Positions 1-64,000 of a DNA stretch of 64,000 nucleotides are shown here, piece after piece (the stretch's first letter is position 1; every line of letters starts with the position of its first letter). The notes beneath the pieces are model-generated. The model searched no databases. It was given only the letters and a program-made list of their open reading frames with translations, and was not told the origin of the DNA. This DNA comes from Candidatus Uhrbacteria bacterium (GTDB lineage: Bacteria > Patescibacteriota > Patescibacteriia > UBA9934 > GWF2-40-263), in contig JACPHT010000001.1 of assembly GCA_016188475.1 (NCBI GenBank), positions 138 through 64,137 on the forward strand. Reading direction: 5' to 3'. Both the position numbers and the translations under genes were made by a program.

Positions 1-14
1 CACCCACCGTGTAC

Positions 15-788
15 CTAAATCGCACAAGCTGTTCTTAAAGAAACTGATGGAATTATTGGAAAATGAGAGATTATAAATGATTCTAAAACTTCATGAAAAC
101 TATCAAGGTGTTCACCTTTCAAATGTGGCCGAGTTTGTGATTCAAACGACTCGCGAAGCGCGAATCGAATAAGCTTGAGGGTTTCATCTGAAATTGATCT
201 GGCTGAAAACCAGGCTTGTTGATTTGCGAGTGAACACGAATGACAAACAACTCCGCCTCGCAATGCGTGCCAATGATAATTCTGCGGTTCTATCAATTTA
301 TGACACGACAAACATAATTGAAGTTCCGGCCTATAACCGCAAACATCCATAAGTTTTAACATGAAAGAACCAAGCAAAAATCCAGCGCGTTCGTTGCTGA
401 TGGATTCTGTTGCGCAAAGAAATTCTAGCCAATCCTGCAAGAGCTCATACAAAACAGGATCGCGCTCCATTGGTTTTGTCGCAACATCAACAAGATGAAG
501 CGCGTTGCGCGCAAGTGTTAAATGATTCAAGCGATGATGTAAATTAAAAAACGAACGGTGGCGTTCCACTCCGGCGATAATTTGATATTGCCGACCATAC
601 ACAAGCAAGAGTTCAACTTCAGCGATCATCTCAAGATGCGGAGTAAGTTTCGCAAGCGACTTGTGTCCTCCTCGAGCGACAAATTCAATCTTGCCAAATT
701 CCGGAGTCAATGCCGTATACCATCTGTCAGTTTCTCTGAAGTCCCGACGTGAAAGAATAATTGCGGTTGTAGAATAAAGTGTGCTCAT
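15..788 (-). CDS. recO: DNA repair protein RecO; start ambiguous (alternatives at 863 or 1085)
   Basis: N-terminus MSTLYSTTAIILSRRDFRETD...FVARGGHKS and C-terminal Cys motifs (CLSCH...CHSC) fit RecO OB-fold plus zinc-finger architecture; the upstream in-frame extension to 1085 is probably not translated. Confidence 0.65.
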   Translation of the reverse strand: MSTLYSTTAIILSRRDFRETDRWYTALTPEFGKIEFVARGGHKSLAKLTPHLEMIAEVELLLVYGRQYQIIAGVERHRSFFNLHHRLNHLTLARNALHLVDVATKPMERDPVLYELLQDWLEFLCATESISNERAGFLLGSFMLKLMDVCGYRPELQLCLSCHKLIEPQNYHWHALRGGVVCHSCSLANQQAWFSARSISDETLKLIRFALRESFESQTRPHLKGEHLDSFHEVLESFIISHFPIIPSVSLRTACAI

Positions 789-1170
789 AAAATCTCCACT
801 GATATAACCTGTCGTTTGTTCCAGTAGAGACAAACGGACCGACTTTTTCTTGGCCTTATACATAGTGTGGAGGCAGAAAAAGCGTTCCGTAACTGTCTCT
901 TGTGGATCTTTGTGGTTTATCGGCTGGTTGAAGGCTGAAGAGTAAGGTTTATAAGATCGTTCGGATCCTTTGTTCGCAGACATTTTCAGACTGTTAGCAC
1001 AAACGTTTGGCTCTTTGTGATAGCGGTTGTGCTGTGTCGGAGGGAACAACGGCGAAGAGTCCGTTGGCCCGGAGACATGGTACAACCGCTACTAATGCCT
1101 AATTTAGGCATTTGACTTTTCCCAGAGGCGGTCAAGAACAGAGGAACCGAATGATCTGACGAAAAGTCTT

Positions 1171-1563
1171 TCAGATTTTCTCAAAATAACTCTGTACAAT
1201 CAACATTGCTGAAAGTGCGTCTTCTTGCGCTTTTGAACCTTCTTCTTTTTGTAAACGAATACTTTCCGATGTCGTGTATGATTCATCCTCCTCAACAACA
1301 GGAATCGAAACTGCATCTTCGAGCGCGCGGATAAACTTGCGGGTTTTTTTAAGTTGCTCTGCACTATGATGACCGCCTGTTGAAAGTGGGACTCCAACAA
1401 CTATCACATCAATATCTTCACTGTTTACTCTTTCGGCAAAAACTCGAATCGTTTCAGTTCCAGCGTTTTGGACAACATCAAGAGGAACAGCAACTTCCGC
1501 ATCACTGTCTCCAAACGCAAGTCCGATTTTTTTATCACCATAATCAATACCAAGAATTCTCAT
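1171..1563 (-). CDS. ruvX: Holliday junction resolvase-like protein RuvX/YqgF
   Basis: MRILGIDYGDKKIGLAFGD...VVGVPL, the typical YqgF/RuvX N-terminus; 130 aa. Confidence 0.8.
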   Translation of the reverse strand: MRILGIDYGDKKIGLAFGDSDAEVAVPLDVVQNAGTETIRVFAERVNSEDIDVIVVGVPLSTGGHHSAEQLKKTRKFIRALEDAVSIPVVEEDESYTTSESIRLQKEEGSKAQEDALSAMLIVQSYFEKI

Positions 1564-2339
1564 ACAGGCAGTGGCGTTAAAATTTCTACTCCATTTTTTG
1601 TAACAGCTATTGTTACTTCAAAATGGCTTCCAAGCGACTTGTCTTTCATAACAATACTCCAACCATCTTTTGCTGTTTCAACTTCTGAATTTCCGCCAAG
1701 TCCGAACATTGGTTCAAGAGCGAGACACATTCCTTCAACAATTTTGACATCAGGATATTGCGCTGAAACAAAATTTGGGATATGCGGCTCTTCGTGAACA
1801 GCGTGTCCTACACCATGGCCAACAAGAGCGCGAACAATTCCGTATCTGTGAGGTTTCACAAAATTTTCAATCGCAGAGCTGATATCTTTGATTGATCCCC
1901 CAACTTGCGCGGCCCGAACTCCTTCATAAAGCGCGCCTTTTGTTACTTCCATGAGTCTTGTGGCTTCTGGTGAAACATTCCCGACAGGGACTGTCACTGC
2001 CATGTCAGTACATAAACCTTTATACCAACAACCAACATCAATTCCAACAATATCGCCTTCTTTCAAAATACGATCACGATTCCCACATCCATGCACAATT
2101 TCTTCATTCACGGAAATACAGAGTGTGCTTGGAAACGGAGTGTCGCCTTTGTTTGATTTGTATCCTTTGAATGACGGTTCTCCACCACCTTCGCGAATCA
2201 CGCGTTCAGCTATCGCATCCAAATCTTTCATATTCACGCCAGGGACAACAGAATCAACAACATCTTTCAGAGCTTTTGAAAGTAGTTGACCTCCTTGTCG
2301 CATGATTGAAATTTCGTCAGATGTTTTTATAAATGCCAT
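1560..2339 (-). CDS. map: methionine aminopeptidase type I
   Basis: 259 aa with MAP pita-bread fold motifs (GIDVG, HGVGH, metal ligands); follows adk as in the conserved secY-adk-map arrangement. Confidence 0.9.
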   Translation of the reverse strand: MAFIKTSDEISIMRQGGQLLSKALKDVVDSVVPGVNMKDLDAIAERVIREGGGEPSFKGYKSNKGDTPFPSTLCISVNEEIVHGCGNRDRILKEGDIVGIDVGCWYKGLCTDMAVTVPVGNVSPEATRLMEVTKGALYEGVRAAQVGGSIKDISSAIENFVKPHRYGIVRALVGHGVGHAVHEEPHIPNFVSAQYPDVKIVEGMCLALEPMFGLGGNSEVETAKDGWSIVMKDKSLGSHFEVTIAVTKNGVEILTPLPV

Positions 2340-2365
2340 AGTGGTTCAGGTTTTGGGTTTTGGGT

Positions 2366-2986
2366 TCAAATAACTCCAATTATCCTCCCAAACACTTCTT
2401 CTGGACTTCCAACTCCATCAACATGATGAACTATTCCTTTCTTCTCATATTCCGCTATCACTGGCGATGTATCTTTTTCATAAATTTCCAATCGGCGATT
2501 GATTGCTTCTGGTTTATCATCATCACGAATCGTCCACTTCCCTCCGCACGAACACGAATCTCCGACTTTAATTCCATCGTTCACATTCCCAACTCTTCCG
2601 CACACACTGCATGTAATACGTCCACCCAAACGTTTGAGAGATTCTTCGCGCGGAATATCAATCACGATAACGTGAGTTGGGATATCAAAATCAAACGTCG
2701 CTAACTGCGACAGGTTGCGAGGATAGCCGTCGAGAACATATCCGTTTTGGGTGTCCGATTTTTGCAAACGCAATTTCAATAAATGAGCGGCATCTTCATC
2801 AGAAACCAAAATACCTTGGTTAATGATCGATTTTAATTTTTTACCTGTTTCTGAACCTGTTGCGACTTCGTCACGAATTAACTGGCCCATTGCAAACGAC
2901 GGTATTCCAAACTTTACTGACAATTTTTCGGCTTGTGTTCCCTTACCACTTCCTTGCGGACCCATTAGAAGGATTTTGTATAACAT
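2366..2986 (-). CDS. adk: adenylate kinase with zinc-binding lid
   Basis: MLYKILLMGPQGSGKGTQAEKL P-loop; CSVCGR...CSCGG lid cysteines; start taken at the internal Met of the longer ORF 2366..3031. Confidence 0.9.
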   Translation of the reverse strand: MLYKILLMGPQGSGKGTQAEKLSVKFGIPSFAMGQLIRDEVATGSETGKKLKSIINQGILVSDEDAAHLLKLRLQKSDTQNGYVLDGYPRNLSQLATFDFDIPTHVIVIDIPREESLKRLGGRITCSVCGRVGNVNDGIKVGDSCSCGGKWTIRDDDKPEAINRRLEIYEKDTSPVIAEYEKKGIVHHVDGVGSPEEVFGRIIGVI

Positions 2987-3044
2987 ACCTGACGAGTATA
3001 GCAAAAAAGTAGCAAAGTGGCATAGTAGCAAAGTGGCAGAGGGG

Positions 3045-3078
3045 GAAAAAATAAAAACGCGATTTCGCGCGTTTTTTC
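3045..3078 (-). terminator. intrinsic terminator downstream of secY
   Basis: AACGCGATTTCGCGCGTT hairpin flanked by A-run and T-run; reads as hairpin plus U-tract on the minus strand. Confidence 0.4.
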
Positions 3079-3111
3079 AATTCCACTCACCACTACACTT
3101 TCACCACTTTT

Positions 3112-4374
3112 TTACACATCATACTCTCTCATCGACAACTGTGCTTCTATTTGCTTAATCGCGTCAATAACAACCGAAACAATGATTAAAATTGAAGTTC
3201 CACCAATCACCAAGTTTGGATTGCCAGTGGCTTGTTTAACGATTAAAGGCAAAACAGCAATCACAGAAAGAAATGTTGCACCAAGAAGTAGGATTCGATT
3301 TGAAACCAACCCAAGATAGTCTGATGTATTTTTCCCAGGACGAATACCTGGAATGAACCCGCCCTGTTTTTGAAGATTTTCAGCGACTTGTTCGGGATGA
3401 AAAATAACTGCTGTATAAAAATACGCAAACAAAAACACTAATACGAAATAACTGATGCCGTAAAATAATTGATTTTGGAATAGTTGAACTGTTTGCTCTG
3501 CAATGTTTCGCAATAATTCTGTTTTCGCGCCCAAGAAAAATTGCGCGATAACAGTTGGAAACAAAATTATCGAAATCGCAAAAATAATTGGAATAACACC
3601 GCTCATATTCAGTCGAAGTGGAATGTGTGAAGTCACAGCTCCTGACAAACGCGCGCCCTGAATGTGACGGGCATATTGAACAGGAATGTTTCTCTGTGCT
3701 TCATTCATGATGACGATTCCTATGATTGTTATAATCGCAACAACGACAAACAAAATGAGCGTGATAAGTTGAGAGCGATCATAAACCGATAATGTCTGGC
3801 TCAAAAGAGTTGGAAGTCCGGCAATAATTCCAGCCAAAATCAAAATAGAAATTCCGTTTCCAACATTCTTTTCTGAAATCAACTCTCCAATCCACATCAA
3901 AAAAATTGTTCCAGCAGTCATTGAAAGAATCGCAAACAACATTGTGATAATATCTTTGTCTTGAAAAAACGATCCCTTTTGCGACATCAAAATAATAAGA
4001 CCGTAACCTTGAATAAATCCAAGAGGAACTGTCGCAAGTCGTGTCCATTGATTCATTTTTTGACGACCCTGTTCTTCCTTCTGCATTTCCTCAAGTGAAG
4101 GAATAATCATCGCCAGCAACTGAAAAATAATCGACGCTGTGATATATGGCGCAACTCCCATTGCGACAATCGAAAAATTTTTTAGTGTGCCTCCTGAAAA
4201 GATATTAAGAAGACCAAAAAGTTGATTTCCAGAAAAAAGATCTTTAAGAGCAGACGCGTCAATGCCAGGAACAGGAATATGCGCGGCAATTCGAAACACA
4301 ATCAGCATGAGAATCACGAACAAAATGCTTTTGCGCACTTCGCGTGTTTTCCAAATGCGAATGATTGTGTTCAT
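3112..4374 (-). CDS. secY: preprotein translocase subunit SecY
   Basis: 420 aa polytopic membrane protein with SecY signature regions, in the conserved position after rplO. Confidence 0.95.
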   Translation of the reverse strand: MNTIIRIWKTREVRKSILFVILMLIVFRIAAHIPVPGIDASALKDLFSGNQLFGLLNIFSGGTLKNFSIVAMGVAPYITASIIFQLLAMIIPSLEEMQKEEQGRQKMNQWTRLATVPLGFIQGYGLIILMSQKGSFFQDKDIITMLFAILSMTAGTIFLMWIGELISEKNVGNGISILILAGIIAGLPTLLSQTLSVYDRSQLITLILFVVVAIITIIGIVIMNEAQRNIPVQYARHIQGARLSGAVTSHIPLRLNMSGVIPIIFAISIILFPTVIAQFFLGAKTELLRNIAEQTVQLFQNQLFYGISYFVLVFLFAYFYTAVIFHPEQVAENLQKQGGFIPGIRPGKNTSDYLGLVSNRILLLGATFLSVIAVLPLIVKQATGNPNLVIGGTSILIIVSVVIDAIKQIEAQLSMREYDV

Positions 4375-4376
4375 AA

Positions 4377-4820
4377 TTATTTGATCGCGATTACAACCCC
4401 GCCGGCTTTTTCAATTTTTTGTTTTGCAACTTGAGAAACTTCGCACCCTTCAATAGTTAACGAGATTCCTATCTCTCCTGACCCTAAAATCTTAACACCA
4501 GAATCAATTTCAGTCACTAAACCTTTTTGTTGTAATAGTTTCTTTGTAACTTTCGCGCCATTTACAAAATATTTTGCAAGCTCTAACACATTAACGACAC
4601 TTGGTTTTGCGGCTATACTCTGAAACCCGCGATGTTTTGGAGTCGAAAGCATTATGCCTCGCAAACCTCTCAATTTTAGACCTGAACGACCGCCAGAACG
4701 CGCGCGTTGACCTTTCACGCCACGACCAGAGTACGAACCTGTTGATCCCAAACCACGTCCAACTCTCTTTTTGGCCGTTCTAGATCCTTTTTTTGGTTTT
4801 AGTGTTTCAAGTGACAACAT
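4377..4820 (-). CDS. rplO: 50S ribosomal protein L15
   Basis: Gly/Arg-rich N-terminus GRGLGSTGSYSGRG...; position between rpsE and secY. Confidence 0.9.
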   Translation of the reverse strand: MLSLETLKPKKGSRTAKKRVGRGLGSTGSYSGRGVKGQRARSGGRSGLKLRGLRGIMLSTPKHRGFQSIAAKPSVVNVLELAKYFVNGAKVTKKLLQQKGLVTEIDSGVKILGSGEIGISLTIEGCEVSQVAKQKIEKAGGVVIAIK

Positions 4821-4823
4821 AAG

Positions 4824-5489
4824 TTATTCGTTTGTGATTGATTTGATTTCTTCAATTTCAATTTTCTTATTCATTCTCTTTCCTTTGCTTCCAAATTGCT
4901 GAAGAGCTGAAAGCGCGGCTCGCGCAATGTTGATTTTATTTGAAGAATTGAGAACACGCGATACAACGTTTGGAACCCCAGCATATTCAAGTACGGTTCG
5001 CACAGCTCCACCGGATTTCAAACCTGTTCCTTTTGGCGCTGGTTTGAGCAAAACAATCGCTGAACCGTCTTTTACTAAAACATCATGCGGAATAGTTTCG
5101 TTTTCAATCGGAACTGTGATGATATTTTTCTTTGCTTGTCGATAAGCTTTTTCAACAGCGATTTGAACGTCCGCGCCCTTTGCAATTCCAAGACCGACCT
5201 TTCCCTTTTTATCGCCGATCACAAGCGCGGCGCGGAAAGACATTCGTTTCCCTCCGGCAGTAACACGAGTAACACGCGCTAAATCCAAAATCTTTTGTTC
5301 ATATTCTCGAACTTGTTGGGTTTTCCCTCGCGCCCTGCCACGACTTCCACTACTTTCCCCACCACGACGATTTCCACTTCGATTTCTTTGATCTCCACCA
5401 CCTCTTGAATTTCGATTACCTGAACGTGGCGCAACTTGTTTTGTTGGTTCAGTGGTTTGTGCTTGAATTGTTGGTTGCTGTTCTGTCAT
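4824..5489 (-). CDS. rpsE: 30S ribosomal protein S5 with Arg/Gly-rich N-terminal extension
   Basis: Conserved S5 core VTRVTAGGKRMSFRALVIGD...; start set at MTEQQ, which abuts the rplR stop; the longer ORF runs to 5570. Confidence 0.85.
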   Translation of the reverse strand: MTEQQPTIQAQTTEPTKQVAPRSGNRNSRGGGDQRNRSGNRRGGESSGSRGRARGKTQQVREYEQKILDLARVTRVTAGGKRMSFRAALVIGDKKGKVGLGIAKGADVQIAVEKAYRQAKKNIITVPIENETIPHDVLVKDGSAIVLLKPAPKGTGLKSGGAVRTVLEYAGVPNVVSRVLNSSNKINIARAALSALQQFGSKGKRMNKKIEIEEIKSITNE

Positions 5490-5490
5490 A

Positions 5491-5856
5491 TTATATCTTG
5501 AGTCCGCCTTCTCGCGCACCTTCTGCAATAGCGGCAACGCGTCCATGATAGCGATAAGAGCCTCTGTCAAATACTGCTTGCTTCAAACCTTTTGCAACAG
5601 CTTTCTCTGCTAATTTTTTTCCAACCTCTTTTGCAATATCAACAGGTTTTGCTTTGGCTTCAACATCTTTATCTGAAGATGAAACAAGTGTTTTCCCTGA
5701 CGTGTCATCAATTAGCTGTGCGTAGATGTGCTTCAAACTTCGCTTAACGCTCAAACGAGGACAATCAAAAGTACCAGAAATTCGCGCGCGTGTTCTGTGT
5801 GCGCGTCGCAAAGCGTGGACCTGTTTGAGTTTGATATTTTTTGACATACCTTTCAA
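5491..5856 (-). CDS. rplR: 50S ribosomal protein L18
   Basis: 121 aa; L18 motifs (RLSVKRS...HIYAQLIDD...GRVAA). Confidence 0.9.
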
Positions 5857-5861
5857 TCTAT

Positions 5862-6419
5862 TTACGCGGCAGCTTTCTGTGCCTTTCCAGATTTACGTCG
5901 AACTACTTCTCCAACATATTTAATTCCTTTTCCTTTATATGGTTCTGGTTTCCTAATTCGACGAATGTTAGCCGCGATTTCACCAACCAAATGTTTATCA
6001 GCGCCTTTAATCGTTATAATGTTGCCTTCAACTGAAGCTTCTATTCCTTTTGGGATAATGAAAGGAATTTCGTGCGAAAATCCGATGTTCAAAACAATAT
6101 CTTTTCCTTTCATGTTCACACGATAACCAACTCCATTTACTTCTAGCTGTATTGAAAAAACTTCAACAACTCCTTTAACCATGTTCTGCAAAATAGCTCG
6201 AGCTGTTCCCCATTGCGCTCGAACAAATTTGTCTGTTTCGTTAGCAACAGTCACAACAATATCTTTCTGTCCTTCTTTCTCATTCAAAACAACCTTAACA
6301 GCTGGATTGAACTCTTGTACGAGCTCCCCTTTTGGCCCTTTAACAGTTACTGTCTGTCCTTGAACAGACACCGTAACTCCGTTTGGAATTATTACTGGTT
6401 GTTTTCCAATGCGTGACAT
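5862..6419 (-). CDS. rplF: 50S ribosomal protein L6
   Basis: [17 protein letters not shown]... duplicated L6 domains; 185 aa. Confidence 0.9.
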
Positions 6420-6456
6420 ATGTTAGAAGAAAGAAGCAAGAAGCTAAAAGATAGAA

Positions 6457-6849
6457 TTATGAGATTTCACAGATTACTTCACCACCAAGTCTGCGTGCTC
6501 TCGCTTCTTTGTTAGTCATGAGTCCATTTGGTGTTGAAATAATTGCAATTCCAATATCAGACAACACGCGCGGTAGTTCAGTCGATTTCGCGTACACTCG
6601 ATTTCCAGGTTTGCTAACTCGCTTAATCATTCGAATGTATGGTTGTTTGTTGTCGTACTTCAAGACAAGGCGAAGTTCTGGAAACTTCTCACCTTTTATT
6701 TCTTCAACCTTTCCAATATACCCTTCGGCTTCTAATATTTTTGCAATATGAAATTTGATCTTCGATGATGGAAGAGTGATGACTTCTTTTTTAACTTGCT
6801 GCGCATTTCGAATGCGAGTAAGCATGTCTGAAATTGGATCTGTAATCAT
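6457..6849 (-). CDS. rpsH: 30S ribosomal protein S8
   Basis: MITDPISDMLTRIRNA is the canonical S8 start; the ORF track extension to 6933 reads through the intergenic hairpin element and is probably not translated. Confidence 0.85.
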   Translation of the reverse strand: MITDPISDMLTRIRNAQQVKKEVITLPSSKIKFHIAKILEAEGYIGKVEEIKGEKFPELRLVLKYDNKQPYIRMIKRVSKPGNRVYAKSTELPRVLSDIGIAIISTPNGLMTNKEARARRLGGEVICEIS

Positions 6850-6855
6850 ATAGTG

Positions 6856-6977
6856 ATCTTTGCAAAACTCGAGATATTTCGACTTACGGGGCCCCACAAA
6901 TATCTCACCGTAATTTTCATTACGCCTCGACATTTGTCTCCCCCGTGCGTCGAAATCTCATCAAGTTTTGCAAAGAT
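6856..6977. repeat. about 122-bp long-hairpin element, copy A, rpsN-rpsH spacer
   Basis: About 90% identical to 11569-11693 in the same orientation; nested dyad symmetry (CTTTGCAAAAC...GTTTTGCAAAG outer arms, GAGATATTTCGAC...GTCGAAATCTC inner, GGGGCCCC core). Confidence 0.7.
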
Positions 6978-6987
6978 CTAATAATAT

Positions 6988-7173
6988 TTACCAGCTTGAT
7001 TTTCTTATTCCAGGAATTTCACCTCGATTCGCAAGTTCGCGGAAACAAATACGGCACAATCCGAACACGCGAATATATCCACGGTGTCTGCCACATCGCC
7101 AACAGCGATTCACCGCGCGTGTGGAAAATTTAGGCTTTTGTCTGGATTTAGCAATTTGATTTTCCGTTGCCAT
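6988..7173 (-). CDS. rpsN: 30S ribosomal protein S14 (zinc-binding type Z)
   Basis: 61 aa with CWRCGR...CRIC zinc ribbon. Confidence 0.85.
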
Positions 7174-7175
7174 AA

Positions 7176-7712
7176 TTATTTCGTAAGAGGGAGACCGAGA
7201 TGTTTAAGTAGAGCTTCCGCTTCTTTGTTAGACTTTGCTGTTGTTCCAATCGTTACTTGCAAACCATGGATCATTTCAATTTCATCACTTCTGATTTCTG
7301 GAAAGGCTGTATGTTCTTTAAAACCGATTGAGTAATTTCCATTTCCGTCAAAAGCTTTTGGTGAAAGCCCGCGAAAATCTCTAACACGCGGGAGCGACAC
7401 ATTCAAAAGCTTGTCCAAAAACGTCCACATTCTTTTTCCTCGCATTGTAACTTTCATTCCAACTACCATTCCTTCGCGAATTTTGAAAGCTGAAATTGAT
7501 TTGCGAGCAAGTGTCTTAACTGGTTTTTGACCAGTAATGCGTATTAACGTTTGTTCTGCTGTTTCCATGTACTTTGCATCTTTCAATCCTGGACCAATTC
7601 CAATATTAAGCGTAACTGCTTTCATATTTGGAACAGCGTTCACGTTTTTATACCCAAACTCTTTCATAAGTTTGGGAACGATTTCTTTTTTGTATGTCTC
7701 TTTCAAAGCCAT
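7176..7712 (-). CDS. rplE: 50S ribosomal protein L5
   Basis: 178 aa; L5 signature, position after rplX. Confidence 0.9.
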
Positions 7713-7715
7713 ATT

Positions 7716-8039
7716 TTATTCTACGTCCTCTTTTATACCTTTTGATTTGATCACACGAATTTTTCGTGTTTTTCCATCAGCTTCAATTTTTTTATATCCC
7801 ACCCTTCCACTTTTTCCACTTTTTGGTGAAATAAGTTTAACGTTTGAGACGTGAATAGGCGAAGCAAATTGAATTTTTTGTCCTGGCTGATTCGCTCGCT
7901 TTCGCAAGTGACGCGTCATCATGTTTATCCCCTCAACAACCACTCGTTCAACTTTTGGAAAAACCTGAATAATGACGCCTTCTTTCCCGCGATCTTTTCC
8001 TGTTAGGATTTTAACTTTGTCTCCTGTTTTGATTTTCAT
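7716..8039 (-). CDS. rplX: 50S ribosomal protein L24
   Basis: MKIKTGDKVKILTGKDRGKEG KOW motif; start at the internal Met of ORF 7716..8156. Confidence 0.85.
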   Translation of the reverse strand: MKIKTGDKVKILTGKDRGKEGVIIQVFPKVERVVVEGINMMTRHLRKRANQPGQKIQFASPIHVSNVKLISPKSGKSGRVGYKKIEADGKTRKIRVIKSKGIKEDVE

Positions 8040-8043
8040 ACTA

Positions 8044-8415
8044 TTACAAAACTTCAGGCGCCAGTGAGATAATTTTCGTATACCCGCCGGCACGCAACTC
8101 GCGAGCGATAGGTCCAAAGATGCGAGTACCTTTTGGTTCTTTTGTTTTTTTGTCAATTATAACAGCGGCGTTTTCACTGAAACGAATATACGTTCCGTCT
8201 TTTCTTCGAATTTCTTTGCATGTTCGCACGATTACTGCCGTAACAACATCGCTCTTTTTTACACTCGCATGTGGAACAGCTTCTTTAACAGACGCTACAA
8301 CAAGATCGCCGATAGTTGCATATCGTTTTTGATGTCCACCAAGTACGCGAATAACTCCCAGCTTTTTCGCGCCAGTGTTATCTGCAACTTTTAGCATTGA
8401 TCGAAGTTGTACCAT
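8044..8415 (-). CDS. rplN: 50S ribosomal protein L14
   Basis: [18 protein letters not shown]..., 123 aa. Confidence 0.9.
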
Positions 8416-8421
8416 ATAAGT

Positions 8422-8670
8422 TTATGCTGAACGAACAACAATCCATCTTTTTGTTTTAGAATATGGACGGCATTCTTGAAACACGACTGAATCTCCAATT
8501 TTATGTGCCTTTTTTTCATCATGTACGTGATACTTTTTGCTTCTTACGTAACGCTTTCCATATTTTGGATGAACAACTGTTCGATCAACACGAACCACGA
8601 TCGTCTTTTCCATTTTGTCAGAAACGACGATTCCTGTAAGAGATCGACAGTTGTGATTTTGTGTTGACAT
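8422..8670 (-). CDS. rpsQ: 30S ribosomal protein S17
   Basis: 82 aa; LTGIVVSDKMEKTIVVRV... S17 OB fold. Confidence 0.9.
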   Translation of the reverse strand: MSTQNHNCRSLTGIVVSDKMEKTIVVRVDRTVVHPKYGKRYVRSKKYHVHDEKKAHKIGDSVVFQECRPYSKTKRWIVVRSA

Positions 8671-8672
8671 AT

Positions 8673-8858
8673 CTATTTAGCTAAAGGAAGAATTGATAGA
8701 ATGCGAGCGATTGTTTGTTTTGTCTTTCGAATATCGCGCACATTTTTTAATTGATTCGCAGAACGTTTGAACTCAAGTTCTTTAAGATGCGTTCTTGCAA
8801 GTTCAAGCTCGTGAACAAGTTCTTCTTTTGATTTTTCGCGTAAGGTTTTCATTTCCAT
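8673..8858 (-). CDS. rpmC: 50S ribosomal protein L29
   Basis: 61 aa helical protein between rplP and rpsQ. Confidence 0.8.
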   Translation of the reverse strand: MEMKTLREKSKEELVHELELARTHLKELEFKRSANQLKNVRDIRKTKQTIARILSILPLAK

Positions 8859-8862
8859 ATCT

Positions 8863-9282
8863 TTATTCTAACTCGCGTGAGATTATCCTTGTTCTGACTG
8901 GAAGCTTGTGCCCGGCAAGCGTAAGAGCTTTGCGAGCAAGTTCTTCATCAATTCCACCCATTTCAAACATTATTGTTCCTGGTCTCACAATTGCAACATA
9001 ATGATCAACCGCACCTTTTCCTTTTCCCATAGGCATTTCTGAACCTTTTGCGGTTACAGGCTTGTCTGGAAAAATGCGGATCCAAATTTTTCCGCCGCGC
9101 TTGATAGCGCGCGTCATTGCGCGTCTGGCAGCCTCAATTTGACGCGATGTTACCCATGCGCCTGTTGTGGCTTTAATGCCGAACGTTCCAAACGCAATTG
9201 CAATTTTTGTTGTTGCAACACGTTTGTTACGGGCTCGGCCCTTGTGCCATTTGCGATGTTTTACTTTTTTCGGAATAAGCAT
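8863..9282 (-). CDS. rplP: 50S ribosomal protein L16
   Basis: [19 protein letters not shown]... canonical L16 start. Confidence 0.9.
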
Positions 9283-9303
9283 ACTAATCTTTTCGTCTCA
9301 CTT

Positions 9304-9966
9304 TTAACTTTTCTCTTCTTCTCCCCTTTCAAACACCTCACCTCTGTTTATCCATACCTTTACTCCAATTGCTCCCCAGATAGTTTGAGCTTTGACTGAA
9401 GCAAAATCTATGTCTGAACGAAGATTATGAAGTGGGGTTTTTCCTTGAGATATCATTTCTGTGCGAGCAATTTCAGCGCCATTTAATCTTCCACTGATAA
9501 TCACCTTTGCGCCTTGCGCGCCCGCTTTAATTACACGCTCTACCGCTGACTTCATAACACGTCGAAACGGCATGCGCTTTTCAATTTCGAAAGCCATCTG
9601 TTGAGCAACCACGTTCGCGCAAAGAGATGATTGTTTCAACTCTTTTACGTTGATGCCAATCCCAACTCGCTTTCCGCGATAAAACTCATTCTTAAGTTTA
9701 CGTGTCAAATCTTCAATTCCGGCTCCAGCTCTTCCAATTATAAGACCTGGCTTTGATGCAAAAATTGAAATTTTCAAATCTTGTCGTGAACGTTCCATTT
9801 CAATGCGATCAATCAACGCTTCTTTGAGTTCCTTTTTTAAAAACGCGCGAATTTTAACGTCTTCAGAAAGATTTTGTTTGAATTGTTTTCGATTAGCAAA
9901 CCAGACCGCGTCCCAGCCGCGGGTGACACCTAGTCTGAATACTCGTGGATGTACTTTGTGTCCCAT
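9304..9966 (-). CDS. rpsC: 30S ribosomal protein S3
   Basis: MGHKVHPRVFRLG... KH domain; start at the internal Met of ORF 9304..9978. Confidence 0.9.
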   Translation of the reverse strand: MGHKVHPRVFRLGVTRGWDAVWFANRKQFKQNLSEDVKIRAFLKKELKEALIDRIEMERSRQDLKISIFASKPGLIIGRAGAGIEDLTRKLKNEFYRGKRVGIGINVKELKQSSLCANVVAQQMAFEIEKRMPFRRVMKSAVERVIKAGAQGAKVIISGRLNGAEIARTEMISQGKTPLHNLRSDIDFASVKAQTIWGAIGVKVWINRGEVFERGEEEKS

Positions 9967-9967
9967 A

Positions 9968-10366
9968 TTATTTTTCAAGACCTTCTAACTTCTTCAGCTT
10001 CTTTAACTTCTTCAGTTTCTTTTTTTGAATATCTTTTACTTCGTCCAGCACAATCATTATATGTGTTGATCTCTTTCGAATCGGCGAAGAACGTCCCATC
10101 GCTTTTGAAGTCCAGCGATGCAATGTTTGACCATCATTTCCAACAATTTCTTTCACATACAAAGTCGCTTCATCCAGTTTAAAATTATTCTTTGCGTTTG
10201 CAATCGCTGAATTCAAAAGTTTTAGAACTGGCATAGCAGCCTCTTTTTTGATGAATTTCAATTGTGCTTGCGCTTCAGTTACTTTCTTGCCACGAATGAC
10301 GTCAATAACTAATCGAACTTTCCGTGGTGAAATGCGCACTGAACGCGCGCTTGCCTTTACTTCCAT
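9968..10366 (-). CDS. rplV: 50S ribosomal protein L22 with KKLKKLKKLKK C-terminal tail
   Basis: MEVKASARSVRISPRKVRLV... L22 N-terminus. Confidence 0.9.
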   Translation of the reverse strand: MEVKASARSVRISPRKVRLVIDVIRGKKVTEAQAQLKFIKKEAAMPVLKLLNSAIANAKNNFKLDEATLYVKEIVGNDGQTLHRWTSKAMGRSSPIRKRSTHIMIVLDEVKDIQKKKLKKLKKLKKLEGLEK

Positions 10367-10375
10367 ATATATAGA

Positions 10376-10705
10376 CTACTTATTTTTTGGCGCCGTTGTA
10401 GAAGCCGGCGCTGTTGGTGCCGCTGTTCCTGTTGTTTCTTCTTTCTGAACTTTACCTCCATGGCGAACAAACTTTCGTGTTGGTGAAAATTCTCCAAGTT
10501 TATAACCTACCATGTTTTCAACAATGCGAACCTTTACGAAATCTTTTCCATTATGCACGGCAAAAGTAAATCCAACCATTTCTGGAGTAATAGTCGAAGA
10601 TCGCGCCCATGTTTTGATCGGCGTTGGATCTCCCTGCCTAATTTTGCCAAGCTTTTTTATAATGCTTGGATGGACAAAAGGTCCTTTTTTAAGACTTCGT
10701 GACAT
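10376..10705 (-). CDS. rpsS: 30S ribosomal protein S19 with Ala/Pro/Thr-rich C-terminal extension
   Basis: [18 protein letters not shown]... S19 start at the internal Met of ORF 10376..10729. Confidence 0.9.
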
Positions 10706-10709
10706 AATT

Positions 10710-11562
10710 TTATGCTTTTCCGCCAACAAATCTTCCTAGCTTACGACGTTTAATTATCCATTGGTCTGATGCTTTCTTTCGGCGTGTTTTAACACCAAGC
10801 GCTGGTTTTCCAGATGGTGTTTTTGGACGTTTCAAACCAATTGGATGTTTTCCTTCTCCTCCACCGTGTGGGTGATCAACAGGATTCATTACTTTTCCGC
10901 GAACTGATGGCCTGATTCCACGATGACGTACTCGCCCGGCTTTTCCCCAGCGTATAAGTCGTCGGTCAGGATTTGAAACCTGTCCAACAGTTGCCATACA
11001 TTCTTTTGGAACCATGCGCATTTCTCCAGAGGGAAGTTTAACTGTCGCGTATGCGCCTTCAACAGCCATAAGTTGTGCTAATGTGCCTGCACCTCGAACC
11101 ATCTGTGCTCCCTTTCCAGGTCTTAGCTCAACATCAAACACCTCAATTCCAATTGGAATATGCTGAAGTTGAAAACGATTACCAATATGAATTTCCCCTT
11201 TTTGTTTTGATGAAATAATTTGATTTCCAACTTCCAGTCCAATAGGTGCAATCATATATCTTTTTTCTCCGTCAGAATAATGCAAGAGTGCAATTCTGGC
11301 TCCACGGTTTGGATCGTATTCAATAGTTGCCACCTTGGCAGGAACTTCAAACTTGTCGCGCTTAAAATCAATAAGCCTGATTCGTCGATCTTCACCACCA
11401 CCGCGATGACGAACAGTAATTTTTCCATTTGTTCTTCCAGAAAACTTTTTTCTTTTGATCGTCAATGAACGCTCGGGTTTCGAGCGTGTGATGTCTTCGA
11501 ACGTATCAACACTTGAGATACGACGTCCGGCTGTTGTTGGGCGATATCTTCGAACTGGCATA
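10710..11562 (-). CDS. rplB: 50S ribosomal protein L2
   Basis: [14 protein letters not shown]... start; GGGEG..HP motif. Confidence 0.9.
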
Positions 11563-11568
11563 TTGGTA

Positions 11569-11693
11569 ATCTTTACAAAACTCGCGATATTTCGACTTAC
11601 AGGGCCCCACAAATATCTCACCGTAATTATCATTACGCCTAGACATTTGTTTCCCAGTGCGTCGAAATCTCATCGATTTTTGTAAAGATTATT
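11569..11693. repeat. about 125-bp long-hairpin element, copy B, rplW-rplB spacer
   Basis: Second copy of the element at 6856-6977; outer stem shows two compensatory pair changes relative to copy A. Confidence 0.7.
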
Positions 11694-12054
11694 AGACTCC
11701 TTCGTAAACTTCTATTTTTTTACCTTCTGGCAAAGTGACAATGGCTTTCTTCCAATTCTTTCGTTTTCCGACGTTGCGTCCAAATCTGACAATTTTTCCT
11801 TCAACTCTCTGAACATTAACCGAAACTGGAGTCATTCCATACATTGTTCTAACAGCATTGCGAACTTGAATTTTTGTCGCGTCTTTTGAAACAACAAAAA
11901 CATATTGTCCTTTCGCTGCCAAGTGCGCGGATTTTTCCGTAACCATTGGTCGCAAAATGACATCCGATACAACCTTGCCGGTTTTCAAAACTGGAGCCGT
12001 TATTTTCGGTTCTTCTTTCTCGTCTTCTTTTTTATCTTTCTTAAACCATGCCAT
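11692..12054 (-). CDS. rplW: 50S ribosomal protein L23
   Basis: 120 aa; L23 core motifs ILRPMVTEKS and DATKIQVRNAV. Confidence 0.85.
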   Translation of the reverse strand: MAWFKKDKKEDEKEEPKITAPVLKTGKVVSDVILRPMVTEKSAHLAAKGQYVFVVSKDATKIQVRNAVRTMYGMTPVSVNVQRVEGKIVRFGRNVGKRKNWKKAIVTLPEGKKIEVYEGV

Positions 12055-12058
12055 ATTT

Positions 12059-12694
12059 TTATGCTCTCTTGTAAAGACGTGTTAACATCTCGATTCCTTG
12101 TTTTGAAATCAACACGTTTGGTTTCTTCAACAGATCAACCACATTCAATGCGTTAATTGGCAAAGTTTCGACATTTGGAATATTGCTTGCCGCTTTTGAT
12201 ATATCTCGATTTTCAGGTTCAACTAAAATAAGAGTTTTCTTTCCAGAGATTGGTAATTTAGAAAGAACTTGCGCCAAAACTTTTGATTTACCTTCAGGGA
12301 CTTTAAGTTGCTCAATGGCGACAAATCTTCCTTCGTTAACTTTATCAGTCAAAACCATAGCAAGAGCTTTTCGTTTTGTTTTCTTGTTTATTTTCACTGA
12401 AAAATTTCGTGTATTGCGAGGCCCAAAAGTTATTCCACCTCCAACCCAAATAGGCGAACGTCGTGAACCATGACGAGCACGTCCTGTTCCCTTTTGCTTC
12501 CATGGTTTTTTTCCTGTTCCTGCAACTTCGCCACGATCTTTTGTGTGAGCAATAGCAACACGACTGTTTGCCATTTGCGCAAACACTGCTTCATGAACAA
12601 CTTCCTGTTGAACTGGAACGGCAAATAATGATGAATCAAGTTCAACAATTCCTGTTTCTTTTCCGTCTTGATTGTATAACTTTATACTTGCCAT
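12059..12694 (-). CDS. rplD: 50S ribosomal protein L4
   Basis: 211 aa; PWKQKGTGRARHGS... L4 signature. Confidence 0.9.
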   Translation of the reverse strand: MASIKLYNQDGKETGIVELDSSLFAVPVQQEVVHEAVFAQMANSRVAIAHTKDRGEVAGTGKKPWKQKGTGRARHGSRRSPIWVGGGITFGPRNTRNFSVKINKKTKRKALAMVLTDKVNEGRFVAIEQLKVPEGKSKVLAQVLSKLPISGKKTLILVEPENRDISKAASNIPNVETLPINALNVVDLLKKPNVLISKQGIEMLTRLYKRA

Positions 12695-13308
12695 ATCGTT
12701 TTAGAACTTGTTGTTTTGATCAGAACCAATCCACCACGAGCGCCAGGAACAGCACCCTTTAGTGCAATCAAATTCTTTTGTGGATCAATTGAAACAACCT
12801 CAAGATTTTTAACTGTCACACGAGCGTCTCCCATATGCCCGCCCATTCGCTGACCTTTGATGACCTTGCCTTGTCGTTGTGAAGCGTTTGATCCTGGCAT
12901 TCGTTGCTGATCTTTGTTTCCGTGCGTCATCTTTCCACATTTAAAATGATGGCGCTTCATAACTCCTGCAAATCCGCGACCCTTTGAAAATCCAATCACA
13001 TCAACTTTTACTCCAGGTTGGAACTCATCAACACGAACTTCCGATCCGCGCGAGAGAGTTGTCTCGTTTACACGAAACTCACAAAGAGTATTCATCAGTG
13101 GTAAATCTTTCAAATGGCCGATTGCTGGTTTTGTTAATGTTTTCACAATATCTGTTCCAAGTTGAACTGCAGTATAACCATCTTTATCTTGTGTTCGAAT
13201 TTGTGTGACAACATTTGGTTCAGCTTTAACCAAAGTAACAGGAATAACTGTTCCGTCCTGTTTGAACTCTTGGGTCATTTCGAGTTTTCGACCAATGATA
13301 AATGGCAT
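12682..13308 (-). CDS. rplC: 50S ribosomal protein L3
   Basis: 208 aa; L3 motifs. Confidence 0.9.
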   Translation of the reverse strand: MPFIIGRKLEMTQEFKQDGTVIPVTLVKAEPNVVTQIRTQDKDGYTAVQLGTDIVKTLTKPAIGHLKDLPLMNTLCEFRVNETTLSRGSEVRVDEFQPGVKVDVIGFSKGRGFAGVMKRHHFKCGKMTHGNKDQQRMPGSNASQRQGKVIKGQRMGGHMGDARVTVKNLEVVSIDPQKNLIALKGAVPGARGGLVLIKTTSSKTIWQV

Positions 13309-13601
13309 AAGAAAAGCCGTTAACCTCTAGCTTTTAGCTATTAGCTCGATTACCCGCCTTTTTTTAAAGGCTAATGGCTAAAGGCTAATTGCAATAATTA
13401 CTTATATAAAAGCTAGAAGCCAAACGTAGAAAAATTCTCCACGGCTAGCTTCTAGCTCAAAACTGTTAAAAAGTTTTGAGAATATTAAATTAAATGAATC
13501 GTAAACTCCTTAAATATGATCTTTCAAAGCCCGGGAAGGTTTTCACATAGACCGATGTCTATAAGGATCTTTCTTCCCTGTTTGTCGGATCATTTGCGAT
13601 T

Positions 13602-13934
13602 TTATGTCTTTATTTCAACGTCCACACCGGCTGGCAAATTCAGACTCATCAACGAATCAATCGTTTTATCTGTTGGGTCTGTAATGTCAATCAGACGTTT
13701 GTGAACGCGCAGTTCGTATTGCTCACGAGAATCCTTGTGAACGAAAGTTGATTTATTGACCGTGTACTTGCGCTTCTCTGTTGGAAGCGGCACAGGCCCG
13801 ATCACCTTTGCTCCGGATCGCTCAACAGTTTTCATGATTGTCTGTGTCGCCTGATCAATAATCTTGCTATCGTACGCCTTAATCTTAATACGAATGCGTG
13901 ATTTTTCTTCTTCTGTTTTTTTGATGTCAGTCAC
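13602..13934 (-). CDS. rpsJ: 30S ribosomal protein S10
   Basis: [16 protein letters not shown]..., 110 aa. Confidence 0.9.
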
Positions 13935-14007
13935 AATCTTGAAGTAAAGAACGATTGGTTACGCCTCGCCCAAAATTTTTTAAACTTCGAGCGAGGCGAA
14001 TTTAGTT

Positions 14008-15201
14008 TTACTTAATAATCTTTCCAACAACTCCTGCTCCCACCGTGTGCCCACCTTCTCGAATAGCAAATGACATTTTTTCTTCAAGAGCAACCGGCTG
14101 GATGAGTTTAACAATAAGATTGGTTGTATCGCCAGGCATTACCATTTCAGTTCCTTCTGGAAGTGTGACCTCTCCTGTTACATCTGTTGTTCTGATGTAA
14201 AACTGTGGTTTGTATCCTTTGAAGAAAGGTTTGTGACGTCCGCCTTCCTCTTTTGTAAGCGCGTAAACTTTTGCTTCAAATTCTGTGTGAGGAGTGATGG
14301 AACCTGGTTTTGCAAGAACCATACCGCGTTCTACATCTTCTTTTTTCACACCACGCAAAAGCACACCAGCGTTGTCGCCAGCGCGTCCTTCTGCAAGTTG
14401 CTTATTAAACATTTCTATTCCAGTGACAACTGTTTTCATTGGTTCTTCACGAAGTCCAACAATTTCAACTTCATCGTTAATTTTTACAAGTCCACGTTCG
14501 ATACGTCCAGTTACAACTGTTCCGCGGCCTTCAATCGAAAACACATCCTCAACTGGCATGAGGTATGGTTTTTCTGTGTCGCGAACAGGTTCTGGAATAT
14601 ATGTATCAAGAGCATTTACCAAATCCATGATCGGTTTTGTTGCGGCTTCGTCAGTTGGATTTTCAAGTGCTTTGAGTGCTGATCCTCGGATCACAGGCAC
14701 TTGGTCGCCAGGAAATTCATACTTTTTGAGGAGATCACGAACTTCTTCTTCAACCAAATCAATAAGTTCCGGATCATCAACCTGATCAACCTTATTCAAA
14801 AATACAACAATCGCAGGCACTCCAACTTGACGCGCAAGAAGAATGTGCTCGCGAGTTTGTGGCATTGGACCGTCAGCGGCTGAGACAACCAAAATAGCAC
14901 CATCCATCTGCGCGGCGCCGGTGATCATGTTTTTAATGTAGTCGGCGTGCCCAGGACAGTCGACGTGTGCATAGTGACGCTTGTCTGATTCGTACTCACA
15001 GTGAGCTGTCGCAATCGTGATTCCACGTGCTTTAGACTCTGGAGCCTTATCAAGATCGTCCACGCCTTTTTTTTGCGCGGTCATTCCTTTGGCGCTCAAG
15101 ACGGCCAAAATTGCCGCTGTTGTTGTTGTCTTTCCATGGTCAACGTGACCAATTGTACCGACGTTTACGTGCGGCTTTGTTCTTTGAAACACTTCTGCCA
15201 T
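14008..15201 (-). CDS. tuf: elongation factor Tu
   Basis: [21 protein letters not shown] GTPase motifs; 397 aa. Confidence 0.97.
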
Positions 15202-15347
15202 ATAAAAATAGTTAGTTGGTAGCCGCAGGCTTTAGCCTGCGAAGTTAGTAGTAAGTAGTTAAAGAATAATATCGGGTAATGACTAACATCTAACCTGTTT
15301 ACGGACGTGCGAAAGTGTAGCAGAAGCCTCAAAAATACGCAAGCCTC

Positions 15348-15716
15348 CTATTCCACAGGTTCAAGATAAAACTCTTCTTCGCCAAAATTATTGTCTTCTT
15401 TAGGTTTTTCTTGAATTTTTGTGGTGTTTTCCTCAATCGCCTTTTCGACGTTTTTGTTGGTGAATTCTTGATACTGTTTTTCAATCTCTTCGATCTCTTT
15501 TTCGTCCATTTCGCTCATATTCCAAGTTTCAGTGTCAGAATTGGCAGATTTCATGACATCAAAAAGGTCCTTTTCTTTAGAATCTTTATTCAAAAAGGAC
15601 TCATATTTTGGCAAATCCATCACAACAAAAACATCATTTCCGTCTGGATCTGTAACAATCATCGTGTCGCCCGTTTTACGGACGAGATTCAAAATGTGGC
15701 GAAATTGAGAAGTCAT
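15348..15716 (-). CDS. small protein with Phd/YefM-like N-terminal fold and acidic C-terminal tail
   Basis: N-terminal pattern FRHILNLVRKTGDTMIVTDPDGNDVFVVMDLPKYESFL resembles the Phd/YefM antitoxin fold; no toxin partner is visible. Confidence 0.3.
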   Translation of the reverse strand: MTSQFRHILNLVRKTGDTMIVTDPDGNDVFVVMDLPKYESFLNKDSKEKDLFDVMKSANSDTETWNMSEMDEKEIEEIEKQYQEFTNKNVEKAIEENTTKIQEKPKEDNNFGEEEFYLEPVE

Positions 15717-15758
15717 AAGCTATAATTGGATTTTTGTTGCTTTTCAAAGTTAGCAAAC

Positions 15759-15787
15759 TTGACAAAAATACGCAAATATGGTATTCT
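15759..15787 (+). promoter_or_regulatory. sigma70-like promoter TTGACA-17-TATTCT
   Basis: Consensus -35 element, 17-bp spacer and 4/6 match -10 element, pointing into the 15.8-15.96 kb intergenic region. Confidence 0.3.
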
Positions 15788-15925
15788 GTTCTCTTGTGCA
15801 ATATCGTGATAAGCGTCTTTTCGAAGAAGTTTGAACGAAAGCATCTGAAATTACTGCATGAGAACGAGGTTGATGAACAGGAAGAAACAACATGTTACGC
15901 CTGAAACAGAACTTCAAAAATGATG

Positions 15926-15972
15926 CAAAAAACACTTTCGGTAAATCCGAAAGTGTTTTATTTTATTATGTT
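15926..15972. terminator. bidirectional intrinsic terminator
   Basis: AACACTTTCGG-taaat-CCGAAAGTGTT perfect hairpin with A-tract upstream and T-tract downstream; overlaps the stop of the minus-strand kinase gene. Confidence 0.6.
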
Positions 15973-16974
15973 ATTAATTTCTTCGATTTTTCGTTTGAAA
16001 TCTTGAAACTCGGCTAACTGACCGCAACAACGAGCAAGATTGTGAGCGCGACGAGACGGATATTTTTTATCATCCCACCCAAAATAACAATCCTCAAAAT
16101 AATCTGACAAAAATCTACAAGCAAGTTCAAGTGTGATAAGGCCGATTGATTTTGAAACCAAGTTAATCTCGCGTTTGGTCATCAAACCATTAGAACCATT
16201 TTTATATCCATCCCAACTCGCTCGAAAAAGCGACAACGAAAATGTGTTATGCGGATCATCTTCACATTTACCGCACCATGAGCGAAACGCATCGCCAAGT
16301 TCAACAAGCAAATTCTGACGCTGACACGTGTCAAGATCGATCACGGCCAAAGCTTTTGATCCAGAAAAAAGTATGTTTGAAATTTTTGGATCTCCGTGAA
16401 TCACGTGTTTTGGAAGATCACTTGGCAAAAAATAATTCGGAAATTCTTTTTTAATGATCTCGATTTCTCTTCGCACATCGTTCATTAAAGGAGAGGGTTT
16501 AATTTTTTTCAAAACGTCACAAAAATGCCGATATACTTTTTTTGATTCATGTAAAACCAAAGTTGAATGAAATTTAAATTCGGCTTTATCAATCGCGAGA
16601 TGAAATTGTCCGTAAATTCTTCCAGCTTCTTTTGCCATTGGAACGTTCGTTAGGCGATCAAAAGTTTTGCCTGGAAGTTTTGTTTGTAAACGCCATTTTT
16701 CTTTTTTATTTTCAGCAAGAATTTTTCCTTGTTTTGTTTTGATACAAATCGGAGATGAAAAATTAAGTAAATTCAAAAATCGTGTGACATTGAAGAAATC
16801 TTGTGCAGTTCCTTGCGAAGACAAAATTGGGTGAAGACGTTGTATGATATACTGGTCTTTGTCAGTTTTGATTGAAAACGTTTTGTGAATCAACCCGATA
16901 CTGATTGGTTTGATTTCCAAAATTGTTCCAATATTATACTGACGCAGTATTGAACGAGGAACTTTTTGATTCAT
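15958..16974 (-). CDS. phosphotransferase-family kinase (APH / choline kinase-like)
   Basis: HGDPKISNILF and AVIDLD motifs typical of the aminoglycoside phosphotransferase / homoserine kinase II fold. Confidence 0.7.
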   Translation of the reverse strand: MNQKVPRSILRQYNIGTILEIKPISIGLIHKTFSIKTDKDQYIIQRLHPILSSQGTAQDFFNVTRFLNLLNFSSPICIKTKQGKILAENKKEKWRLQTKLPGKTFDRLTNVPMAKEAGRIYGQFHLAIDKAEFKFHSTLVLHESKKVYRHFCDVLKKIKPSPLMNDVRREIEIIKKEFPNYFLPSDLPKHVIHGDPKISNILFSGSKALAVIDLDTCQRQNLLVELGDAFRSWCGKCEDDPHNTFSLSLFRASWDGYKNGSNGLMTKREINLVSKSIGLITLELACRFLSDYFEDCYFGWDDKKYPSRRAHNLARCCGQLAEFQDFKRKIEEINNIIK

Positions 16975-16983
16975 ACTTTAATT

Positions 16984-17534
16984 TTGTGGGATCAATAATT
17001 TTCATAATACTCTTTGGTTCTATCGTTGTCATTTTATTGTGCTTGACATCAGTTTTTTGGTTCGGTGGATTGCTTTTGCCTATTTTTTTCAAAGGCGGCC
17101 CATTTGTTCCAAGTTCAAACAAACGAATGCAAACAATGATTCGACTTGCAAATATAAAGCCATCAGACAATGTTGTTGATCTGGGATCTGGGGAAGGAAG
17201 ATTTTTAATCGGAGCGATCAAAGCTGGCGCAAATTTTGCTGAAGGATATGAAATTCATCCTGGTCTTGTTGTATATTCAAGACTTAGAGCCAAGTTAAAT
17301 AAAATGCAAAATAAAATAAAAATCCACCGACAATCGTTTTGGAAAGCTGATGTTTCAAACGCGACGATTGTATTCTTATATCAACTTCCGGATTATATGC
17401 AAAAACTACAAGACAAACTTCAAAAAGAATTGCCTATTGGCGCTCGGATAATTTCAAACACATTTGAATTTCCAACTTGGCCGATTTCAAAACAAGAAGA
17501 AAAAATTTACGTGTACGAAAAAACAGGGCAATGA
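16984..17534 (+). CDS. membrane-anchored class I SAM-dependent methyltransferase; start uncertain (TTG at 16923 or GTG at 16984)
   Basis: N-terminal TM helix followed by VVDLGSGEGRFL motif I. Confidence 0.6.
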
Positions 17535-17550
17535 CCCTGTTTTTTATTTT

Positions 17551-19644
17551 CTATTGTACTCGTCCTGTGCCGCCGCGCTTTTCAATAATTTCTTTTGCAA
17601 CGTTTGATGGGACTGCTTCGTAATGATCAAATTCCATTGAATAACTCGCGCGGCCTTGCGTAAGCGAACGAAGTGAAGTTGCATATCCAAACATTTCAGC
17701 AAGCGGGACAAATGCATCGATGACTTTTACTCCTGGACGATCGTTCATTTGTTGAATCTGTCCGCGTTTTGAGTTGAGATCTCCAACAACAGTTCCCATG
17801 AAATCTTCTGGGGTTACGACTTCAACTTTCATCATCGGCTCAAGAAGTTCCAAACCTGCTTTTCTTGCCGCGGCCTGAAACGCCATTGAACCTGCAATCT
17901 TAAACGCGGCTTCTGAAGAGTCAACTTCGTGATAGCTTCCATCGTACAAAACAATCTTCACATCAAGGAGCGGATATCCTGCCAACACACCGCGATCGGT
18001 TGCTTCGCGCGCGCCTTTTTCAATCGCGTTAAAGTATTCTTTTGGAATTGTTCCGCCTTTAACTTCTTCTTCAAACTCAACTCCTGTTCCTGGCGGCAAC
18101 TTTTCAACACGAATCAAACAGTGTCCATACTGACCTCTGCCTCCAGTTTGTCTGATGTATTTCCCTTCTCCTTCAGCATCGCCTTTGATTGTTTCGCGAT
18201 ATGAAACTTGAGGCTGTCCAACATTGCATTCAACATTAAACTCGCGTTTCATGCGGTCAACAATAATATCAAGATGAAGCTCACCCATTCCAGAGATAAT
18301 AACTTGGTTTGTTTCTTCATCTGTTCTCACTCGGAAAGTCGGATCTTCTTCAGCAAGTTTTTGAAGAGCGATTCCCATTTTTTCCTGATCAACTTTTGTC
18401 TTTGGTTCAATCGCAATTGAGATAACCGGCTCTGGAAATACAATTGACTCAAGCAAAATCGGATGATCGATGTCACAAAGCGTGTGACCGGTAAATGTTT
18501 CTTTAAGACCAACCATTGCGGCGATATCTCCTGCATAAACTTCCGAAACATCTTCACGTGTATTTGCGTGCAAACGAACAATACGGCTAACACGTTCTTT
18601 ATTTCCTGTTGAAGAATTCAAAATGTATGTTCCTGATTTTACAATTCCAGAATACACACGGAAAAAAGCAAGCTTTCCAACATACGGGTCAGCTGCAATT
18701 TTAAACGCAAGAGCAGAAAATGGTTCCTCATCGCTTGCATGACGGAAAATTTCTTTATCATTGTCATCAGGATCTGTTCCTCTAACTGGAGGGACATCAA
18801 GCGGGCTTGGAAGATATGCGACAACAGCATCAAGTAAAGGCTGAACACCCTTGTTCTTCAGAGCTGAACCGCACATGACCGGCACAAACTCATTCGCGAT
18901 TGTTGCTTTTCGAATTACTGCTTGAATTTCAGATTCTGAAATTTCCTCACCTGCAAGATATTTGTTCATCAAGACTTCATCGTTTTCAGAAACTGCTTCC
19001 ATGAGTTTCCCGCGCCACTCTTTTGCTTTTTCAGCATATTCAACTGGAATTTCTGATTCTTCGATTTCTTTTCCAAGATCGTCTTTGTAAATAAACGCGC
19101 GCATTTTTAGAAGATCGATGATCCCGACAAAATTCGATTCAGTTCCGATTGGAAGCTGAATAGGATACGCGTGTTTGGTCAAACGATCATGAACAGACTT
19201 TAAGTCTTTGTAAAAATCAGCGCCTGTTCTGTCTAGTTTGTTGATAAAACAAATACGTGGAACTTTATATTCATCCGCATAGCGCCAGTTTGTTTCAGAT
19301 TGAGGTTCGACTCCGGCCACGCCGTCGAACACAGCAACTCCGCCATCAAGCACGCGCATTGATCGTTTAACTTCTACTGTAAAATCTATGTGCCCAGGCG
19401 TGTCGATCAAATTCAAACGATGATCTTTCCAAAAACAAGTTGTTGCGGCCGCGGTAATTGTAATTCCGCGCTCGCGTTCCTGTTCCATCCAATCCATTGT
19501 TGTATCACCTTCGTGAACTTCTCCAATCTTATGCTTACGACCTGTGTAAAAAAGAACACGTTCGGAAACAGTGGTTTTTCCAGCATCAATGTGCGCAAAA
19601 ATTCCGAAGTTGCGTGTTTTATCAAGTGGATATTCTCTGGGCAT
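17551..19644 (-). CDS. fusA: elongation factor G
   Basis: 697 aa; [17 protein letters not shown] GTPase motifs plus EF-G domains II-V. Confidence 0.97.
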
Positions 19645-19647
19645 ATT

Positions 19648-20115
19648 TTATTTTGCAAAATGAGCAAACGCGCGATTAGCTTCTGCCATTCTCTGAACGT
19701 CTTGACGTTTTTTGACAGCGTCACCTTCGTTATTTGAAGCCGCGACAATTTCATCAGCTAATTTTTCCGCCATTCGTCGTCCTTTTTTTGCGCGAGCCGC
19801 AATCAAAATCCAACGGAAAGCCAAAACATAACGACGGTCGCCACGAACTGGCATTGGAATCTGATAGTTTGCTCCACCAACTCGGCGGCTCTTCACCTCA
19901 AGTGATGGCATTACGTTTTTAAGCGCTGTTTCAAAAATATCAATCGGACTTTGTTTTGTTTTTGCGCTTACAATATCTAAACAATCGTAAACCACTTGTT
20001 GCGCAACGGTTTTTTTACCGCCGTGCATGACATAGTTAACGAGTTTTGTAACTTGAACATTTCCAAATTTTGGGTCCGGATCGAGCTTGCGTTTCGGCGC
20101 TTGTTTTCCGCGCAT
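19648..20115 (-). CDS. rpsG: 30S ribosomal protein S7
   Basis: 155 aa S7. Confidence 0.95.
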   Translation of the reverse strand: MRGKQAPKRKLDPDPKFGNVQVTKLVNYVMHGGKKTVAQQVVYDCLDIVSAKTKQSPIDIFETALKNVMPSLEVKSRRVGGANYQIPMPVRGDRRYVLAFRWILIAARAKKGRRMAEKLADEIVAASNNEGDAVKKRQDVQRMAEANRAFAHFAK

Positions 20116-20188
20116 ATATTTGATGTTATCTGACGGTTATATTTATAACTTCCTCCGTGAGCTCGGAGTACTCCGTCTATTATTTATA

Positions 20189-20611
20189 TTATTTTTTCTT
20201 ACCTCGTTTCGCGCCGTACTTTGAACGTCCTTGTTTGCGACCATCAACTCCTTGCGTGTCGTACACTCCGCGAACAATGTGATATCGGACACCAGGCAAG
20301 TCCTTCACACGCCCACCTCTGATCATCACGATTGAGTGTTCCTGCAAGTTGTGTCCCTCGCCAGGAATGTAAGCGTTAACTTCCATTCCGTTTGAAAGAC
20401 GAACGCGTGCGATTTTTCGAATCGCGGAGTTTGGTTTTTTTGGCGTCATGGTTGTCACTTTAACGCACACACCGCGCTTGAACGCGCTTCCGCTTTGATA
20501 ATCCGTGCGTTTGCGGTGAAGTGAATCGTAAGTGAATTGCAAAGCTGGCGACTTTGATTTTGTTGCTTTTGATTGACGTCCCTTTCTAATAAGTTGATTT
20601 ACTGTTGGCAT
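20189..20611 (-). CDS. rpsL: 30S ribosomal protein S12
   Basis: [12 protein letters not shown]... and PKKPNSA...RVRL motifs. Confidence 0.95.
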
Positions 20612-20676
20612 AAATAGCAGAGATCAGATTTTAGAGATCAGAGGTTGGAAATACAGAGTAAAAATAGAACGCCAGA

Positions 20677-20705
20677 AGAATAACATTCGTCCCAAAAAAC
20701 GTCAA
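20677..20705 (-). promoter_or_regulatory. candidate str-operon promoter TTGACG-17-TATTCT
   Basis: Read on the minus strand about 65-95 nt upstream of the rpsL start. Confidence 0.4.
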
Positions 20706-20714
20706 CCCAGCAAT

Positions 20715-20747
20715 AAGCCAAAACAAAAAAGCGCCATTATTAGGCGC
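20715..20747 (-). terminator. intrinsic terminator of the 360-aa GC-rich gene
   Basis: GCGCCTAATAATGGCGC hairpin followed by TTTTTTGTTTT on the minus strand; overlaps the stop codon. Confidence 0.5.
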
Positions 20748-21822
20748 GAGTTGCCTTGAGGCTGGCTCTAAGGCGAGTTACAAGCCGGCGTTCTGCCCAC
20801 TGTCTCATATTATCTTTTTCACGACCATTCACTGTGATCCAGTGAATGTAGTGTTCAAGCTCGTCGACAGTCAGTGGCTTGTTGATCATACTGCCGTACT
20901 GTTCCGCTTTGCGAATCATACGAAACGCAATAGCACACTCACGCGCGTAGCTTAATTCACATTCGAGGTAACGCTGATATTCAATATTATTGGGTTCGAA
21001 CAAAATGAGCAGTTTGATTAGATCGATCCTCTCATCATATGCATGAGCTTCACGACCTTCCAAAAGTAGTTCAACGTGATTGACTTCAAGTTCGATATCG
21101 AGATGGCGCGCAACGTTCTTAGCGTTTTTCAACCCATCTATTGTCTTTTGACAAAAACGTTCAAGTACTTTTTTGCGCCGTGTTAGATCAGAATGCTTCG
21201 CCAACCAATCTAACTCTTCACAGCTTTCATGATATTCGAAAGTGTGAATAAGAACCCTTTCAAGATGTTCCTGCTCTTTGTCAGTTAAAGAACGTTTGAG
21301 AAGCTTCAGACATAACTTTACGACACGAACATCGCCTATGCGAATCGCTTTGTGAAGTATGATATTAAAGCCACGTGTTGGGTTACACCCTTTTCGATAT
21401 GCCTTGATCGCTGGGAGGACATCTCTGTAGCCGTAGATACAGCTAACATAATATCGACGAACGATGAAAGATGCCGCTCTGTCGAAATCTGCTGGCCGTG
21501 CCTTTTTACAAAAACGTCCGTTCAGCGCTTCGACGTCTCCAATCTGCACCGCATATTTAACCCCATAGCTAGTTTTGAATTTGGCATCGTACCATTCAAA
21601 ACACTCGTATGCGACACGATGGCATCTTTTCATACCAGTGCGAACACCCCACGAAAGGATCAATTCTGCCGCGCGTTTAGAAGAAATACCGGCCGAACAT
21701 AGAGTCTTGACGATTGTCGCAACACTTTGCCCAGCGCCAGAGCCTAGCGGATCAAGACTAATTACGAGCTTGAGTTGTGCGCATGAAAGATCTTTAAGTA
21801 ATCTTGGATCGTGCATGTTCAT
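20740..21822 (-). CDS. hypothetical Cys-rich protein, compositionally atypical (GC-rich)
   Basis: 360-aa ORF with GC clearly above the local background, its own sigma70-like promoter, Shine-Dalgarno site and terminator; no recognisable domain. Confidence 0.6.
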   Translation of the reverse strand: MNMHDPRLLKDLSCAQLKLVISLDPLGSGAGQSVATIVKTLCSAGISSKRAAELILSWGVRTGMKRCHRVAYECFEWYDAKFKTSYGVKYAVQIGDVEALNGRFCKKARPADFDRAASFIVRRYYVSCIYGYRDVLPAIKAYRKGCNPTRGFNIILHKAIRIGDVRVVKLCLKLLKRSLTDKEQEHLERVLIHTFEYHESCEELDWLAKHSDLTRRKKVLERFCQKTIDGLKNAKNVARHLDIELEVNHVELLLEGREAHAYDERIDLIKLLILFEPNNIEYQRYLECELSYARECAIAFRMIRKAEQYGSMINKPLTVDELEHYIHWITVNGREKDNMRQWAERRLVTRLRASLKATRA

Positions 21823-21848
21823 CTCCTTATCGCATACGCGACAAAAAA

Positions 21849-21877
21849 CTATAATCGTATCTTTTCAAAATGTCAAA
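21849..21877 (-). promoter_or_regulatory. sigma70-like promoter TTGACA-17-TATAGT plus AAGGAG Shine-Dalgarno site for the 360-aa gene
   Basis: Perfect -35, 17-bp spacer, 5/6 -10; AAGGAG 3-9 nt upstream of ATG. Confidence 0.5.
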
Positions 21878-21885
21878 CGTGGATT

Positions 21886-22554
21886 CTAAAATATGCTCGC
21901 GAAATACCACAAGCAATTTTGACCGATCAACGAATTACAAACGGAATAAGACGGTCCGGAAATAAAAAAGAAAATATTCAGATTAGTAAGTATAGCGAGG
22001 AAAACAGCGATCATTAAAATCTGCGGACCGCGTATTGCGACAAACGCGCGTAAACGCTCGTACTTTGGATTATCAAACAATGCAAAAAATAATTTTGATC
22101 CATCAAGCGGATGAATCGGAATCACATTGAAAAAAAGAAGAAACAAATTCAAAATAACAAGCCAAAACAAAAACACAGACAAAAGATTAACAGGCCCAAG
22201 TTGAGTTGATGTAATTCGAAACGCGATCGCAGCAACAAGCGCAAGTAAAAAATTAGCTACTGGTCCGGCAAGCGCGATTTTTACAGAATCCCATTTTGGA
22301 TTTTTCAAATTGTACGAATTAAACGGAACTGGTTTTGCCCATCCAAAACCAAAAAGAAGAAGGGGAATTAAACCGAAAAGATCCAGATGCGCGATTGGAT
22401 TCAAACTCAAGCGCCCTTCTCTTTCCGCTGTTTTGTCACCAAGCCACGAACTTACAAGCGCGTGAGAAAATTCATGAATTGTCAGTGATGCCAAAATCGC
22501 AACAGCCCATGCAAGCGCAACTGCTGGAGATGTAAAAAGAATATCAAGAAACAT
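21886..22554 (-). CDS. site-2 protease family zinc metalloprotease (peptidase M50)
   Basis: HEFSH (HExxH) in a TM helix plus NVIPIHPLDG (LDG) motif; polytopic. Confidence 0.7.
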   Translation of the reverse strand: MFLDILFTSPAVALAWAVAILASLTIHEFSHALVSSWLGDKTAEREGRLSLNPIAHLDLFGLIPLLLFGFGWAKPVPFNSYNLKNPKWDSVKIALAGPVANFLLALVAAIAFRITSTQLGPVNLLSVFLFWLVILNLFLLFFNVIPIHPLDGSKLFFALFDNPKYERLRAFVAIRGPQILMIAVFLAILTNLNIFFFISGPSYSVCNSLIGQNCLWYFASIF

Positions 22555-22676
22555 AGAAAGATATTATATCAAATTCTGAGTACGAATAAAGAAGCAGTAG
22601 CACTATGTCTCCAGGCCATCGGACTGTCGCCGCTGTTCCTTTCGACATAGTGCTACCGCTTCTTTATTATTCGTAT

Positions 22677-23984
22677 TTATTTAATCAAGCGTTCAATTTG
22701 TGCTCCAACACTTCGCAATTTTTCTTCCAACTTTTCATAACCTCTTTCAAGATGTTCTATTCCACGAAGTGTTGAAGCGCCATCGGCAACAAGTGCCGCA
22801 ACAACAAACGCGAGACCTGCTCGAATATCAGGGACTTCAACCTCGGCCGCATGCAAAGAAGTCGGACCAGTGATCACTGCAGAGTGGCGATAGTTTTGAC
22901 CTTTGAAACGACACGAAATCTCACCAAGACAATTGCTAAACAGTGAAATATTAGCGCCCATACCGTTTAACGTCTGTGTATAACCAAATCGTTCTTCATA
23001 AACAGTTTCGTGAATAACTGAAATTCCTTTTGCTTGCGTAAGCACCACAACAAACGGTTGTTGCCAGTCTGTCATAAACCCTGGATGGGTATCTGTTTCA
23101 AGTTCAATTCCGCGATATGACGATACGCCACGAAAAACAATCCCGTCTGGTTTCACTTCATACTCCCCGCCAATGCGACGGACAGCATTTAGAAAAGTGA
23201 TCATGTGCTGATGTTGTGCGCCACGCACAAAAATTTCTCCACGAGTTCCAAGCGCCATGCAAGCATATGACGCGGCTTCCATTCGATCAGGCAAAACCAA
23301 CACATGCGTCCCACGCAATTTTTCAACACCAATTATTTCCATTGAACGACAAGCATTGATCTGGATCACAGCTCCCATGTTCTGGAGCATCATGATAAGT
23401 TCATGAATTTCAGGTTCAGTGGCCGCATTGCGAATTGTTGTACGACCCTCTGCTAAAACACCGGCAAGAATCGCAGTTTCTGTCGCGCCAACTGATGGAT
23501 ATGGAAGTTCAACTAGCGCTCCTTTCAAGCGTTTTTTTACTGCTGCGTGATATCCATGTTTATCTTCTTCAATTAACGCTCCCATTTTTCTGATAATTTC
23601 TATATGAAAATTTACAGGACGAGGACCAATCGCATCTCCACCAACAAGCGGAACAAATGCTTCCCCGGCTCGATGTAAAAGCGGAGCAAGCGCGAGAATG
23701 CTGATTCGATTTTTTCGAGAAAGTGAATGTACAGAAGTTGAAGTGATAGTTTTTGTTGCTGTTCGAAGTGTGTGTTCATCAGACCATTCAATCTGCGCCC
23801 CAACTGTTGTAATTATTTCTTGAGTGATCGCTGTCTCTTGTTGACGCGGAACATTTTCAATTTCAACAAGCTCGTCAGTTAACAAACTAGCGATCATCAT
23901 TTTAGATGCTGCATTTTTTGCGCCTGAAAGTGTTACTTCACCGTTAAGAGGCTTGCCACCTGTGATTTGAAATGTGTCGGGCAT
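22677..23984 (-). CDS. murA: UDP-N-acetylglucosamine 1-carboxyvinyltransferase
   Basis: 435 aa; MurA/EPSP-fold motifs. Confidence 0.95.
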   Translation of the reverse strand: MPDTFQITGGKPLNGEVTLSGAKNAASKMMIASLLTDELVEIENVPRQQETAITQEIITTVGAQIEWSDEHTLRTATKTITSTSVHSLSRKNRISILALAPLLHRAGEAFVPLVGGDAIGPRPVNFHIEIIRKMGALIEEDKHGYHAAVKKRLKGALVELPYPSVGATETAILAGVLAEGRTTIRNAATEPEIHELIMMLQNMGAVIQINACRSMEIIGVEKLRGTHVLVLPDRMEAASYACMALGTRGEIFVRGAQHQHMITFLNAVRRIGGEYEVKPDGIVFRGVSSYRGIELETDTHPGFMTDWQQPFVVVLTQAKGISVIHETVYEERFGYTQTLNGMGANISLFSNCLGEISCRFKGQNYRHSAVITGPTSLHAAEVEVPDIRAGLAFVVAALVADGASTLRGIEHLERGYEKLEEKLRSVGAQIERLIK

Positions 23985-24056
23985 AGTAATAAGTAGTAAA
24001 GTGGCAGAGTAGCAAAGGTAAACATTTATTTCAAAGAATTTATTTTTTTCTCTTTT

Positions 24057-24413
24057 CTACTTTACTACTATTCCAACAAAATAAATTGTGCTCATTGAAA
24101 GAAACATCGGAAAAATCCAATCCACATAATTCAAAAACCAGCGATCACCACTATAAAGATATCCAAATACAATAAGTTCTAAAAGAGAGACAAATACCAT
24201 TGCGATGGATGTTGTTGCAAAAACAGAAAACGCTGAAAAATATTCGAAGTAAACAAAAAAACTGATTGCGAATGCCGCGATCACACAAATATAATGAAAA
24301 AAAATATAAGACTTACGACCAAGTCTGTGCGCGTTGTTCACGAAAATTTCAAGCAACACCCAAGCGACAAGCGCGTGAATAGCCAAGATCAGAATGTTTA
24401 ATATTAGTGTCAT
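24057..24413 (-). CDS. small polytopic membrane protein (paralog 1)
   Basis: Shares H.FVAWV and VDWI.P.FL..STIY.VG motifs with the adjacent gene. Confidence 0.45.
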   Translation of the reverse strand: MTLILNILILAIHALVAWVLLEIFVNNAHRLGRKSYIFFHYICVIAAFAISFFVYFEYFSAFSVFATTSIAMVFVSLLELIVFGYLYSGDRWFLNYVDWIFPMFLSMSTIYFVGIVVK

Positions 24414-24775
24414 ATTCTTTTTTGTTTTCCAACAGCGTAAATCGTTGATGCTATTAAAAAGAAAGGAAGAATCCAATCAACAAAATCTAAAAGATGGTTT
24501 GAAGTTGGTTGAAAAAAATTTATGTAAACAATTTCGAAAATGACAAACGCAACAATAGCTTGAATAACGGTAAAAAAAGGTGAAGAACGTTCGTTCGCTT
24601 GATAGTATGAATGAAACACAATTGCAAAAATTATTATTGCAAACACAATATGTAAAAATGCAAAAACATTGTGCGGCAAAGACGAAAAAAAATTTAATGC
24701 AAACATAAGAACCACCCACGCGACAAACGTATGAACGAAAACATTAAAAAATTTGAATAACCTGTTTCTTAACAT
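24410..24775 (-). CDS. small polytopic membrane protein (paralog 2)
   Basis: Tandem paralog of 24057-24413. Confidence 0.45.
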   Translation of the reverse strand: MLRNRLFKFFNVFVHTFVAWVVLMFALNFFSSLPHNVFAFLHIVFAIIIFAIVFHSYYQANERSSPFFTVIQAIVAFVIFEIVYINFFQPTSNHLLDFVDWILPFFLIASTIYAVGKQKRI

Positions 24776-24781
24776 AATGAC

Positions 24782-25075
24782 TCATATTGAAACCTCTGGA
24801 TTTTTTGTGTGTTCAATTGTTTCACCGAAACCTTTACGTTTTTCACGCATCTTCTCTCTCAAAACGCGTAATTTTTCTTCAAGTTCATCTATTTGACCCT
24901 GTGTCTTGGCAACTACTTCCTCATCTTCCCAACTTTCTGCCATAACTTCACGGAGCGCATCAATATGCGAAGTAATCTCGGCTTGTTCTGTTTCCATATT
25001 CAAAATCTCTCGATTTCCAAATGTTTGATGTATCTCCTCACCTGTCATTCTTAGCGGTCGTTTTGATTCGGACAT
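24782..25075 (-). CDS. hypothetical acidic coiled-coil protein
   Basis: 97-aa ORF rich in E/K heptads. Confidence 0.35.
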   Translation of the reverse strand: MSESKRPLRMTGEEIHQTFGNREILNMETEQAEITSHIDALREVMAESWEDEEVVAKTQGQIDELEEKLRVLREKMREKRKGFGETIEHTKNPEVSI

Positions 25076-25364
25076 ATTGATTTTAGAATAGCCCTTAAAT
25101 GAAATTTAGCCAAGTAAGCGAAAGTAAAGATAGAGTGAAGAAGTGATGGAGTGATAAAATTCCTCCTCTTCCCGATGTGGAGTTAAAGAGCGATAGCAGG
25201 CAGGCAGGCAGCCACCCGCCAGGCCTTTAGGCCTGACCCGGCTCCGACGGATTAGTTCCCACTGGAAAGTGGAGGGATTAAACAAAAAGACCCACCACCT
25301 TTGTGAAAAGGTGTGAGGGTCAGAGATTAAGAGGCAGCCAACGGCTTTAACCTTCGCGCTTGGG

Positions 25365-25901
25365 CTACTTGCGAACAAACAGAAAGCGGTTGCGAGCATC
25401 CCACCCGCCGTCGAACCAGCTGCGGCCGAAGATGCGCCTGCCGGAACCACTGTCCAGAACCGCGACACACTCGCCGTCGTCGTGCATCGCGAACGAGCCA
25501 AGAGCCACAATCCAGAACTGACGATGAAGGTCAGGACGTGCTTTCTGGAACGAATATGTTTCGATATGAGTCGCTGGACGATAGCCGAGCTTGTCCATCT
25601 CGGCTATTGCATCTTCGGACATTATCTCCCTGTTGAAATGCTTCACAAGGAAAACTTTGTCACCAACAGGAATGAGGTATTCGTTGGGGGAGATAGGCTT
25701 GACAGGCACGGAACCGACTGGAACGATGAGATCAAACACTCTGTCCACGAGATCAGGCTCTTTGATGAGCCTCCGCAAGTGATCGATCGTTCCATTGTGT
25801 TTGCGAAGAGCATTCACTATCACTCTTGTTAGCTCGAATACGAACCCGACAACAGAAAGCAACGTATCCAGATTCCAGTCTTTCCTTGCACTACGACTCA
25901 T
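25365..25901 (-). CDS. hypothetical protein in GC-rich island
   Basis: 178-aa ORF at about 50% GC embedded in a locally atypical segment; no motif recognised. Confidence 0.35.
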   Translation of the reverse strand: MSRSARKDWNLDTLLSVVGFVFELTRVIVNALRKHNGTIDHLRRLIKEPDLVDRVFDLIVPVGSVPVKPISPNEYLIPVGDKVFLVKHFNREIMSEDAIAEMDKLGYRPATHIETYSFQKARPDLHRQFWIVALGSFAMHDDGECVAVLDSGSGRRIFGRSWFDGGWDARNRFLFVRK

Positions 25902-26008
25902 GACAATTCTCCAATTTTTGGCCTGCCTTTCATCCCAACACCATGCCGAGACTTAAGGCTCGCCAAGAAGATATCATTTCAAAAAATAACGATCTTGTCA
26001 ATCCACCA

Positions 26009-26142
26009 CCTCGACCGTTGAAATACCATGTTCGTAAGCTAAATTTTATTCCCTGAGCCTATCGAAGGGAATAATGTACAAAAAATAATATTTACTGCCT
26101 TCGATGTTGCTCAGGCAATAATTAGAGTTTTTCAACGGTCCC
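26009..26142. repeat. composite palindromic element with two CCTGAGC-TCGAAGG cores in opposite orientation, flanked by CCTCGACCGTTGAAA / TTTCAACGGTC inverted repeats
   Basis: Cores at 26051-26070 and 26095-26114 match the family found in leuS, trxB, truB and intergenic sites. Confidence 0.6.
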
Positions 26143-26395
26143 TCACCAACTAAAATAAAAAGGGGGTGCGGTGAAGCACCCAAAGCAGAGAGAATGATTG
26201 TCCGATGGGACTAGATGATTTCGAGCTCGCACCCATTCTTCTGGAAGACAGAAGCGCTTTGATCAGACCTCGAGGACTGACGCGGCACTGCGGACGTATA
26301 TATTTTATCATAAAATATGACATACTTCAGTAAAAATAGAAGAACTGGGGATAATTCAAAACCGCCCTACGTTGTTCGAAGAGCGGTTTTTATTT
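26143..26395 (+). ncRNA. candidate structured small RNA ending in an intrinsic terminator
   Basis: No credible ORF; hairpins GGGUGC-GGUGAA-GCACCC and CUUCUG-GAAGA-CAGAAG; motifs CUAGAUGA and ACAGAAG that loosely recall RNase P RNA CR-IV/CR-V; ends with ACCGC...GCGGT hairpin plus TTTTTATTTTTT. Confidence 0.2.
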
Positions 26396-26675
26396 TTTGT
26401 GCCTCACGTTGGAATGGGTGTCATAGAATATGATCAACGTAATCGGATTCTTCTTTCCGTATGTCAGGCGATGATGGCAGTTTTTATCCACCAAGTCGAT
26501 TTGACATCGGTCAATTCCGTCAGGTCCTGTTGTCTGGCAAACCAGTTACACATGGACCGAAAAGTTGTTTGAAATCATGGACAAACCCACCCTGACGCGA
26601 GGCAATATAAATATACCATTCTGTTAAAATTATGCAAGTTTGCAATAGGCGACAAATCCACTAACAATCCACAGG

Positions 26676-27446
26676 CTAATCAATAACAATTTCTCTGATA
26701 ATCGAGTCCGATCCAAATAAATCAAAAACTGTTTGATTAAAAACGCATGAAGATTTTGAGACAAAAAATGTGTTCAACCCTTCCCCTTCAACATTAAATG
26801 TTTTTACTGCCTCGTCAGCAACAACATCGCTTGGATCAAACAACTCAATCTCATATCCACGTTCCTCAAACATGTGTGAAAAAACCGAGCGTGCAAACGG
26901 AAATTGTGTACAACCGAAAACCAATAACTTTGCGTGAATGTCTATCGCCTTTTGAACTGCTGGCGAAATAATCTCTTCAAGTTCCGATCCGCTTGCCTGT
27001 CTCTCAATTGCCTCTGCAAGTTTTGGCAAAGCAATTGACTCAGCAGACAATCCATGTTGTGTAAACGCTAGCTCGTAGATTCCTGATCGAACTGTTGCAA
27101 GCGTTGCCGCAATCAAAATTTTTCCGCGTGTCCGTTTACAAACAGCTCTTACCGTTGGAGCCACCATTTCAATCACACGCGTTTTTGGAATTTCAAACAA
27201 ATCAGCGAGCGGAGCAATCACAGCAACAGACAAACAATTGCAGGCGGCCACGAATTGAGTTGCGCCTTGCGACTTCAAAAATTTCATAGCGTGCAAAGTG
27301 AGTTCAAGCAATTCCTCTGTTTTTCTCGGACCATAAGGCATGTTCGCAAAATCGCCAAAGTAAACAAGATCGGCTCTTGGAGCTTTTTTTCGAATTTGGC
27401 TGGCAACGCCAAGTCCACCTATTCCTGAATCAAAAATTCCAATCAT
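26676..27446 (-). CDS. murI: glutamate racemase
   Basis: MIGIFDSGIGGLGVAS... and conserved Cys motifs; start at the internal Met giving a 4-bp overlap with the upstream gene. Confidence 0.85.
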   Translation of the reverse strand: MIGIFDSGIGGLGVASQIRKKAPRADLVYFGDFANMPYGPRKTEELLELTLHAMKFLKSQGATQFVAACNCLSVAVIAPLADLFEIPKTRVIEMVAPTVRAVCKRTRGKILIAATLATVRSGIYELAFTQHGLSAESIALPKLAEAIERQASGSELEEIISPAVQKAIDIHAKLLVFGCTQFPFARSVFSHMFEERGYEIELFDPSDVVADEAVKTFNVEGEGLNTFFVSKSSCVFNQTVFDLFGSDSIIREIVID

Positions 27447-28396
27447 AAATATGTCTTTAAAACCCTTGCGGCATTCATGAAACACAATTTTTCAAGCATT
27501 TTCTCTGTCCACCCTTCGTCGACCAAAGCCGTAAAAAGAGTTGATAATGAATTAAGAGAACCGAGCCCGTCTGGATATCCGTGAATGATTCCGCCGAAGT
27601 CAGTGCCAAGAGCAATATTATCGTCGCCAATAATTTTTCTTGCGTGCTCAATGTGCGCGACAATGTCTTTTATCGTTGCTGGTTTTTCTCTGCTTGTGAC
27701 ATATGTTTTGGCGAAAAAAAATCCAATCAGACCATCAGTTTTTGCAATAGCCCGAAGTTGATCGTCTGAATAATTTCGCGGAGAATCGCACAACGATCGA
27801 CAATTTCCATGGCTGACATAAAGCGGACGCTCAATAATCTTTGTCGCGTCCCAAAATGTTTGTTCGTTCATGTGCGCCAAGTCAACAATCATTCTTTTGC
27901 TCTGACACCATTGGATGACATCAGTGCCAAGTTGTTTAAGCCCTTGAGTTAGGTCGTTCGCACCTCCACCAAGCGGATTGGATAAATTCCACACAATACC
28001 AAGCGAGCGCCATCCTTTTGAGTACCATCGCTCCAACATGTCCCAACTTTGATCGTCAATTACGTTTAATCCTTCGATGTGAAGAAGTAAACTTATTGAA
28101 CTATCTGACTTAAGCGCGCGATCAACATCTTTGGCTGTTTGAATCAGTGACCATTTTTCTTTCTTAATAAGATCGTTGTATGAATCAAATTCGTATTCAA
28201 TCATTTCATTCACGACTGGATCGAAAAAATTTTCATTAGAAGGAACTGGAAAAGCTGTCGCGACAACAAGCTTAAGTTTATTGTCACGAATCATGTCAGG
28301 ATTTGTCTGCCATTCCCCTTTTGGAAATAAATCACGACGACTTATGTGTAAAAATAAATCTTCGTGCAAATCAATAATTGGATATTTGTTTGTCAT
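27443..28396 (-). CDS. membrane dipeptidase (peptidase M19)
   Basis: IIDLHEDL, HIEG and VDLAH motifs of the renal-dipeptidase family. Confidence 0.8.
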   Translation of the reverse strand: MTNKYPIIDLHEDLFLHISRRDLFPKGEWQTNPDMIRDNKLKLVVATAFPVPSNENFFDPVVNEMIEYEFDSYNDLIKKEKWSLIQTAKDVDRALKSDSSISLLLHIEGLNVIDDQSWDMLERWYSKGWRSLGIVWNLSNPLGGGANDLTQGLKQLGTDVIQWCQSKRMIVDLAHMNEQTFWDATKIIERPLYVSHGNCRSLCDSPRNYSDDQLRAIAKTDGLIGFFFAKTYVTSREKPATIKDIVAHIEHARKIIGDDNIALGTDFGGIIHGYPDGLGSLNSLSTLFTALVDEGWTEKMLEKLCFMNAARVLKTYL

Positions 28397-28444
28397 ACTA
28401 AGAAAAAGTGGGAGCTTGCCAGAGCGACAAGCTCCCGAGCGAAA

Positions 28445-29596
28445 CTAAGCCGGCAGAAACCCGCGCGCGATGCGCACGAGATCGGAGAGAACTCCAACCG
28501 AAGTCTCAAGCGCCCACGGATGAATGAAAAGACTTTCAGAACAGGACAGCAGATCGTACTGACTGAAAAATGTTCCGTCATAGATATCATAGAACGGATC
28601 AGGACATATGCAAATAACCTCGCGTAAACTGTCGTGCAGTACGTTTCGTTCTTTGACTATCTGACAAATGAACTTTTCTCTGTCAGGTGCGGAATTTATT
28701 CGACCGCCGATTCCGTTTTCAAACTCGGCGACCGTTTTTAGAACATCGACAAGTTCTTCAAGCGCTTGACGCCGATGCGCAGGGACAGCGAAACGCATAT
28801 CCGCAACAGGCACAAGATTCAATGTAACAGTCTGCGGGAGTTCTGGCCAAAGCTTTTGTCGAACAACTTCGTAGAGTTCGTTGAGTTTTGACATGAGCTG
28901 TCCGATGTACTTGTACATGTCGGGTCCTGAAAGTTCATACACGATGTCTGTATTGAACTTGAGCGGATCAATTGTCACATCCATTAGAATGTTGGTAATG
29001 TTTGGACTTACCCATCCGCTATTCGATCCGTTTGTTCCGCAGACCCCGCTCGCGTTGACGACGGCCCATTGACGAGCATGCCGCGCTTCTGTCATTCCAT
29101 CATCGCGTACGTACCGCTCCCAAATCGAGTGATCGTGCTGTGTGAGAACTTCTAGTAACTCCAGAACGCGACAGCAATTTTCTTTCAAGTACTCGCTGAC
29201 TGTTTGCATCTCAAGCTCTGGAAATAATTCTCGCAGAGCTTGCATGTGTACTTCTGGAATAGACGCGCCGATTTGAAAACGATCCGCCGTGTGTTCATGA
29301 ACACGTGTGACTTTCGCGTGACTGATTAGAACGTTTTCTTCCGCGATTTGAGTTCTTGTGCCATTGACAATCACACAATGCGGATGAAAGTTGCGATCAA
29401 GGCACCCTTTTGTTGAATCCACAATCTTCATCGGGATTCCGAGCGTGGCGCAAGCGAGGTTGTTTGGATACCAATTCCCGATGTGCGGCGTTTTGAATAC
29501 TAGAAACCCTGCTCGCTTGAGTGAAACGAGATCGTTGAGAGACAGATCCTTGCGGATCTTAAGTCGGATCGGCATGTTCACCTCCGTTTCTGCCAA
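28445..29596 (-). CDS. hypothetical protein, GC-rich
   Basis: 383-aa ORF at about 50% GC; no motif recognised. Confidence 0.45.
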   Translation of the reverse strand: MAETEVNMPIRLKIRKDLSLNDLVSLKRAGFLVFKTPHIGNWYPNNLACATLGIPMKIVDSTKGCLDRNFHPHCVIVNGTRTQIAEENVLISHAKVTRVHEHTADRFQIGASIPEVHMQALRELFPELEMQTVSEYLKENCCRVLELLEVLTQHDHSIWERYVRDDGMTEARHARQWAVVNASGVCGTNGSNSGWVSPNITNILMDVTIDPLKFNTDIVYELSGPDMYKYIGQLMSKLNELYEVVRQKLWPELPQTVTLNLVPVADMRFAVPAHRRQALEELVDVLKTVAEFENGIGGRINSAPDREKFICQIVKERNVLHDSLREVICICPDPFYDIYDGTFFSQYDLLSCSESLFIHPWALETSVGVLSDLVRIARGFLPA

Positions 29597-29648
29597 TCTT
29601 TGTGCCCCGTTCGCGACAGGAGCACAATACTGTCAGAACATAAAACCC

Positions 29649-29680
29649 CGAGCTTACTGCCCGGGGTTAAAATTTCTGGA
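29649..29680 (-). terminator. intrinsic terminator downstream of ndk
   Basis: AACCCCGGGCAGTAAGCTCGGGGTT hairpin followed by TTTTAT on the minus strand. Confidence 0.5.
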
Positions 29681-29876
29681 ATGAAAACACTTTTTAATCC
29701 AAAAATTCACGGGCAGTCAGCTCGTTCCAGTGTTTATAGTTCTTGCGAAATTGTTGCCCAATGAATAATGTCATAACAATTAAATAATACAGGTGGTCGT
29801 TTAACATGTCAAATAAATGTAAGTGCTAATTTTTGTTGATATTTTTTCACCTCTGTGAAAAGTTGTCAACAAATTT

Positions 29877-30344
29877 TTATATACCTTCTCCAATATGATA
29901 CATATCTGTAATTTTTTTGTACGAAAATAATTCATGATCCTTGAAAAAACGCCTAAGCTCTTTAGCAGCGCTTTCTAGCGAATCAGAAGCATGAATCAGA
30001 TTGGATGGAACGTTCATCGATAAATCCGCGCGGATTGTTCCCGCGTCGGCTTCGCGAGGATTTGTTGAACCAACAAGTTTTCGCACTTCGGAAACAGCGT
30101 TGTATCCTTCAAGCACCATTCCAACAACAGGCGTCTGCATCATAAATTGCTTAAGAGAACCAAAGAATGGTTTGTCTGAAAGATGCGCATAGTGTTCATC
30201 CAACAGCTCTTCTGTGAGTCGTATCAATTTAAGTCCTATAATTTTCATCCCTTTCTTTTCAAAACGAGAAATGATTTCGCCAAGCAAATCGCGCTGTAGA
30301 GCATCTGGCTTGAGAAGAACAAGCGTTCGTTGAATTTCAGTCAT
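29877..30344 (-). CDS. ndk: nucleoside diphosphate kinase
   Basis: TLVLLKPDALQR... and NxxHASD motifs. Confidence 0.9.
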   Translation of the reverse strand: MTEIQRTLVLLKPDALQRDLLGEIISRFEKKGMKIIGLKLIRLTEELLDEHYAHLSDKPFFGSLKQFMMQTPVVGMVLEGYNAVSEVRKLVGSTNPREADAGTIRADLSMNVPSNLIHASDSLESAAKELRRFFKDHELFSYKKITDMYHIGEGI

Positions 30345-30376
30345 ATAATGTTTGCGAGAATGTTACAATATTTTTC

Positions 30377-31267
30377 CTAAAACGGCAAGAACACGGGAGC
30401 GACTTGTAGAGAAACCCCGTCGCTTTTTGCAAGAACGTCTCCGTCCTTATCAGTTCGAAAAATCATAGCGCCAATATCCTTCAATCGCTCAAGAACAATT
30501 GGATGTGGGTGTCCGTATTTATTATCAACACCATCCGAGATGATTGCAAATTCAGGCTTAATGGTTTTCAATAATAAAACGCTCGTTGAGGTTTTGCTTC
30601 CGTGATGTCCAACTTTTAGAACATCAATATCGCCGACTAATTTTGCATAATCATCTTCAACTTCTGTTTGAGCGTCTCCTGTTAACAAAAACGATGAATC
30701 TCCGTAACTCATACGAATAACTATCGAAGTGTTGTTGCGTTCTTTTTCTTTTGCAATCGCATCAAGCGTCGGCCACAGGATGTCCATACGCGCGCCATCA
30801 AATTCAAATGACTTTCCTTGTGTTGTAATTATACGCGACGCGCGTTCCTCATCCATTGCTTTTTCAAGGCCAATTATCATCGGAGTCGATCCGCGAACAC
30901 CTGTCTCGTAAATCGCTTTCACATTATAACGATCAAGAACAGATATAAGACCGGTTATGTGATCAGCGTCTGGATGTGTTACAAAAATTGCGTCGATTGT
31001 TTTGTCCCACGGCCACATAACTGACGAAAGTTTTTGTAAAATCGAGTTGTCTGGTCCTCCGTCAACCAAAATTTGCTGGCCATTTGGAGTTTCAATAAAG
31101 GTCGCATCGCCTTGTCCAATATCAAAAAACCAAACTTTTAAATCCGGTGTTCGTATTCGAGCAAACTGAGACGTGTATGCAAGCAAAAATAAAATAACAA
31201 CTGAAACAAAAATACGAATCAGAAAAAAAATCTTATGTGATAGTTTATGAGGTGTTGCGCGTCGCAT
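30377..31267 (-). CDS. MBL-fold metallo-hydrolase (ComEC C-terminal-domain-like), encoded separately
   Basis: HPDADHITG metallo-beta-lactamase motif with N-terminal TM helix; overlaps the end of the comEC channel gene in another frame. Confidence 0.7.
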   Translation of the reverse strand: MRRATPHKLSHKIFFLIRIFVSVVILFLLAYTSQFARIRTPDLKVWFFDIGQGDATFIETPNGQQILVDGGPDNSILQKLSSVMWPWDKTIDAIFVTHPDADHITGLISVLDRYNVKAIYETGVRGSTPMIIGLEKAMDEERASRIITTQGKSFEFDGARMDILWPTLDAIAKEKERNNTSIVIRMSYGDSSFLLTGDAQTEVEDDYAKLVGDIDVLKVGHHGSKTSTSVLLLKTIKPEFAIISDGVDNKYGHPHPIVLERLKDIGAMIFRTDKDGDVLAKSDGVSLQVAPVFLPF

Positions 31268-32768
31268 GTGAAAATGAGTGACGTTTCGAAAATAAAATTA
31301 TCAAAAGAACAACAGCGATTATTATCGCAATCGTGTGAGAATAAATAATCGGCACAGAAGCAAATTGCGGTGAACCAAAAATTGTCACGAGTCTAAGCAT
31401 GATATACGACAAAGCAACTCCTAAAAGAGAGATAATCTGACCGAGAGGCAAAAAAATAATGCTTGCAACAAGCGCAATCAGTGCAACAGCCATCAGAGAC
31501 GGAACAAATGGAAGAACAATCGCGTTAGCAAGAGGAGCTATGACCGAGACTTGTCCAAAATTCCAAATTAAAATCGGCAATGTAAAAATAATCGCAACAC
31601 AGGATGAAGAAATTGATGTTCTGATTTCAAAAGTGTTTGGAATAAACTCGAACCATTTTTCAACAAGCGGGAATACAAACAACAGCGCAACAGTCGCGAC
31701 AAATGAAAGCTGAAATCCAATATCATCTAGCAATAATCGAGGATTCACAAGAAGCATTACTGTCAAAGTCAAAAGAAGAACATTAACCATGCGTGCTTGT
31801 CGTCCAATCGCAAGTTGAAGAATCAAAAGTCCTGCCATAATTCCAGCGCGAACAACAGCCGGTGTCGCGCCTGCCGCGATGATATAAAAAAGCAAAAACA
31901 CGCTCGCAATGATGAGACCTTTTCGTTTCCCAAGCGGACTCAATAAAAGCCAATGCAAAAGAACAACTGAAAACAATGATACATTCACACCAGACGCGGC
32001 AAGAATATGCGAAAGTCCAGTACGAGAAAAATCATCGCGTAAATTGTCTGAAAGAGAAGCTCCTCCTCCGAAAAGCAATCCTGACACAAACGAGCTGTGC
32101 GGTTCATTAAAAATATATCCCAATCTGTCAATGATTTTTTCTTTGAAAGATAGAATGATTTTTAGCAATCCATTTGACTCTCCGTTTGATACAAAAACAA
32201 ACTGCGGGAATGAACACACGGCAAGAATTCCTCGCGACTGCAAAAGTTTGTCGTATGCAAAACCATTGAACGGTTCTGGTTTTTCCAATCTGCAAGAGAA
32301 CGTGAGTGTATCGCCATACGACACCAGCGGAAAAAGTGGCGCGCGTACAAGAAGTTTTCCGAATACTGATTCGTCAGCAACATTTAATTTTGAAAGAATG
32401 ATTTGCTGACCATTCACCCGACGTTCAACTTCATTGAGAACCCTTCCCCGCACTCGCACTGATATATCAGTTCGATCAGCAACTGTTGCAAGATAGGATG
32501 GGACTTCACTTTGTTGATATCGAAAAATTCCAAAAAAGAAGCTAAAAAGAAGAAGAAAAATGAGACGATTTTTTTTGGAGCGGAGGAAAAAAAAGACAAG
32601 AAGAAAAGGAAGTAACGGAAGAAAGGTCGGAAAGGACCAAAAGGTCGGAAAAGACCAAAAAATCGGAAAGGTATAATAAATCGAAGTTATAAAGATTCCG
32701 ACAACAAAGGCGATCAAAACAACCGCAAGAGTTTTTGAAGGTGATTTTACGATTTGTGAGAATCGCAT
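31245..32768 (-). CDS. comEC: ComEC/Rec2 family competence channel protein
   Basis: 507-aa polytopic protein with DUF4131-like N-terminus and competence domain. Confidence 0.7.
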   Translation of the reverse strand: MRFSQIVKSPSKTLAVVLIAFVVGIFITSIYYTFPIFWSFPTFWSFPTFLPLLPFLLVFFFLRSKKNRLIFLLLFSFFFGIFRYQQSEVPSYLATVADRTDISVRVRGRVLNEVERRVNGQQIILSKLNVADESVFGKLLVRAPLFPLVSYGDTLTFSCRLEKPEPFNGFAYDKLLQSRGILAVCSFPQFVFVSNGESNGLLKIILSFKEKIIDRLGYIFNEPHSSFVSGLLFGGGASLSDNLRDDFSRTGLSHILAASGVNVSLFSVVLLHWLLLSPLGKRKGLIIASVFLLFYIIAAGATPAVVRAGIMAGLLILQLAIGRQARMVNVLLLTLTVMLLVNPRLLLDDIGFQLSFVATVALLFVFPLVEKWFEFIPNTFEIRTSISSSCVAIIFTLPILIWNFGQVSVIAPLANAIVLPFVPSLMAVALIALVASIIFLPLGQIISLLGVALSYIMLRLVTIFGSPQFASVPIIYSHTIAIIIAVVLLIILFSKRHSFSHATRNTS

Positions 32769-34075
32769 AGCCCGACTCCAAAATACGAAAATCCAATACG
32801 TTCAAGATCAAGATCAGCAAGCGCGTTTCGACCATCAAAAATGATCGGTTCTATCATGGAAGACTTGAGTGTTTCAAATGAAACGCCTCGAAACTCTGGC
32901 CATTCAGTTAGAACGATCAACGCCTCTGCGCCAGAAGCGGCATCAATCGGCGTTGTTGTATATACAACAGAGTTTGGTAAAACACGCGCCGCGTTCTGCA
33001 TTGCTTTTGGATCAAACACGGAAACATCAGCACCTGCTCCGACGAGTCGTTGAACAATATCAATCGCGGCTGACTCACGAATATCATCTGTGTCTGGTTT
33101 GAAAGACAATCCCCATACTCCAATCTTCCTTCCTTTGAGCGTGCCGAGAATTGAAACTATTTTTTTAAAAAACAATTCTCGCTGACGATTATTAACTTCA
33201 ATTACAGCGTTGAGCAATCTAAAATCGTAGCCGTTAATACCGGCGTAAGATTTAAGCGCGGCAACATCTTTTGGAAAACATGATCCACCAAAACCGATTC
33301 CTGAACGCAAAAAAAGAGGACCAATTCGTTTGTCCAAACCAACACCGCGAGCGATCTCTCGAACGTCCGCGCCAGTTCTTTCAACAATATTTGCAATTTC
33401 ATTTATGAAAGAAATTTTTGTTGCAAGAAAAGCGTTTGAAGCAACTTTTATAAGTTCGGCCGATTCAATGCTGGTTCGCAAAAATATGCTTTTAATTCCT
33501 TCATGCATTTGCTCAACTGTTCGAAAAGTAATTTCATCATCTGCGCCAATCACAACACGATCTGGCGCAAGAAAATCTTGCAAAGCTGAACCTTCGCGTA
33601 AAAATTCCGGAACAGATGCAACGCGAATCAAGCTTACAAGATCGTCTTTGCCTCGTTTTGTGAGTTCATCGCGGATGATTTTCAAAATATGACGATTGGT
33701 TCCAACAGGAACAGTGCTTTTAACGACAATGAGAGATTCATGATTAAGAAGCCGGCCAATCTGTTCTGCGGCTGAATCAAGATATGTTAGATCTGCTTGA
33801 CCGTTTGTTTTAGGCGGGGTCTGAACTGCGATCATGAGAACTTGCGCCCCATCAATCACACTTTCTAACTCAGTTGTAAAAACAATCTGTCCGCTTTCTT
33901 GCATGGCTTTTAGTTGTTCTTCAAGACCGGGTTCAAAAAAAGGCGTTTGGCCTAAATCAAGCTTTGCAATTTTTGTTGAATCAGTATCAACACACGCAAC
34001 GCGATTCCCAAGACCTGCAAATCCTAAACCAGATGTTAGACCAACATAACCTGTTCCGATCATGACGATGTTCAT
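32747..34075 (-). CDS. ugd: UDP-glucose 6-dehydrogenase / nucleotide-sugar dehydrogenase
   Basis: MNIVMIGTGYVGL Rossmann fold, GGSCFPKD catalytic Cys. Confidence 0.85.
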   Translation of the reverse strand: MNIVMIGTGYVGLTSGLGFAGLGNRVACVDTDSTKIAKLDLGQTPFFEPGLEEQLKAMQESGQIVFTTELESVIDGAQVLMIAVQTPPKTNGQADLTYLDSAAEQIGRLLNHESLIVVKSTVPVGTNRHILKIIRDELTKRGKDDLVSLIRVASVPEFLREGSALQDFLAPDRVVIGADDEITFRTVEQMHEGIKSIFLRTSIESAELIKVASNAFLATKISFINEIANIVERTGADVREIARGVGLDKRIGPLFLRSGIGFGGSCFPKDVAALKSYAGINGYDFRLLNAVIEVNNRQRELFFKKIVSILGTLKGRKIGVWGLSFKPDTDDIRESAAIDIVQRLVGAGADVSVFDPKAMQNAARVLPNSVVYTTTPIDAASGAEALIVLTEWPEFRGVSFETLKSSMIEPIIFDGRNALADLDLERIGFSYFGVGLCDSHKS

Positions 34076-34112
34076 AAAAATTAGAAGCTAGAAGCAAGAA
34101 GAAAGAAGTTGG

Positions 34113-34673
34113 TTATTTACTGCTCCAAATTTTACTTTCTAATTCCATCCTTGAAGGCTGATGATATTTTGCTCGGATGCACTGTACACGAAAGTCTTGT
34201 TCAATCCAACCGAGCTGACCAGAATCAACCAAATCCAATAATTCATCGAGTGTTACCCAACGAATTTGAATTTTTTCTCCGGCGTCAAGATTCTGCTCTT
34301 GCATGGAACTGCAGTCACGCGCCACATAAACAAAAATACTCCAATCCATTTTGTGAGACGGTTCAACTGAATGAAACAAACTCCAATCTTCAGAAACAAA
34401 ACCAGATTCCTCAAGCAGTTCTCTTTTTGCGCCATCAAGCGTCTCTTCGTTTTCTTCAATTCTTCCACCCGGTAAACATAAAAATGGAGGTTTCCCTGGT
34501 TGTTCTTGTTCTTGCAACATTATTTTTCCGTCTTTTGTCGCAATTATCTCGGCAGTGTCAGCCCGTTTTAGCATTTCAAAAGTTTCGATTGTTCCGTCGA
34601 ACATTTCTTGCGGCCATTGATATACATCAAACAAGACCCCCTCAAAAACCCGCTTAGCTTTTTCTGGAATCAT
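34113..34673 (-). CDS. NUDIX hydrolase
   Basis: Nudix box LPGGRIEENEETLDGAKRELLEESGF. Confidence 0.8.
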   Translation of the reverse strand: MIPEKAKRVFEGVLFDVYQWPQEMFDGTIETFEMLKRADTAEIIATKDGKIMLQEQEQPGKPPFLCLPGGRIEENEETLDGAKRELLEESGFVSEDWSLFHSVEPSHKMDWSIFVYVARDCSSMQEQNLDAGEKIQIRWVTLDELLDLVDSGQLGWIEQDFRVQCIRAKYHQPSRMELESKIWSSK

Positions 34674-34675
34674 AA

Positions 34676-37078
34676 TTATTTCACAACAATACTTACGATT
34701 CGTCCCTTCACATAAACAACTTTTTCAACTGTCTTACCTTCCAGATATTTTTTAACTTTTTCGTTTTCGAGAGCCAACTGTTTTGCAATTTTTTCTTCAA
34801 CATCAGGAGAGATTTCTAAAATTCCTCGAACTTTTCCATTCACCTGAACAGCGACCGAAATGATTTCCTCTTTTGCCAGTTCTTGATTGTGTATTGGCCA
34901 ACTTTGTTGTTCAAGAAGTTCTTTTCCACCAAGTTGTTCATGAAGTTCGTTTGACAGATGCGGCGCAAATGGACAGAGTAAGCGCAAAAATATCATAAAA
35001 CTTTCTTTTGAGATCGATCCGTTCTCTTTTGCCGCGTTCACAAAAATCATCATCTGCGAAACAGCTGTGTTGAAATGCATGTGTTCAATATCATCCGTGA
35101 CTTTTTTGATTGTTTGATGAAGTAAACGAGTGATCTTTTCTACTTCCGACTTTTCAGACCTTTCAGACTTTTCAGACCTTGTTGCCACATCTCCAACTTT
35201 CTCCAAAAACCTTCTCATACCAACAAGTCCGTTCATGCTCCACGGAACAGGTTCACCAAATGGACCCATAAACAATTCATACAAACGGACTGAATCAGCT
35301 CCGTACTCACTTACCATTTCATCTGGATTCACAACATTGCCTTTTGACTTCGACATCTTTGTTCCATCTTCTGCCAAAACAAGACCATGGCTTGTTCGCT
35401 TAGCATAAGGTTCGCTCACAGCAACATGTCCGCGATCAAACAAAAACTTATTCCAAAAACGTGAGTACAAAAGATGAAGTGTTGTGTGTTCCATTCCGCC
35501 GTTGTACCAATCAACAGGCATCCAATGTTTTAATTTTTTCTTGTCCGCAAACACTTTTTTATTTTTTGAATCAATGTACCGTAAAAAGTACCAACTTGAT
35601 CCTGCCCAATTTGGCATTGTGTCTGTTTCGCGTTTGGCAGGACCTCCACACTTTGGACATTTTGTATTTACCCAATCATGAATCGCGGCAAGAGGCGACT
35701 CGCCATTTTCTGTTGGTTCGTATTTTTCAACATCAGGCAATTGCACAGGAAGTTGTTTTTCTGGGACCGGAATCCACCCACACGCTTCACAATACACAAG
35801 TGGAATCGGCTCTCCCCAATACCTTTGGCGTGAAAAAACCCAATCACGAAGTTTGTATTGAACAGACTTTTTCCCGCCAGATTTCTCAATCGCTTCATCA
35901 AATGAAATGAGCGATCTGTCAACAATCGGTAGCCCAAACTTTTCAGCAAACTCACAATCTCGCTTGTCATGTTGAGGAACAGCCATCACAGCTCCTGTTC
36001 CATATTCACCCAAAACGTAATCAGCGACCCACACAGAAATTTTTTCTTTGTTTGCCGGATTGATGACAAACACGCCTGTTGGAACTCCTGTTTTTTCTTT
36101 ATTCTCTGCCTCGCGTTCTTTTTTATCTCGCTTGAGCGCTTGTTCAATATATCTTTTAACTTCTTCGCTCGACCTCCAACCATCTGCGATCCATTGTTGA
36201 GCTAACTCCGGAGAAATCACCAAAAACGTCGCGCCTAGAATTGTGTCAGGGCGAGTTGTGAAGACCTCGATCGACTCAACATCAGGAGATTGCTTCGCAG
36301 AGTTTACCATGAGCGAAGACAAATTTAAGCCTTCGACAGGCTCAGGCAATAAATTTGTCGAAGTCGAATGACTCACAATGACAAAACTGATTTTCGCTCC
36401 TTCGCTTTTTCCAATCCAATTTTTTTGTTGCGTTTTTATTTTTTCCAAATAATCAACTGTGTCCAAATCTTCCAACAACCGATCCGCGTATTTTGTGATC
36501 GCGATCATCCATTGCGCTTTTTCACGCTTCTCGGTCGGCCCGCCGCAACGTTCGCATTTTCCATCAACAACTTCTTCATTTGCCAAACCGATCTTGCACG
36601 ACACACACCAATTGATCGGCATCTTTGCTTTGTACGCAAGTCCTTCTTTGAAAAATTCCAAAAACATCCACTGCGTCCATTTGTAATATCCAGGATCGGT
36701 CGTATTCACTTCACGAGACCAATCAAAACTCAAACCAAACGATTGAAGTTGACGCTTGAACGTCGCGATATTTTCCGCTGTAACGTCTTGTGGTTTGCGT
36801 CCTGTTTTGATCGCGTAGTTTTCTGTTGGAAGTCCAAACGCATCCCAACCGATTGGATACAAGACATTGAAACCTTCCATTCTCCGCTTGCGAGCAACAA
36901 CGTCCATTGCCGTATAACTTCTCGGATGGCCCATGTGGAGTCCAGCGCCTGACGGATATGGAAATTCAATCAAACAATAGTACTTTGGTTTTTTTGATTT
37001 ATCTTGCGCTTGAAAAACACCGGCTTGTTCCCAGCGCTTCTGCCACTTTTTTTCAATTTGCTTGTGATTATAAGGCAT
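34676..37078 (-). CDS. leuS: leucyl-tRNA synthetase, carrying an in-frame palindromic-element insertion
   Basis: MPYNHKQIEKKWQKRW start; HMGH and KMSKS class I motifs; ORF track extends to 37105. Confidence 0.95.
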   Translation of the reverse strand: MPYNHKQIEKKWQKRWEQAGVFQAQDKSKKPKYYCLIEFPYPSGAGLHMGHPRSYTAMDVVARKRRMEGFNVLYPIGWDAFGLPTENYAIKTGRKPQDVTAENIATFKRQLQSFGLSFDWSREVNTTDPGYYKWTQWMFLEFFKEGLAYKAKMPINWCVSCKIGLANEEVVDGKCERCGGPTEKREKAQWMIAITKYADRLLEDLDTVDYLEKIKTQQKNWIGKSEGAKISFVIVSHSTSTNLLPEPVEGLNLSSLMVNSAKQSPDVESIEVFTTRPDTILGATFLVISPELAQQWIADGWRSSEEVKRYIEQALKRDKKEREAENKEKTGVPTGVFVINPANKEKISVWVADYVLGEYGTGAVMAVPQHDKRDCEFAEKFGLPIVDRSLISFDEAIEKSGGKKSVQYKLRDWVFSRQRYWGEPIPLVYCEACGWIPVPEKQLPVQLPDVEKYEPTENGESPLAAIHDWVNTKCPKCGGPAKRETDTMPNWAGSSWYFLRYIDSKNKKVFADKKKLKHWMPVDWYNGGMEHTTLHLLYSRFWNKFLFDRGHVAVSEPYAKRTSHGLVLAEDGTKMSKSKGNVVNPDEMVSEYGADSVRLYELFMGPFGEPVPWSMNGLVGMRRFLEKVGDVATRSEKSERSEKSEVEKITRLLHQTIKKVTDDIEHMHFNTAVSQMMIFVNAAKENGSISKESFMIFLRLLCPFAPHLSNELHEQLGGKELLEQQSWPIHNQELAKEEIISVAVQVNGKVRGILEISPDVEEKIAKQLALENEKVKKYLEGKTVEKVVYVKGRIVSIVVK
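36290..36395. repeat. palindromic element inserted in-frame in leuS
   Basis: GATTGCTTCGCAGAGTTTACCATGAGCGAAGACAAATTTAAGCCTTCGACAGGCTCAGGCAATAAATTTGTCGAAGTCGAATGACTC; near-identical copy in trxB; encodes NLLPEPVEGLNLSSLMVNSAKQS in LeuRS. Confidence 0.8.
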
Positions 37079-37094
37079 ACTAAATTTTAGACCT

Positions 37095-37185
37095 TGGTCT
37101 GTCATCCTGAGCCCTTCGACTTCGGTAAAGTTATCGCCTGAGCCTGTCGAAGGCCATAACTTTACCTTCGCTCAGGGTATAAACT
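37095..37185. repeat. palindromic element copies (reverse orientation) upstream of leuS
   Basis: CCTGAGCCCTTCGAC and GGTAAAGTTAT-CGCCTGAGCCTGTCGAAGGCC-ATAACTTTACC. Confidence 0.7.
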
Positions 37186-37352
37186 CCGTGAAGAATCTTT
37201 TGTTTAGAAGATCATTCGCTACGCTCAGAATGACTGAAACGCAATTCATTATTGATCCTATCACGGCGATCATAACAAAAATACGAACCGTTGACAAAAC
37301 CGAATGATTTTGATATCTTAAAAAGCCGTCACACAAAAGAATAGGAGGCAGA

Positions 37353-38177
37353 ATGCTGGACGGATTTGTTCTTTCACATCGGTTGGCCTTGTTTCAACGT
37401 GACCGAGCACGGATTCGGGACAATGTAATTGACAGTCTCTTTCCTGCGATCTGGCAAATGGAAATCTCTCCTATTCCAGAGAATGTCTTCAGAAATTCCC
37501 GCGAAGCCCATTTGCAGGTAATGGGTGTTGAGCTCCACATTGCTGAACTTCTCAACGGATTCGTTGGAAGTCTCACGCCGATCGAGCGGCGATTGTTCGA
37601 GATAGTTCTTCTGCACAGACTCAACTGTCTTTACTCTTGTCTTGGATTACAAAACCCGATCAATCATCGTGCGGTCGTGATAACAGGCACGATGTTTCAA
37701 GACAGACTCGCTCTTCAGCTTCTGGATATGGACGAAAGACAACACGGCTGGATGTTTGTCCAAGGACAGCGAAACAGCAAAATGAGCCACGAATGGACGA
37801 TCCAATTTTCAGGCGCGTGCGCGCTTGCACGAATAATCCAGGCTCTGGGTTGTATTGAAACAGCGAGAGTCTACCTCGCTAATATTCTTGATGATGCTGA
37901 TTTCGGTATTGACCTTTTTGTCTCTCGCGGATCGCGAGATTTCGCAATCAGCGTCAAGTCACAATACACCCCAACCCCCATGACTGTTGCTCATGTTCCA
38001 ATCCGACCACTTCAGGATAATAATGAACGGAATATTTTTGACGGTTCAAGGCTCGCTGGAAGACATTACGACATTCCGTTCATTCCTTTGCTGGCGATCG
38101 TTGGAAGAAACGGAAACCAACCGTTCGATCTAACATTGCACAGAGAAGACGTCGAAGCTCTTCGACGATGGCTCTAA
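37353..38177 (+). CDS. hypothetical protein, GC-rich, with canonical AGGAGG Shine-Dalgarno site
   Basis: 274-aa ORF at about 50% GC; AGGAGG 5 nt upstream of ATG; followed by a perfect intrinsic terminator. Confidence 0.5.
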   Translation: MLDGFVLSHRLALFQRDRARIRDNVIDSLFPAIWQMEISPIPENVFRNSREAHLQVMGVELHIAELLNGFVGSLTPIERRLFEIVLLHRLNCLYSCLGLQNPINHRAVVITGTMFQDRLALQLLDMDERQHGWMFVQGQRNSKMSHEWTIQFSGACALARIIQALGCIETARVYLANILDDADFGIDLFVSRGSRDFAISVKSQYTPTPMTVAHVPIRPLQDNNERNIFDGSRLAGRHYDIPFIPLLAIVGRNGNQPFDLTLHREDVEALRRWL

Positions 38178-38180
38178 ATT

Positions 38181-38212
38181 CCATGACTCACATGGAATTT
38201 TTTTATTTTTAG
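38181..38212 (+). terminator. intrinsic terminator
   Basis: ATTCCATG-actca-CATGGAAT followed by TTTTTTTATTTTT. Confidence 0.7.
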
Positions 38213-38219
38213 GTGGATT

Positions 38220-39440
38220 TTATTTTTGAGCTTTTGCGATTCTCTCAAGCGCCAAAATAAATGCTGAGCGCCGTAAATCAGTTTTCAAATTTTTTGCCTG
38301 ATCAAAAATTTGCAGAGCTTGTTCTTGAATGTTTGTTTTAAGTTTCATAAAAACATCAGCCTCGCTCCAATGTTCGCCTTTGATATTTTGTTCCCATTCG
38401 TAAGTTGAGACTGTTACGCCTCCGGAATTGGCAAGAATATCTGGAATGACTGGAACACCTTTCGCAAACAACACGTCGTCCGCTTCAGGAGTTGTTGGGC
38501 CGTTTGCAAGTTCCAAAACAACTTTCGCTTGAATACGCGCGACATTATCTTCACGGATCTGATTTTCAAGAGCGGCTGGAATTAGAAGATCGCACGGTTC
38601 AAACAACAATTCGCTTCCTTCAAATGTTTCACCTCCAGCAAAGTCTCGCACAGAACCTGACGTTTTTTTGTGTTCAAGAAGCGCTGCAATATCAAGTCCG
38701 TTTTGATTTCGAACTGCTGATTTTGAATCAGATACTGCTACAATTTTGTGTCCGGCTTTCAACCATAATTCTGCCGCGTGTTCTCCTGCATTCCCAAAAC
38801 CTTGAATCACGACTTTGCAGGAATCTGACAAACCAAAATTTAGTCGCAATGCTTCAAACACATAAAACCCGCCTTGCGCTGTTGCTGTGCCGCGTCCTTC
38901 AGACCCTCCAACCTCGAGCGGCTTGCCAGTAATCACAGCTCCGCTTCTGTCACCTGTTATTTTTCCGTATTCGTCAGACATCCAAGCCATAATTTGTGGA
39001 GTTGTGTTTACGTCAGGCGCTGGAACATCTTTTTGAGGACCAACAACATCAGCAAGCGCACGCATCCAAGCGCGTGAAAGTTGTTCAAGTTCTGTAATCG
39101 ACAATTCTTTTGGATTGATTGTCGCGCCGCCTTTTCCTCCGCCCATTGGGATATTGGCAACAGCGCATTTGAGCGTCATCCAAAAAGCGAGCGCTTTGAC
39201 TTCTTCGATATCGGTGTCTTGATGAAATCGAATGCCGCCTTTATATGGCCCACGCCAATTATTATGTTGGACGCGATAAAATTCGACCATCTGCAAAGAA
39301 CCGTCGTCTTTTCGAAGTGGAATATGACCGCGAATTTCGCGATGCGGATATGAAATCTGCTCAATGAACGTTGAATCAAATTGTTTGACAGCTGTCGCGC
39401 GCGTAAGCTGGCGCATTGCATTTTCAAATGGGTTTTGCAT
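38220..39440 (-). CDS. gdhA: NAD(P)-dependent glutamate dehydrogenase
   Basis: GGGKGG catalytic-lysine region and GFGNAG Rossmann motif; 406 aa. Confidence 0.9.
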   Translation of the reverse strand: MQNPFENAMRQLTRATAVKQFDSTFIEQISYPHREIRGHIPLRKDDGSLQMVEFYRVQHNNWRGPYKGGIRFHQDTDIEEVKALAFWMTLKCAVANIPMGGGKGGATINPKELSITELEQLSRAWMRALADVVGPQKDVPAPDVNTTPQIMAWMSDEYGKITGDRSGAVITGKPLEVGGSEGRGTATAQGGFYVFEALRLNFGLSDSCKVVIQGFGNAGEHAAELWLKAGHKIVAVSDSKSAVRNQNGLDIAALLEHKKTSGSVRDFAGGETFEGSELLFEPCDLLIPAALENQIREDNVARIQAKVVLELANGPTTPEADDVLFAKGVPVIPDILANSGGVTVSTYEWEQNIKGEHWSEADVFMKLKTNIQEQALQIFDQAKNLKTDLRRSAFILALERIAKAQK

Positions 39441-39559
39441 AGTGCAGATAGTTTAAGTTTTCTTCAAATAAATTTCAATCTTAGATATGTTGACAAGTTT
39501 GATAAATCATTATAGTTTAAGGCAACCGTTGGTGACAGAACTAAAAAGGAGAAACGAAC

Positions 39560-39772
39560 ATGAAGTTCAGCAATCTCAAGGTCGGCGACTGGTTCGAGTT
39601 CGAAGGTAAAAGATACATCAAGATCGAATCTGCGGTTCGACACAATATCGAATGTCTCGCAGTCAATCTCTCGACAGGCCATATGGCGTTTCCTGCCGCT
39701 GGAACTTCATTCAATATTCACGACGTCGAAGTTGAACCGATTCTCAAGCCCTCATGGGCTGAACGTAAATAG
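39560..39772 (+). CDS. small hypothetical protein
   Basis: 70-aa ORF with AAGGAG 8 nt upstream of ATG and a downstream terminator. Confidence 0.45.
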   Translation: MKFSNLKVGDWFEFEGKRYIKIESAVRHNIECLAVNLSTGHMAFPAAGTSFNIHDVEVEPILKPSWAERK

Positions 39773-39812
39773 GCGAGTTCAACTCTCGCTTGCTCTCAAG
39801 TCACTCTCTCTA

Positions 39813-39840
39813 CACTTGGTTCTCCCAAGTGGTTTTTTTA
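39813..39840 (+). terminator. intrinsic terminator
   Basis: CACTTGG-ttctc-CCAAGTG followed by TTTTTTT. Confidence 0.7.
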
Positions 39841-40236
39841 TTCTGTTGTTTGTCCGTCAAATTCCGCTTCATTTGCAACAGCTTCTTCTTTTGTCGCGCG
39901 AACAATTCCATCTTTGTGATGAGCTGGAGAATAAATTGTGTAAAACTTTAGATCTTCCGTGCTCGATGTATTTATAATGTTGTGTTGAGAACCAGTCGGA
40001 ACGATCACAACAACCCCATCTTTAAGTTCATATTCATTTCCATCAATCACACATTTGCCTTGTCCTTTTTCAAAACGAAAAAATTGATCGTTCTCTGGAT
40101 GAACTTCCATGCCGATTTCTTCATTTGGTTTTAGACTCATCAAAACGAGTTGGCTGTGTTTAGATGTGTACAAAACTTTTCTAAAACTATTATTTTCCAA
40201 AGTTGCGTTTTCGATGTTTGTTGTAAAGCCTTTCAT
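39838..40236 (-). CDS. cupin domain protein
   Basis: Two-His cupin motifs (G.EVHPE...H). Confidence 0.65.
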   Translation of the reverse strand: MKGFTTNIENATLENNSFRKVLYTSKHSQLVLMSLKPNEEIGMEVHPENDQFFRFEKGQGKCVIDGNEYELKDGVVVIVPTGSQHNIINTSSTEDLKFYTIYSPAHHKDGIVRATKEEAVANEAEFDGQTTE

Positions 40237-40246
40237 ATTTTTTTGA

Positions 40247-40435
40247 TTATGATTTTTTCTGAAAAAACTTTATGTAAACGATAGGCAAGATGCCAACAGT
40301 GTTAAGAACCAGAATCGCGATAAACCATTTCAACTGATTATTTCTTCCGGATTTCCACAATGCGATTCCTTTCCAAACCGCTTCCCAAATAGCCAACGGA
40401 ATTAACCAAGCAAGAGTTGAAGTGTCGAATTGCAT
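40247..40435 (-). CDS. small membrane protein
   Basis: 62 aa; two TM helices. Confidence 0.35.
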   Translation of the reverse strand: MQFDTSTLAWLIPLAIWEAVWKGIALWKSGRNNQLKWFIAILVLNTVGILPIVYIKFFQKKS

Positions 40436-40441
40436 ACAAAT

Positions 40442-40828
40442 TTAAATCGCACCAATATATTTTTGAATTAACTCAATATCTTTTTTGTCTTTTTCTCTTC
40501 CGAATTGTTTTTTCCATTCAATGACGTATTTCAGTTGCACAAAAGGAAAACTCGCTATTGTTTCTGCATTCTCAATCATTTCATTTATCCTGTCAGACAA
40601 TTCCAACCAATTCCTAAAAATTTCTACGTTGCCGATTTTAAGGCATGTCGAATTATCATGTAATGACATCGGGTATTTTTGAACCAGAATATCCCACAAG
40701 TCTTGTTTGACGATTATATCCAAATCTTCGGACTCTCTGATTCCTCTAACCGCCATTGAACCGCTTCCAAAAATCGCAAATTTTCCCGTCGGTAATTTTA
40801 ACAACTCAAGTTCACTAAGATATTTCAT
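40442..40828 (-). CDS. nucleotidyltransferase-fold protein
   Basis: GSGSMAVRGIRESEDLDIIV resembles the GS...D.D minimal nucleotidyltransferase motif. Confidence 0.4.
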   Translation of the reverse strand: MKYLSELELLKLPTGKFAIFGSGSMAVRGIRESEDLDIIVKQDLWDILVQKYPMSLHDNSTCLKIGNVEIFRNWLELSDRINEMIENAETIASFPFVQLKYVIEWKKQFGREKDKKDIELIQKYIGAI

Positions 40829-40844
40829 ATTTATTGCACTAGGC

Positions 40845-40935
40845 CGGAAATAAATTTCAGATAATGTATCGTGGAAGCCGAAGTTTGTCGTAGCGTAGCG
40901 TAGACAAATTTGCGTGAGCGAGCGTTAAAAATTAT
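40845..40935. other. attC-like imperfect palindrome (outermost recognisable cassette junction)
   Basis: AGCGTAG-rich dyad ending in a GTTAAAA-type box between two minus-strand genes. Confidence 0.35.
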
Positions 40936-40939
40936 TTTC

Positions 40940-41170
40940 TTATACCAAAAAACCATATTCTATTATTAACCCTATGACAAGAAGACTGAGTCCTACAAAG
41001 AATGAGGCCCACCATGGGTGATTTTTTATCTCTTGGCTAAAATGTTTGAGTCGAATGAGTTTGGTATTTTTTCCTGAAGTCTTAACGGTGGGCCGATTAC
41101 CAATAAAGTCACAGTCTTCGACTGTACAGTTATCTCCAGTAATATCTATAAATGGTTTTTTGTCTTCCAT
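40940..41170 (-). CDS. cassette-encoded small membrane protein
   Basis: 76 aa; C-terminal TM helix. Confidence 0.4.
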   Translation of the reverse strand: MEDKKPFIDITGDNCTVEDCDFIGNRPTVKTSGKNTKLIRLKHFSQEIKNHPWWASFFVGLSLLVIGLIIEYGFLV

Positions 41171-41209
41171 AAGAAAATAATTTTTAGCGAGCTAGCCGGC
41201 TAGCCAGTG

Positions 41210-41663
41210 TTAAGTGATGTTGCACACTATTTTCTCGGATTCTTTTAGGATTGTTTTGGCCAATGATCGTTCTTTGCTTGTTGTGGGATGAAAATGTATT
41301 TCTGTTTGATATTTTGGCCACTGATCATGCTGAACACGGAAAAAATGGACGATCTCTGCCTCAATAGCTTCAACATGAACACTATCCTCGAAAATCCATA
41401 CAATCAATGAGTGATCGCCATCTTCTTTTAGCCATTTATAACCATGATAGCCTGTTTTGTGATTTGGCTTTACGCCATACCGAATACGAGAACTCATTGA
41501 TTGTTTTGTGATGCCTACATAGTTAATGAGTCCATTTTTTCCGACCAAATATATCTTTTTTCCCTTTTTCGTGACCGGAGCTACAAAATGTCTGATTCCG
41601 TCATTGGCCAAAACAGAAACAATCTCATTATCCTTTACTTTGATTTTGTAAACAAAGTTCATA
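41210..41663 (-). CDS. cassette-encoded GIY-YIG nuclease-like protein
   Basis: KIYLVGKNGLINYVGITKQSMSSRIRYG fits the GIY-x10-YVG-T...R pattern; start at ATG 41663, with GTG alternative at 41680. Confidence 0.5.
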
Positions 41664-41680
41664 ATAGTGCGCAATTTCAC

Positions 41681-41819
41681 TTAACGGCCGGCGGCTGATC
41701 CGAAGTAAAAAGACACCTGACGTTTTTATGTTACAGGTGTCTTTTTATTTTGGATAGCCGCCTGTTGTGCGACGTCGCTTTGCGACGGAGCGCAACAGAG
41801 GCGAAGCCGCCGGCATAAC
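41681..41819. repeat. cassette-junction element, copy 1 (short variant)
   Basis: TTAACGGCCGGCGGC...AAAAAGACACCTG-acgtttttatgtta-CAGGTGTCTTTTT...GCCGCCGGCATAAC. Confidence 0.85.
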
Positions 41820-41882
41820 GTTTGCGTGTATGCGGTGTGGCGTCAGCCATATCGTATACACGCTGTTGTACGGAGTTTGGGC

Positions 41883-42065
41883 TTATCCTTCTCTTGCTTC
41901 TCTTTCTGCTTCGATTTTTTCCAATATCTCTCGTACTTTTTCAGGAGACGCACCAAGCTCTTCGAAGAATCTTACTTGGTCCGATGGAGGAATGGCCATT
42001 AATTTATCCAGGGCATCTTTGGCCTCAGACTCTTGAACTTCATGCTCTCGTGGTTGTTCTCTCAT
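41883..42065 (-). CDS. cassette-encoded small acidic protein
   Basis: 60-aa ORF flanked by attC-like palindromes. Confidence 0.3.
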   Translation of the reverse strand: MREQPREHEVQESEAKDALDKLMAIPPSDQVRFFEELGASPEKVREILEKIEAEREAREG

Positions 42066-42211
42066 ATGTTTAACTTGTTACTGATAAATAGCTAATGTTT
42101 AAATAATAGGATAAGACCAAATTTCGTGCAACGTTCGCGTATGATCCGACGTGATCGACCAGAGGGAGATCATGTTGGATATACGCTGTTAAGCGCCGTA
42201 CTCATTAACAA

Positions 42212-42448
42212 TTACATCGAAGAAAACGGGTCTCCGCATTGAGGACACCTGTCTGAGTTAACTAATCCGTAACTGGTTTTGCAATTTGCGCAATATACAT
42301 TTGCTGCACTTGTACGTCCGTTGGGATCTGGAACCATGGGCACTTTGCATTGAGAGCAAAGCAACTCATTACTGCCAGCGACGGCGGCAATATCAACTGT
42401 ACTATTGCATTGTGGACATTTGTACCCAAAAAATGAACCTGTTTGCAT
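42212..42448 (-). CDS. cassette-encoded zinc-ribbon protein (four CxxC pairs)
   Basis: CPQCN...CSQCK...CANCK...CPQCG. Confidence 0.5.
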   Translation of the reverse strand: MQTGSFFGYKCPQCNSTVDIAAVAGSNELLCSQCKVPMVPDPNGRTSAANVYCANCKTSYGLVNSDRCPQCGDPFSSM

Positions 42449-42466
42449 ATTTTTTCTTATTAAGAA

Positions 42467-42982
42467 TTAGGAACCTATATAAGTTGCAGTGATGTTTCCT
42501 TCTCCCTCGGCTGTGGATTTTGTGCCAGGTTTGAAAAATGTAGGCTTGGTTGTTTTGATGCCAGTTACATTACCTTTGCCTCTAGCAGTGTGTTCGCCGT
42601 CGATGGTAGTAATGAGAGAATTTAAACTTTTGTTCAAATTCTGGGTGGCCCACTCTTCATGCTCTTTTTTCCATTGTTTTAGTTGATCTACAGAGAAATC
42701 AATGCCATTATTTTTGTCGATCATATCAGCACAATTTGAACAAAGAAAAATACCATTATTTGTAGATTTTCTCTGTTCTGATGTTAAGTTTGAGTCATAT
42801 CTTGGGCCACCCTCTGCCGCAGCGGTTATATGGGCTGCTTTGCCTATGTATATAAATTTGTCCTCATTTTCTGCTGATGGGCAAAGTGTCAAATTTTTGC
42901 AATCAGGATTTGAGCAGATATAGGAGGCCCGTTTTCCTATTGCTTCAACTGTATTTTTATCAAATTCGTCTCGAGTTGACAT
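42467..42982 (-). CDS. cassette-encoded HNH endonuclease-like protein
   Basis: CSNPDCKN...AAHI...NGIFLCSNCADMID resembles the HNH beta-beta-alpha-metal motif. Confidence 0.45.
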   Translation of the reverse strand: MSTRDEFDKNTVEAIGKRASYICSNPDCKNLTLCPSAENEDKFIYIGKAAHITAAAEGGPRYDSNLTSEQRKSTNNGIFLCSNCADMIDKNNGIDFSVDQLKQWKKEHEEWATQNLNKSLNSLITTIDGEHTARGKGNVTGIKTTKPTFFKPGTKSTAEGEGNITATYIGS

Positions 42983-43007
42983 AATTTTGTATGTTAATGG
43001 GTATGGC

Positions 43008-43179
43008 GCTTAACGGCCGGCGGCTGATCCGAAGTAAAAAGACACCTGACGTTTTTATGTTACAGGTGTCTTTTTATTTTGGATAGCCGTCTGTTGTGCG
43101 ACGTCGCTTTGCGACGGAGCGCAACAGAGGCGAAGCCGCCGGCCGTTATGCCGATAGAGCAAAGCGATGTCGGCATAAC
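43008..43179. repeat. cassette-junction element, copy 2
   Basis: Near-identical to the other six copies. Confidence 0.85.
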
Positions 43180-43307
43180 GTCCCGCACTTTGCGATGTTT
43201 TGGCCTGTTATAATTTAGCACGAAGTGCTTGAACAGGCCAAAATATGGGCGTAGCGACTGAAAGGAGCGGAGCCGCAAAGTGCGTGTTAAGTGATGTTTT
43301 TATTTTT

Positions 43308-43931
43308 TCAAAGTATGCCAATTGGGCCGATTATTCTAAAGCCCTTCCGAATTGTTTCTTCGGTGTTGATTTCCCAGCACAGTGTCCCATTATAATCCAA
43401 GAATGAAACACCTAAAATTGCGTTATTTCGGGAGGGCGTTTTACTTGCTTTTTCTTGTATAGAATCAAAAATCTTCTTGGTCTTTCCCTTCATATTTTGA
43501 GGAAATTGTACCGGTTTTCTTTGTAGTTCATATGTGACTAAAAATTGCACAAATTTTTTCCAATTTGCTCGTTCACTTAGGAGTGCTCTACTAATGTTTA
43601 GTTCATCGCAGAGATTTTCAATGTTCGTTTTGAGCAAATGAAGGGAAAGACCTTCAATTACGGCGTCATTAATCCAAGTTCCTTCATTTGGATTTTTGTT
43701 ATGAGCGATCACCGCATCTGTTAAAAGTTCCAAAATTCTGAAAGCCGTAATTGAACCGGAGATTTTTGTGTGCAAGGCCCAATTGGCATACAAATTTAAG
43801 TATGGATATTTAGACTGGAAGCCTTTCTCTTCAATGATGTGCCGAAAGGCTGTCATTATTCGGAGGATATCATTTTTACTCCAATTACTATGCGAGAGTA
43901 ATTCTGTGATGTTTTTGATGTGATCTTCCAT
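43308..43931 (-). CDS. cassette-encoded hypothetical protein
   Basis: 207-aa ORF flanked by 27-bp inverted repeats that begin with GTTAAGTGA. Confidence 0.5.
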   Translation of the reverse strand: MEDHIKNITELLSHSNWSKNDILRIMTAFRHIIEEKGFQSKYPYLNLYANWALHTKISGSITAFRILELLTDAVIAHNKNPNEGTWINDAVIEGLSLHLLKTNIENLCDELNISRALLSERANWKKFVQFLVTYELQRKPVQFPQNMKGKTKKIFDSIQEKASKTPSRNNAILGVSFLDYNGTLCWEINTEETIRKGFRIIGPIGIL

Positions 43932-43949
43932 ACTTAAATTTGAAAAATA

Positions 43950-44035
43950 AAAATTTCACTTAACGTTTCGCGATATCCGACGTTTCGTAGAAATGTGGCT
44001 TTAGCCTTTACGGATATCGCGTGTTAGGCGAGGCT
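43950..44035. other. canonical attC-like site
   Basis: ACTTAAC-GTTTCGCGATATCCG...CGGATATCGCG-T-GTTAGGC: RYYYAAC and GTTRRRY boxes with complementary inner arms. Confidence 0.6.
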
Positions 44036-44064
44036 TCAGCTCTTGAGTTTGAATTTAAACTTTT

Positions 44065-44460
44065 TTAATATTTATCCTTAATGTATTTAAGAACTTCTAT
44101 ATCGTGGTCAATAATCTTTAGCTTGTTTATCTCGGAAAGATGAAACCAACCAAAATTTTGTCCTTCGCCTAAAGTAATTATTTTACTCGGATCAAATTCT
44201 TCCACAAAAACATGTTTTTCATTGGTTTCATCTTTCGACAAAAAATCTTGCTTCATTATCATCTTAGGGTTTTTGAGTGTGTAATTCAGCTCTTCAAGTG
44301 TTTCTCGCTTCACAGCCTGTTCTGGAGTTTCACCAGCTTCAATACCGCCACCGAAAAAAGCCCAATATCCAGGCAACCTTTCAGCATCTTCAGCACGATG
44401 TTGAAGTAAGATTTTTTTGTCTTGGTCGTATAAAATTATAATAGCTACGTTTCTCGCCAT
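44065..44460 (-). CDS. cassette-encoded NUDIX hydrolase
   Basis: Nudix box GGGIEAGETPEQAVKRETLEELNY; ORF flanked by 26-bp perfect inverted repeats TTTGAATTTAAACTTTTTTAATATTT. Confidence 0.8.
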   Translation of the reverse strand: MARNVAIIILYDQDKKILLQHRAEDAERLPGYWAFFGGGIEAGETPEQAVKRETLEELNYTLKNPKMIMKQDFLSKDETNEKHVFVEEFDPSKIITLGEGQNFGWFHLSEINKLKIIDHDIEVLKYIKDKY

Positions 44461-44518
44461 ATAGAAGTTCTTAAATGTTAAAATAAAGAAATATTAAAAA
44501 AGTTTAAATTCAAATTTC

Positions 44519-44690
44519 GCCTAACGGCCGGCGGCTGATCCGAAGTAAAAAGACACCTGACGTTTTTATGTTACAGGTGTCTTTTTATTTTGGATAGCCG
44601 CCTGTTGTGCGACGTCGCTTTGCAACGGAGCACAACAGAGGCGAAGCCGCCGGCCGTTATGCCGACAGAGCAAAGCGATGTCGGCATAAC
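44519..44690. repeat. cassette-junction element, copy 3
   Basis: Near-identical copy. Confidence 0.85.
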
Positions 44691-44921
44691 GTTCGTGTGT
44701 ATCTGAAGTTTTCATTCCGCTTCAATGGAATAAACTTTGATTATTAGATACACGCTTTTTAATAGAACCCCACCCAAATCCTCATCAAAACTAAGGGATG
44801 AAAATTTGGGCGGAGGAAAATTGGCACTCCTTAAGGATTTAATTAACGCCAATTTTCCATAGCCAGATACACGCTGTTATACGCTGTAATAAAAAGCCGA
44901 TTCGTTATTGATTTTGGCAAT

Positions 44922-45164
44922 TTATTTTTCTGTTTTGGAACCAAGAAATTTTCCCTCCACTACAACATCTTGTAATGCATTGAATAATTGAAGAACGCCG
45001 TTGCGGTGTTCCTCATTAACTTGAGGAAGTATTTCTTGAGTTAAACGAGCAAGACCTTCTGTAACTTTCCCTTTTGCATATTCTGGTAATGCTTTCATAT
45101 TGGGAGTCAATTCTACTGATAGCGAGGCTTTTGCGCCAACCTCTGGCCTGAATGTTTCTGTCAT
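44922..45164 (-). CDS. cassette-encoded hypothetical protein
   Basis: 80-aa ORF. Confidence 0.35.
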   Translation of the reverse strand: MTETFRPEVGAKASLSVELTPNMKALPEYAKGKVTEGLARLTQEILPQVNEEHRNGVLQLFNALQDVVVEGKFLGSKTEK

Positions 45165-45274
45165 ATTTTTTTAAGTTAATTATTACTTTGATTATACTAT
45201 GAGTTATACTCGACCGCTTCAAATAAATTGCCAAAATCAATATTCAAATTTCACAATCGGCTTTTTATTATGGC

Positions 45275-45446
45275 GTATAACGGCCGGCGGCTGATCCGAA
45301 GTAAAAAGACACCTGACGTTTTTATGTTACAGGTGTCTTTTTATTTTGGATAGCCGCCGGTTGTGCGACGTCGCTTTGCGACGGAGCGCAACAGAGGCGA
45401 AGCCGCCGGCCGTTATGCCGACAGAGCAAAGCGATGTCGGCATAAC
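45275..45446. repeat. cassette-junction element, copy 4
   Basis: Near-identical copy; terminator hairpin at 45303-45347. Confidence 0.85.
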
Positions 45447-45689
45447 GTTCCTGCGTATGCGATGTTTGCCAGTGGTATAATTGCACGAAGTGCTTACCAC
45501 TGGCAAATATGGGTGGAGGCTTGCGGAGGTACGAAGCAAGCCGTAACCGCATACGCAGTGTTATATGATGTACATGTTTTCCTTTAATTTCTGAAAGAAA
45601 TTGCTCTTATAAAAGAATCCGGTTTTGTTTTTCCGTTTGGGGCGAAGGGCAGAGGGGATTAAGGGGTGAATGCCCGAGCCCCAAACACT

Positions 45690-46298
45690 TTAATCTTCTT
45701 CACCCTCAATTCTTTTTCTGCGCTCATCTAGCGTTTCGCCTTCATACATCCAATAAGCTGTTCCTTGAATTCCGTAATCATAACCGAGAATTTTTTGTGC
45801 AGAAGAAGAAAGACTTGTAACTTTGCCATTAAAATTGATGGATTTATTATCAACCACATTTGCCTTAATGTTTTCATCGCGACTAAAAATTAATTCTGCA
45901 CCAACCGGAATGTTGACCATCTTAAAATTAAACTTAGCTCGCATTTCTGCACGTGCTTGATTTAGGGCATGCTGATCTTCTTTTGATTCCACGAAGTCTT
46001 TTTTAGGCGTAATATCTTCAATCTCTGCCAATTTAAGTGCAGAAACTACACGTTCTGGAGAGATTTGAAAAAATTCTCGTCTTGGATTTGTTCGGTTATT
46101 GTCAAATGCATCATGTAGCTGATGTTCAACAAAGGCTGCGTCTTTTACGGTACATGCGTAGAAACAAGTAAAAGGAAGTGGAACGCTCGTGGAAGCGCTA
46201 AGCTCTCTAATCCTTTGCTCAAGGCTTGTTGAAGTTTTGCCAATTTTTACATATCCAGGCATGGCTTCATTGATGAGAATGTAGATGATTTCAATCAT
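45690..46298 (-). CDS. T5orf172 (GIY-YIG-like) domain protein, second gene of the candidate defense pair
   Basis: IYILINEAMPGYVKIGKT...RIREL...PLPF...RREFF matches the T5orf172 pattern; start ATG overlaps the upstream stop (ATGA). Confidence 0.6.
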   Translation of the reverse strand: MIEIIYILINEAMPGYVKIGKTSTSLEQRIRELSASTSVPLPFTCFYACTVKDAAFVEHQLHDAFDNNRTNPRREFFQISPERVVSALKLAEIEDITPKKDFVESKEDQHALNQARAEMRAKFNFKMVNIPVGAELIFSRDENIKANVVDNKSINFNGKVTSLSSSAQKILGYDYGIQGTAYWMYEGETLDERRKRIEGEED

Positions 46299-48013
46299 AA
46301 TTTTATAGATTTATTTGGTGCTAAAAGTTCCTTAATTTTTGAAATTAAAGGTTTGAAATTCCCAAAAGTATCCGAGCTGGTTTCAGCTTGAACTTTATTT
46401 AAAAATTTGCCTTTATCGAAAGTGGTGATTGACGTAGTTGCACTATATGAGCCAGGTCTTACTTCCGTAGAGTAAACGTCATCTGTGAATAAGGTATCGG
46501 GGTATAGATTTTCAATGCCAACAGCTTTTCCATCTTTATCTTTAGCCTTTGTATTTGCAGAATTTTCCGCAAAGCAAAACTTTTTAAAGCTTTCTGTTTC
46601 TGTAATGCTGTTTATCATGGAGGCGCAGTCACAATCCCAAACAAAAAGGAACTTTCCGCTAAAATCACCGGACGACATTACGTCAAAAGCGTTTTTCAAC
46701 TGTTGCCCGCGCTTATCTGGCGAACCTTCTATAATTTTAATTTGACTAAGTAAAGTGTTGTCGAGGATTTCAAAAGCTTTTTTAATATGCTCTGTATTAT
46801 TTCCCTCCGTAACAATTTGTAAACTTTTCGTGCCATCAATCTCTTTTTGTATTTTTAAACCCTTTTCAAAGGTTATGATCCCCTCGCTTAAAAGGTTAAT
46901 AGCGTCTCCCTGTGATATTTTTCTGATTTTTTCATTTTTTTTGCCCTTCTGTATCTCAAATAGTGATTCTTCATATGCTAATGCGACCGTGGTCGGAGAA
47001 TGGGTAGCAAGAATAACCTTACAGCCGTTTTTTATGAACACATTTTGAATCACATCCAATAAATCTTGAATCATGGATGGATGAAGTGATGCATCTACTT
47101 CATCAAGAAGTAACAATGCAGGAAATTCTGATTTGTTATCTTGATAAACTGTAATAGCCAGTGCGCACAATATCTTTTCACCCGATGACAAGTCTTCAAA
47201 ATCAATTTCTTCATCATCTATGGAGAGTTTTACTTGAAATGATACAGCTTGACTATTTATCAGATCTCCAGCTGTAAATTCTGGATGTGAAATAGTATGA
47301 AGTAGCCCAAACTCTTTAAACATGCTGTTTACAAAATTCCATGGAGATTGTTCTTCTATTTTTTTGATTTGGCTATCGTTTAATCCTTCTCCGCCGTCGC
47401 TTTCTCTTAATTTTGCCACGGTTAGTTTTTTTTGATAATCAAGAAAAACTTCGCTTAAACTTTCTAGAAGCTCGTACTCATCTGGGCTGTAGTTTGAAAA
47501 TTTAAAAAATTCTGCCTGTGTGATTTCCGAAGCGTATTTAACAGACTCGAATACGCCCGTTTTTAAAAGCTTCTTAATTTTGGGATTATCTTTTGTATGC
47601 TTATTTATAAAGGTTAGAATATCCTTTTTTTGTTCAGCGTATTTTTGTTTTTGTGCTTTTGGCACTTCAAAATCATAGGGGTACTCCTTTTCGCCCACGA
47701 ATGTTTTAATTTGATTGTCGTAATTTTGGAATTGTTGCCTTTGAGAATTTAAGATATTCCACGCTTGCATTTTTTCATCATCAAGATTCCGTGGGGCAAT
47801 TTTAGCCTGGTTCTTTATGAGAAATGTTTGTAGGTTAAAGTACGAAATCCTTTCTTTTTGTATGTTGTCAGCTGAAACAAAGCCCTCTTGCATCGCCTTG
47901 AGCAAGTGAGTTTTTCCAGCGCCGTTTACACCTAGAAATATCGAAAAGTCCTTAATATCAATTTCACTAAAGTTGGCGATTGATTTATGTTTTTGATTGA
48001 ATTTAATATTCAT
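46295..48013 (-). CDS. OLD-like ABC-type ATPase fused to a C-terminal TOPRIM-like nuclease domain
   Basis: Walker A GVNGAGKTHLLKA, ABC signature LSSGEKI, Walker B LLLLDEVDASLHP, H-loop ATHSP; C-terminal IVTEGNNTE ... FVWDCDC resembles TOPRIM Glu and DxD. Confidence 0.6.
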   Translation of the reverse strand: MNIKFNQKHKSIANFSEIDIKDFSIFLGVNGAGKTHLLKAMQEGFVSADNIQKERISYFNLQTFLIKNQAKIAPRNLDDEKMQAWNILNSQRQQFQNYDNQIKTFVGEKEYPYDFEVPKAQKQKYAEQKKDILTFINKHTKDNPKIKKLLKTGVFESVKYASEITQAEFFKFSNYSPDEYELLESLSEVFLDYQKKLTVAKLRESDGGEGLNDSQIKKIEEQSPWNFVNSMFKEFGLLHTISHPEFTAGDLINSQAVSFQVKLSIDDEEIDFEDLSSGEKILCALAITVYQDNKSEFPALLLLDEVDASLHPSMIQDLLDVIQNVFIKNGCKVILATHSPTTVALAYEESLFEIQKGKKNEKIRKISQGDAINLLSEGIITFEKGLKIQKEIDGTKSLQIVTEGNNTEHIKKAFEILDNTLLSQIKIIEGSPDKRGQQLKNAFDVMSSGDFSGKFLFVWDCDCASMINSITETESFKKFCFAENSANTKAKDKDGKAVGIENLYPDTLFTDDVYSTEVRPGSYSATTSITTFDKGKFLNKVQAETSSDTFGNFKPLISKIKELLAPNKSIKL

Positions 48014-48192
48014 AGTTTACTTCAAGTGTGGAAATCACAAATTGGCGTTATTTTACTCCGTTTCCTCCTATAAATAAATCGTTTTCGGAGCGGAGCGTAG
48101 AAAACTCCTTATTTCCCCTCTATAAAAAAAGAAAAACAAAACCGGATTCTTTTTAAGAGCTTGGCGAAGCCAAAAAGGAAAACATGTATTTC

Positions 48193-48340
48193 ATATAACG
48201 GCTGGCGGCTGATCCGAAGTAAAAAGACACCTGACGTTTTTATGTTACAGGTGTCTTTTTATTTTGGATAGCCGCCTGTTGTGCGACGTCGCTTTGCGAC
48301 GGAGCGCAACAGAGGCGAAGCCGCCGGCCGTTATGCCGAC
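48193..48340. repeat. cassette-junction element, copy 5
   Basis: Near-identical copy (CGGCTGG variant at the left arm). Confidence 0.85.
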
Positions 48341-48481
48341 AGAGGCGGAACAAAAATTTGGGAGAAGGAATTTTTCTTACCTTGAATTATAAATGTGAAA
48401 AATTCCTGAACCGGATATGCCGTGTTGTGCGATGTCCGCATTTGCCCGCCCTTGTTAGTTGGAAATGGATGCCCCGAAATC

Positions 48482-49060
48482 TTATTGCAAAATCTTTTCC
48501 AATAGTTCAGGAAACTCCTCGGTTTTCATATCGCCCAAGCAGTAATGACCTCGCCCTTTTAGCTCGACAATCTCGCCACCAAGCACCTCATGAAAAATTT
48601 TTAAACTTTTTTTACCGTCTTCCTCCTCGTCGTCCGCAGTGAACATAACTATTTGATTTATCCTATCCTTGATAGACGAGTCAATCTGATATGTATAGAA
48701 ATTTACATCGGTACCACTTCTTTTTTCTTGCGGAATTTTCCAAGGCGCGACTAAAAAAAGTTTAAAAATTTTGGTCTTAGTCTCACTAAGCCAGCGAACC
48801 AAGAAGGCGCAACCGCAACTATGTCCAACTAAAATTGTGTTTTCATCAACAGTATATTTTTCAAATTCAGCCTTAAATTTTTCATAATCAGGTTGCCAAG
48901 GCGAGGGCATGAGAGGAGTTTCCGTTTCAATATTTTTTGCAATAAGATTTCTTTTTAACCACGGAATCCAGTGCTTGTCATAAGTCCTTGTTTCAGGATT
49001 CATCGCTTTTTCAGCATCAGAGGGGCATCCATGGATTATGATACATCTATTCTTTGTCAT
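48482..49060 (-). CDS. cassette-encoded alpha/beta hydrolase (RBBP9/YdeN-like serine hydrolase)
   Basis: IIIHGCPS ... LVGHSCG nucleophile elbow. Confidence 0.55.
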   Translation of the reverse strand: MTKNRCIIIHGCPSDAEKAMNPETRTYDKHWIPWLKRNLIAKNIETETPLMPSPWQPDYEKFKAEFEKYTVDENTILVGHSCGCAFLVRWLSETKTKIFKLFLVAPWKIPQEKRSGTDVNFYTYQIDSSIKDRINQIVMFTADDEEEDGKKSLKIFHEVLGGEIVELKGRGHYCLGDMKTEEFPELLEKILQ

Positions 49061-49325
49061 ATGGTTGAATGTTATTTTTAGCACTAGGGCAAATGCGGAT
49101 TTCGCACAACGTATCCAAATATCTGAAGTTTCGCACTTTGGTTTTAAGGCTAAAATCTTTGATATCCAGACTATTTTGTTAGTTTAATTATACTATACAT
49201 TATCACAAAACGGAAAAGTGCGAAATTTGGGTCGAGAAAATTTTTCACTCTTTATTATTTCTAATAAATGAAAAATTTTGGAGCCAGATATTTGGTGTTC
49301 AACGATGTTGCGAGGATTTTCGTTT

Positions 49326-49547
49326 TTATTTCTCAGAATGTTTTAATTTAATCAAATCATATATTGCAGAAACGGTAAAAATAATTTGCAAAATAATAAA
49401 TATTAAATCGCTTAGGTAAATACTGTATATTTCCAGGCATACTCCGCCAACAATATACATCAAGTCCTGCGTACGACGATTTTTATTTATAATGCCAGCG
49501 GATATTAATAATAATCCGACCGCGCCTATCATCTTAAAAATTGACAT
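49326..49547 (-). CDS. cassette-encoded small membrane protein
   Basis: About 73 aa; three hydrophobic helices. Confidence 0.4.
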   Translation of the reverse strand: MSIFKMIGAVGLLLISAGIINKNRRTQDLMYIVGGVCLEIYSIYLSDLIFIILQIIFTVSAIYDLIKLKHSEK

Positions 49548-49594
49548 ATTATTTTGCAAATTATTTTGTTTTCAGGAAAAAATCCTCGCAATTT

Positions 49595-49700
49595 CGTTGA
49601 ACGTTCACCGATAAGCGAAGTTTTATTGAGCAAAGCGAAATAAAATTTGCGAAAAACTCGGGCTGAGAGTTTTTCCGCTTATCGCGTTGTTATACGCCCC
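49595..49700. other. attC-like site
   Basis: TTGAAC-GTTCACCGATAAGCG...CGCTTATCGCG-T-GTTATAC. Confidence 0.55.
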
Positions 49701-49758
49701 GAGCGAAACGAAGTGTAGCGAGAGCGCAGCGTGGTGCGGAGCGTAGCGGAGCAAGTTG

Positions 49759-50262
49759 CTAATTTGCCCGTTTCATCTGCTGGACTTTTTTTAAAAACAC
49801 AATATCTCTTTGCTGAATAAAAGAACCCTCATAATTTGTTGGTTTATCGTTTTCAACTTTGGAAATTGCTTCATCTAATGGCAACCAAACGAGTTTAAAG
49901 TTTTGGCTTAATTCCTCTTCCGTGAAAGCAGGCGACCCTTTTGATGTTATTTTGCCTATATAACAATAGGATATTTGTTTCAAATTGAAATTTGAACGAT
50001 ATTCAATAATTTCCCCAACTTCACCAGTGACTTTAATTTCACTCCCGACTTCTTCCATAACTTCGCGGACCAGAGCTGCGGCCTTATTTTCGCCATCGTC
50101 GATTCCGCCGCCAGGTAATTTGTGATAGTTATAATTTGAAACAAATAGAAGAGGAATTAAGCCATTCTCGTCAAAAAGCACAGCTCTTGATGCTTCTCTA
50201 ATTTCCAAAGTTGATTCATCTTTAGGCCACTCTTTGTCTTTTATCTCGTGTAATAGTTCCAT
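49759..50262 (-). CDS. cassette-encoded NUDIX hydrolase
   Basis: Nudix box GGGIDDGENKAAALVREVMEEVGSE. Confidence 0.8.
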   Translation of the reverse strand: MELLHEIKDKEWPKDESTLEIREASRAVLFDENGLIPLLFVSNYNYHKLPGGGIDDGENKAAALVREVMEEVGSEIKVTGEVGEIIEYRSNFNLKQISYCYIGKITSKGSPAFTEEELSQNFKLVWLPLDEAISKVENDKPTNYEGSFIQQRDIVFLKKVQQMKRAN

Positions 50263-50323
50263 AGTAAATTATGAGGGTTCTTTATTTTTATAAATGTATC
50301 GGCAAGGGCAAATTAGCAATTGC

Positions 50324-50468
50324 GTATAACGGCCGGCGGCTGATCCGAAGTAAAAAGACACCTGACGTTTTTATGTTACAGGTGTCTTTTTATTTTGGAT
50401 AGCCGCCTGTTGTGCGACGTCGCTTTGCGACGGAGCGCAACAGAGGCGAAGCCGCCGGCCGTTATGCC
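50324..50468. repeat. cassette-junction element, copy 6
   Basis: Near-identical copy. Confidence 0.85.
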
Positions 50469-50549
50469 ATTACCGCCTAAGCGAGAGAAGGATGGCGTAT
50501 ACGCGCTGTTGTACGATTGCAGAACACCAACTTGAATTATGTAATCTTG

Positions 50550-51158
50550 CTAAATAGTAGTATGGACAAAGTCGTAAAATTGAGAAAAGTCTTTGACGAC
50601 AATAGACGGATTGCCGTTAATTAAATTTTGTTCATTTTGGTAACCACCAAGAATTCCAACAATTATTTTCACACCAACCTTCTTAGCTTCAGCAATATCT
50701 CCGGCTGTGTCGGTAATAAAAGTAACATTATTGGGTTCCAGAGCATATTTTTCAAATAGCATCTTAAATTTTTCTACCTTGCTTGTATGAACCTCATTGC
50801 CAAGAATCTTTTGAAAACAGGATAGTATGCCATGGCTCTGAAGATAGTCTTGAATGATATCACTTCGAGTACTTGAAATAATAAATAGTTGGAACTCTTG
50901 TGATAATTTTTGAATAAAGTCTTTCTTTTTTGAATCAATACCTAAATGTTTGAAACGGTCCCCGTACTCTCTAAAAAAGTCTATTTTTTTTACGACTTTG
51001 TCCTCGTATTTTACTTCATTAATATTACCATTGAAGGCATTTTGATATCGCTCCAAAGTTAAAGTTGGCCTTGAGAGCTTATTCACTTCAAAAGCTATGT
51101 CAAAACTATCAGCGATTACTCCATCAAAGTCGAAGATAATAGTAGGCTTATGATCCAT
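50550..51158 (-). CDS. cassette-encoded HAD-family hydrolase
   Basis: IIFDFDGVIADS motif I (DxDG). Confidence 0.7.
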   Translation of the reverse strand: MDHKPTIIFDFDGVIADSFDIAFEVNKLSRPTLTLERYQNAFNGNINEVKYEDKVVKKIDFFREYGDRFKHLGIDSKKKDFIQKLSQEFQLFIISSTRSDIIQDYLQSHGILSCFQKILGNEVHTSKVEKFKMLFEKYALEPNNVTFITDTAGDIAEAKKVGVKIIVGILGGYQNEQNLINGNPSIVVKDFSQFYDFVHTTI

Positions 51159-51189
51159 AGATCTTAAATAAAAGGGTGTTCTGCTTTTC

Positions 51190-51305
51190 GTACAACGTTC
51201 GCGCATAAGCGATGTTTGCCAGTTGTATAATATGCCGTTAGGCTTACAACTGGCAAATATGGGTGGAGCGACGAGGTACGAGGAGCGGAACCGTTTATGC
51301 GCTGT
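51190..51305. other. attC-like site
   Basis: GTACAAC-GTTCGCGCATAAGCG...CGTTTATGCGC-T-GTTAAGT with internal TTTGCCAGTTGTA/TACAACTGGCAAA dyad. Confidence 0.55.
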
Positions 51306-51326
51306 TAAGTGATGTGTTTGAGAATT

Positions 51327-52034
51327 CTACTTCAAATAGGTTTCCAGATTTTTGACCATTCGCCCCACATAAAGGTTTAGGCTTTTTTGGCCAATTTCCT
51401 TATTAACAATCCAATCGGGATGATTATCTGCAATTCCATTCGGACTTTTTTCAGCTATATTATCAGTTTCAAAGGCATCTTCGATGAAGGTCTTTTTTTC
51501 GTCTTTGCTTGGCGGAATGACAGTCGCTTCATCTATTACCATCATGTTTGAAATTTCGGTATTGCCTGCATGTCCATCTGATGGACCGCCAAGCATTTCA
51601 ACAAGCTTTTGTTCATCCTCATCGTTGCACATCTCAAGATGAACTATTTTAGCGGGCTGAAAAAAGTCCGATTTTTCTCGGATAAACTTTTGAATATATG
51701 GGTCATTATGATGAAACGATGTAATGAAAATATAATCTGCTTTTTGAAAAATAGAATTGCAGATATCAAACATTACTTGAGCAAGTGTTTCTTCGGTAAG
51801 ATAGACTGTGCCAAAAAAGCCACGGTGCTCTTGTGCACGAGAGAACTCTAACGTTGGAAGAATTACCAGCTCAGGAAACTGTTTCTCAACTTGATCAACA
51901 AGATAGTCAGTAATATACGTGTCAGTACCGAAGGGGGCGAATGGTCCATGTTGCTCAAGCGAACCTATTGGAACGACGAAATTGTATTTTGTATCACCAG
52001 ATAAATCTGGAAACCTCATTCTTTTTAATCTCAT
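51327..52034 (-). CDS. cassette-encoded creatininase-family amidohydrolase
   Basis: VVPIGSLEQHGP ... GTD ... GHAGNTE motifs. Confidence 0.65.
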   Translation of the reverse strand: MRLKRMRFPDLSGDTKYNFVVPIGSLEQHGPFAPFGTDTYITDYLVDQVEKQFPELVILPTLEFSRAQEHRGFFGTVYLTEETLAQVMFDICNSIFQKADYIFITSFHHNDPYIQKFIREKSDFFQPAKIVHLEMCNDEDEQKLVEMLGGPSDGHAGNTEISNMMVIDEATVIPPSKDEKKTFIEDAFETDNIAEKSPNGIADNHPDWIVNKEIGQKSLNLYVGRMVKNLETYLK

Positions 52035-52065
52035 ATTTTTAGTATAGATGAATTCTCAAACATTT

Positions 52066-52214
52066 CACTTAACGGCCGGCGGCTGATCCGAAGTAAAAAG
52101 ACACCTGACGTTTTTATGTTACAGGTGTCTTTTTATTTTGGATAGCCGCCTGTTGTGCGACGTCGCTTTGCGACGGAGCGCAACAGAGGCGAAGCCGCCG
52201 GCATGTCGGCATAA
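52066..52214. repeat. cassette-junction element, copy 7 (short variant), proximal to the recombinase
   Basis: Near-identical copy about 155 bp from the recombinase start. Confidence 0.85.
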
Positions 52215-52371
52215 CTAGTAAATATACGAACTTGTGTCGGATAAAATACTTTGAAAATGAATTATATGATGTGAGTAACCTGCGTTGACAAGTACATGAA
52301 ATCATGTAACAATAAGATTGTAAATAACCTCCTATTCTAATCTTGATGGGCGGTTTTTTTATATCTTCAAT

Positions 52372-53202
52372 ATGTTTTTAATTTCTAATACCGAACAAGC
52401 GTTGTTGTCTATTGACCAACTTCTACGCATAAAAAATTACAGTCCAAAAACAATAAAAAGTTACAAGGGCTGTTTGGCTAGATTCTTAAAACAGTTTCCT
52501 GATTGTTTGAACTATTCAAACATCGAGTGTATCAAAACATTCCTTTTATCCATGCGCGAATCTGGATTATCTCCTCAAACTATCAATGTACATCTTCAGG
52601 CAATACAATTTTATTTTCGTGAAATCTTACATCAACCATTCCGTTTCACTCTACCATACGCAAAACGACCGAAACGGTTGCCTGTCATACTTTCTAGATC
52701 AGAAATTGAACAAATTCTAAACCATATATCAAACACAAAACATAAAACCATGATCGCTCTGGCTTATGGGGCGGGACTCCGTGTCTCTGAAGTGGTTGAG
52801 TTGCGCTCTGGAAACGTAGATTTTCCTTCCGGAGTTTTATATATTTATCAAAGTAAAGGCAAAAAAGATCGTATAACAATTCTTCCAGAAATATTGCGCG
52901 ATGAATTACAAAAAGCGGTTTGTGGAAAATCACCGAACGATTATCTTTTTGCCAGCGAACGAGGCGGACGTTTGTCTGAACGTTCAATTCAAAAAGTATT
53001 TTCTCGTGCGCTTCATTCAACACAGATAAACAAACAAGCAACATTTCATTCACTGCGTCATAGCTTCGCAACACACGTTTTGGAACAAGGAACTGACATC
53101 AGATTCATTCAAAAACTTCTTGGCCATGCAAATATTAGAACAACACAAATTTACACTCACGTTTCAACAGCTTCTATCAGTGCAATCAAAAGCCCGCTAT
53201 AG
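52372..53202 (+). CDS. tyrosine site-specific recombinase, integron-integrase-like (XerC/D superfamily)
   Basis: R...HSLRHSFATHVLEQGTDIRFIQKLLGH...TTQIYTHV catalytic core; LPVILSRSEIEQIL and GAGLRVSEVVELRSGNVDF...YQSKGKKDRIT segments resemble IntI as recalled; transcribed divergently from the cassette array; appears to lack the long IntI-specific insertion. Confidence 0.7.
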   Translation: MFLISNTEQALLSIDQLLRIKNYSPKTIKSYKGCLARFLKQFPDCLNYSNIECIKTFLLSMRESGLSPQTINVHLQAIQFYFREILHQPFRFTLPYAKRPKRLPVILSRSEIEQILNHISNTKHKTMIALAYGAGLRVSEVVELRSGNVDFPSGVLYIYQSKGKKDRITILPEILRDELQKAVCGKSPNDYLFASERGGRLSERSIQKVFSRALHSTQINKQATFHSLRHSFATHVLEQGTDIRFIQKLLGHANIRTTQIYTHVSTASISAIKSPL

Positions 53203-53212
53203 ACAAAATAAT

Positions 53213-54319
53213 TTATTCCCGTGAGAGCCACCTCTCAGCATCAAGAGCGGCAACACAACCCGAACCGGCGGCTGTGACAGCTTGGCGATAATACGGATCA
53301 ATCACATCGCCTCCAGCAAATACTCCTTCAACACTTGTTTTTGAAGTGTTTGGTTTCACAACAATATATCCTTTGCGATCAAGTTCAAGTTGATTGACAA
53401 ACAAATCTGTGTTTGGTTGATGTCCAATCGCGACAAACAATCCATCAGCGGAAAAATCTGAAACAACGTTTGTGACATTATTCAAAACTCGAACTGCATT
53501 CATTCTTTTTCCATCGCCTAGAACCTCTTGAACTTCTGTGTTAAACATAAATCCAATCTTCGGATTCTTCATCGCTCGCTCCTGCATAATCTTTGACGCG
53601 CGCAACTCATTTCGTCTGTGTATCACTGTTACTTTGCTTGCAAAATGTGTAAGAAAATTCGCTTCCTCCATTGCCACGTCTCCGCCACCAACCACAATAA
53701 CGTGCTTGTCCTTGAAAAAAAATCCGTCACACGTTGCGCATGCGGAAACGCCGCGACCTTGATATTCTTTTTCACCTGGAACATTCAACCACAATGCTTT
53801 CGCGCCAGTACAGATAATAATCGCTTGGCTTGAATATACCGCTTCGTTTGTTTTTACAATAAATGGTAAAGATTGCTTCGCGGAGTTTACAATGAACGAA
53901 GATAAATTTATGCCTTCGACAAGCTCAGGCAATAAATTTGTCTGGGTCGAATGACTCGAAATGATATTTTTTTGTTCGACAAGCTCAGGCAATAAATTTA
54001 TAGGAGTCAAAGGGCTCGTAGTGACGGTCTTTTGTCGAGCGGAAAAATCAACTGAAACCACATCGTCGCTCACAATTCGAGTTCCAAATCGTTCAGCTTG
54101 TTTCTTGAAACGTTCCATGAGTTCTGGTCCAATTAACCCTTCTGGAAATCCGGGAAAATTTTCAACTTCGTTTGTTAACATCAACTGCCCTCCAGGCTGT
54201 CCGCCAATCTGTTTTCCTTCAAACAAAAGCGGTCGCAACTGCGCGCGCGCCGCGTAAATTGCCGCCGTATATCCAGCCGGACCAGAACCGATAATGATAA
54301 GATTTTCTGACGTACTCAC
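53213..54319 (-). CDS. trxB: thioredoxin reductase carrying an in-frame palindromic-element insertion
   Basis: GSGPAGYTAAIYAARA FAD motif, CATC redox site, GGGDVAMEEA NADPH motif. Confidence 0.9.
   Translation of the reverse strand: MSTSENLIIIGSGPAGYTAAIYAARAQLRPLLFEGKQIGGQPGGQLMLTNEVENFPGFPEGLIGPELMERFKKQAERFGTRIVSDDVVSVDFSARQKTVTTSPLTPINLLPELVEQKNIISSHSTQTNLLPELVEGINLSSFIVNSAKQSLPFIVKTNEAVYSSQAIIICTGAKALWLNVPGEKEYQGRGVSACATCDGFFFKDKHVIVVGGGDVAMEEANFLTHFASKVTVIHRRNELRASKIMQERAMKNPKIGFMFNTEVQEVLGDGKRMNAVRVLNNVTNVVSDFSADGLFVAIGHQPNTDLFVNQLELDRKGYIVVKPNTSKTSVEGVFAGGDVIDPYYRQAVTAAGSGCVAALDAERWLSRE
53872..54010. repeat. palindromic element (one full copy plus one partial copy) inserted in-frame in trxB
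   Basis: Cores GCCTTCGACAAGCTCAGGC at 53912-53930 and GTTCGACAAGCTCAGGC at 53974-53990; encodes NLLPELVEQKNIISSHSTQTNLLPELVEGINLSSFIVNSAKQS. Confidence 0.8.
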
Positions 54320-54338
54320 AAAATATAGAAATTATATT

Positions 54339-54357
54339 GCCTTCGACAGGCTCAGGC
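54339..54357. repeat. palindromic-element core in the trxB-trxA spacer
   Basis: GCCTTCGACAGGCTCAGGC flanked by ATTATATT / AATAATTT. Confidence 0.6.
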
Positions 54358-54365
54358 AATAATTT

Positions 54366-54677
54366 TTAGATATACTTCTCCAATTTTTCTTTCAACTGAT
54401 CTTTGCTCATTGTTCCTGAAAATTGTTCAACTGGTTGACCGCCTTTGAAAATGATAAAAGTAGGTATAGATAAAATGTTATATCTCTGCGCAAGTTCCGA
54501 ATGATCATCAACATTCACTTTTCCAACTTCAACTCCTTCAATCTCACCAGAAAGCTGTTCAACGATCGGACCCATGATTTTACATGGCCCGCACCACGGA
54601 GCCCAAAAATCCACAAAAACAGGTTTAGCAGATTGTAAAACGATTTGATCAAAATTTTCAGTCGTGAGTGATAACAT
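54366..54677 (-). CDS. trxA: thioredoxin
   Basis: WAPWCGPCK active site. Confidence 0.9.
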   Translation of the reverse strand: MLSLTTENFDQIVLQSAKPVFVDFWAPWCGPCKIMGPIVEQLSGEIEGVEVGKVNVDDHSELAQRYNILSIPTFIIFKGGQPVEQFSGTMSKDQLKEKLEKYI

Positions 54678-54680
54678 ATT

Positions 54681-56741
54681 TTATCTTTGACGAATTCCTT
54701 CAATTTTTAATTTTTGAGCAATGCTTTCTTCTGAATACGCTTCAAGCAAATCCCCTTCTTCAGGTTTAATTTTGCCGATGTAACTTATCCCAATCTCTTG
54801 ACCTTCTTTTGCTTCTTTCATTATTGACTTTCCAAGCTGCAAACTCTCGATAGAACCTTCGCCAATATATTCTCCATTTCTTGATAAGCGCAATTTCGCT
54901 CCGGGTTTCAAACTTCCTTTTTTCACTCGTCCGCCAATAATCCAGCCCTTGTCGTTTTTGTGAAAGTTCTTGAGCACTCCGAACGTTCCGAGTTCTGTAA
55001 CAACCTGTTCTGATGGAAGCATTTTTTGCATATCAACCATGATTGCTTCGAACAATTTGTAAATGATCTGATATTGTCGAATTTCAACTTTCTTGTCGCG
55101 CGAAAGTTGTTCAGCTGTTGTTGTTGGACGGACATTAAATCCTATGATGATCGCATGCGCGGCTTCAGCGCTTAACACATCAGAATCAGTAATGTTGCCA
55201 AGTCCTTTTTGAACAACCTTCACACCAACTTTATCATGATGAATCTTGTCGAGCATTCCCAAAATTGCTTCAAGCGACCCAAGAACATCACATCTGATAA
55301 TAAGATTCAAAACTTGTTTTCCGCTGTCTGATGATTCCACAGATTCGTCGTGAGATTGCAAATGGCGAATTGAAGCGACCTCTTCAGTAGCTTTGAACGA
55401 GGAGTCGGTTGATTTGATTCTTTTAAGCTCAGTTGATTTATCCGGAACTTCCATTATGTCTCCAACCGCTGGCGCAATTTTCCATCCAATAATTTTTGCA
55501 GGTGTTGAAGGAGGAGCTTCAGTGATCGCGTCGCCTTTCCAGTCTTGCATTGCTCGCACGCGACCATAAAGAGTGTCATGAACTGAAAGCGTGTCTCCAA
55601 CATGCAATGTTCCGCTTTGAACAAGCACTGTTGCGACAGGCCCAGAGCCTGAATCAACATGAGACTCGATTGTTGTCCCAAGCGCGCGATGATTTGGATT
55701 CGCGACAATGCGTTCTTTTTCCATGTCAGCAACAAGAATAAGTGTGTCAAGCAGTCCTTCAATGTTCGTTCCTTGTTTTGCTGAAATCAAAGACACTATT
55801 GTCTTCCCTCCCCAATCTTCAGGAACCAAATTTAGTTCTGACAATTCGCCTTTAACTTTATCAATGTTTGCTTCTGGTCTATCTATTTTGTTGATCGCGA
55901 CAATAAATGGAAGCCCTGCGGATTTGATAATATCAATCGCCTCTTTTGTTTGCGGCTGAACTCCATCATCAGCGGCAACAACCAAAATCGCGATGTCAGC
56001 TACTTTTGCGCCACGCGAACGCATAACAGTAAAAGCCTCGTGACCTGGAGTATCAATAAAAGTTATGTGCCTTCCATTTCGTTCAACTTGATACGCTCCG
56101 ATATGCTGTGTAATTCCACCAGCTTCAGATTCCATTACGTTCGTTTTTCGAATGGCATCGAGAAGTTTTGTTTTTCCATGATCAACGTGCCCCATCACAA
56201 CAACAACAGGAGCTCGCGGAAGTAAATTTTCGTCGACTTCTTTTTCAACACGATCGCGAATTTTTTCAAGGCCTCCAGTGTCTTCCTCTTTTGACTTTTC
56301 TTCTTGCACTGGAGCGAAACCAAGATCTTCAGCAATGATACTTGCTGTATCAAAATCAATTTGCTGGTTGATCGAAGCTAAAATTCCATTCTTCATTAGC
56401 TCTTGCATGACTCTAGGAACTGGCAATTCTAAACTTGATGCAAAATCTCGAACAGAAATCTTGGCTGGAATAGAAACTGGCTTGCGTTGAGCTGGTTCAA
56501 TGTCTTGTTTTCTGTCTGTATGAGACTTTTGAATTTCAACTTTTTGCGCTAGTCTTTGCTTGCGCATCATTTCAGCCCAAGCTTCAGTTATTTTTTGAGC
56601 CTGGCGGTTATCAATTTTGATTGCGCGCTGGCCAACACTAAAACCAAGCTCTGGCAATTTGTCGCGCAAGAGATTCGGGTGGACTTTCAGTCGTCGCGCA
56701 AGTTCGGTAATATTCATAAAATCAACACGAGTGTAATTCAA
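54681..56741 (-). CDS. infB: translation initiation factor IF-2
   Basis: [17 protein letters not shown] GTPase motifs; 686 aa. Confidence 0.95.
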   Translation of the reverse strand: MNYTRVDFMNITELARRLKVHPNLLRDKLPELGFSVGQRAIKIDNRQAQKITEAWAEMMRKQRLAQKVEIQKSHTDRKQDIEPAQRKPVSIPAKISVRDFASSLELPVPRVMQELMKNGILASINQQIDFDTASIIAEDLGFAPVQEEKSKEEDTGGLEKIRDRVEKEVDENLLPRAPVVVVMGHVDHGKTKLLDAIRKTNVMESEAGGITQHIGAYQVERNGRHITFIDTPGHEAFTVMRSRGAKVADIAILVVAADDGVQPQTKEAIDIIKSAGLPFIVAINKIDRPEANIDKVKGELSELNLVPEDWGGKTIVSLISAKQGTNIEGLLDTLILVADMEKERIVANPNHRALGTTIESHVDSGSGPVATVLVQSGTLHVGDTLSVHDTLYGRVRAMQDWKGDAITEAPPSTPAKIIGWKIAPAVGDIMEVPDKSTELKRIKSTDSSFKATEEVASIRHLQSHDESVESSDSGKQVLNLIIRCDVLGSLEAILGMLDKIHHDKVGVKVVQKGLGNITDSDVLSAEAAHAIIIGFNVRPTTTAEQLSRDKKVEIRQYQIIYKLFEAIMVDMQKMLPSEQVVTELGTFGVLKNFHKNDKGWIIGGRVKKGSLKPGAKLRLSRNGEYIGEGSIESLQLGKSIMKEAKEGQEIGISYIGKIKPEEGDLLEAYSEESIAQKLKIEGIRQR

Positions 56742-56759
56742 AATTCAAATAATGTCTAT

Positions 56760-57479
56760 ATGAATGGATTTTTGCTTATCAATAAACCGGAAGGACCGAC
56801 ATCTCATGATATTGTTGATTCTGTACGTAGAAATATCCAACCTCCGACTTCCAACCTCCGACTTCCGAAAGTTGGGCATGCCGGAACGCTTGATCCTTTT
56901 GCATCTGGACTTTTAATTGTTGGCGTTGGACGCGAAGCAACGCGTGAAATGCAAAAACTTGTTGGTTTAGATAAAACTTATGAGGCAGTGTTTGTTTTGG
57001 GAGCTTCATCTGATACTGATGATAAAACTGGGAAAATAACTTTGGTCCATCCACAAGAACCTTTGACGCAAGAACGTGTTCAAGAAGCTCTCAAACAATT
57101 TATTGGTGAAATAGAACAAACGCCACCGGTATATTCCGCGATAAAAATAGGCGGAAAAAAAATGTACGAAGCCGCTCGTGAAGGAAAACCAATAGAAGCT
57201 AAAGCAAGAGAAGTGACGATATATTCCATGAGCGAAGTCCAGTTTATCCCTTCGACTAGCTCAGGGAATAAACTGGACAAAGTCGAACGGGCGACTATCT
57301 CTTTAACCATTCACTGCTCATCCGGCACATATATCCGCGCGATCGCGCGAGATCTTGGGCAGGTGCTTGGCACTGGCGGATATGTTGAATCTCTTCGTCG
57401 AACAAAAATCGGACCGTTCGATATTTCTGAATGTAGCGAGTCAATTATTCCAATAAGTGCCTTTTTATCGAGGCTTTGA
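56760..57479 (+). CDS. truB: tRNA pseudouridine(55) synthase, carrying an in-frame palindromic-element insertion
   Basis: MNGFLLINKPEGPTSHDIV..GHAGTLDP..; ORF track extension to 56556 overlaps infB and is not translated. Confidence 0.85.
   Translation: MNGFLLINKPEGPTSHDIVDSVRRNIQPPTSNLRLPKVGHAGTLDPFASGLLIVGVGREATREMQKLVGLDKTYEAVFVLGASSDTDDKTGKITLVHPQEPLTQERVQEALKQFIGEIEQTPPVYSAIKIGGKKMYEAAREGKPIEAKAREVTIYSMSEVQFIPSTSSGNKLDKVERATISLTIHCSSGTYIRAIARDLGQVLGTGGYVESLRRTKIGPFDISECSESIIPISAFLSRL
57210..57300. repeat. palindromic element inserted in-frame in truB
   Basis: CCATGAGCGAAGTCCAGTTTATCCCTTCGACTAGCTCAGGGAATAAACTGGACAAAGTCGAACGG; stem arms changed compensatorily relative to the leuS copy. 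Confidence 0.75.
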
Positions 57480-57691
57480 CAAGTTACAGTTTTTTTGTTA
57501 ATCTTTTTTCGTCCTTTAATGATTTTACCGTTTCCGAAGAAGTCGCATTTGCGTGGCTTTTGCCCTCTATGCAATCAATTCGTCTCGCTAGCAACCAGAA
57601 TCTCAATTTATCCTTCTGCGTGAAGGCGATGTTGTTGTCATAGAACCAAAACCCGCAAAATGAGGCTTCTCGAAACATAACGAGAAGTTTT

Positions 57692-59266
57692 ATGTTAACA
57701 ATTCAAACTATTCAAACTTTCGCATTTCTAGTTATTGGGTTTGCGATCGGAGGTGTTATCGGATATTTCTACAGAAAGTCAGTTGGCAAAAAAGCTGCTG
57801 ATCAATCCGAAGCAAAAGCTGAACGCATTCTTGCGGACGCAAAAGCCAAACAACAGGAAATTCTCCAGAGCGCTAAAGCGTCACAACAGGAGATGATGCT
57901 TGAAGCAAAAGAAAAATCGTTCGCATTGATTGAGGAAGCAAAGCGAGAAGAACAAACTCGACATCGCGATTTGCAAGATCAGCAACACAGACTTGAAAAA
58001 CGCGAAACAATGTTTGATCAAAAATTGATAGAATTTGAAGACAAGAAAACTAAACTTGAAGAAAGAACAAAAGAAGTTGAAAACATTCGCGACCAAATAA
58101 ATAAAATAAAAGAAGAACAGGTCGTCAAACTTCAAGAAGTGGCTGGTCTGTCGCGCGAACAAGCTCTTGAACAACTGCTTAAAGAGGTCCAAGAATCCGA
58201 ACAAGAAGCGCTTACGAATCGTTTGCGCAAAATGGAACAAATCACAGAAGAAGAACTTGATGAAAAATCACGCAAGGTTATTTCGCTTGCCATGACACGT
58301 TTTGCGTCTTCAGTTTCAACAGAAACAAACACAACTTCAGTTGAATTGCCAAACGATGAAATGAAAGGACGTATCATTGGCAAAGAAGGACGCAACATCA
58401 AAGCAATCGAAATGCTTACAGGAACAGAAATTATCGTGGATGAAACTCCTGAAGTTATTACAATCAGTGGCTTCTCCCCTATCCGAAGACAAGTTGCCAA
58501 ACGCGCGCTTGATGCTTTGATTAAGGACGGCCGTATTCATCCGGCGCGAATTGAAGAAGCAATTCAAGAAGCAAAAAAATCGCTTGCGCAAGATTTGAGA
58601 AAAGCCGGAGAGGAAGCGCTTTATCAACTTGGTCTTCCTGTTTCATCTATTGATCCAAAACTCACTTCAATTTTGGGCCGTATGAAATATCGAACAAGTT
58701 ACGGACAAAACGCTCTGCAACACTCAATTGAAGTCGGAATTATTTCCGGAATGATTGCGGAGGAACTCGGAGCTGATGTGTTTATTTGTAAAAAAGGCGG
58801 ACTGTTCCATGACATTGGAAAAGCGGTTGATCACGACATGCAAGGCGCACATCCTGAAATCGGATACAACATCATGAAAAAATTTGGATTCCCAGAAGAG
58901 ATCAGTTACCAGTCAATTGCGCATCATGAAGATCGTCCGCGAACGATAGAAGGCGCAATCGTTAAAGCGGCTGATGCGATTTCAGGAGCTCGCCCTGGCG
59001 CGCGAAAACAATCGCTTGAACAATTTATTCAGCGCATGGAAGAGTTGGAAAAAACAGCGAGTTCGTTCGACGGAGTTGAGAAGGTTTACGCGATTCAAGC
59101 AGGACGTGAAATTCGAGTGTTTATCCAACCACAAAAGATTGATGATCTTACAGCGTATAAATTGGCAAAAGATATTGCCAACAAAATTGAAGCAGAACTT
59201 TCATATCCTGGAGAGATTAAAATCACTGTGATTCGAGAAACGCGCGTAATTGAATACGCACGCTAA
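57692..59266 (+). CDS. rny: ribonuclease Y
   Basis: N-terminal TM helix, coiled coil, KH domain and HD domain (HHEDRPRT). Confidence 0.9.
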   Translation: MLTIQTIQTFAFLVIGFAIGGVIGYFYRKSVGKKAADQSEAKAERILADAKAKQQEILQSAKASQQEMMLEAKEKSFALIEEAKREEQTRHRDLQDQQHRLEKRETMFDQKLIEFEDKKTKLEERTKEVENIRDQINKIKEEQVVKLQEVAGLSREQALEQLLKEVQESEQEALTNRLRKMEQITEEELDEKSRKVISLAMTRFASSVSTETNTTSVELPNDEMKGRIIGKEGRNIKAIEMLTGTEIIVDETPEVITISGFSPIRRQVAKRALDALIKDGRIHPARIEEAIQEAKKSLAQDLRKAGEEALYQLGLPVSSIDPKLTSILGRMKYRTSYGQNALQHSIEVGIISGMIAEELGADVFICKKGGLFHDIGKAVDHDMQGAHPEIGYNIMKKFGFPEEISYQSIAHHEDRPRTIEGAIVKAADAISGARPGARKQSLEQFIQRMEELEKTASSFDGVEKVYAIQAGREIRVFIQPQKIDDLTAYKLAKDIANKIEAELSYPGEIKITVIRETRVIEYAR

Positions 59267-59304
59267 TTGCTTGACTAACAGATTTCTGCTATATTGACTT
59301 TGTT

Positions 59305-59595
59305 ATGAACAAAGCGGACTTGGCAAACATTCTTGCCGAACAACTGAAAGTCTCAAAAAAAATGGCTGAAGATTTTGTTGCTGGATTTGAAGAGATCGTC
59401 ACCCGCGCTCTTTCGCGCGGAGAAGAAGTTACAATCGCCGGATTTGGAACGTTTAGTGCGCGAGCTCGCAAAGGCCGCATAGGTGTAAACCCGCAAAAAC
59501 CGTCCGAGCCTATCACAATTCCAACTGTAACTGTTCCAAAGTTCAAAGCTGGAAAAGCGCTTAAAGATACACTCAAAGGAAAACGGAGCATTTAA
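59305..59595 (+). CDS. hup: DNA-binding protein HU
   Basis: MNKADLANILAEQL...GFGTFSARARKGR..NPQ HU signature. Confidence 0.9.
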   Translation: MNKADLANILAEQLKVSKKMAEDFVAGFEEIVTRALSRGEEVTIAGFGTFSARARKGRIGVNPQKPSEPITIPTVTVPKFKAGKALKDTLKGKRSI

Positions 59596-60822
59596 GCTCC
59601 GTTTTTCGTTAATGCAATCACCTCTTCAACGAGATCTGTCAGTTTAACTAACTGCGCGGTTTCTTCGTGACGCTCTTTCCATTCAACTGAATCTTCAGCA
59701 AGGGATTTTTCCGAAACAACAAGCCGAAGTGGAATTCCGATCAAATCAGCATCCGCAAATTTCTCGCCAGCAGACGCGTCACGATCGTCCCACAAAACTT
59801 CAACTCCTTTAATTTCCAAATCCTGCATAAGCGATTCAGCTGTGTTTTCGATTTTTTCCTTTATAGACTGGTCTTTGTTTGAAAGCGAAACAATGTGAAC
59901 ATCAAACGGCGCAACACTCTTTGGCCAAATCATTCCGCGATCGTCATTGTGAATTTCAACGATTGATCCCATAACGCGCGACGGACCAATTCCATAACAA
60001 CCCATAAGTACATCGTGCATTTGTCTGTCAGGTCCTTGAACTTTGAAACCAAACGCATCAGTAAATCTAGTTTTGAGCGGAAAAATATTTCCGACTTCAA
60101 TTGATTTTGTTTCAACAACTTTTCCTGTTTTGCATGAAGGACACGCGTCGCCATCTTTCACTTCAGCGATTTCGCGATTCTGCGCGAATCCGCACTTGCA
60201 ATGAGTGGCTGAATTTTGAAAACACCCCACCGCTTGCTTCAACAATCAGAGCGTCAAGTCCACATCGTTTGAAAACATTTAAGTACGCTTGTTTGCTCTT
60301 CTCGTAAAAATCCAAAAAATCTTCTTCAGTCAAATGAAAGCTGTACAAATCTTTCATTGAAAATTCACGGCCACGCAAGAGGCCTGATTTCGCGCGCGGC
60401 TCGTTTCGAAACTTATCTTGAATTTGATAAACCGAAAGCGGTAAATCTTTGTACGAATGAACGTACTGTTGAACAAGCGGTGTTACAATTTCCTCGTGCG
60501 TTGAACCAAGAGCGTATTGTTTTTCACCGTGTCCTTCTAATTTGAACAACACATCAATTTTATCCCAGCGCTGTGTTTTGTCGTAAACATCTTTTGGATG
60601 AAGCGCTGGCATGTAAATTTCGCTTGCGCCAAGTTTGTTCATTTCATCGCGAACGATATTGTGAATTTTTTTGAGAACGCGAAGACCGAGCGGTAGATAA
60701 GTATAAACACCTGCCATGAGTTGATTGATAAATCCGGCTTGCGTGAGCAAACGCGCGTTTGTTGAATCCGCGTCGTGCGGAGCTGTTTTATTTGTTTTTC
60801 CGAAAAGTTGAGAGTAGCGCAT
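59592..60822 (-). CDS. proS: prolyl-tRNA synthetase, reading frame interrupted by an apparent single-nucleotide frameshift near 60200-60245
   Basis: N-terminal ORF 60163..60822 carries the class II catalytic core up to GGVFSKFSHS; the overlapping ORF 59592..60245 carries the zinc-binding CxxC region and anticodon-binding domain. Confidence 0.8.
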
Positions 60823-60835
60823 AAGTTGAATGACC

Positions 60836-60935
60836 TCATCATAATATGAAATTCATTCGTTGTCATCTCGAGCGAACGATAGTGAGTCGAGAGATCTCTC
60901 CACTCTCCGGCCTGAAGGCCGGATCGGTCGAGATG
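60836..60935 (-). promoter_or_regulatory. structured 5' leader upstream of proS
   Basis: Nested stems GTCATCTCGAC...GTCGAGATGAC, CCGGCC-ttca-GGCCGG and a 12-bp GAGAGATCTCTC palindrome. Confidence 0.3.
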
Positions 60936-61020
60936 ACAGAATGCATACGCAGAAAATAAAACACCCGTTCCAAGAGAAGCTTGAAACGGGCAAGAGGTGT
61001 ACCACGGCTGAAGCCGTGGG

Positions 61021-62001
61021 CTATCGCGGCACAGTTGATGCGAGCGGGCCTTCGTGCGAGCGAAGAAACCAGCCGTTTGTAAAGTTGGCGAGCTCTTTCA
61101 TTTGCGAGTCCGAGATCGGAGAGAGTGAATGAGCGATGACAGGCGGAAGATGAAGCGTTCTCCAATTTTCCCAGTCATCTCCTGGTTCATCGGTCACGAG
61201 CACGATCGCGTCCGGATGGAACTTGGTGTTCGCGTGCTCGAGCGCGTGACGTGTGTTTTCGAATCCACCATGCGTCTGAAATTCCATTTCGGATGCGTCA
61301 AGTTCACGCAAACTTCCCTCTGCGAACATGACAACGCGAACGATTTCCTTGTCAGCGTTTTTGATCGCCTGAAGATACCAAGCCGAAACCCGCGCGCGAT
61401 CGTCCACCCCGTCGTCGCCTCCCATGCTTCCGGTTTCGTCGATTACTACGACGACTCTCTTTCCTCGAATGTCATCGACAGCGTTCTGAATCTCTTCCGG
61501 CGCTGTACGCGAAGGAATCTTCAACACGTCATCTGGCATGAGAGTGTTCGCGTACACGAGCGGCTGACCCTTTTCATCGAACACCATGAAGTTGCAGAAA
61601 TGCCCTCGCCGATCTCGACTATGAGTATACATATTCGACTTGTCAGCGCAGTACTTCAGCGCGTTCGCTTTTAGCGTTTCCTCGTTCGCGAGAACGATGG
61701 ACTCCCATGGGACGTTGTACTGCAAAGCGATCGATATGATGTACTCACCGGCCTTGACCGCGTGCTCAATCATCGCGGACTCTTTCGGTGTTTCATTGAC
61801 GTTCGCAATGACCGTCTGTTGCGAAGCCTTTGTGTTCGCGATCTTCTGCGGCTCTTGCTGTTGTGGATGATCCGGCCACTTCAGCTCCCAAATTATGAAC
61901 GAGACAAGCAAAATCGCGACTAAACAGATAGCACCGGTAATTTCGATTCCCTTTTGAACGCTCGTATCCAGACCATTCCACCACTGACGAAACCGTTGCA
62001 T
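61021..62001 (-). CDS. von Willebrand factor A domain protein with N-terminal TM helix
   Basis: VVVVIDETGSMGG MIDAS motif; moderately GC-rich. Confidence 0.65.
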   Translation of the reverse strand: MQRFRQWWNGLDTSVQKGIEITGAICLVAILLVSFIIWELKWPDHPQQQEPQKIANTKASQQTVIANVNETPKESAMIEHAVKAGEYIISIALQYNVPWESIVLANEETLKANALKYCADKSNMYTHSRDRRGHFCNFMVFDEKGQPLVYANTLMPDDVLKIPSRTAPEEIQNAVDDIRGKRVVVVIDETGSMGGDDGVDDRARVSAWYLQAIKNADKEIVRVVMFAEGSLRELDASEMEFQTHGGFENTRHALEHANTKFHPDAIVLVTDEPGDDWENWRTLHLPPVIAHSLSPISDSQMKELANFTNGWFLRSHEGPLASTVPR

Positions 62002-62097
62002 GTCTCTCTCCCCTTATCTTTTGGCCCTTCCAAACGCCCGACATGAGCGCTTTTTTGGCCAAATGAAGACATCTAAATATAGCAAATTCCTCACAAA

Positions 62098-63783
62098 ATG
62101 TCAATAATGCTTGACCGTCTCGATTTTTTCTATAAGCTGATGTGTACTTCTATGATAAACATAATCAAAAAACGAAAAGTCTATATTCCAGCCATTATTC
62201 TGATAATCATCATTCTCGGTATTGTTATCCTCTCAAATCGAGGTGACAAACAGAAGTTCGATACAGCTGTTGCACAGCGCATTGATCTCACACAGGAAGT
62301 TAGCGTGACCGGCAGAGTAAAACCGGCGCAAAGTGTCGAACTCGCGTTTGAAAAAGGTGGAAAAATTTCAGCTGTGTATACTGACGTCGGTAAACAAGTT
62401 TTTGCTGGTCAGCTTCTTATTGTTCTTGGAAATTCAGAGCTGGCCGCTCAACTCTCGCAAGCGCAAGCTGGTGTTGAAAGCGCTCAAGCCCAACTCGCGC
62501 AATATCAAGCCGCTCTTGAAACTCAACAAGCAAAACTTGAGGAACTTAAACTTGGAACAAGACCGGAGGAAGTTCAAGTTCAAGAAACAAAAGTTACGAA
62601 CGCAAAAACCTCACTCGAGGATGCTAAAAAAAATCTCATTGTTCAAATTCAAGACGCGTATACAAAATCAGACGACGCAATCAGAAATAAAATTGATCAA
62701 TTTTTTCTAAATCCAAAAGGCGCAAATCCGCAACTGACTTTTTTTACTGACAGTCAACTTGAGTCAGATATTGAATCAAAACGACTTCTCATTGAATCAA
62801 CTTTGAAATCTTGGCAAACGTCGTTGGAGACCATTTCGACTTCAAGCGATCTTGAATCGCATCTTGATACTGCAAAAACAAATTTGATTCAAACAAAAAA
62901 CTTACTTGAAAAATCAGCCTTGGCAGTAAATGGACTTTTACCAAATTCTTCCATTTCACAAACAACGATCGACGCGTATAAAAGCGATGTATCAACAGGA
63001 AGAACAAACATAAATACCGCGACAGTCAATCTAACAACCGCAGAGGAGAAACTTAGAACAGCCGAGTCTATTCTTAAACTCGAACAAGATAATCTCGCGC
63101 TGACAAAAGCCGAAGCGACTGTTGAACAAATCACAGCACAAGAAGCTCAAGTTAAACAAGCCGAAGCAAACGTGTTGTCGCAACAAGCACAAATCAAGCA
63201 AGCAAAAGCAAATGTAAATAATTACTTTGCACAAATTTCAAAAACAGTTATTCGCGCTCCGATCAACGGAACCATAACAAAACAAGAAGCAAAAGTCGGT
63301 GAAATAGTTTCAGCAAATACTGTAATTGTTTCTCTCATGTCTGCTTCTCAATTTGAGATTGAAGCAAATGTTCCAGAGGCTGATATTGCGAAAGTAAATG
63401 TTGGCAATGACGCTAAAACCACTCTTGACGCGTACGGCAATGATGTTGTCTTTGGTGTAAAAGTTGTTGCGATTGACCCAGCAGAAACAATAATTGATGG
63501 AGTGGCGACGTATAAAGTTACGTTCCAATTTATAGAAACAGATGAACGGATTAAGTCCGGAATGACAGCGAACATTGATATCTCAACTGAAAAACGCGAG
63601 AACGTAATCGCGGTTCCACAAAGAGCAGTGGTTACAAAAAACGGAGAAAAATATGTTCGTGTGTTAACAGGTGAAGAAACGAAAGAAATTAAGGTCAAAA
63701 CTGGAATGCGTGATTCATATGGAAACATTGAAATACTTGAAGGTATAAATGACGGAGATACTGTCGTGATCACTTTCGAATAA
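62098..63783 (+). CDS. HlyD-family efflux membrane fusion protein (MacA-like)
   Basis: N-terminal TM helix, biotinyl/lipoyl-like beta domains flanking a long coiled coil. Confidence 0.8.
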
Positions 63784-63785
63784 AT

Positions 63786-64000
63786 ATGGCAATAATTGAG
63801 GTTACAAATCTGAAAAAAACTTATGTGAATGATGGTGTGGAAACCCCTGCCCTGCGCGGGGTTTCTTTTTCTGTGAGAGCAGGAGAGTTTATCGCGATCA
63901 TGGGTCCATCCGGTTCTGGAAAATCAACTCTTCTTCACATTTTGGGATTTCTTGATCCGCATACTGGTGGAGAATATAAATTCGATGGAAAATCAGTAAC
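63786..64000 (+). CDS. ABC transporter ATP-binding protein (MacB/LolD-like), truncated by the window end
   Basis: [11 protein letters not shown] Walker A. Confidence 0.8.

Follow-up and report, generated by a model that had tools for sequence, protein, structure and literature searches.

The window analyzed here, a 64,000-nucleotide stretch of DNA from a Candidatus Uhrbacteria bacterium (GCA_016188475.1, JACPHT010000001.1:138-64137), contains a ribosomal protein operon of the S10-spc type that is transcribed from the minus strand. Almost all junctions between the genes of this operon consist of TAA, 1 to 5 nt, and ATG, without a Shine-Dalgarno sequence. Two junctions are occupied by palindromic elements, both on the minus strand. 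Copy A (6855..6978) is located between rpsN, coding for a type Z S14 protein of 61 amino acids (6988..7173, minus strand; present in the ORF list and as NCBI MBI2474808.1, with a match to Pfam Ribosomal_S14), and rpsH, coding for S8 with 130 amino acids (6457..6849, minus strand). A distance of 9 nt separates the rpsN stop codon from the hairpin that follows it, and this linker (6979..6987, minus strand) is fast-evolving, as is the 5-nt linker (6850-6854) that separates the hairpin from the true rpsH start codon, ATG 6849. Copy B (11567..11691) begins right after the stop codon (TAA, 11692-11694) of rplW, coding for L23 with 120 amino acids (11692..12054, minus strand), and is followed by rplB, coding for L2 with 283 amino acids (10710..11561, minus strand), whose true start is ATG 11561.

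Both copies generate spurious N-terminal extensions of the downstream protein, namely, a 158-amino-acid S8 and a 307-amino-acid L2, both of which have already entered public gene calls. The rpsH reading frame can be extended back to ATG 6933; however, the S8 N terminus MITDPISD is kept in all relatives, which supports a start at ATG 6849, and the extension has no ATG in the orthologous copy of relative L010 and is interrupted by a stop codon in that of L011. The 307-amino-acid L2 frame called by gene callers starts at ATG 11633 and uses a different frame of the element. The initial annotation described copy B as being out of frame with rplB; this is true for the element frame that is read through in copy A but not for that of ATG 11633, which is in frame with rplB. 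Its argument against a conserved peptide nevertheless stands, since the extension frame differs between the copies and is lost or interrupted in orthologues; indeed, no reading frame is conserved between copies.

The transcribed strand of each copy is predicted to fold into a single nested hairpin, with about 50 bp in copy A, and the stems of this fold are those that had been recognized by eye. The predicted folding energies are -71.7 kcal/mol for copy A (z = -12.3) and -56.5 kcal/mol for copy B (z = -10.5), and no shuffled sequence folded as well. The positions and strand proposed initially, as well as the identity of about 90%, were confirmed, with 13 of 124 hairpin positions differing between the copies. 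Two compensatory double substitutions had also been claimed. Two do exist, at pairs 7/130 and 14/123 in alignment A5, and both change G-C to A-U, but the change given as C-G to A-T is a one-sided C-to-A substitution that breaks the pair, leaving A opposite G. For copies A and B, one-sided changes are mostly G-U compatible on the mRNA strand (7 of 8 transitions).

A covariance model (R1) scored 158.7 bits for copy A on the minus strand versus 72 bits on the plus strand and 138.3 bits for copy B, and within the window, A and B were the only two members of the family. An 18-mer of the element likewise matched only these two copies (0.07 matches expected by chance). Identical copies were found in an NCBI metagenome-assembled genome as well as in Logan, ENA, and JGI assemblies made independently, which rules out an assembly artifact. 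Two Logan contigs, L001 and L002, terminate within copy A. A search of the whole window against Rfam 15 gave no match at gathering thresholds, the only matches being chance ones to plant microRNA hairpins with E values above 1. No terminator-like or promoter-like site overlapped either copy, and intrinsic (Rho-independent) termination was rejected, the sequences downstream of the hairpins being ACUAUAUG and ACCAAUAUG.

Family members are 124 to 135 nt long, below the limit of about 400 bp for bacterial MITEs, and contain no transposase gene. Their folding energies are -56 to -85 kcal/mol, and the element forms an imperfect inverted repeat over its full length. Its outer stem provides terminal inverted repeats, in which (G/A)ATCTTT(G/A)CAAAA pairs with TTTTG(C/T)AAAGAT(C/T). 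In an alignment of 12 copies, 93.8% of the cells are paired, and double changes are seen at 26 of the 45 pairs; 500 shuffles all fell short of this, and slid controls reached only about 41% pairing and 7 to 11 pairs. The preservation of pairing by compensatory change is thus borne out far more strongly by the family than by the two window copies. While the stems covary, the unpaired motifs GAUGAG, GGGGAAAC, CGAG, GGUGAG, and AAG are conserved in sequence. The element is also asymmetric. The transcribed strand of the copies folds 8 to 19 kcal/mol better than its complement, and when 10 copies were folded on both strands, the same element strand always folded better and contained more G-U/G-T pairs, regardless of the direction of host transcription. 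Counted from the family alignment, G-U occurs at 23 pair positions and A-C at 8.

Comparison with relatives revealed both filled and empty sites. The S14-S8 junction carries orthologues of copy A in four related lineages (L010, L011, L013, and L014) and is empty, with 1 to 15 nt, in L012, L015, L016, L017, L018, and L022. The L23-L2 junction is also filled in L016 (R1 score of 139.5 bits) and is empty, with 2 to 17 nt, in L010, L011, L012, L014, and L017. These short junctions bear out the initial remark that such spacers are normally tiny. At both A and B, filled and empty sites can be aligned with 1 nt of ambiguity. Copies A and B are patchily distributed on the ribosomal protein gene tree, which requires repeated gain, loss, or transfer, and no junction is consistently occupied across relatives. 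L014 and L010 are 99% identical over 5 kb, yet they differ by a 119-nt element at the L2-S19 junction.

This L014 element is one of four family members at further operon junctions, three of which are antisense to the operon: L2-S19 in L014 (67.8 bits antisense versus 25 bits sense), S10-L3 in L017 (70.6 bits, antisense), S17-L14 in L021 (91.3 bits, sense), and S19-L22 in L021 (51.6 bits, antisense). Across relatives, at least six junctions of the S10-spc cluster are therefore occupied, in both orientations. At least three copies lie outside this cluster, in other metagenomic contigs. Two of them (108 and 121 bits), in L020, adjoin riboflavin-kinase, HU, and rpmB genes, and an element-derived open reading frame, P0021, sits between reverse-transcriptase and DUF4178 genes. 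In total, nine distinct loci are known, with two copies each in the window, in 5 kb of L020, and in 6 kb of L021. Among 185,579 species representatives, a pattern scan returned a chance match only, and a 21-mer scan of JGI metagenomes returned a single, orthologous locus. As all six operon sites come from DNA fetched around ribosomal protein genes, they can neither demonstrate nor exclude a preference for the operon. Hairpins of unrelated families occur in other junctions of relatives and, within the window, at one additional site, and they share junction types with the element, even the S19-L22 junction itself when L012 and L021 are compared.

Once in place, the hairpin diverges slowly. Orthologous copy A hairpins differ by 4 to 6%, compared to 20 to 29% at third codon positions and to 2 to 5 of 12 positions in the short flanks. 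Between copy B of the window and that of L016, about 8% of the hairpin positions differ versus 45% of third positions, and eight of the nine stem differences keep pairing. The hairpin evolves 3 to 5 times more slowly than third codon positions, with most stem changes being pairing neutral. In the comparison of L010 and L013, the element differs by about 5%, more than third codon positions overall (1.6%). Recombination or conversion could instead underlie the slow divergence.

Taken together, the data suggest, with a probability that we put at roughly 75%, that the hairpins are copies of a nonautonomous, MITE-like palindromic mobile element of about 130 bp resident in Candidatus Uhrbacteria (CPR/Patescibacteria). 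The initial annotation had listed a MITE invading an operon among its candidates, and this fits the filled and empty sites in close relatives, the four other junctions (three antisense), and the copies outside ribosomal protein operons. It had also reasoned that many additional copies at random genomic sites without operon association would speak against an operon-specific element, and copies outside such operons and at other junctions are what we found. Candidate target site duplications are inconsistent: copy A has none, and the possible repeats are AATA for copy B, TTAA for the L014 element, and ATTAGA for one L020 copy (L020b). The DNA examined contained no autonomous element or transposase with the same termini; one L020 copy has an IS30-like gene at a distance of about 300 nt, but no ends common to this gene and the element were seen in the available L020 DNA. 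We infer that the element is mobilized in trans by a separate enzyme and that it lands in the gap of a few nucleotides separating one gene's stop codon from the start codon of the next, the only place where it is tolerated and one in which it would be cotranscribed with the operon. In the RNA, the hairpin would bring the stop codon before it and the AUG after it to within about 5 to 15 nt at the base of the stem, so that translational coupling could survive the insertion in an operon with tight junctions and no Shine-Dalgarno sequence. The fold might then be retained because it keeps the two codons side by side, and coupling of this kind would explain why the hairpin evolves slowly and its short flanks fast. 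Taken alone, this proposal is tentative, and we consider it possible rather than probable. Cleavage of the outer stem by RNase III once it is transcribed, another of the roles listed in the initial annotation, is a possible additional effect.

Alternatively, the hairpin might be an intercistronic RNA structure that benefits its host. It would govern mRNA processing or stability, as a substrate of RNase III or a barrier to 3' exonucleases, tune the relative output of operon segments, and have spread because it is useful. With about 22 bp, the outer stem has the length that RNase III requires, the transcribed strand folds better than its complement, the hairpin is constrained in place, one-sided changes in copies A and B are mostly G-U compatible, and family members occupy six junctions of one operon. 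ERIC and Correia elements, moreover, have been reported to influence mRNA stability (PMC3184786). We nonetheless regard this explanation as unlikely. Of the six copies in the operon, three run opposite to the mRNA but preserve the strand asymmetry that belongs to the element itself; no junction is consistently occupied; and copies occur in unrelated contexts. The presence of unrelated hairpin families at the same junctions looks like a set of permissive sites and not like one selected function. Another proposal, made in the initial annotation, is a binding or autoregulatory site for S8 or L2 that was duplicated to a second junction. Both window copies are directly upstream of ribosomal protein genes, and four related lineages have conserved the one at S14-S8, but this junction is empty in six other relatives and the L23-L2 junction in most. 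An autoregulatory leader would be expected at a conserved position, in sense orientation, and with ribosomal protein genes only, and here there are antisense copies, copies beside riboflavin-kinase/HU and reverse-transcriptase/DUF4178 genes, and no match to an Rfam ribosomal protein leader or any other family. Because the element is inserted at different junctions in different relatives and elsewhere as well, it is not a dedicated ribosomal protein regulator, and an S8 or L2 site is highly improbable.

A variant of the mobile-element explanation differs in the mobilizing chemistry: the element would be of the REP/RAYT, IS200/IS605-derived, or integron attC kind, with a recombinase that reads folded single-stranded DNA, and not a classical MITE with terminal inverted repeats and target site duplications. 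The inconsistent duplications, the better folding of the same strand in 10 of 10 copies, the excess of G-U over A-C positions, and the conserved unpaired motifs amid covarying stems are in line with this. On the other hand, the few proteins scanned in the fetched DNA included no HUH or Y1 transposase, RAYT, or integron integrase; at about 130 nt, the element is far larger than a REP; ribosomal protein genes are not cassettes; and the strand asymmetry could have been inherited from an ancestral copy and not be due to selection. We therefore judge this variant improbable. It is also conceivable, though unlikely and speculative, that in these streamlined CPR bacteria, several families of mobile hairpins, the present one among them, preferentially colonize the stop-start junctions of the most conserved operon in biology and that each insertion is locked in by structure-dependent coupling or reinitiation across 125 nt. 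Such elements would be selfish and come under purifying selection of the host without ever benefiting it, and the strand asymmetry would then point to a single-strand-recognizing mobilization that is undescribed for elements of this size.

With a mobile palindromic element as the preferred reading, the S10-spc cluster, usually deemed near-immutable in its tight junctions, appears in Uhrbacteria as a dynamic landing zone for several families of hairpin elements. Their presence or absence at the strain level makes them usable as markers in CPR population genomics. Since a ribosomal protein-binding regulator is effectively excluded, binding experiments with S8 or L2 can be spared. If the proposed retention mechanism is true, the element would neatly illustrate, in nature, how an insertion can have its structure kept only to neutralize its own presence.

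Several known systems share features with the element. For the proposed coupling, an analogy is provided by phage T4 gene 38, in which a hairpin bridges the ribosome-binding site and brings separated translation signals together. In that case, a short, gene-specific hairpin lies between the Shine-Dalgarno sequence and the AUG, whereas here a mobile 125-nt insertion would restore proximity between stop and start codons. REP/BIME sequences are extragenic palindromes located right after stop codons between operon genes, as here; they lack target site duplications, are thought to be recognized as single strands, and affect the stability and translation of upstream mRNA. However, REP units are 20 to 40 nt long, often clustered, and carry a conserved GTAG, while each copy described here measures about 125 nt and forms one hairpin interrupted by several internal loops, and no RAYT was seen in the fetched DNA, so that membership in this class was rejected. 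Integron attC sites, and the Vibrio cholerae repeats (VCR, about 123 to 126 nt) in particular, are imperfect palindromes of similar length between codirectional genes, right after stop codons, with conserved structure, extrahelical bases, and strand selectivity. Against this, no integrase or cassette array is present at the locus, and the element occurs in both orientations next to essential ribosomal protein genes. GCAAAAC/GTTTTGC, 7 bp inside the stem, fits the attC R-box consensus RYYYAAC/GTTRRRY, in a comparison by eye, at just five of seven positions. An attC assignment was therefore also rejected.

The nearest counterparts of the element are ERIC and Correia sequences. The latter (NEMIS/CREE), from Neisseria, are MITEs of 100 to 157 bp with inverted ends, often lie beside or between genes, and are cotranscribed; RNase III processing of the transcribed hairpin has reportedly been described by De Gregorio et al. 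They are set apart from the known copies of the Uhrbacteria element by 26-bp terminal inverted repeats, a TA duplication, an IHF site, and hundreds of copies per genome. As in the present work, filled and empty sites between close strains serve as evidence of their mobility (PMC3184786). ERIC/IRU sequences of Enterobacteriaceae are imperfect palindromes of about 127 bp, are classed as MITEs, and form cotranscribed hairpins that can affect mRNA fate (PMC3184786). They differ from the element in having TA flanks, which are not evident here, and the host here belongs to the CPR and the known copy number is low; sequence kinship was looked for through the Rfam scan only. In common with ERIC, the element described here has a similar size, forms one long imperfect palindrome with a conserved core, and is inserted in either orientation in transcribed intergenic regions within or after operons.

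The element is a dispersed palindromic repeat that has a conserved fold, sits in transcribed junctions and is polymorphic between relatives. In the window, where the S10-spc ribosomal-protein cluster runs on the minus strand, it appears twice, each time as a single nested hairpin that takes up nearly a whole spacer. Copy A (6855-6978, minus strand) lies in the 138-nt spacer between rpsN (6988-7173) and the true rpsH start (ATG at 6849), and copy B (11567-11691, minus strand) lies in the 130-nt spacer between rplW (11692-12054) and the true rplB start (ATG at 11561). The copies show 13 differences over 124 hairpin positions, diagnostic 18-mers of the element have no further occurrence within the 64-kb window, and the transcribed strands fold with energies of -71.7 kcal/mol (copy A; z = -12.3) and -56.5 kcal/mol (copy B; z = -10.5), which confirms the initial annotation of two related hairpins filling r-protein spacers. 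For copy A, the complementary strand is less stable than the transcribed strand by 15 kcal/mol. Two compensated outer-stem changes between the copies had also been described, one of them as C-G to A-T. The two changes that keep pairing are both G-C to A-U, whereas a further change in the outer stem, from C to A, has no compensating partner. The termini follow the pattern (G/A)A(T/C)CTTTGCAAAAC.

Identical elements are found in several Logan assemblies of the same species. Two independent Logan contigs from this species, L001 (ending at 8024) and L002 (ending at 6556), break at the same base in copy A (…AATGAAAATTACGG). Since the longest identical stretch common to copies A and B is at most 27 bases, this suggests another near-identical copy or a strain variant in those samples.

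A covariance model built from six copies (R1) was used to find further members in fetched loci. Three of these are antisense to the r-protein operon: one at the L2-S19 junction of L014 (67.8 bits, 25 on the sense strand), one directly after the rpsJ stop codon of L017 (70.6 bits, 18 on the sense strand), and one at the S19-L22 junction of L021 (51.6 bits). The S17-L14 junction of L021 holds a sense copy (91.3 bits). Among 1.84 billion representative proteins, one translated element frame recovered P0020, a 47-aa ORF whose 5-kb contig of higher GC content (L020) contains two strong family copies (108 and 121 bits). The neighbors of one copy are a riboflavin-kinase-like gene and an HU gene, and the other copy separates a 528-aa gene from a convergent L28-like ORF (rpmB, reading by eye). 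A second-frame profile found P0021, an element-derived 32-aa ORF flanked by reverse-transcriptase and DUF4178 genes in a glycosyltransferase neighborhood. Single-frame profiles matched only these two proteins, and a chimeric query of four element frames had no match in a 5.8-billion protein set. Scans of viral contigs with family-level patterns gave 0 matches, and a scan of genome contigs with GAGATTTCGAC-N55-75-GTCGAAATATC gave one, a chance match in a Calditrichaceae coding sequence. About 300 nt from one of the L020 copies, and separated from it by the L28-like ORF, is an IS30-like transposase gene (3984-5048; HTH_38 plus a weak rve match); no termini shared with the element were seen in the L020 DNA examined.

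In total, the family is known from nine distinct loci, three of which are outside the S10-spc cluster. The initial annotation had listed an r-protein binding or autoregulatory structure and a MITE that had invaded the operon among its candidate roles, and had named many additional copies without operon association as the mark of a plain MITE. The nine loci therefore favor a mobile element, to which we assign a probability of roughly three in four, over an operon-specific regulator. Rough estimates of enrichment in the r-protein cluster, based on the gene tables of the fetched loci, gave a P value of about 0.001 per intergenic nucleotide and about 0.13 per junction; because sampling was centered on r-protein genes, we make no claim of enrichment.

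A comparison of relatives revealed filled and empty sites. A scan of JGI metagenomes with a 21-mer of the element yielded one related contig, L010, which has the element at rpsN-rpsH and a compact rplW-rplB junction (GGAGTTTAAATATGCC), and further relatives were fetched through an identical or near-identical S14 protein. The S14-S8 junction is filled in the window, L010, L011, L013, and L014 and empty (1 to 15 nt) in L012, L015, L016, L017, L018, and L022. The L23-L2 junction is filled, at the same position, in the window and L016 and empty in L010, L011, L012, L014, and L017. On the tree from six r-protein genes, (((((L010,L013),L011),L012,window),L016),L017),L018, neither distribution is explained by a single gain; the element must have been gained repeatedly, lost precisely, or transferred by recombination. 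L014 and L010 share 99% identity over 5 kb, with the 119-nt L2-S19 element as the sole gap. No consistent target-site duplication could be defined from three filled/empty pairs.

The fold of the element is maintained across the family. In an alignment of 12 copies, 93.8% of cells are standard pairs and 26 of the 45 pairs show double changes; none of 500 shuffles reached these values, and in slid controls pairing fell to about 41%, with 7 to 11 pairs. The sub-apical stem is wholly replaced in GC-rich copies (ACAAAUGUC/GACAUUUGU by CAGCCUCC/GGAGGUGG), and the unpaired motifs GAUGAG, GGGGAAAC, CGAG, GGUGAG, and AAG are constant. Orthologous copy A hairpins are 4 to 6% different, compared with 20 to 29% at third codon positions of six neighboring genes, and 2 to 5 of 12 flanking spacer nucleotides differ. 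Likewise, window copy B and its L016 counterpart differ by about 8% in the hairpin and by 45% at third positions, and only one of the nine stem differences breaks pairing (the others include two compensated pairs, along with four C/U changes opposite G). As a caveat, recombination also shapes the region, since the L010 and L013 elements are about 5% different when third positions differ by 1.6% overall (6.8% locally). In 10 of 10 copies folded on both strands, two of them antisense to the operon, the same element strand folds better, by 8 to 19 kcal/mol, and has more G-U pairs; by our own count in the 12-copy alignment, 23 pair positions include G-U and 8 include A-C. Strand asymmetry is a property of the element and not of the host transcript. 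The asymmetry may point to a phase of the element's own life cycle spent as a single strand, but it could instead have been inherited from the ancestral copy.

Several other readings of the hairpins were rejected. No terminator-like or promoter-like site overlaps the copies, which speaks against an intrinsic terminator or internal promoter, and searches against Rfam found no family match at gathering and E-value thresholds. A hammerhead ribozyme, raised by CUUGAUGAG, was rejected by inspection, as core position C3 is U and no GAAA follows stem II, and there was no Rfam match. The copies do create open frames: an in-frame rpsH extension starts at ATG 6933 in copy A, an in-frame rplB extension starts at ATG 11633 in copy B, and public gene calls hold both artifacts, as a 158-aa S8 and a 307-aa L2. 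Copy B had been annotated as out of frame with rplB; this does not hold for the extension from ATG 11633, which uses a different element frame from that of copy A, but the accompanying view that no peptide is conserved stands. A 1-nt indel between A-type and B-type copies shifts the frame, and among orthologues the rpsH extension has no ATG in L010 and contains a stop codon in L011. A conserved micropeptide was rejected on account of the frame shift and the stop codons.

As a mobile element, the repeat would be moved in trans by an enzyme, and insertions would survive only in the gap between stop and start codons. Because nearly all junctions of this operon consist of TAA, 1 to 5 nt, and ATG without a Shine-Dalgarno sequence, downstream genes are probably dependent on termination-reinitiation coupling. 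At rplW-rplB, the sole Shine-Dalgarno-like motif is a GGAG inside the end of rplW, and the insertion places it 130 nt from the rplB start. In copy A, copy B, the L016 copy at L23-L2, and the L021 S17-L14 copy, the stop codon precedes the stem by 0 to 9 nt and the AUG follows it by 5 to 7 nt. A stable hairpin would bring the two codons close again, and such restored proximity would account for pairing being selected once the element has inserted, although this coupling role, taken by itself, is tentative and rather doubtful. The outer stem might also be cut by RNase III.

In this clade, hairpin repeats colonize tight junctions as a general pattern, as at least three other, unrelated families occupy r-protein junctions of relatives. 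One, in L012, is found at both S19-L22 and L18-S5 (L012 copies at 2617-2751 and 7535-7663), with inverted ends CCCCGTTAGAAG / CTTCTAACGGGG and TATG on both sides, which suggests duplication of the start-codon region. Another is present at L5-S14 in L012 (5915-6000), L015 (2196-2281), and L021 and also at S3-L16 in L021 (L021 copies at 3168-3252 and 5549-5640), and a third is present at L24-L5 in L011 (5368-5461). In the window, a further unrelated hairpin, nearly perfect and about 110 nt long (22565-22675, minus strand; -55 kcal/mol, z = -8.7), sits between two co-directional genes, with the M50 peptidase on one side and a 435-aa ORF on the other, and is probably another palindromic family. 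A palindromic family whose units are about 95 nt long and share the core GCCTTCGACAGGCTCAGGCAATAAATTT has six to seven copies in both orientations (36287-36381, 53870-54016, 54339-54366, 57206-57300, and, as reverse complements, 37100-37154 and 26045-26070); some lie in long ORFs, possibly as intragenic insertions that keep the frame. A repeat of about 214 nt is present in seven copies (41673-52274; 72 to 92% identical), each with terminator-like and GC-rich hairpins, which alternate with small same-strand genes in what looks like a cassette array or paralogous gene array.

Other features of these operons were noted. The 293-nt rpsJ-rplC spacer (13309-13601, minus strand) contains a conserved structured leader shared with a distant relative (L017 3800-4010) and composed of a GGGAAGAAAG...CUUCCC hairpin, AGGAG, and CUCAAAAC/GUUUUGAG and CUAGAAGC/GCUUCUAG hairpins; it has no Rfam match and may be an uncharacterized S10-operon leader of this clade. 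An APH-family kinase gene (15958-16974) and a small PhdYeFM-like ORF (15348-15716), both on the minus strand, break the usual str-operon order between fusA and tuf, an arrangement kept in L006, L016, and L017. Relatives (L016 14008-14292 and 18330-18695; L017 19599-20186) have a GIY-YIG gene inserted between secY and adk, two tRNA-synthetase ORFs separated by a 23S_rRNA_IVP-type gene, and, near the operon, a diversity-generating retroelement with bAvd and a reverse transcriptase.

None of the categories r-protein leader, terminator, Rfam family, and attC site fits the element, and it has the size, inverted ends, dispersal, and polymorphism of MITEs in general. We found no prior description in the literature of MITEs in r-protein operons or of palindromic repeats in CPR, only general reviews of small mobile repeats, and the element is notable for its landing place and for its later conservation there. 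REP/BIME and attC/VCR sites resemble it in their position after stop codons and in their single-strand logic. The closest known kinds are the ERIC/IRU and Correia MITEs, which have effects on mRNA and share with the element its size, palindromic form, transcribed intergenic sites, and filled and empty sites between relatives (PMC3184786).

Follow-up and report, generated by a model that had tools for sequence, protein, structure and literature searches.

Genomes of CPR/Patescibacteria are about 1 Mb in size and are usually called streamlined, and the question raised by one locus of a Candidatus Uhrbacteria bacterium is what kind of sequence the short palindrome is that recurs there in both orientations, within genes and between them. 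In the answer developed here, the copies are likely a non-autonomous, hairpin-forming family of selfish DNA of the REP/RPE/MITE kind that resides in Uhrbacteria, and this REP/RPE-like family, denoted H, apparently has not been described so far. Genes for an aminoacyl-tRNA synthetase, thioredoxin reductase and tRNA pseudouridine synthase carry nested inserts that differ among close relatives, and for annotation such inserts inflate and diversify proteins, seed spurious open reading frames (the PELVEG and PSTSSG peptides) and break assemblies.

The H motif in the window

The original prediction listed nine positions of a dispersed motif in the window (the whole analysed stretch of DNA, 64 kb), and the motif CCTTCGA(N3-4)GCTCAGG or a close relative is indeed present at all nine, with a chance expectation of 0. 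The 19-mer GCCTTCGACAGGCTCAGGC, with up to three mismatches allowed, matches in the window at 26051(-), 36329(+), 37136(-), 53912(+) and 54339(+), and none of 100 shuffled windows contains any match to it. At the same tolerance the 15-mer core has 11 matches in the window against 1.04 expected and adds the copies 37106(-), 53975(+) and 57251(+), while the variant-loop copy 26098(+) is recovered by a looser regular expression. Both orientations and both kinds of site were found as predicted: the coding copies, all in frame, lie in LeuS, TrxB (1.5 copies) and TruB, and the intergenic ones at three loci (26 kb, upstream of leuS, and the trx-trxB spacer). There are no H copies outside 26–57 kb in the 64-kb window.

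Nine occurrences of the motif are not nine separate hairpins, though: the copy at 37105 is one half (GTCGAAGGGCTCAGG) of a clamp belonging to the composite that holds 37136, the copy at 53974 has lost its 5' arm, and that at 26095 has a different loop (CGATGTTGCTC) and hardly folds alone (z −0.6). The conserved H unit is about 24–30 nt long (TTAT-N-GCC TTCGACARGCTCA GGCAATAA) and consists of a near-invariant loop of 11–13 nt, a short conserved stem in which one base is bulged or mismatched, and an outer stem of 4–7 bp which is copy-specific yet complementary. The 19-bp core with arms described before is real, but in most copies a longer nested composite surrounds it, and conservation extends beyond this core and is asymmetric (TTAT-N-GCC...GGCAATAA); the arms vary in their outer 4–7 bp only.

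Folding was computed as single-stranded DNA and compared with shuffles, and all H hairpins other than the 37105, 53974 and 26095 copies gave z values from −2.9 to −6.5. Across 11 aligned copies, 88% of cells are paired (72% in shuffles), both sides have changed in 7 of the 13 stem pairs, and the observed covariation score was reached by none of 500 shuffles. The arms quoted earlier are as described, and so is the compensatory stem change in truB (GCC/GGC to CCC/GGG). The conclusion drawn from it, that the hairpin is under selection, stands in so far as covariation indicates that pairing is maintained; covariation alone does not show selection for a function, and it could instead be something that the insertion mechanism requires or leaves behind.

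The same stretch holds another repeat system, an attC-type cassette array of 105-nt repeats at 41.6–52.2 kb with R''-L''...L'-R' boxes and a GTTRRRY crossover site, and a divergent integron-like tyrosine recombinase gene at 52372–53202, within the coordinate span of the H copies.

Nested composites within and between genes

In most cases H lies at the centre of a nested palindrome of about 65–165 nt, surrounded by a related clamp motif (CCYGAGCGRAG | CGRAGTCGARGG), and a further GTCATTGCGAG...CGAAGCAATC module sometimes encloses that clamp. All ten nested composites (about eight independent loci) have an inner core that runs opposite to the clamp around it, and the same orientation was never seen. 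The inner unit is flanked by a 4–5-nt direct repeat of the central loop of the clamp (CGAAG/CGGAG), and shorter clamp fillings are bordered by matching CGAG...CGAG repeats. As these flanking repeats are near-identical in all nested copies, the composite could move as a unit, in which case they are not fresh target duplications; at the non-nested sites (the trx-trxB spacer and the outer module of trxB) no clear duplication was seen. All insertions observed within genes keep the reading frame, are free of stops and lie at tolerant sites.

In leuS, the composite is 96 nt long and stop-free (36287–36382, minus strand), encodes VIVSHSTSTNLLPEPVEGLNLSSLMVNSAKQS, and has three layers, with GTCATTGTGAG...GCGAAGCAATC as the outer module, CATTCGACTTCG...CTTCGCTCATGG as the clamp in the middle, and at the centre the H hairpin (GACAAATTTAAGCC-TTCGACAGGCTCA-GGCAATAAATTTGTC; 36318–36359, plus strand, −10.7 kcal/mol, z −5.9), which is the copy listed at 36329. 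Compared with the NCBIfam LeuS profile and the T. thermophilus LeuRS structure 1H3N, the insert amounts to approximately 30 extra residues, and the same 96-nt composite is present in the relative L044. Just upstream of the actual leuS start (ATG at 37078, minus strand) lies a composite of 134 nt (37101–37234, plus strand) with the ends GTCATCCTGAGC and GCTCAGAATGAC, which comprises the clamp half at 37106–37124 (listed as 37105) and an H at 37124–37166 (listed as 37136, core on the minus strand). This upstream composite is wholly missing in L044, whose orthologous intergenic region is shorter by about 190 nt.

The composite in trxB (53868–54033, minus strand) is also nested, in frame and stop-free, with about 165 nt and 55 residues that are extra with respect to solved TrxR structures. 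Its outer GTCACTACGAG...GCGAAGCAATC module encloses a full middle-plus-H unit, with H at 53900–53943 (listed as 53912), and a partial second H at 53975–54004 (listed as 53974). The middle-plus-H units of leuS and trxB are 86% identical over 93 nt, arms included, and judged by this match they are copies of one another. The insertion site in trxB has three states among relatives, i.e., empty (L207 and L128), 39 nt (L127, only an insert with GTCATTGCGAGCGAAGCGAAGCAATC) and 165 nt. A lone H hairpin (54325–54364, plus strand, z −3.9; listed as 54339) lies in the 46-nt spacer that separates the trx stop from the start of trxB, and it is missing in L127 and L207, where the spacer has 13 nt and 8 nt, respectively. 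This hairpin contains a promoter-like match facing trxB (TTGCCT-17-TATAAT), the best sigma-70-like one in a 19-kb scan, in which the promoter and terminator counts were no higher than in shuffles. Two Logan contigs break off within the trxB insert, near residue 116.

In truB, a clamp-plus-H composite (57227–57291, plus strand, −12.3 kcal/mol, z −6.5; listed as 57248) is again in frame, with the structure CATGAGCGAAG-[H 57237–57278]-CAAAGTCGAACGGG; it is stop-free over about 63 nt, encodes SEVQFIPSTSSGNKLDKVER, and its core is oriented relative to the gene opposite to those in leuS and trxB. An identical TruB that includes the insert is found in five independent assemblies, and given this and the Uhrbacteria MAG source, the insert is not an assembly artefact. 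Most Uhrbacteria have no palindromic module in this TruB loop, and among the others at least three different ones are seen there. Elsewhere in truB, at 56841–56866, there is a 12-nt tandem duplication of a related motif.

The intergenic element at 26 kb is a composite palindrome of 128 bp (26013–26140, no strand assigned) without an ORF, bounded by inverted repeats GACCGTTGAAA at 26013–26023 and 26130–26140. It contains hairpin A (TTATTCCCTGAGCCTATCGAAGGGAATAA; 26046–26074, minus strand, z −2.9; listed as 26051) and hairpin B with the variant loop (GCCTTCGATGTTGCTCAGGCAATAA; 26092–26121, plus strand, the weak folder listed as 26095), and these two H cores of opposite orientation pair with each other in a single long hairpin (−24.5 kcal/mol, z −5.6). 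The terminal inverted repeat (TIR) pair GAGACCGTTGAAA recurs 115–125 nt apart in L076, L085 and L114, and three of the four copies of the TIR element have flanking repeats: TAAAC and GGTTT (5 bp, in two relatives) and CCTC (in the window). The element is MITE-like. No parent IS with matching ends was seen: throughout 776 kb of element-bearing loci, no TIR pair was spaced wider than 135 nt.

Spread among genomes and filled or empty sites

H copies are neither restricted to the window nor fixed among relatives. In the genome-wide core search proposed earlier, run on species-representative genomes, the matches listed include more than 92 exact ones to a 21-mer, spread over more than 40 MAGs of Patescibacteria, and at least 13 of those listed fall in the closest relative. 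The core together with its AATAA extension is present in more than 40 MAGs from Patescibacteria. In Sphingobium, Comamonas and Moraxella plasmids the core exists in multiple copies of a GC-rich version, and inverted H dimers occur both at 26 kb in the window and in Sphingobium. The 17–24-nt core is common to dozens of CPR lineages and some Proteobacteria, and its presence in CPR, Sphingomonads, Comamonas and Moraxella suggests an ancient or highly transmissible minimal mobile unit.

Long open frames hold 26% of 128 copies compared with 66% of random positions, a depletion in coding sequence that is expected for insertions filtered by selection. Comparison of orthologous loci revealed filled and empty sites at trxB, in the trx-trxB spacer and upstream of leuS, which means presence/absence polymorphism at three sites among relatives with 80–93% nucleotide identity: even closely related genomes differ by the gain or loss of H copies. 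Each of these comparisons could formally represent a precise deletion, and in near-identical strain pairs no insertion event was caught.

Explanations and known relatives

The earlier assignment to miniature mobile palindromes resembling RPEs and REPs agrees with the in-frame insertions in housekeeping genes in both orientations, the coding depletion, the co-varying arms and the polymorphism. To hypothesize, a new copy of such a selfish family would enter either an AT-rich spacer or the exposed loop of a hairpin from its own superfamily that is already in place, and the target loop would be doubled to give a target-site duplication. Its inverted orientation may come from pairing of complementary incoming and target loops, or from a strand-specific mechanism acting on single-stranded DNA. 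The enzyme would be encoded elsewhere and work in trans, our best guess being an HUH/Y1-type or other structure-specific transposase. Host effects are probably mostly neutral, with a peptide added at tolerant protein sites, and occasional side effects, such as the promoter-like site before trxB, are possible. The strict inverted nesting, together with the loop duplication, gives a testable handle on how REP/RPE-type elements without a transposase spread.

A bolder version, which we consider doubtful, regards the 17–24-nt loop as the working part of a very small mobile hairpin that ranges across bacteria without an element-encoded transposase, and in which kissing of loops directs inverted insertion. 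The incoming single-stranded loop would find its complement in the loop of a same-superfamily hairpin already in place, and the copy would insert there inverted, duplicating the 4–5-nt loop centre and producing nested, alternating layers, with the chemistry performed by host replication/repair enzymes or by a widespread structure-specific nuclease. Such a mechanism would account for the conservation of the loop between phyla and for the freedom of the stems to change.

The same strong conservation of the loop across phyla, together with the maintained pairing, the promoter-like match facing trxB, and the view that many REPs work as RNA elements (PMC3733652), could also be expected if the host selects H as a terminator or attenuator, mRNA stabiliser, promoter or protein-binding site. 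That the copies are such functional elements and not selfish DNA is nevertheless quite improbable, since they lie in frame in leuS, trxB and truB in both orientations, orthologous sites are empty in relatives despite the same gene order, the same protein loop holds unrelated modules in different lineages, and neither an Rfam match (E ≤ 5) nor promoter and terminator counts above shuffles were obtained. In Rfam 15, there is no gathering-score match in the whole window and none at E ≤ 5 in 36200–37300.

Origin in place by quasi-palindrome replication errors (template switching, slippage or hairpin-primed synthesis), with no copies moved, merits about equally little credence. Tandem pentamer expansions in the clamp loop (CGAAG-CAGAG-CGAAG and CGAG-N5-CGAG), the tandem duplication in truB, and the outer arms, copy-specific and perfectly complementary, speak for it, and the origin of these arms is left unexplained by selfish insertion. 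On the other hand, an identical 19–24-nt core is present at hundreds of unrelated loci in more than 40 MAGs and in Proteobacterial plasmids, which makes independent in-place origin impossible, and the middle-plus-H units of leuS and trxB share their arms, as expected of copies of each other; template switching after insertion may still shape the arms. It is extremely unlikely that H hairpins serve as attC/attI-like sites for the neighbouring tyrosine recombinase. An array of canonical anatomy and a recombinase do lie inside the coordinates of the family, and attC sites likewise act as folded single strands with extrahelical bases, but H lacks the R''/L''-L'/R' boxes and the GTTRRRY crossover site, its conserved loop and variable stem are the reverse of attC, and it is found in essential genes and not at cassette boundaries, with many H loci having no such array.

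For selfish insertion, the mobilising enzyme is the missing partner: the transposase suggested in the original prediction (IS200/IS605 TnpA or RAYT) was found neither in the 64-kb window, where no transposase of any kind turned up, nor in 776 kb of element-bearing CPR loci, where tblastn with IS200 and IS608 TnpA gave no match below E = 1, a weak negative. The IS200/IS605-derived PATE and REP/RAYT systems resemble H in that the hairpin would be recognised in its folded, single-stranded form, and the short conserved CGRAG next to the hairpin foot on both sides could correspond to cleavage sites; we consider a mechanism of this type the most plausible. Unlike H, PATEs and REPINs conserve their stems within a genome, and no Y1/HUH transposase was detected near H loci.

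The Rickettsia palindromic elements RPE-1 to RPE-8, reportedly described by Ogata et al. in 2000 and 2002, are similarly short palindromes, intergenic and in frame in housekeeping genes of a small-genome bacterium, with peptides inserted at tolerant sites and a transposase known for neither family. The host here is Patescibacteria and not Rickettsiales; the core is loop-centred, 24–30 nt, with variable outer stems, whereas an RPE is a conserved element of 100–150 bp; and H copies form nested layers of alternating orientation, with a core that spans many CPR classes and some Proteobacteria. Among MITEs (Correia/NEMIS, Nezha, and QMITE1/2 of Coxiella, which overlap ORFs and bear promoter-like sites; PMC5896051), the element at 26 kb is comparable in its TIRs, 4–5-bp flanking repeat, length of about 128 bp, lack of an ORF and copies in several genomes, while nested H units have no conserved terminal repeats, only copy-specific arms flanked by 4–5-nt direct repeats. 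The QMITE1 peptides (DUF1658) and QMITE architecture are unlike the H family.

As a 20–40-nt imperfect palindrome at high copy number and with inverted dimers, H resembles REPs, with no flanking Y1 (RAYT) gene found in the window or the 776 kb of loci. According to Di Nocera, De Gregorio and Rocco (2013; PMC3733652), the CGTC/GTAG REP superfamilies are stem-loops of 20–40 nt, often inverted dimers, some nested in other palindromes or intragenic, and the CGTC REPs, with which RPE-4 and RPE-6 are equated, have no dedicated transposase. The H core has neither a GTAG or CGTC tag nor a CCA tail, its loop of 11–13 nt compares with 4–5 nt given there for CGTC REPs, and the motif CCTGAGC..GTCGAAGG does not appear in the text of that paper. 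The outer module (C/T)GTCATTGCGAG...GCAATC, on the other hand, opens like those CGTC REPs with a CGTC/TGTC tag followed by AT, as in GACCGTCACTACGAG in the window and CTGTCATTGCGAG in L127.

Motif and hairpin in the window

The 19-mer GCCTTCGACAGGCTCAGGC matched the window five times with up to three mismatches and not once in 100 shuffles, the 15-mer core gave 11 matches at the same tolerance against 1.04 expected, and a looser regular expression picked up a variant-loop copy at 26098. By these searches the motif was recovered at all nine positions at which the original prediction had placed a short palindromic element (26051, 26095, 36329, 37105, 37136, 53912, 53974, 54339 and 57248), and no copy of the hairpin-forming repeat unit (H) was found in the window beyond 26–57 kb. 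Individual hairpins did not stand everywhere: the motif at 37105 is not a separate hairpin but the outer half of the clamp (the motif enclosing H) of the composite that contains 37136, the copy at 53974 lacks its 5' arm, and that at 26095 has a different loop and a hairpin weak by itself. The remaining hairpins, folded as single-stranded DNA, reached z values of -2.9 to -6.5 against dinucleotide shuffles.

The conserved part of H reads TTAT-N-GCC TTCGACARGCTCA GGCAATAA; one base beside the GCC/GGC pairs is bulged or mismatched, the loop measures 11–13 nt, and the arms differ between copies only in the outer 4–7 bp. As predicted, H is a hairpin, but one larger and more asymmetric than the core with complementary arms that had been described. 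Pairing of the arms is maintained: in an alignment of 11 nested copies, 88% of cells are paired (72% in shuffles), both sides have changed in 7 of 13 arm pairs, the covariation score was reached by no shuffle, and sliding the register lowers pairing to 21–49%. In a larger set of 128 copies the arms show 4.6 paired positions, compared with 3.7 ± 0.12 for permuted partners, and only short arms in about half of the copies. The same 128 copies are depleted in coding sequence, since 26% lie wholly within open frames of at least 200 codons, versus 66% of random positions.

Nested composites and their gain and loss

At four loci H lies innermost in a set of nested layers, each inverted with respect to the one that encloses it. 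It lies between CGAAG direct repeats at the centre of the clamp CC(C/A)TGAGCGAAG ... CGAAGTCGAAGG, which in leuS and trxB is itself enclosed by a third, outer module, GTCATTG(C/T)GAG ... GCGAAGCAATC. The core was inverted relative to the clamp in 10 of 10 clamp-plus-H composites (about eight independent loci) and in the same orientation in none. Filled clamps, which hold 4–5 nt, small GC-rich hairpins or H, carry matching 4–5-nt repeats at both junctions (CGAG...CGAG, CGGAG...CGGAG or CGAAG...CGAAG), and clamps without a filling carry a single copy of the repeat. Composite units also move whole, because the middle-plus-H units of leuS and trxB have their arms in common (86% identity over 93 nt).

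The window was compared with three relatives at 78–93% nucleotide identity: L044 (DeMMO2_27; leuS region), L127 (infB-trx-trxB) and L207 (from the recombinase gene to the end of the window). At the trxB site, the window has a 165-nt composite, L127 a 39-nt insert with only GTCATTGCGAGCGAAGCGAAGCAATC, and L207 and a further locus, L128, are empty (FSVR directly followed by PFIV), a series which shows stepwise growth, new sequence entering at the centre of a module already present. The trx-trxB spacer measures 46 nt in the window and holds a hairpin; it shrinks to 13 nt in L127 and 8 nt in L207, both without the hairpin. Upstream of leuS, a composite of about 134 nt belongs to a roughly 190-nt block that is missing in L044, while the insert within leuS is shared with L044 and is therefore older. 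The TruB loop between V-x-IYS and L-x-IHCSSGTYIR is variable among Uhrbacteria orthologues. A clamp-plus-H composite occupies it in the window, in L207 and in the more distant L215, whose arms are of completely different sequence and still complementary; L214 has a dimer, GTCATTGCGAGG...CCTCGCAATGAC, L216 has a GTCATCCCGAGCGGAGTCGAGGGATC module, and most orthologues have no insertion. Given these filled and empty sites and the variable TruB loop, the copies are not a feature fixed among relatives, which would have spoken against a mobile element. The relatives differ in length elsewhere too: between trxB and the recombinase gene, L127 (3357-4029) is longer by about 670 nt, which include a 141-aa ORF, and the tRNA-synthetase gene of L207 has a 41-nt insert (10975-11015) at the equivalent of window position 60205.

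Among the genes of the window (RNase Y, LeuS, TrxB, Trx, IF-2, TruB and an XerA/integron-like tyrosine recombinase), leuS, trxB and truB contain inserts, all in frame and free of stops: 96 nt in leuS (peptide VIVSHSTSTNLLPEPVEGLNLSSLMVNSAKQS), 165 nt or 55 extra residues in trxB, and about 63 nt in truB (peptide SEVQFIPSTSSGNKLDKVER), NLLPEPVEGLNL being an example of an encoded peptide. The core reads PE(P/L)VEG in leuS and trxB and PSTSSG in truB, where its orientation relative to the gene is opposite. Compared with solved structures, the LeuS insert takes the place of six residues of T. thermophilus LeuRS, located between its catalytic core and editing domain, and the TrxB insert occupies a position at which M. 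smegmatis TrxR has a single residue. The inserts are no artefacts of assembly, since an identical TruB with its insert is encoded on five contigs that were assembled independently, from separate sequencing runs. Two of the five (L208 and L210; Logan, source population) break off in trxB near residue 116, inside the inserted repeat.

Two smaller observations concern these genes. The best sigma-70-like match of a 19-kb scan, TTGCCT-17-TATAAT (54331-54359, minus strand; 10/12, a consensus match only), lies wholly within the trx-trxB hairpin and faces trxB, its -35 coming from the conserved TTATTGCCTGAGC and its -10 from the arm. In the 5' region of truB (56841-56866) a 12-nt sequence is duplicated in tandem, CCTCCGACTTCC AA CCTCCGACTTCC; its reverse complement, GGAAGTCGGAGG, is similar to the right half of the clamp. 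The duplication falls at an extra stretch, NIQPPTSNLRLP, of the window TruB and a few orthologues, missing in most Uhrbacteria.

Distribution and relation to known elements

A genome-wide search for the core showed that copies are not confined to the window, as the exact 21-mer TTCGACARGCTCAGGCAATAA was found in at least 92 stretches from more than 40 MAGs (one genome per species), at least 13 of them in DeMMO2_27. Among the matches listed are Uhrbacteria, Kazan, Parcubacteria, Portnoy-, Doudna- and Sungiibacteria, "Saccharibacteria" and unclassified Patescibacteria. Some of the MAGs bear the label Gammaproteobacteria, which is doubtful because two such loci, L085 and L053 ("uncultured Gammaproteobacteria"), match the RNase Y and tRNA-synthetase genes of the window at 70–72% nucleotide identity; labels looked unreliable for these two and also for L071, L086 and L092. 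Three element-bearing contigs titled Nanoarchaeota may be mis-binned CPR or real DPANN copies. The bare 19-mer occurs in 34 IMG/VR stretches (GC 0.41–0.71) with unrelated flanks. Cultured Sphingobium, Novosphingobium, Comamonas, Polaromonas and Moraxella carry a GC-rich hairpin version, CCGTTCGCCCTGAGCCTGTCGAAGGGCGAACGG, on plasmids and chromids; a single record has as many as 20 places, always in unannotated intergenic DNA. In 683 kb of roughly unbiased sequence, namely 79 TrxB-bearing metagenome loci, the core was found three times, in two loci, against 0.015 expected. Taken together, these patterns show a loop motif that is widespread yet patchy. A contig search for the RNase Y ORF of the window found no contig encoding it.

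The kind of element is a known one. H behaves like the Rickettsia palindromic elements, in a different host, and REPs can be intragenic, nested in other palindromes and dimeric, CGTC REPs having no transposase (Di Nocera et al., PMC3733652). The outer GTCATTGCGAG module looks CGTC-like, although the H core, with its loop of 11–13 nt, carries neither the CGTC nor the GTAG tag. The QMITE1 and QMITE2 elements of Coxiella (PMC5896051) were considered and rejected as different elements: RNase Y and genes of CPR type are present in the window, its TruB has 100% identity to a protein encoded on a 64.7-kb contig of a Candidatus Uhrbacteria bacterium, and neither their description nor their DUF1658 peptides agree. 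The open text searched by DNA string, peptide and keyword describes neither the motif nor elements of this kind in CPR, and a keyword search of the literature for palindromic elements in CPR returned general REP and MITE papers only. The H family with its nested, alternating architecture and loop duplication thus appears undescribed, as do the conserved loop with variable stem, the spread across CPR into Proteobacteria, and the burden that copies place on essential genes in a streamlined genome.

Terminal inverted repeats with target-site duplications, as in MITEs, were seen in one element only, at 26013-26140, where two oppositely oriented H cores (A and B) form the arms of a 128-bp palindrome ending in inverted repeats GACCGTTGAAA, with 4–5-bp flanking repeats in three of four genomes; no parent IS was seen in 776 kb of loci. 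Boxes conserved past core B (GAGACCGTTGAAAAACTC and similar) were considered as gene ends and rejected, being the terminal repeats of this MITE-like element of about 128 bp. Another MITE-like palindrome (about 120 nt, ends GATCTTTGCAAAACT...AGTTTTGCAAAGATC) has two copies in the window, 6863-6970 and 11576-11682, and one in a relative (L095; 89–91% identity). At 1020-1097 and 22603-22669, on opposite strands, lie copies of a dispersed element some 70 nt long that has a conserved interior, GGAACAGCGGCGACAGTCCGATGGCCTGGAG, and a long closing stem, GCGGTAGCACTATGTC...GACATAGTGCTACTGC; six loci from relatives (L036, L042, L063, L070, L107 and L112) have it too. It has no Rfam match and may represent either a structured RNA or one more family of repeats.

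Possible mobilisation and a neighbouring cassette array

The best-supported reading is that H copies are a REP/RPE-like, non-autonomous family of selfish hairpins, and the miniature mobile palindromic element originally proposed is supported by filled and empty sites in relatives, nesting and wide distribution. H would insert preferentially into the loops of hairpins of the same superfamily and into AT-rich spacers, and in genes would survive only where an in-frame insert is tolerated. The flanking repeats would then be target-site duplications, and the orientation rule could arise from loop-loop complementarity, with TGAGCCTGTCGAA and TTCGACAGGCTCA hairpins as candidate partners, or from a single-strand mechanism. 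An enzyme acting in trans, possibly of the HUH/Y1 type, would supply the chemistry, and a gene bounded by GAGACCGTTGAAA might be a candidate mobiliser. The window contains no transposase, and tblastn with IS200 and IS608 TnpA queries found nothing in 776 kb of element-bearing loci, which is a weak negative. How the complementary outer arms, specific to each copy, came about lies outside this explanation. For these arms, templating from the target flank was suggested by ATTAT conserved beside the trx-trxB insert; we rejected it, as the L207 spacer is unrelated and the arms of nested copies are unrelated to their own flanks. Neither of the non-nested sites, the outer module in trxB and the trx-trxB spacer, showed a convincing target-site duplication.

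Other readings fail on direct observation. If the hairpins served the host as an RNA or DNA signal, copies would not be expected in frame and in both orientations, which also argues against a ribozyme or structured RNA (hammerhead-like CUGA...GAA), for which Rfam was blank in the whole window at gathering score and in 36200-37300 even at E up to 5. Template switching would generate such structures in place, whereas identical cores occur in unrelated genomes. An origin from tRNA or tmRNA was rejected too: the window contains neither kind of gene, and in the stretch that resembles a T-loop (TTCGA) the closing pair is wrong. H could also be taken for an attC-like recombination site, but it lacks attC boxes.

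Within the coordinates of the H family there is an integron-like cassette array (39800-53202), beside a short Xer-like recombinase. A 105-nt repeat, 97–100% identical in at least seven copies (41673, 43011, 44497, 45277, 48172, 50318 and 52062), separates unrelated small genes, all on the minus strand: cupin, HNH-like, two NUDIX, T5orf172, a 572-aa AAA_21/AbiEii-like ATPase, Ser hydrolase, HAD and creatininase. On the gene strand it reads GCACAAC - AGGCGGCTATCC - central hairpin - GGATCAGCCGCCGGCC - GTTRRRY, which, judged by its sequence, is the canonical attC anatomy with predicted extrahelical bases, and identity ends immediately past GTT. The divergent 276-aa tyrosine recombinase (52372-53202, plus strand) scores just under the XerA and integron-integrase cut-offs and appears to be without the IntI-specific extra domain (profile positions about 178–251). 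The 105-nt repeat is also present in L207 and L044, and the cassettes of L207 are different ones.

Follow-up and report, generated by a model that had tools for sequence, protein, structure and literature searches.

An in-frame palindromic repeat in the leucyl-tRNA synthetase gene of a Candidatus Uhrbacteria genome

RESULTS

leuS contains a 32-codon insert within its editing domain

The DNA analysed here, referred to throughout as the window, is a 64-kb stretch of a Candidatus Uhrbacteria metagenome-assembled genome (MAG; candidate phyla radiation) with a GC content of 41%. The sources of the closest homologs, and of an identical TrxB, bear this organism name. Its leucyl-tRNA synthetase (LeuRS) gene, leuS, occupies 34676..37105 on the minus strand and encodes an 809-aa product in one intact frame, in which Pfam recognises the tRNA-synt_1, LeuRS editing and Anticodon_1 domains. 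In the orthologs the protein begins at the position of the ATG at 37078 (MPYNH...), and the gene start listed at 37105 may therefore lie too far out on the upstream side. Inside this frame lies a composite palindromic element (copy A, 36287..36382, minus strand) whose 96 nt form 32 codons of LeuRS, V242-S273 (VIVSHSTSTNLLPEPVEGLNLSSLMVNSAKQS). The peptide SHSTSTNLLPEPVEGLNLSSLMVNSAKQSPDV is found directly ahead of SIEVFTTRPDT, and nine residues separate the insert from the TTRPDT motif. Both flanks are collinear with LeuRS sequence. When the protein is aligned with T. thermophilus LeuRS, residues 11-243 pair with 3-236 and residues 279-395 with 243-359, and therefore 35 query residues replace six Thermus residues at the insert site.

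An earlier note, made from the DNA sequence alone, had already proposed an in-frame palindromic repeat within leuS, and this was borne out: dispersed copies, inverted repeats and the quoted peptide are all present. The note had drawn the element at 36290-36395 with about 35 residues; while the insertion itself stands, its limits are now set at 36287-36382 and, at 96 nt, it adds 32 residues. Just one of the six frames of copy A is free of stops, and leuS reads exactly that frame. The insert peptide is presumably translated, with a near-neutral effect on the enzyme. The tryptic peptide expected from read-through of the insert is ISFVIVSHSTSTNLLPEPVEGLNLSSLMVNSAK.

An AlphaFold model of the protein (mean pLDDT 87.7; TM 0.79-0.84 against solved LeuRS structures) bore out the suggestion of a surface loop. 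The insert appears in it as a low-confidence loop, with pLDDT below 50 across residues 247-271, that caps a beta-hairpin between strands 233-243 and 278-283. The site falls within the CP1/editing domain, in its first beta-hairpin; the earlier note was right to put the insert upstream of TTRPDT, but it is not strictly ahead of the domain. The predicted surface loop would make the insertion site compatible with the LeuRS fold. The repeat most likely adds a floppy 32-residue loop, and in the model the flanking strands appear undisturbed.

The element is a hairpin nested within a short palindrome

The leuS element is an imperfect palindrome, built of a 10-nt perfect inverted repeat with nested 8-nt and 16-nt ones. 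The central hairpin of copy A (36318..36359) has the stem GACAAATTTA.GCCT / AGGC..TAAATTTGTC and the loop TCGACAGGCTC, and includes the conserved 17-mer CCTTCGACAGGCTCAGG (36330-36346, plus strand). Folded as DNA, copy A gives a 14-bp stem and an 11-nt loop (z = -3.3 against shuffled sequences), and the other copies of the element form the same hairpin. The outer arms of the composite correspond to a REP-like short palindrome of 26-39 nt, GTCATTGCGAG...GCAATC, at whose centre the second hairpin is nested, with a variable stem of 10-15 bp and the invariant core CCTTCGACARGCTCAGG. The ends of the whole element (GAGATTGC... and ...GCAATGAC) are terminal inverted repeats of about 8 nt that are imperfectly complementary, and those of the short module are GTCATTGCGAG and CGAAGCAATC. 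Among the loci fetched we found 30 distinct short modules of the form GTCATTGCGAG-N(4-24)-GCAATC.

As a MAFFT alignment of the copies was structurally inconsistent, each copy was folded separately, and in 12 copies the hairpin was maintained despite differing stem sequences. The closing base pair among 139 unique core copies was G-C in 65 and C-G in 63. A fixed-register outer stem is weakly supported in this set (0.46 paired versus 0.39 when shuffled) because architectures differ between copies. The compensatory changes in the stems could reflect self-correction of the palindrome instead of selection.

Further copies lie in and between genes of the window

Searching the window with the leuS segment (blastn, nhmmer) revealed three full and five partial copies of the element within 64 kb; E values of the repeat copies ranged from 1e-33 to 1e-36, well outside what chance would give. 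The match in trxB (53861-53976) is 88% identical over 95 nt (E 6e-26 in blastn, 8e-35 in nhmmer), and that in the leuS leader (37090-37206, on the other strand) is 81% identical (E 1e-18 and 3e-33). Other places in the window that match GATTGCTTCGC with one mismatch appear to be chance occurrences.

In trxB the in-frame insertion totals 168 nt, or 56 codons, relative to the empty site of the MAG DeMMO2_27 (53867..54034, minus strand), and consists of short-palindrome arms, the full copy B (53870-53965) and a half copy, B' (53975-54025; its match in the window search spans 53975-54035). The 5' leader of leuS holds the composite copy C (37101..37198, minus strand; 98 nt), in the orientation opposite to copy A, and the last bases of this copy contain the in-frame ATG at 37105. 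Just upstream of it is a separate short hairpin module, gtcattctgagcgtagcgaatgatc (37210..37234, minus strand). The remaining copies are a partial copy D in truB (57224..57290, plus strand), read in the other orientation as ...MSEVQFIPSTSSGNKLDKVE... and common to the window and DeMMO2_27, a core-only hairpin E in the trxA-trxB spacer (54335..54366, plus strand), and two intergenic core hairpins, F on the minus and G on the plus strand (26043..26123), which sit in approximately 1 kb without a counterpart in a syntenic relative. One of six frames is open in copies A and B and in the intergenic copy C alike, and both full in-gene copies, A and B, use this single frame. The lengths of the in-gene insertions, 96 and 168 nt, are multiples of three.

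Relatives preserve different states of the insertion sites

The comparison of orthologs that the earlier note had called for agrees with the insertion in leuS being confined to a narrow group: among 103 Patescibacteria LeuRS, the insert is common only to the closest (P0001, 90% identical), and the next-closest (P0002, 85%) and most others are without it. The loop G236-T283 is 46 aa long in the window LeuRS and P0001 only, with modes of 17 and 22 across the 103 orthologs, nine of which have short-palindrome peptides at this site. Protein-level conservation among orthologs, which would have spoken against a mobile repeat, was not what we observed; the match is at the nucleotide level and spans the non-homologous loci trxB, leuS leader, truB and spacers.

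At the nucleotide level the leuS composite is common to the window and locus L001, where 9 of 96 nt differ and the whole gene is 87% identical. The independent MAG DeMMO2_27 (JGI 3300038439 / JAGVFR01) has the insertion at the same codon with nine substitutions, and the frame has been preserved through the roughly 13% nucleotide divergence since the split from this sister MAG. The next relative, L002 (the P0002 locus), has at this site a 33-nt short palindrome only, in opposite orientation. We rejected nucleotide-level constraint on the central 52 nt that are identical in the window and L001, as the same gene alignment includes identical runs of 95, 54 and 51 nt, and 9 of the 96 insert positions differ, compared with 13% across the gene.

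The trxB site exists in three nucleotide states, namely empty (L108), a 39-nt short module (L107) and the 168 nt of the window, in which the composite is nested between the short-module arms. The window and L107 share the short module and L108 does not have it, yet L107 and L108 form the slightly closer pair; therefore precise loss, recombination or independent gain is required. No target-site duplication longer than 1 nt was found at the trxB short-module site. A GAACA/GAACA pair flanks an insertion in L002 and is ambiguous as a duplication. Copy C and hairpin E are specific to the window, being absent from both relatives compared. When the trxB insert was searched with HMMER against the full set of 1.84 billion representatives, the single match (E 3e-6) was to an unrelated tandem-repeat protein, and so the long composite peptide appears restricted to this lineage.

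The core is widespread in Patescibacteria

The 17-nt core occurs in many classes of Patescibacteria. Its 23-nt extended form (core plus SAATAA) was found in at least 104 GTDB genome stretches, nearly all from Patescibacteria, against 0.07 expected by chance. Adding the window, L001 and L002 to the GTDB stretches gives 115 extended-core copies, of which 32 (28%) fall in frames that run for 150 aa or more without a stop. Genes bearing the core encode, among others, LeuRS, PolA, DnaK, Tgt, MurD, MnmA, a UvrD-type helicase and LCP, as well as QueA, which was recognised by eye from its sequence, without Pfam. One Saccharimonadales LeuRS carries the core at the same loop. GC-rich versions were present in at least 120 IMG/VR contigs. 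Intergenic copies were distributed over tandem (45), divergent (15) and convergent (11) spacers in proportion to spacer length, and this census showed no bias to gene 3' ends; we rejected a terminator or 3'-end role for the hairpin because of this lack of positional bias. A full-text search returned no relevant literature on the motif as DNA, RNA or peptide, or on MITEs of the candidate phyla radiation.

DISCUSSION

Origin of the leuS insert

On balance, the leuS segment is probably one copy of a palindromic repeat that is selfish and non-autonomous and has spread within this Candidatus Uhrbacteria lineage. leuS would tolerate it because it landed in a permissive surface loop and in the one frame of the element that lacks stops. 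A short palindrome may first have settled at the tip of the first CP1 editing-domain beta-hairpin, where several orthologs keep only that, and the 96-nt composite would then have arisen there by insertion into the palindrome centre or by conversion from another composite. The composite would already have been present in leuS when the sister MAG DeMMO2_27 diverged, with the frame kept since. The leuS mRNA would be read straight through, giving a probably disordered loop of 32 residues, 9 upstream of TTRPDT. We infer that the element is itself mobile; it may move through an enzyme that is specific for hairpins or ssDNA and acts in trans, or through template switching from one palindrome to another. 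Several observations weigh against this reading, among them the short and imperfect terminal inverted repeats, the lack of a target-site duplication above 1 nt at trxB and the uneven distribution of the trxB short module. In the window, moreover, neither a transposase nor a RAYT-like gene was recognised when 10 unassigned ORFs were scanned and the others were inspected by eye; the 10 yielded only an integron-type tyrosine recombinase, a T5orf172 protein, an AAA_21 ATPase and RecO.

A history without transposition into leuS is rather unlikely, but deserves consideration. Here a short palindrome already present in the leuS loop would have been turned into the composite in situ, through template switching or short-patch recombination with the 11-15 nt arms as homology. 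The leuS and trxB composites do lie exactly between short-palindrome arms, relatives have the palindrome alone at these places, and the 1.5-copy layout of trxB (B' plus B) resembles a product of slippage or recombination; the missing target-site duplication at trxB and the lack of a visible transposase in the window point in the same direction. However, homologous recombination would have little to work with in arms of 11-15 nt, and copy C and hairpin E occupy sites that are palindrome-free in the relatives, which means de novo arrival for at least some copies. We give a lower probability still to a signal selected by the host, such as a protein-binding site, a site for the stability or processing of RNA, or a sequence of the DNA-uptake type, whose in-gene copies are tolerated or useful. 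An invariant 17-nt core flanked by stems that vary while keeping their pairing would suit such a role, as would its occurrence across Patescibacteria classes and in viral-database contigs and the copies in the leuS leader and trxA-trxB spacer. Against this, copies favour neither 3' ends nor any type of spacer, occur in both orientations, match no Rfam family, and come and go at otherwise conserved sites between genomes that are about 85% identical. At about 1 per 8 kb they are also much sparser than uptake sequences.

Two further explanations would deny the insert a place in the enzyme or in the genome, and both seem very improbable to us. The segment might be removed before the mature enzyme is formed, through programmed DNA excision or because it is an intein or an intron-like RNA element, leaving LeuRS without the extra peptide, and the stable hairpin could in principle serve as a processing signal. 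Inteins, however, have at least approximately 130 aa, with splicing blocks and nucleophilic residues at their junctions, and self-splicing group I and II introns are structured RNAs of at least about 200 nt. The earlier note had itself named an intein or intron as grounds for abandoning its reading; at 32 aa the insert is far too short for an intein, and at 96 nt, with no match to an Rfam covariance model, we reject a group I or II intron. Rfam gave no match to the whole window at gathering thresholds, and for the element, with E up to 10, one chance-level miRNA match only (E = 9.3). In-gene lengths divisible by three, a frame kept across 13% nucleotide divergence, and the use of the single stop-free frame by both full in-gene copies, which would be irrelevant to a segment that is removed, argue in the same direction. 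As repeats often cause misassembly in MAGs, a chimeric join could also have put the element inside leuS by an artefact of assembly or binning; this carries the smallest probability of all, since the insertion recurs at the same codon, with nine substitutions, in the DeMMO2_27 MAG from another project, and both flanks are collinear LeuRS within one intact 809-aa frame.

Returning to the selfish palindromic repeat, a broader proposal can be made tentatively, and we would not wager on it at even odds. A modular system of nested hairpin repeats, so far undescribed, may exist throughout Patescibacteria and perhaps also in DPANN archaea and in GC-rich bacteria or the viruses of these; in it the 17-nt core CCTTCGACARGCTCAGG would be invariant across phyla while the stems covary. 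Its modules would settle time and again in the middle of older palindromes and so give essential proteins (LeuRS, TrxB, TruB, QueA, PolA, DnaK, Tgt, MurD and MnmA) new peptide loops. If true, this would imply a widespread and unrecognised machinery for hairpin-specific mobilisation or copying, and would make protein-coding palindromes a general trait of ultra-small genomes rather than an oddity of Rickettsia.

Coding palindromes now have an example among ultra-small bacteria, a free-standing radiation unrelated to Rickettsia, and the element itself looks unrelated as well. The Uhrbacteria case lends weight to the view that such insertions can become fixed because genomes are reduced and populations small. 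The trxB and leuS series, from empty site through short palindrome to nested composite, form a natural time course that could make the mechanism testable. The repeats also lengthen universal marker proteins such as LeuRS, making phylogenomic misalignments likely, and yield spurious 'hypothetical proteins' in MAGs (PSTSSGNK, LRQAQ and LLPEPVEG peptides).

Comparison with known palindromic repeats

REP/BIME sequences, including REPs inside genes such as those for replication and repair (Di Nocera et al. 2013, PMC3733652), resemble the short module alone, which is likewise a many-copy imperfect palindrome of 26-39 nt, and their units also combine into mosaics. The ends of the short module, however, are without the GTAG or CGTC tag as defined in PMC3733652, and no RAYT (HUH/Y1 transposase) was recognised in the window. 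Moreover, REPs lie mostly outside genes and downstream of them, whereas around 28% of core copies lie in long ORFs and the intergenic ones show no such downstream preference. Bacterial MITEs with in-frame insertions, namely intragenic ERIC (Delihas 2007) and the Coxiella QMITE (PMC5896051), are similarly small, multicopy and without a transposase, differ in presence between close relatives, and occasionally lengthen proteins by peptide segments through in-frame fusion. Unlike these, the leuS element has no terminal inverted repeats of 15-30 bp. In its family a target-site duplication is at most 1 nt long (trxB) or ambiguous (L002), and the 10 unassigned ORFs scanned in the window include no parent insertion sequence. 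Mitochondrial genes of Nematomorpha (PMC6649704) also hold hairpin-forming inverted repeats within translated sequence that are gained and lost between species, but those palindromes are long, perfect and made in situ, whereas the leuS element belongs to a dispersed family with a conserved core.

The closest parallel is with the Rickettsia palindromic elements (RPEs; Ogata et al. 2000, 2002; reviewed in PMC10969869), whose hallmark the earlier note had seen in this insert. Both are dispersed palindromic repeats with a conserved open frame, of 96-98 nt here and about 100-150 bp in RPEs, that lie in frame at fold-compatible sites in unrelated housekeeping genes (here full copies in leuS and trxB and a partial one in truB), have intergenic copies as well, inhabit a reduced-genome host and have no known transposase. 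They differ in that the leuS element is a nested composite, with a REP-like palindrome carrying a second hairpin, that its 17-nt core reaches far beyond one genus, and that the host belongs to another phylum (Patescibacteria). The phenomenon is thus of the same kind, and membership does not follow: because the organism is Candidatus Uhrbacteria and not Rickettsia, the leuS element is an analogue rather than a member of the RPE family. Likened to RPEs by its features and not by sequence, it may best be regarded as an RPE-like, protein-coding palindromic repeat of a separate family.

The insert in LeuRS

The leuS gene (34676..37105, minus strand) encodes an 809-residue protein with Pfam matches to the class I synthetase core, LeuRS editing and anticodon-binding domains. 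In an alignment with T. thermophilus LeuRS (1H3N), residues 11-243 match 3-236 and the next aligned block, 279-395, matches 243-359, leaving 35 residues in place of 6 at the insert site. The peptide quoted in an earlier note on this DNA is found there, immediately N-terminal to SIEVFTTRPDT. The in-frame element that the note described is likewise present, but comparison with other copies sets its extent (copy A) at 36287-36382, 96 nt or 32 codons (V242-S273), rather than the claimed 36290-36395 and about 35 residues.

We modeled the protein with AlphaFold2 and 103 sequences (mean pLDDT 87.7, pTM 0.84; TM 0.79-0.84 against solved bacterial LeuRS structures). N-terminus aside, residues 247-271 are the only segment with pLDDT <50; strands 233-243 and 278-283 flank them. 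From this, the insert is predicted to form a disordered loop that extends the tip of the first beta-hairpin in CP1, the editing domain. This agrees with the loop location that the note had proposed to check by modeling. Its placement just before TTRPDT and CP1 holds in that the final insert residue lies 9 residues ahead of TTRPDT, but the predicted site is within CP1.

Further copies and a common hairpin

Searching the window with the copy A segment (blastn and nhmmer) gave two additional full copies: copy B within trxB (53861-53976; 88% over 95 nt; E 6e-26 and 8e-35, respectively) and copy C, on the strand opposite to copy A (37090-37206; 81%; E 1e-18 and 3e-33). Partial copies lie at 57224-57290, 53975-54035, 54335-54366 and 26043-26123. 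The leuS ORF as mechanically listed starts at an ATG (37105) inside the final bases of copy C; LeuRS orthologs have a start equivalent to 37078 (MPYNH...), and copy C is probably located in the leuS 5' leader, downstream of a TATGAT -10-like box and ahead of the true start. The stretch 25118-26147, about 1 kb holding a 178-aa ORF (25365-25901) and two core hairpins (26043-26123), has no counterpart in an otherwise syntenic relative (junction at L001 17806/17807).

The leuS element is an imperfect palindrome. Single-stranded DNA folding gave a central hairpin common to copies A, B, C, D (truB) and E (trxA-trxB spacer), with an 11-nt loop TCGACAGGCTC and a stem that is 14-15 bp long in copies A-D and 8 bp long in E, which is a core-only hairpin (z-scores -3.3, -1.2, -2.9, -3.2 and -3.2 for A to E). 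Rfam gave no family match, either for the whole window at gathering thresholds or for the element with E values of up to 10 allowed. In 12 copies from separate loci, folding gives 10-19 bp stems with the same loop and 12 different stem sequences, and among 139 unique copies the core is closed by a G-C pair 65 times and by a C-G pair 63 times, which together show that the predicted pairing is maintained. Such maintenance could be a requirement for propagation, or could arise through palindrome self-correction in replication. The composite (the full element of about 96 nt) has a single stop-free frame out of six, intergenic copy C included, and it is the frame used by both full in-gene copies, in leuS and trxB.

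Insertion states in related genomes

Among 103 LeuRS orthologs the G236-T283 stretch is mostly 17 or 22 aa; a length of 46 aa is confined to the window and P0001, whose LeuRS is 90% identical. The contig of P0001 (L001, MAG DeMMO2_27) is syntenic with the window at about 86-87% nucleotide identity and has the same 96 nt at the identical codon, with 9 differences. In the contig of P0002 (L002, 85%), the leuS site holds just a short palindrome of 33 nt, GAGATTGCTTCG...CTCGCAATGAC, in the opposite orientation. This is the ortholog alignment for which the earlier note had called. Peptides of the short palindrome (VIASEAKQS, EIASS..PRND) occur in the LeuRS loop of 9 of the 103 orthologs.

Residues 236-283 (window 36257-36400; orthologs P0001-P0120) are a hot spot of repeat-derived peptides across Patescibacteria, and further orthologs have other segments there that resemble repeats, CHPSSHIVISSAARDL and PPLPEGGLGGV among them. 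Some Patescibacteria LeuRS hold whole extra domains, NUDIX or alpha/beta-hydrolase (L016 5360-7999 and L052 4788-8000, both Saccharibacteria; also P0071, P0074, P0089 and P0101); in the window a NUDIX-type gene (34113-34673) is a separate ORF directly after leuS. Upstream of leuS, L002 has a different 114-nt insertion (2080-2200) with two inverted cores and GAACA on each flank, absent from L001.

The trxB gene (53213..54319, 368 aa) holds copy B and a half copy, read as ...VTTSPLTPINLLPELVEQKNIISSHSTQTNLLPELVEGINLSSFIVNSAKQS..., giving 57 residues at the insert site versus 1 in a solved thioredoxin reductase. A search through all 1.84 billion representative proteins gave no true match to the insert peptide. 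This gene is a clean three-state series: an empty site in DeMMO2_27 (L108, ...TTCGA/CCATTT...), a 39-nt insertion containing GTCATTGCGAGCGAAGCGAAGCAATC in locus L107, and 168 nt in the window, where 1.5 composite copies lie between both arms of the short palindrome of L107. No target-site duplication >1 nt is visible. An internal partial copy in truB, in the other orientation (...PSTSSGNKL...), is also present in DeMMO2_27, while copy C and hairpin E are missing from both relatives, so the lineage has old inherited copies as well as recent window-specific ones.

Beside trxB lies an integron-like array (41673-53202), in which a tyrosine recombinase (52372-53202; Pfam Phage_integrase, E 1.6e-44) adjoins seven palindromic repeats, nearly identical to each other and about 95 nt long, whose ends are attC-like (...TAAC... 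/ ...GTTGTGC), at 41673-41765, 43011-43102, 44497-44605, 45277-45357, 48172-48279, 50326-50410 and 52070-52153. Each repeat sets apart one or two small ORFs of accessory type (T5orf172, AAA_21/AbiEii-like ATPase, NUDIX-like proteins). In the relatives L107 and L108/L109, too, this recombinase adjoins trxB.

Distribution of the core

At least 104 stretches of GTDB species-representative genomes contain exact matches to the 23-nt extended core, CCTTCGACARGCTCAGGSAATAA (chance expectation 0.07). By record title, nearly all of the matches listed are Patescibacteria (Uhr-, Sacchari-, Portnoy-, Wolfe-, Doudna- and Jorgensenbacteria, Kazan, Parcubacteria); the others listed, by record label alone, are a few Gammaproteobacteria, one Armatimonadetes and one Nanoarchaeota MAG. 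With the copies of the window and of loci L001 and L002 added to these stretches, the total is 115 copies, of which 32 (28%) lie within stop-free frames of at least 150 aa versus 74% of random positions, so the element is depleted from genes, yet far from excluded. The hosts are ordinary housekeeping proteins by Pfam: UvrD/PD-(D/E)XK helicase, DNA polymerase I, DnaK, Tgt, MurD-like ligase, MnmA, an LCP protein and, twice, LeuRS, once from Saccharimonadales with the copy in the same loop before TTRxDT. QueA of DeMMO2_27, identified by eye from sequence, has an in-frame composite-derived segment.

Full-length matches to the 96-nt composite came only from the window and DeMMO2_27. At least 120 IMG/VR contigs (viral or putative viral) have the 17-nt core alone, CCTTCGACARGCTCAGG, mostly in a GC-rich context with GCGAAC directly after it; an inverted GAGCYTGTCGAA is often close by (L110-L189). 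This suggests a far broader, unnamed repeat superfamily that includes the core. An abundant REP-like family that is separate from this one, GTCATTGCGAG-N(4-24)-GCAATC (L014, L075 and other loci; window 37210-37234), has 30 distinct copies in the loci examined, up to 9 per 8-kb stretch and 3 within long ORFs.

Interpretation

An assembly artefact is excluded as the source of the leuS insertion because an independent MAG, DeMMO2_27, has the same one. That the segment is an intron or intein, which the earlier note held would count against its reading, is very unlikely given its size, the absent Rfam match and its frame usage. A host-selected signal is not supported, since neither the position nor the orientation of the copies favors one; intergenic copies are distributed by spacer length, with no bias to gene 3' ends.

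The best reading of the leuS insert is a putative selfish, non-autonomous palindromic repeat, which would be retained because its only open frame is the one in use and the loop is permissive. The composite may have formed by insertion at the center of a short palindrome already there, or by conversion of that resident palindrome from another composite copy. The likeness to Rickettsia palindromic elements (RPEs) drawn by the earlier note thus holds as an analogy, in frame and in a permissive predicted loop; the host is not Rickettsia, as the closest LeuRS and TrxB homologs are from Candidatus Uhrbacteria or Patescibacteria by source names (window GC 41%). Our literature search, whose incomplete coverage does not prove absence, turned up no such elements described from the candidate phyla radiation, while the type is documented elsewhere. 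We therefore file the leuS/trxB repeat as a new family, of a type known from in-frame RPEs (PMC10969869), intragenic REPs (PMC3733652) and in-frame MITE insertions (PMC5896051).
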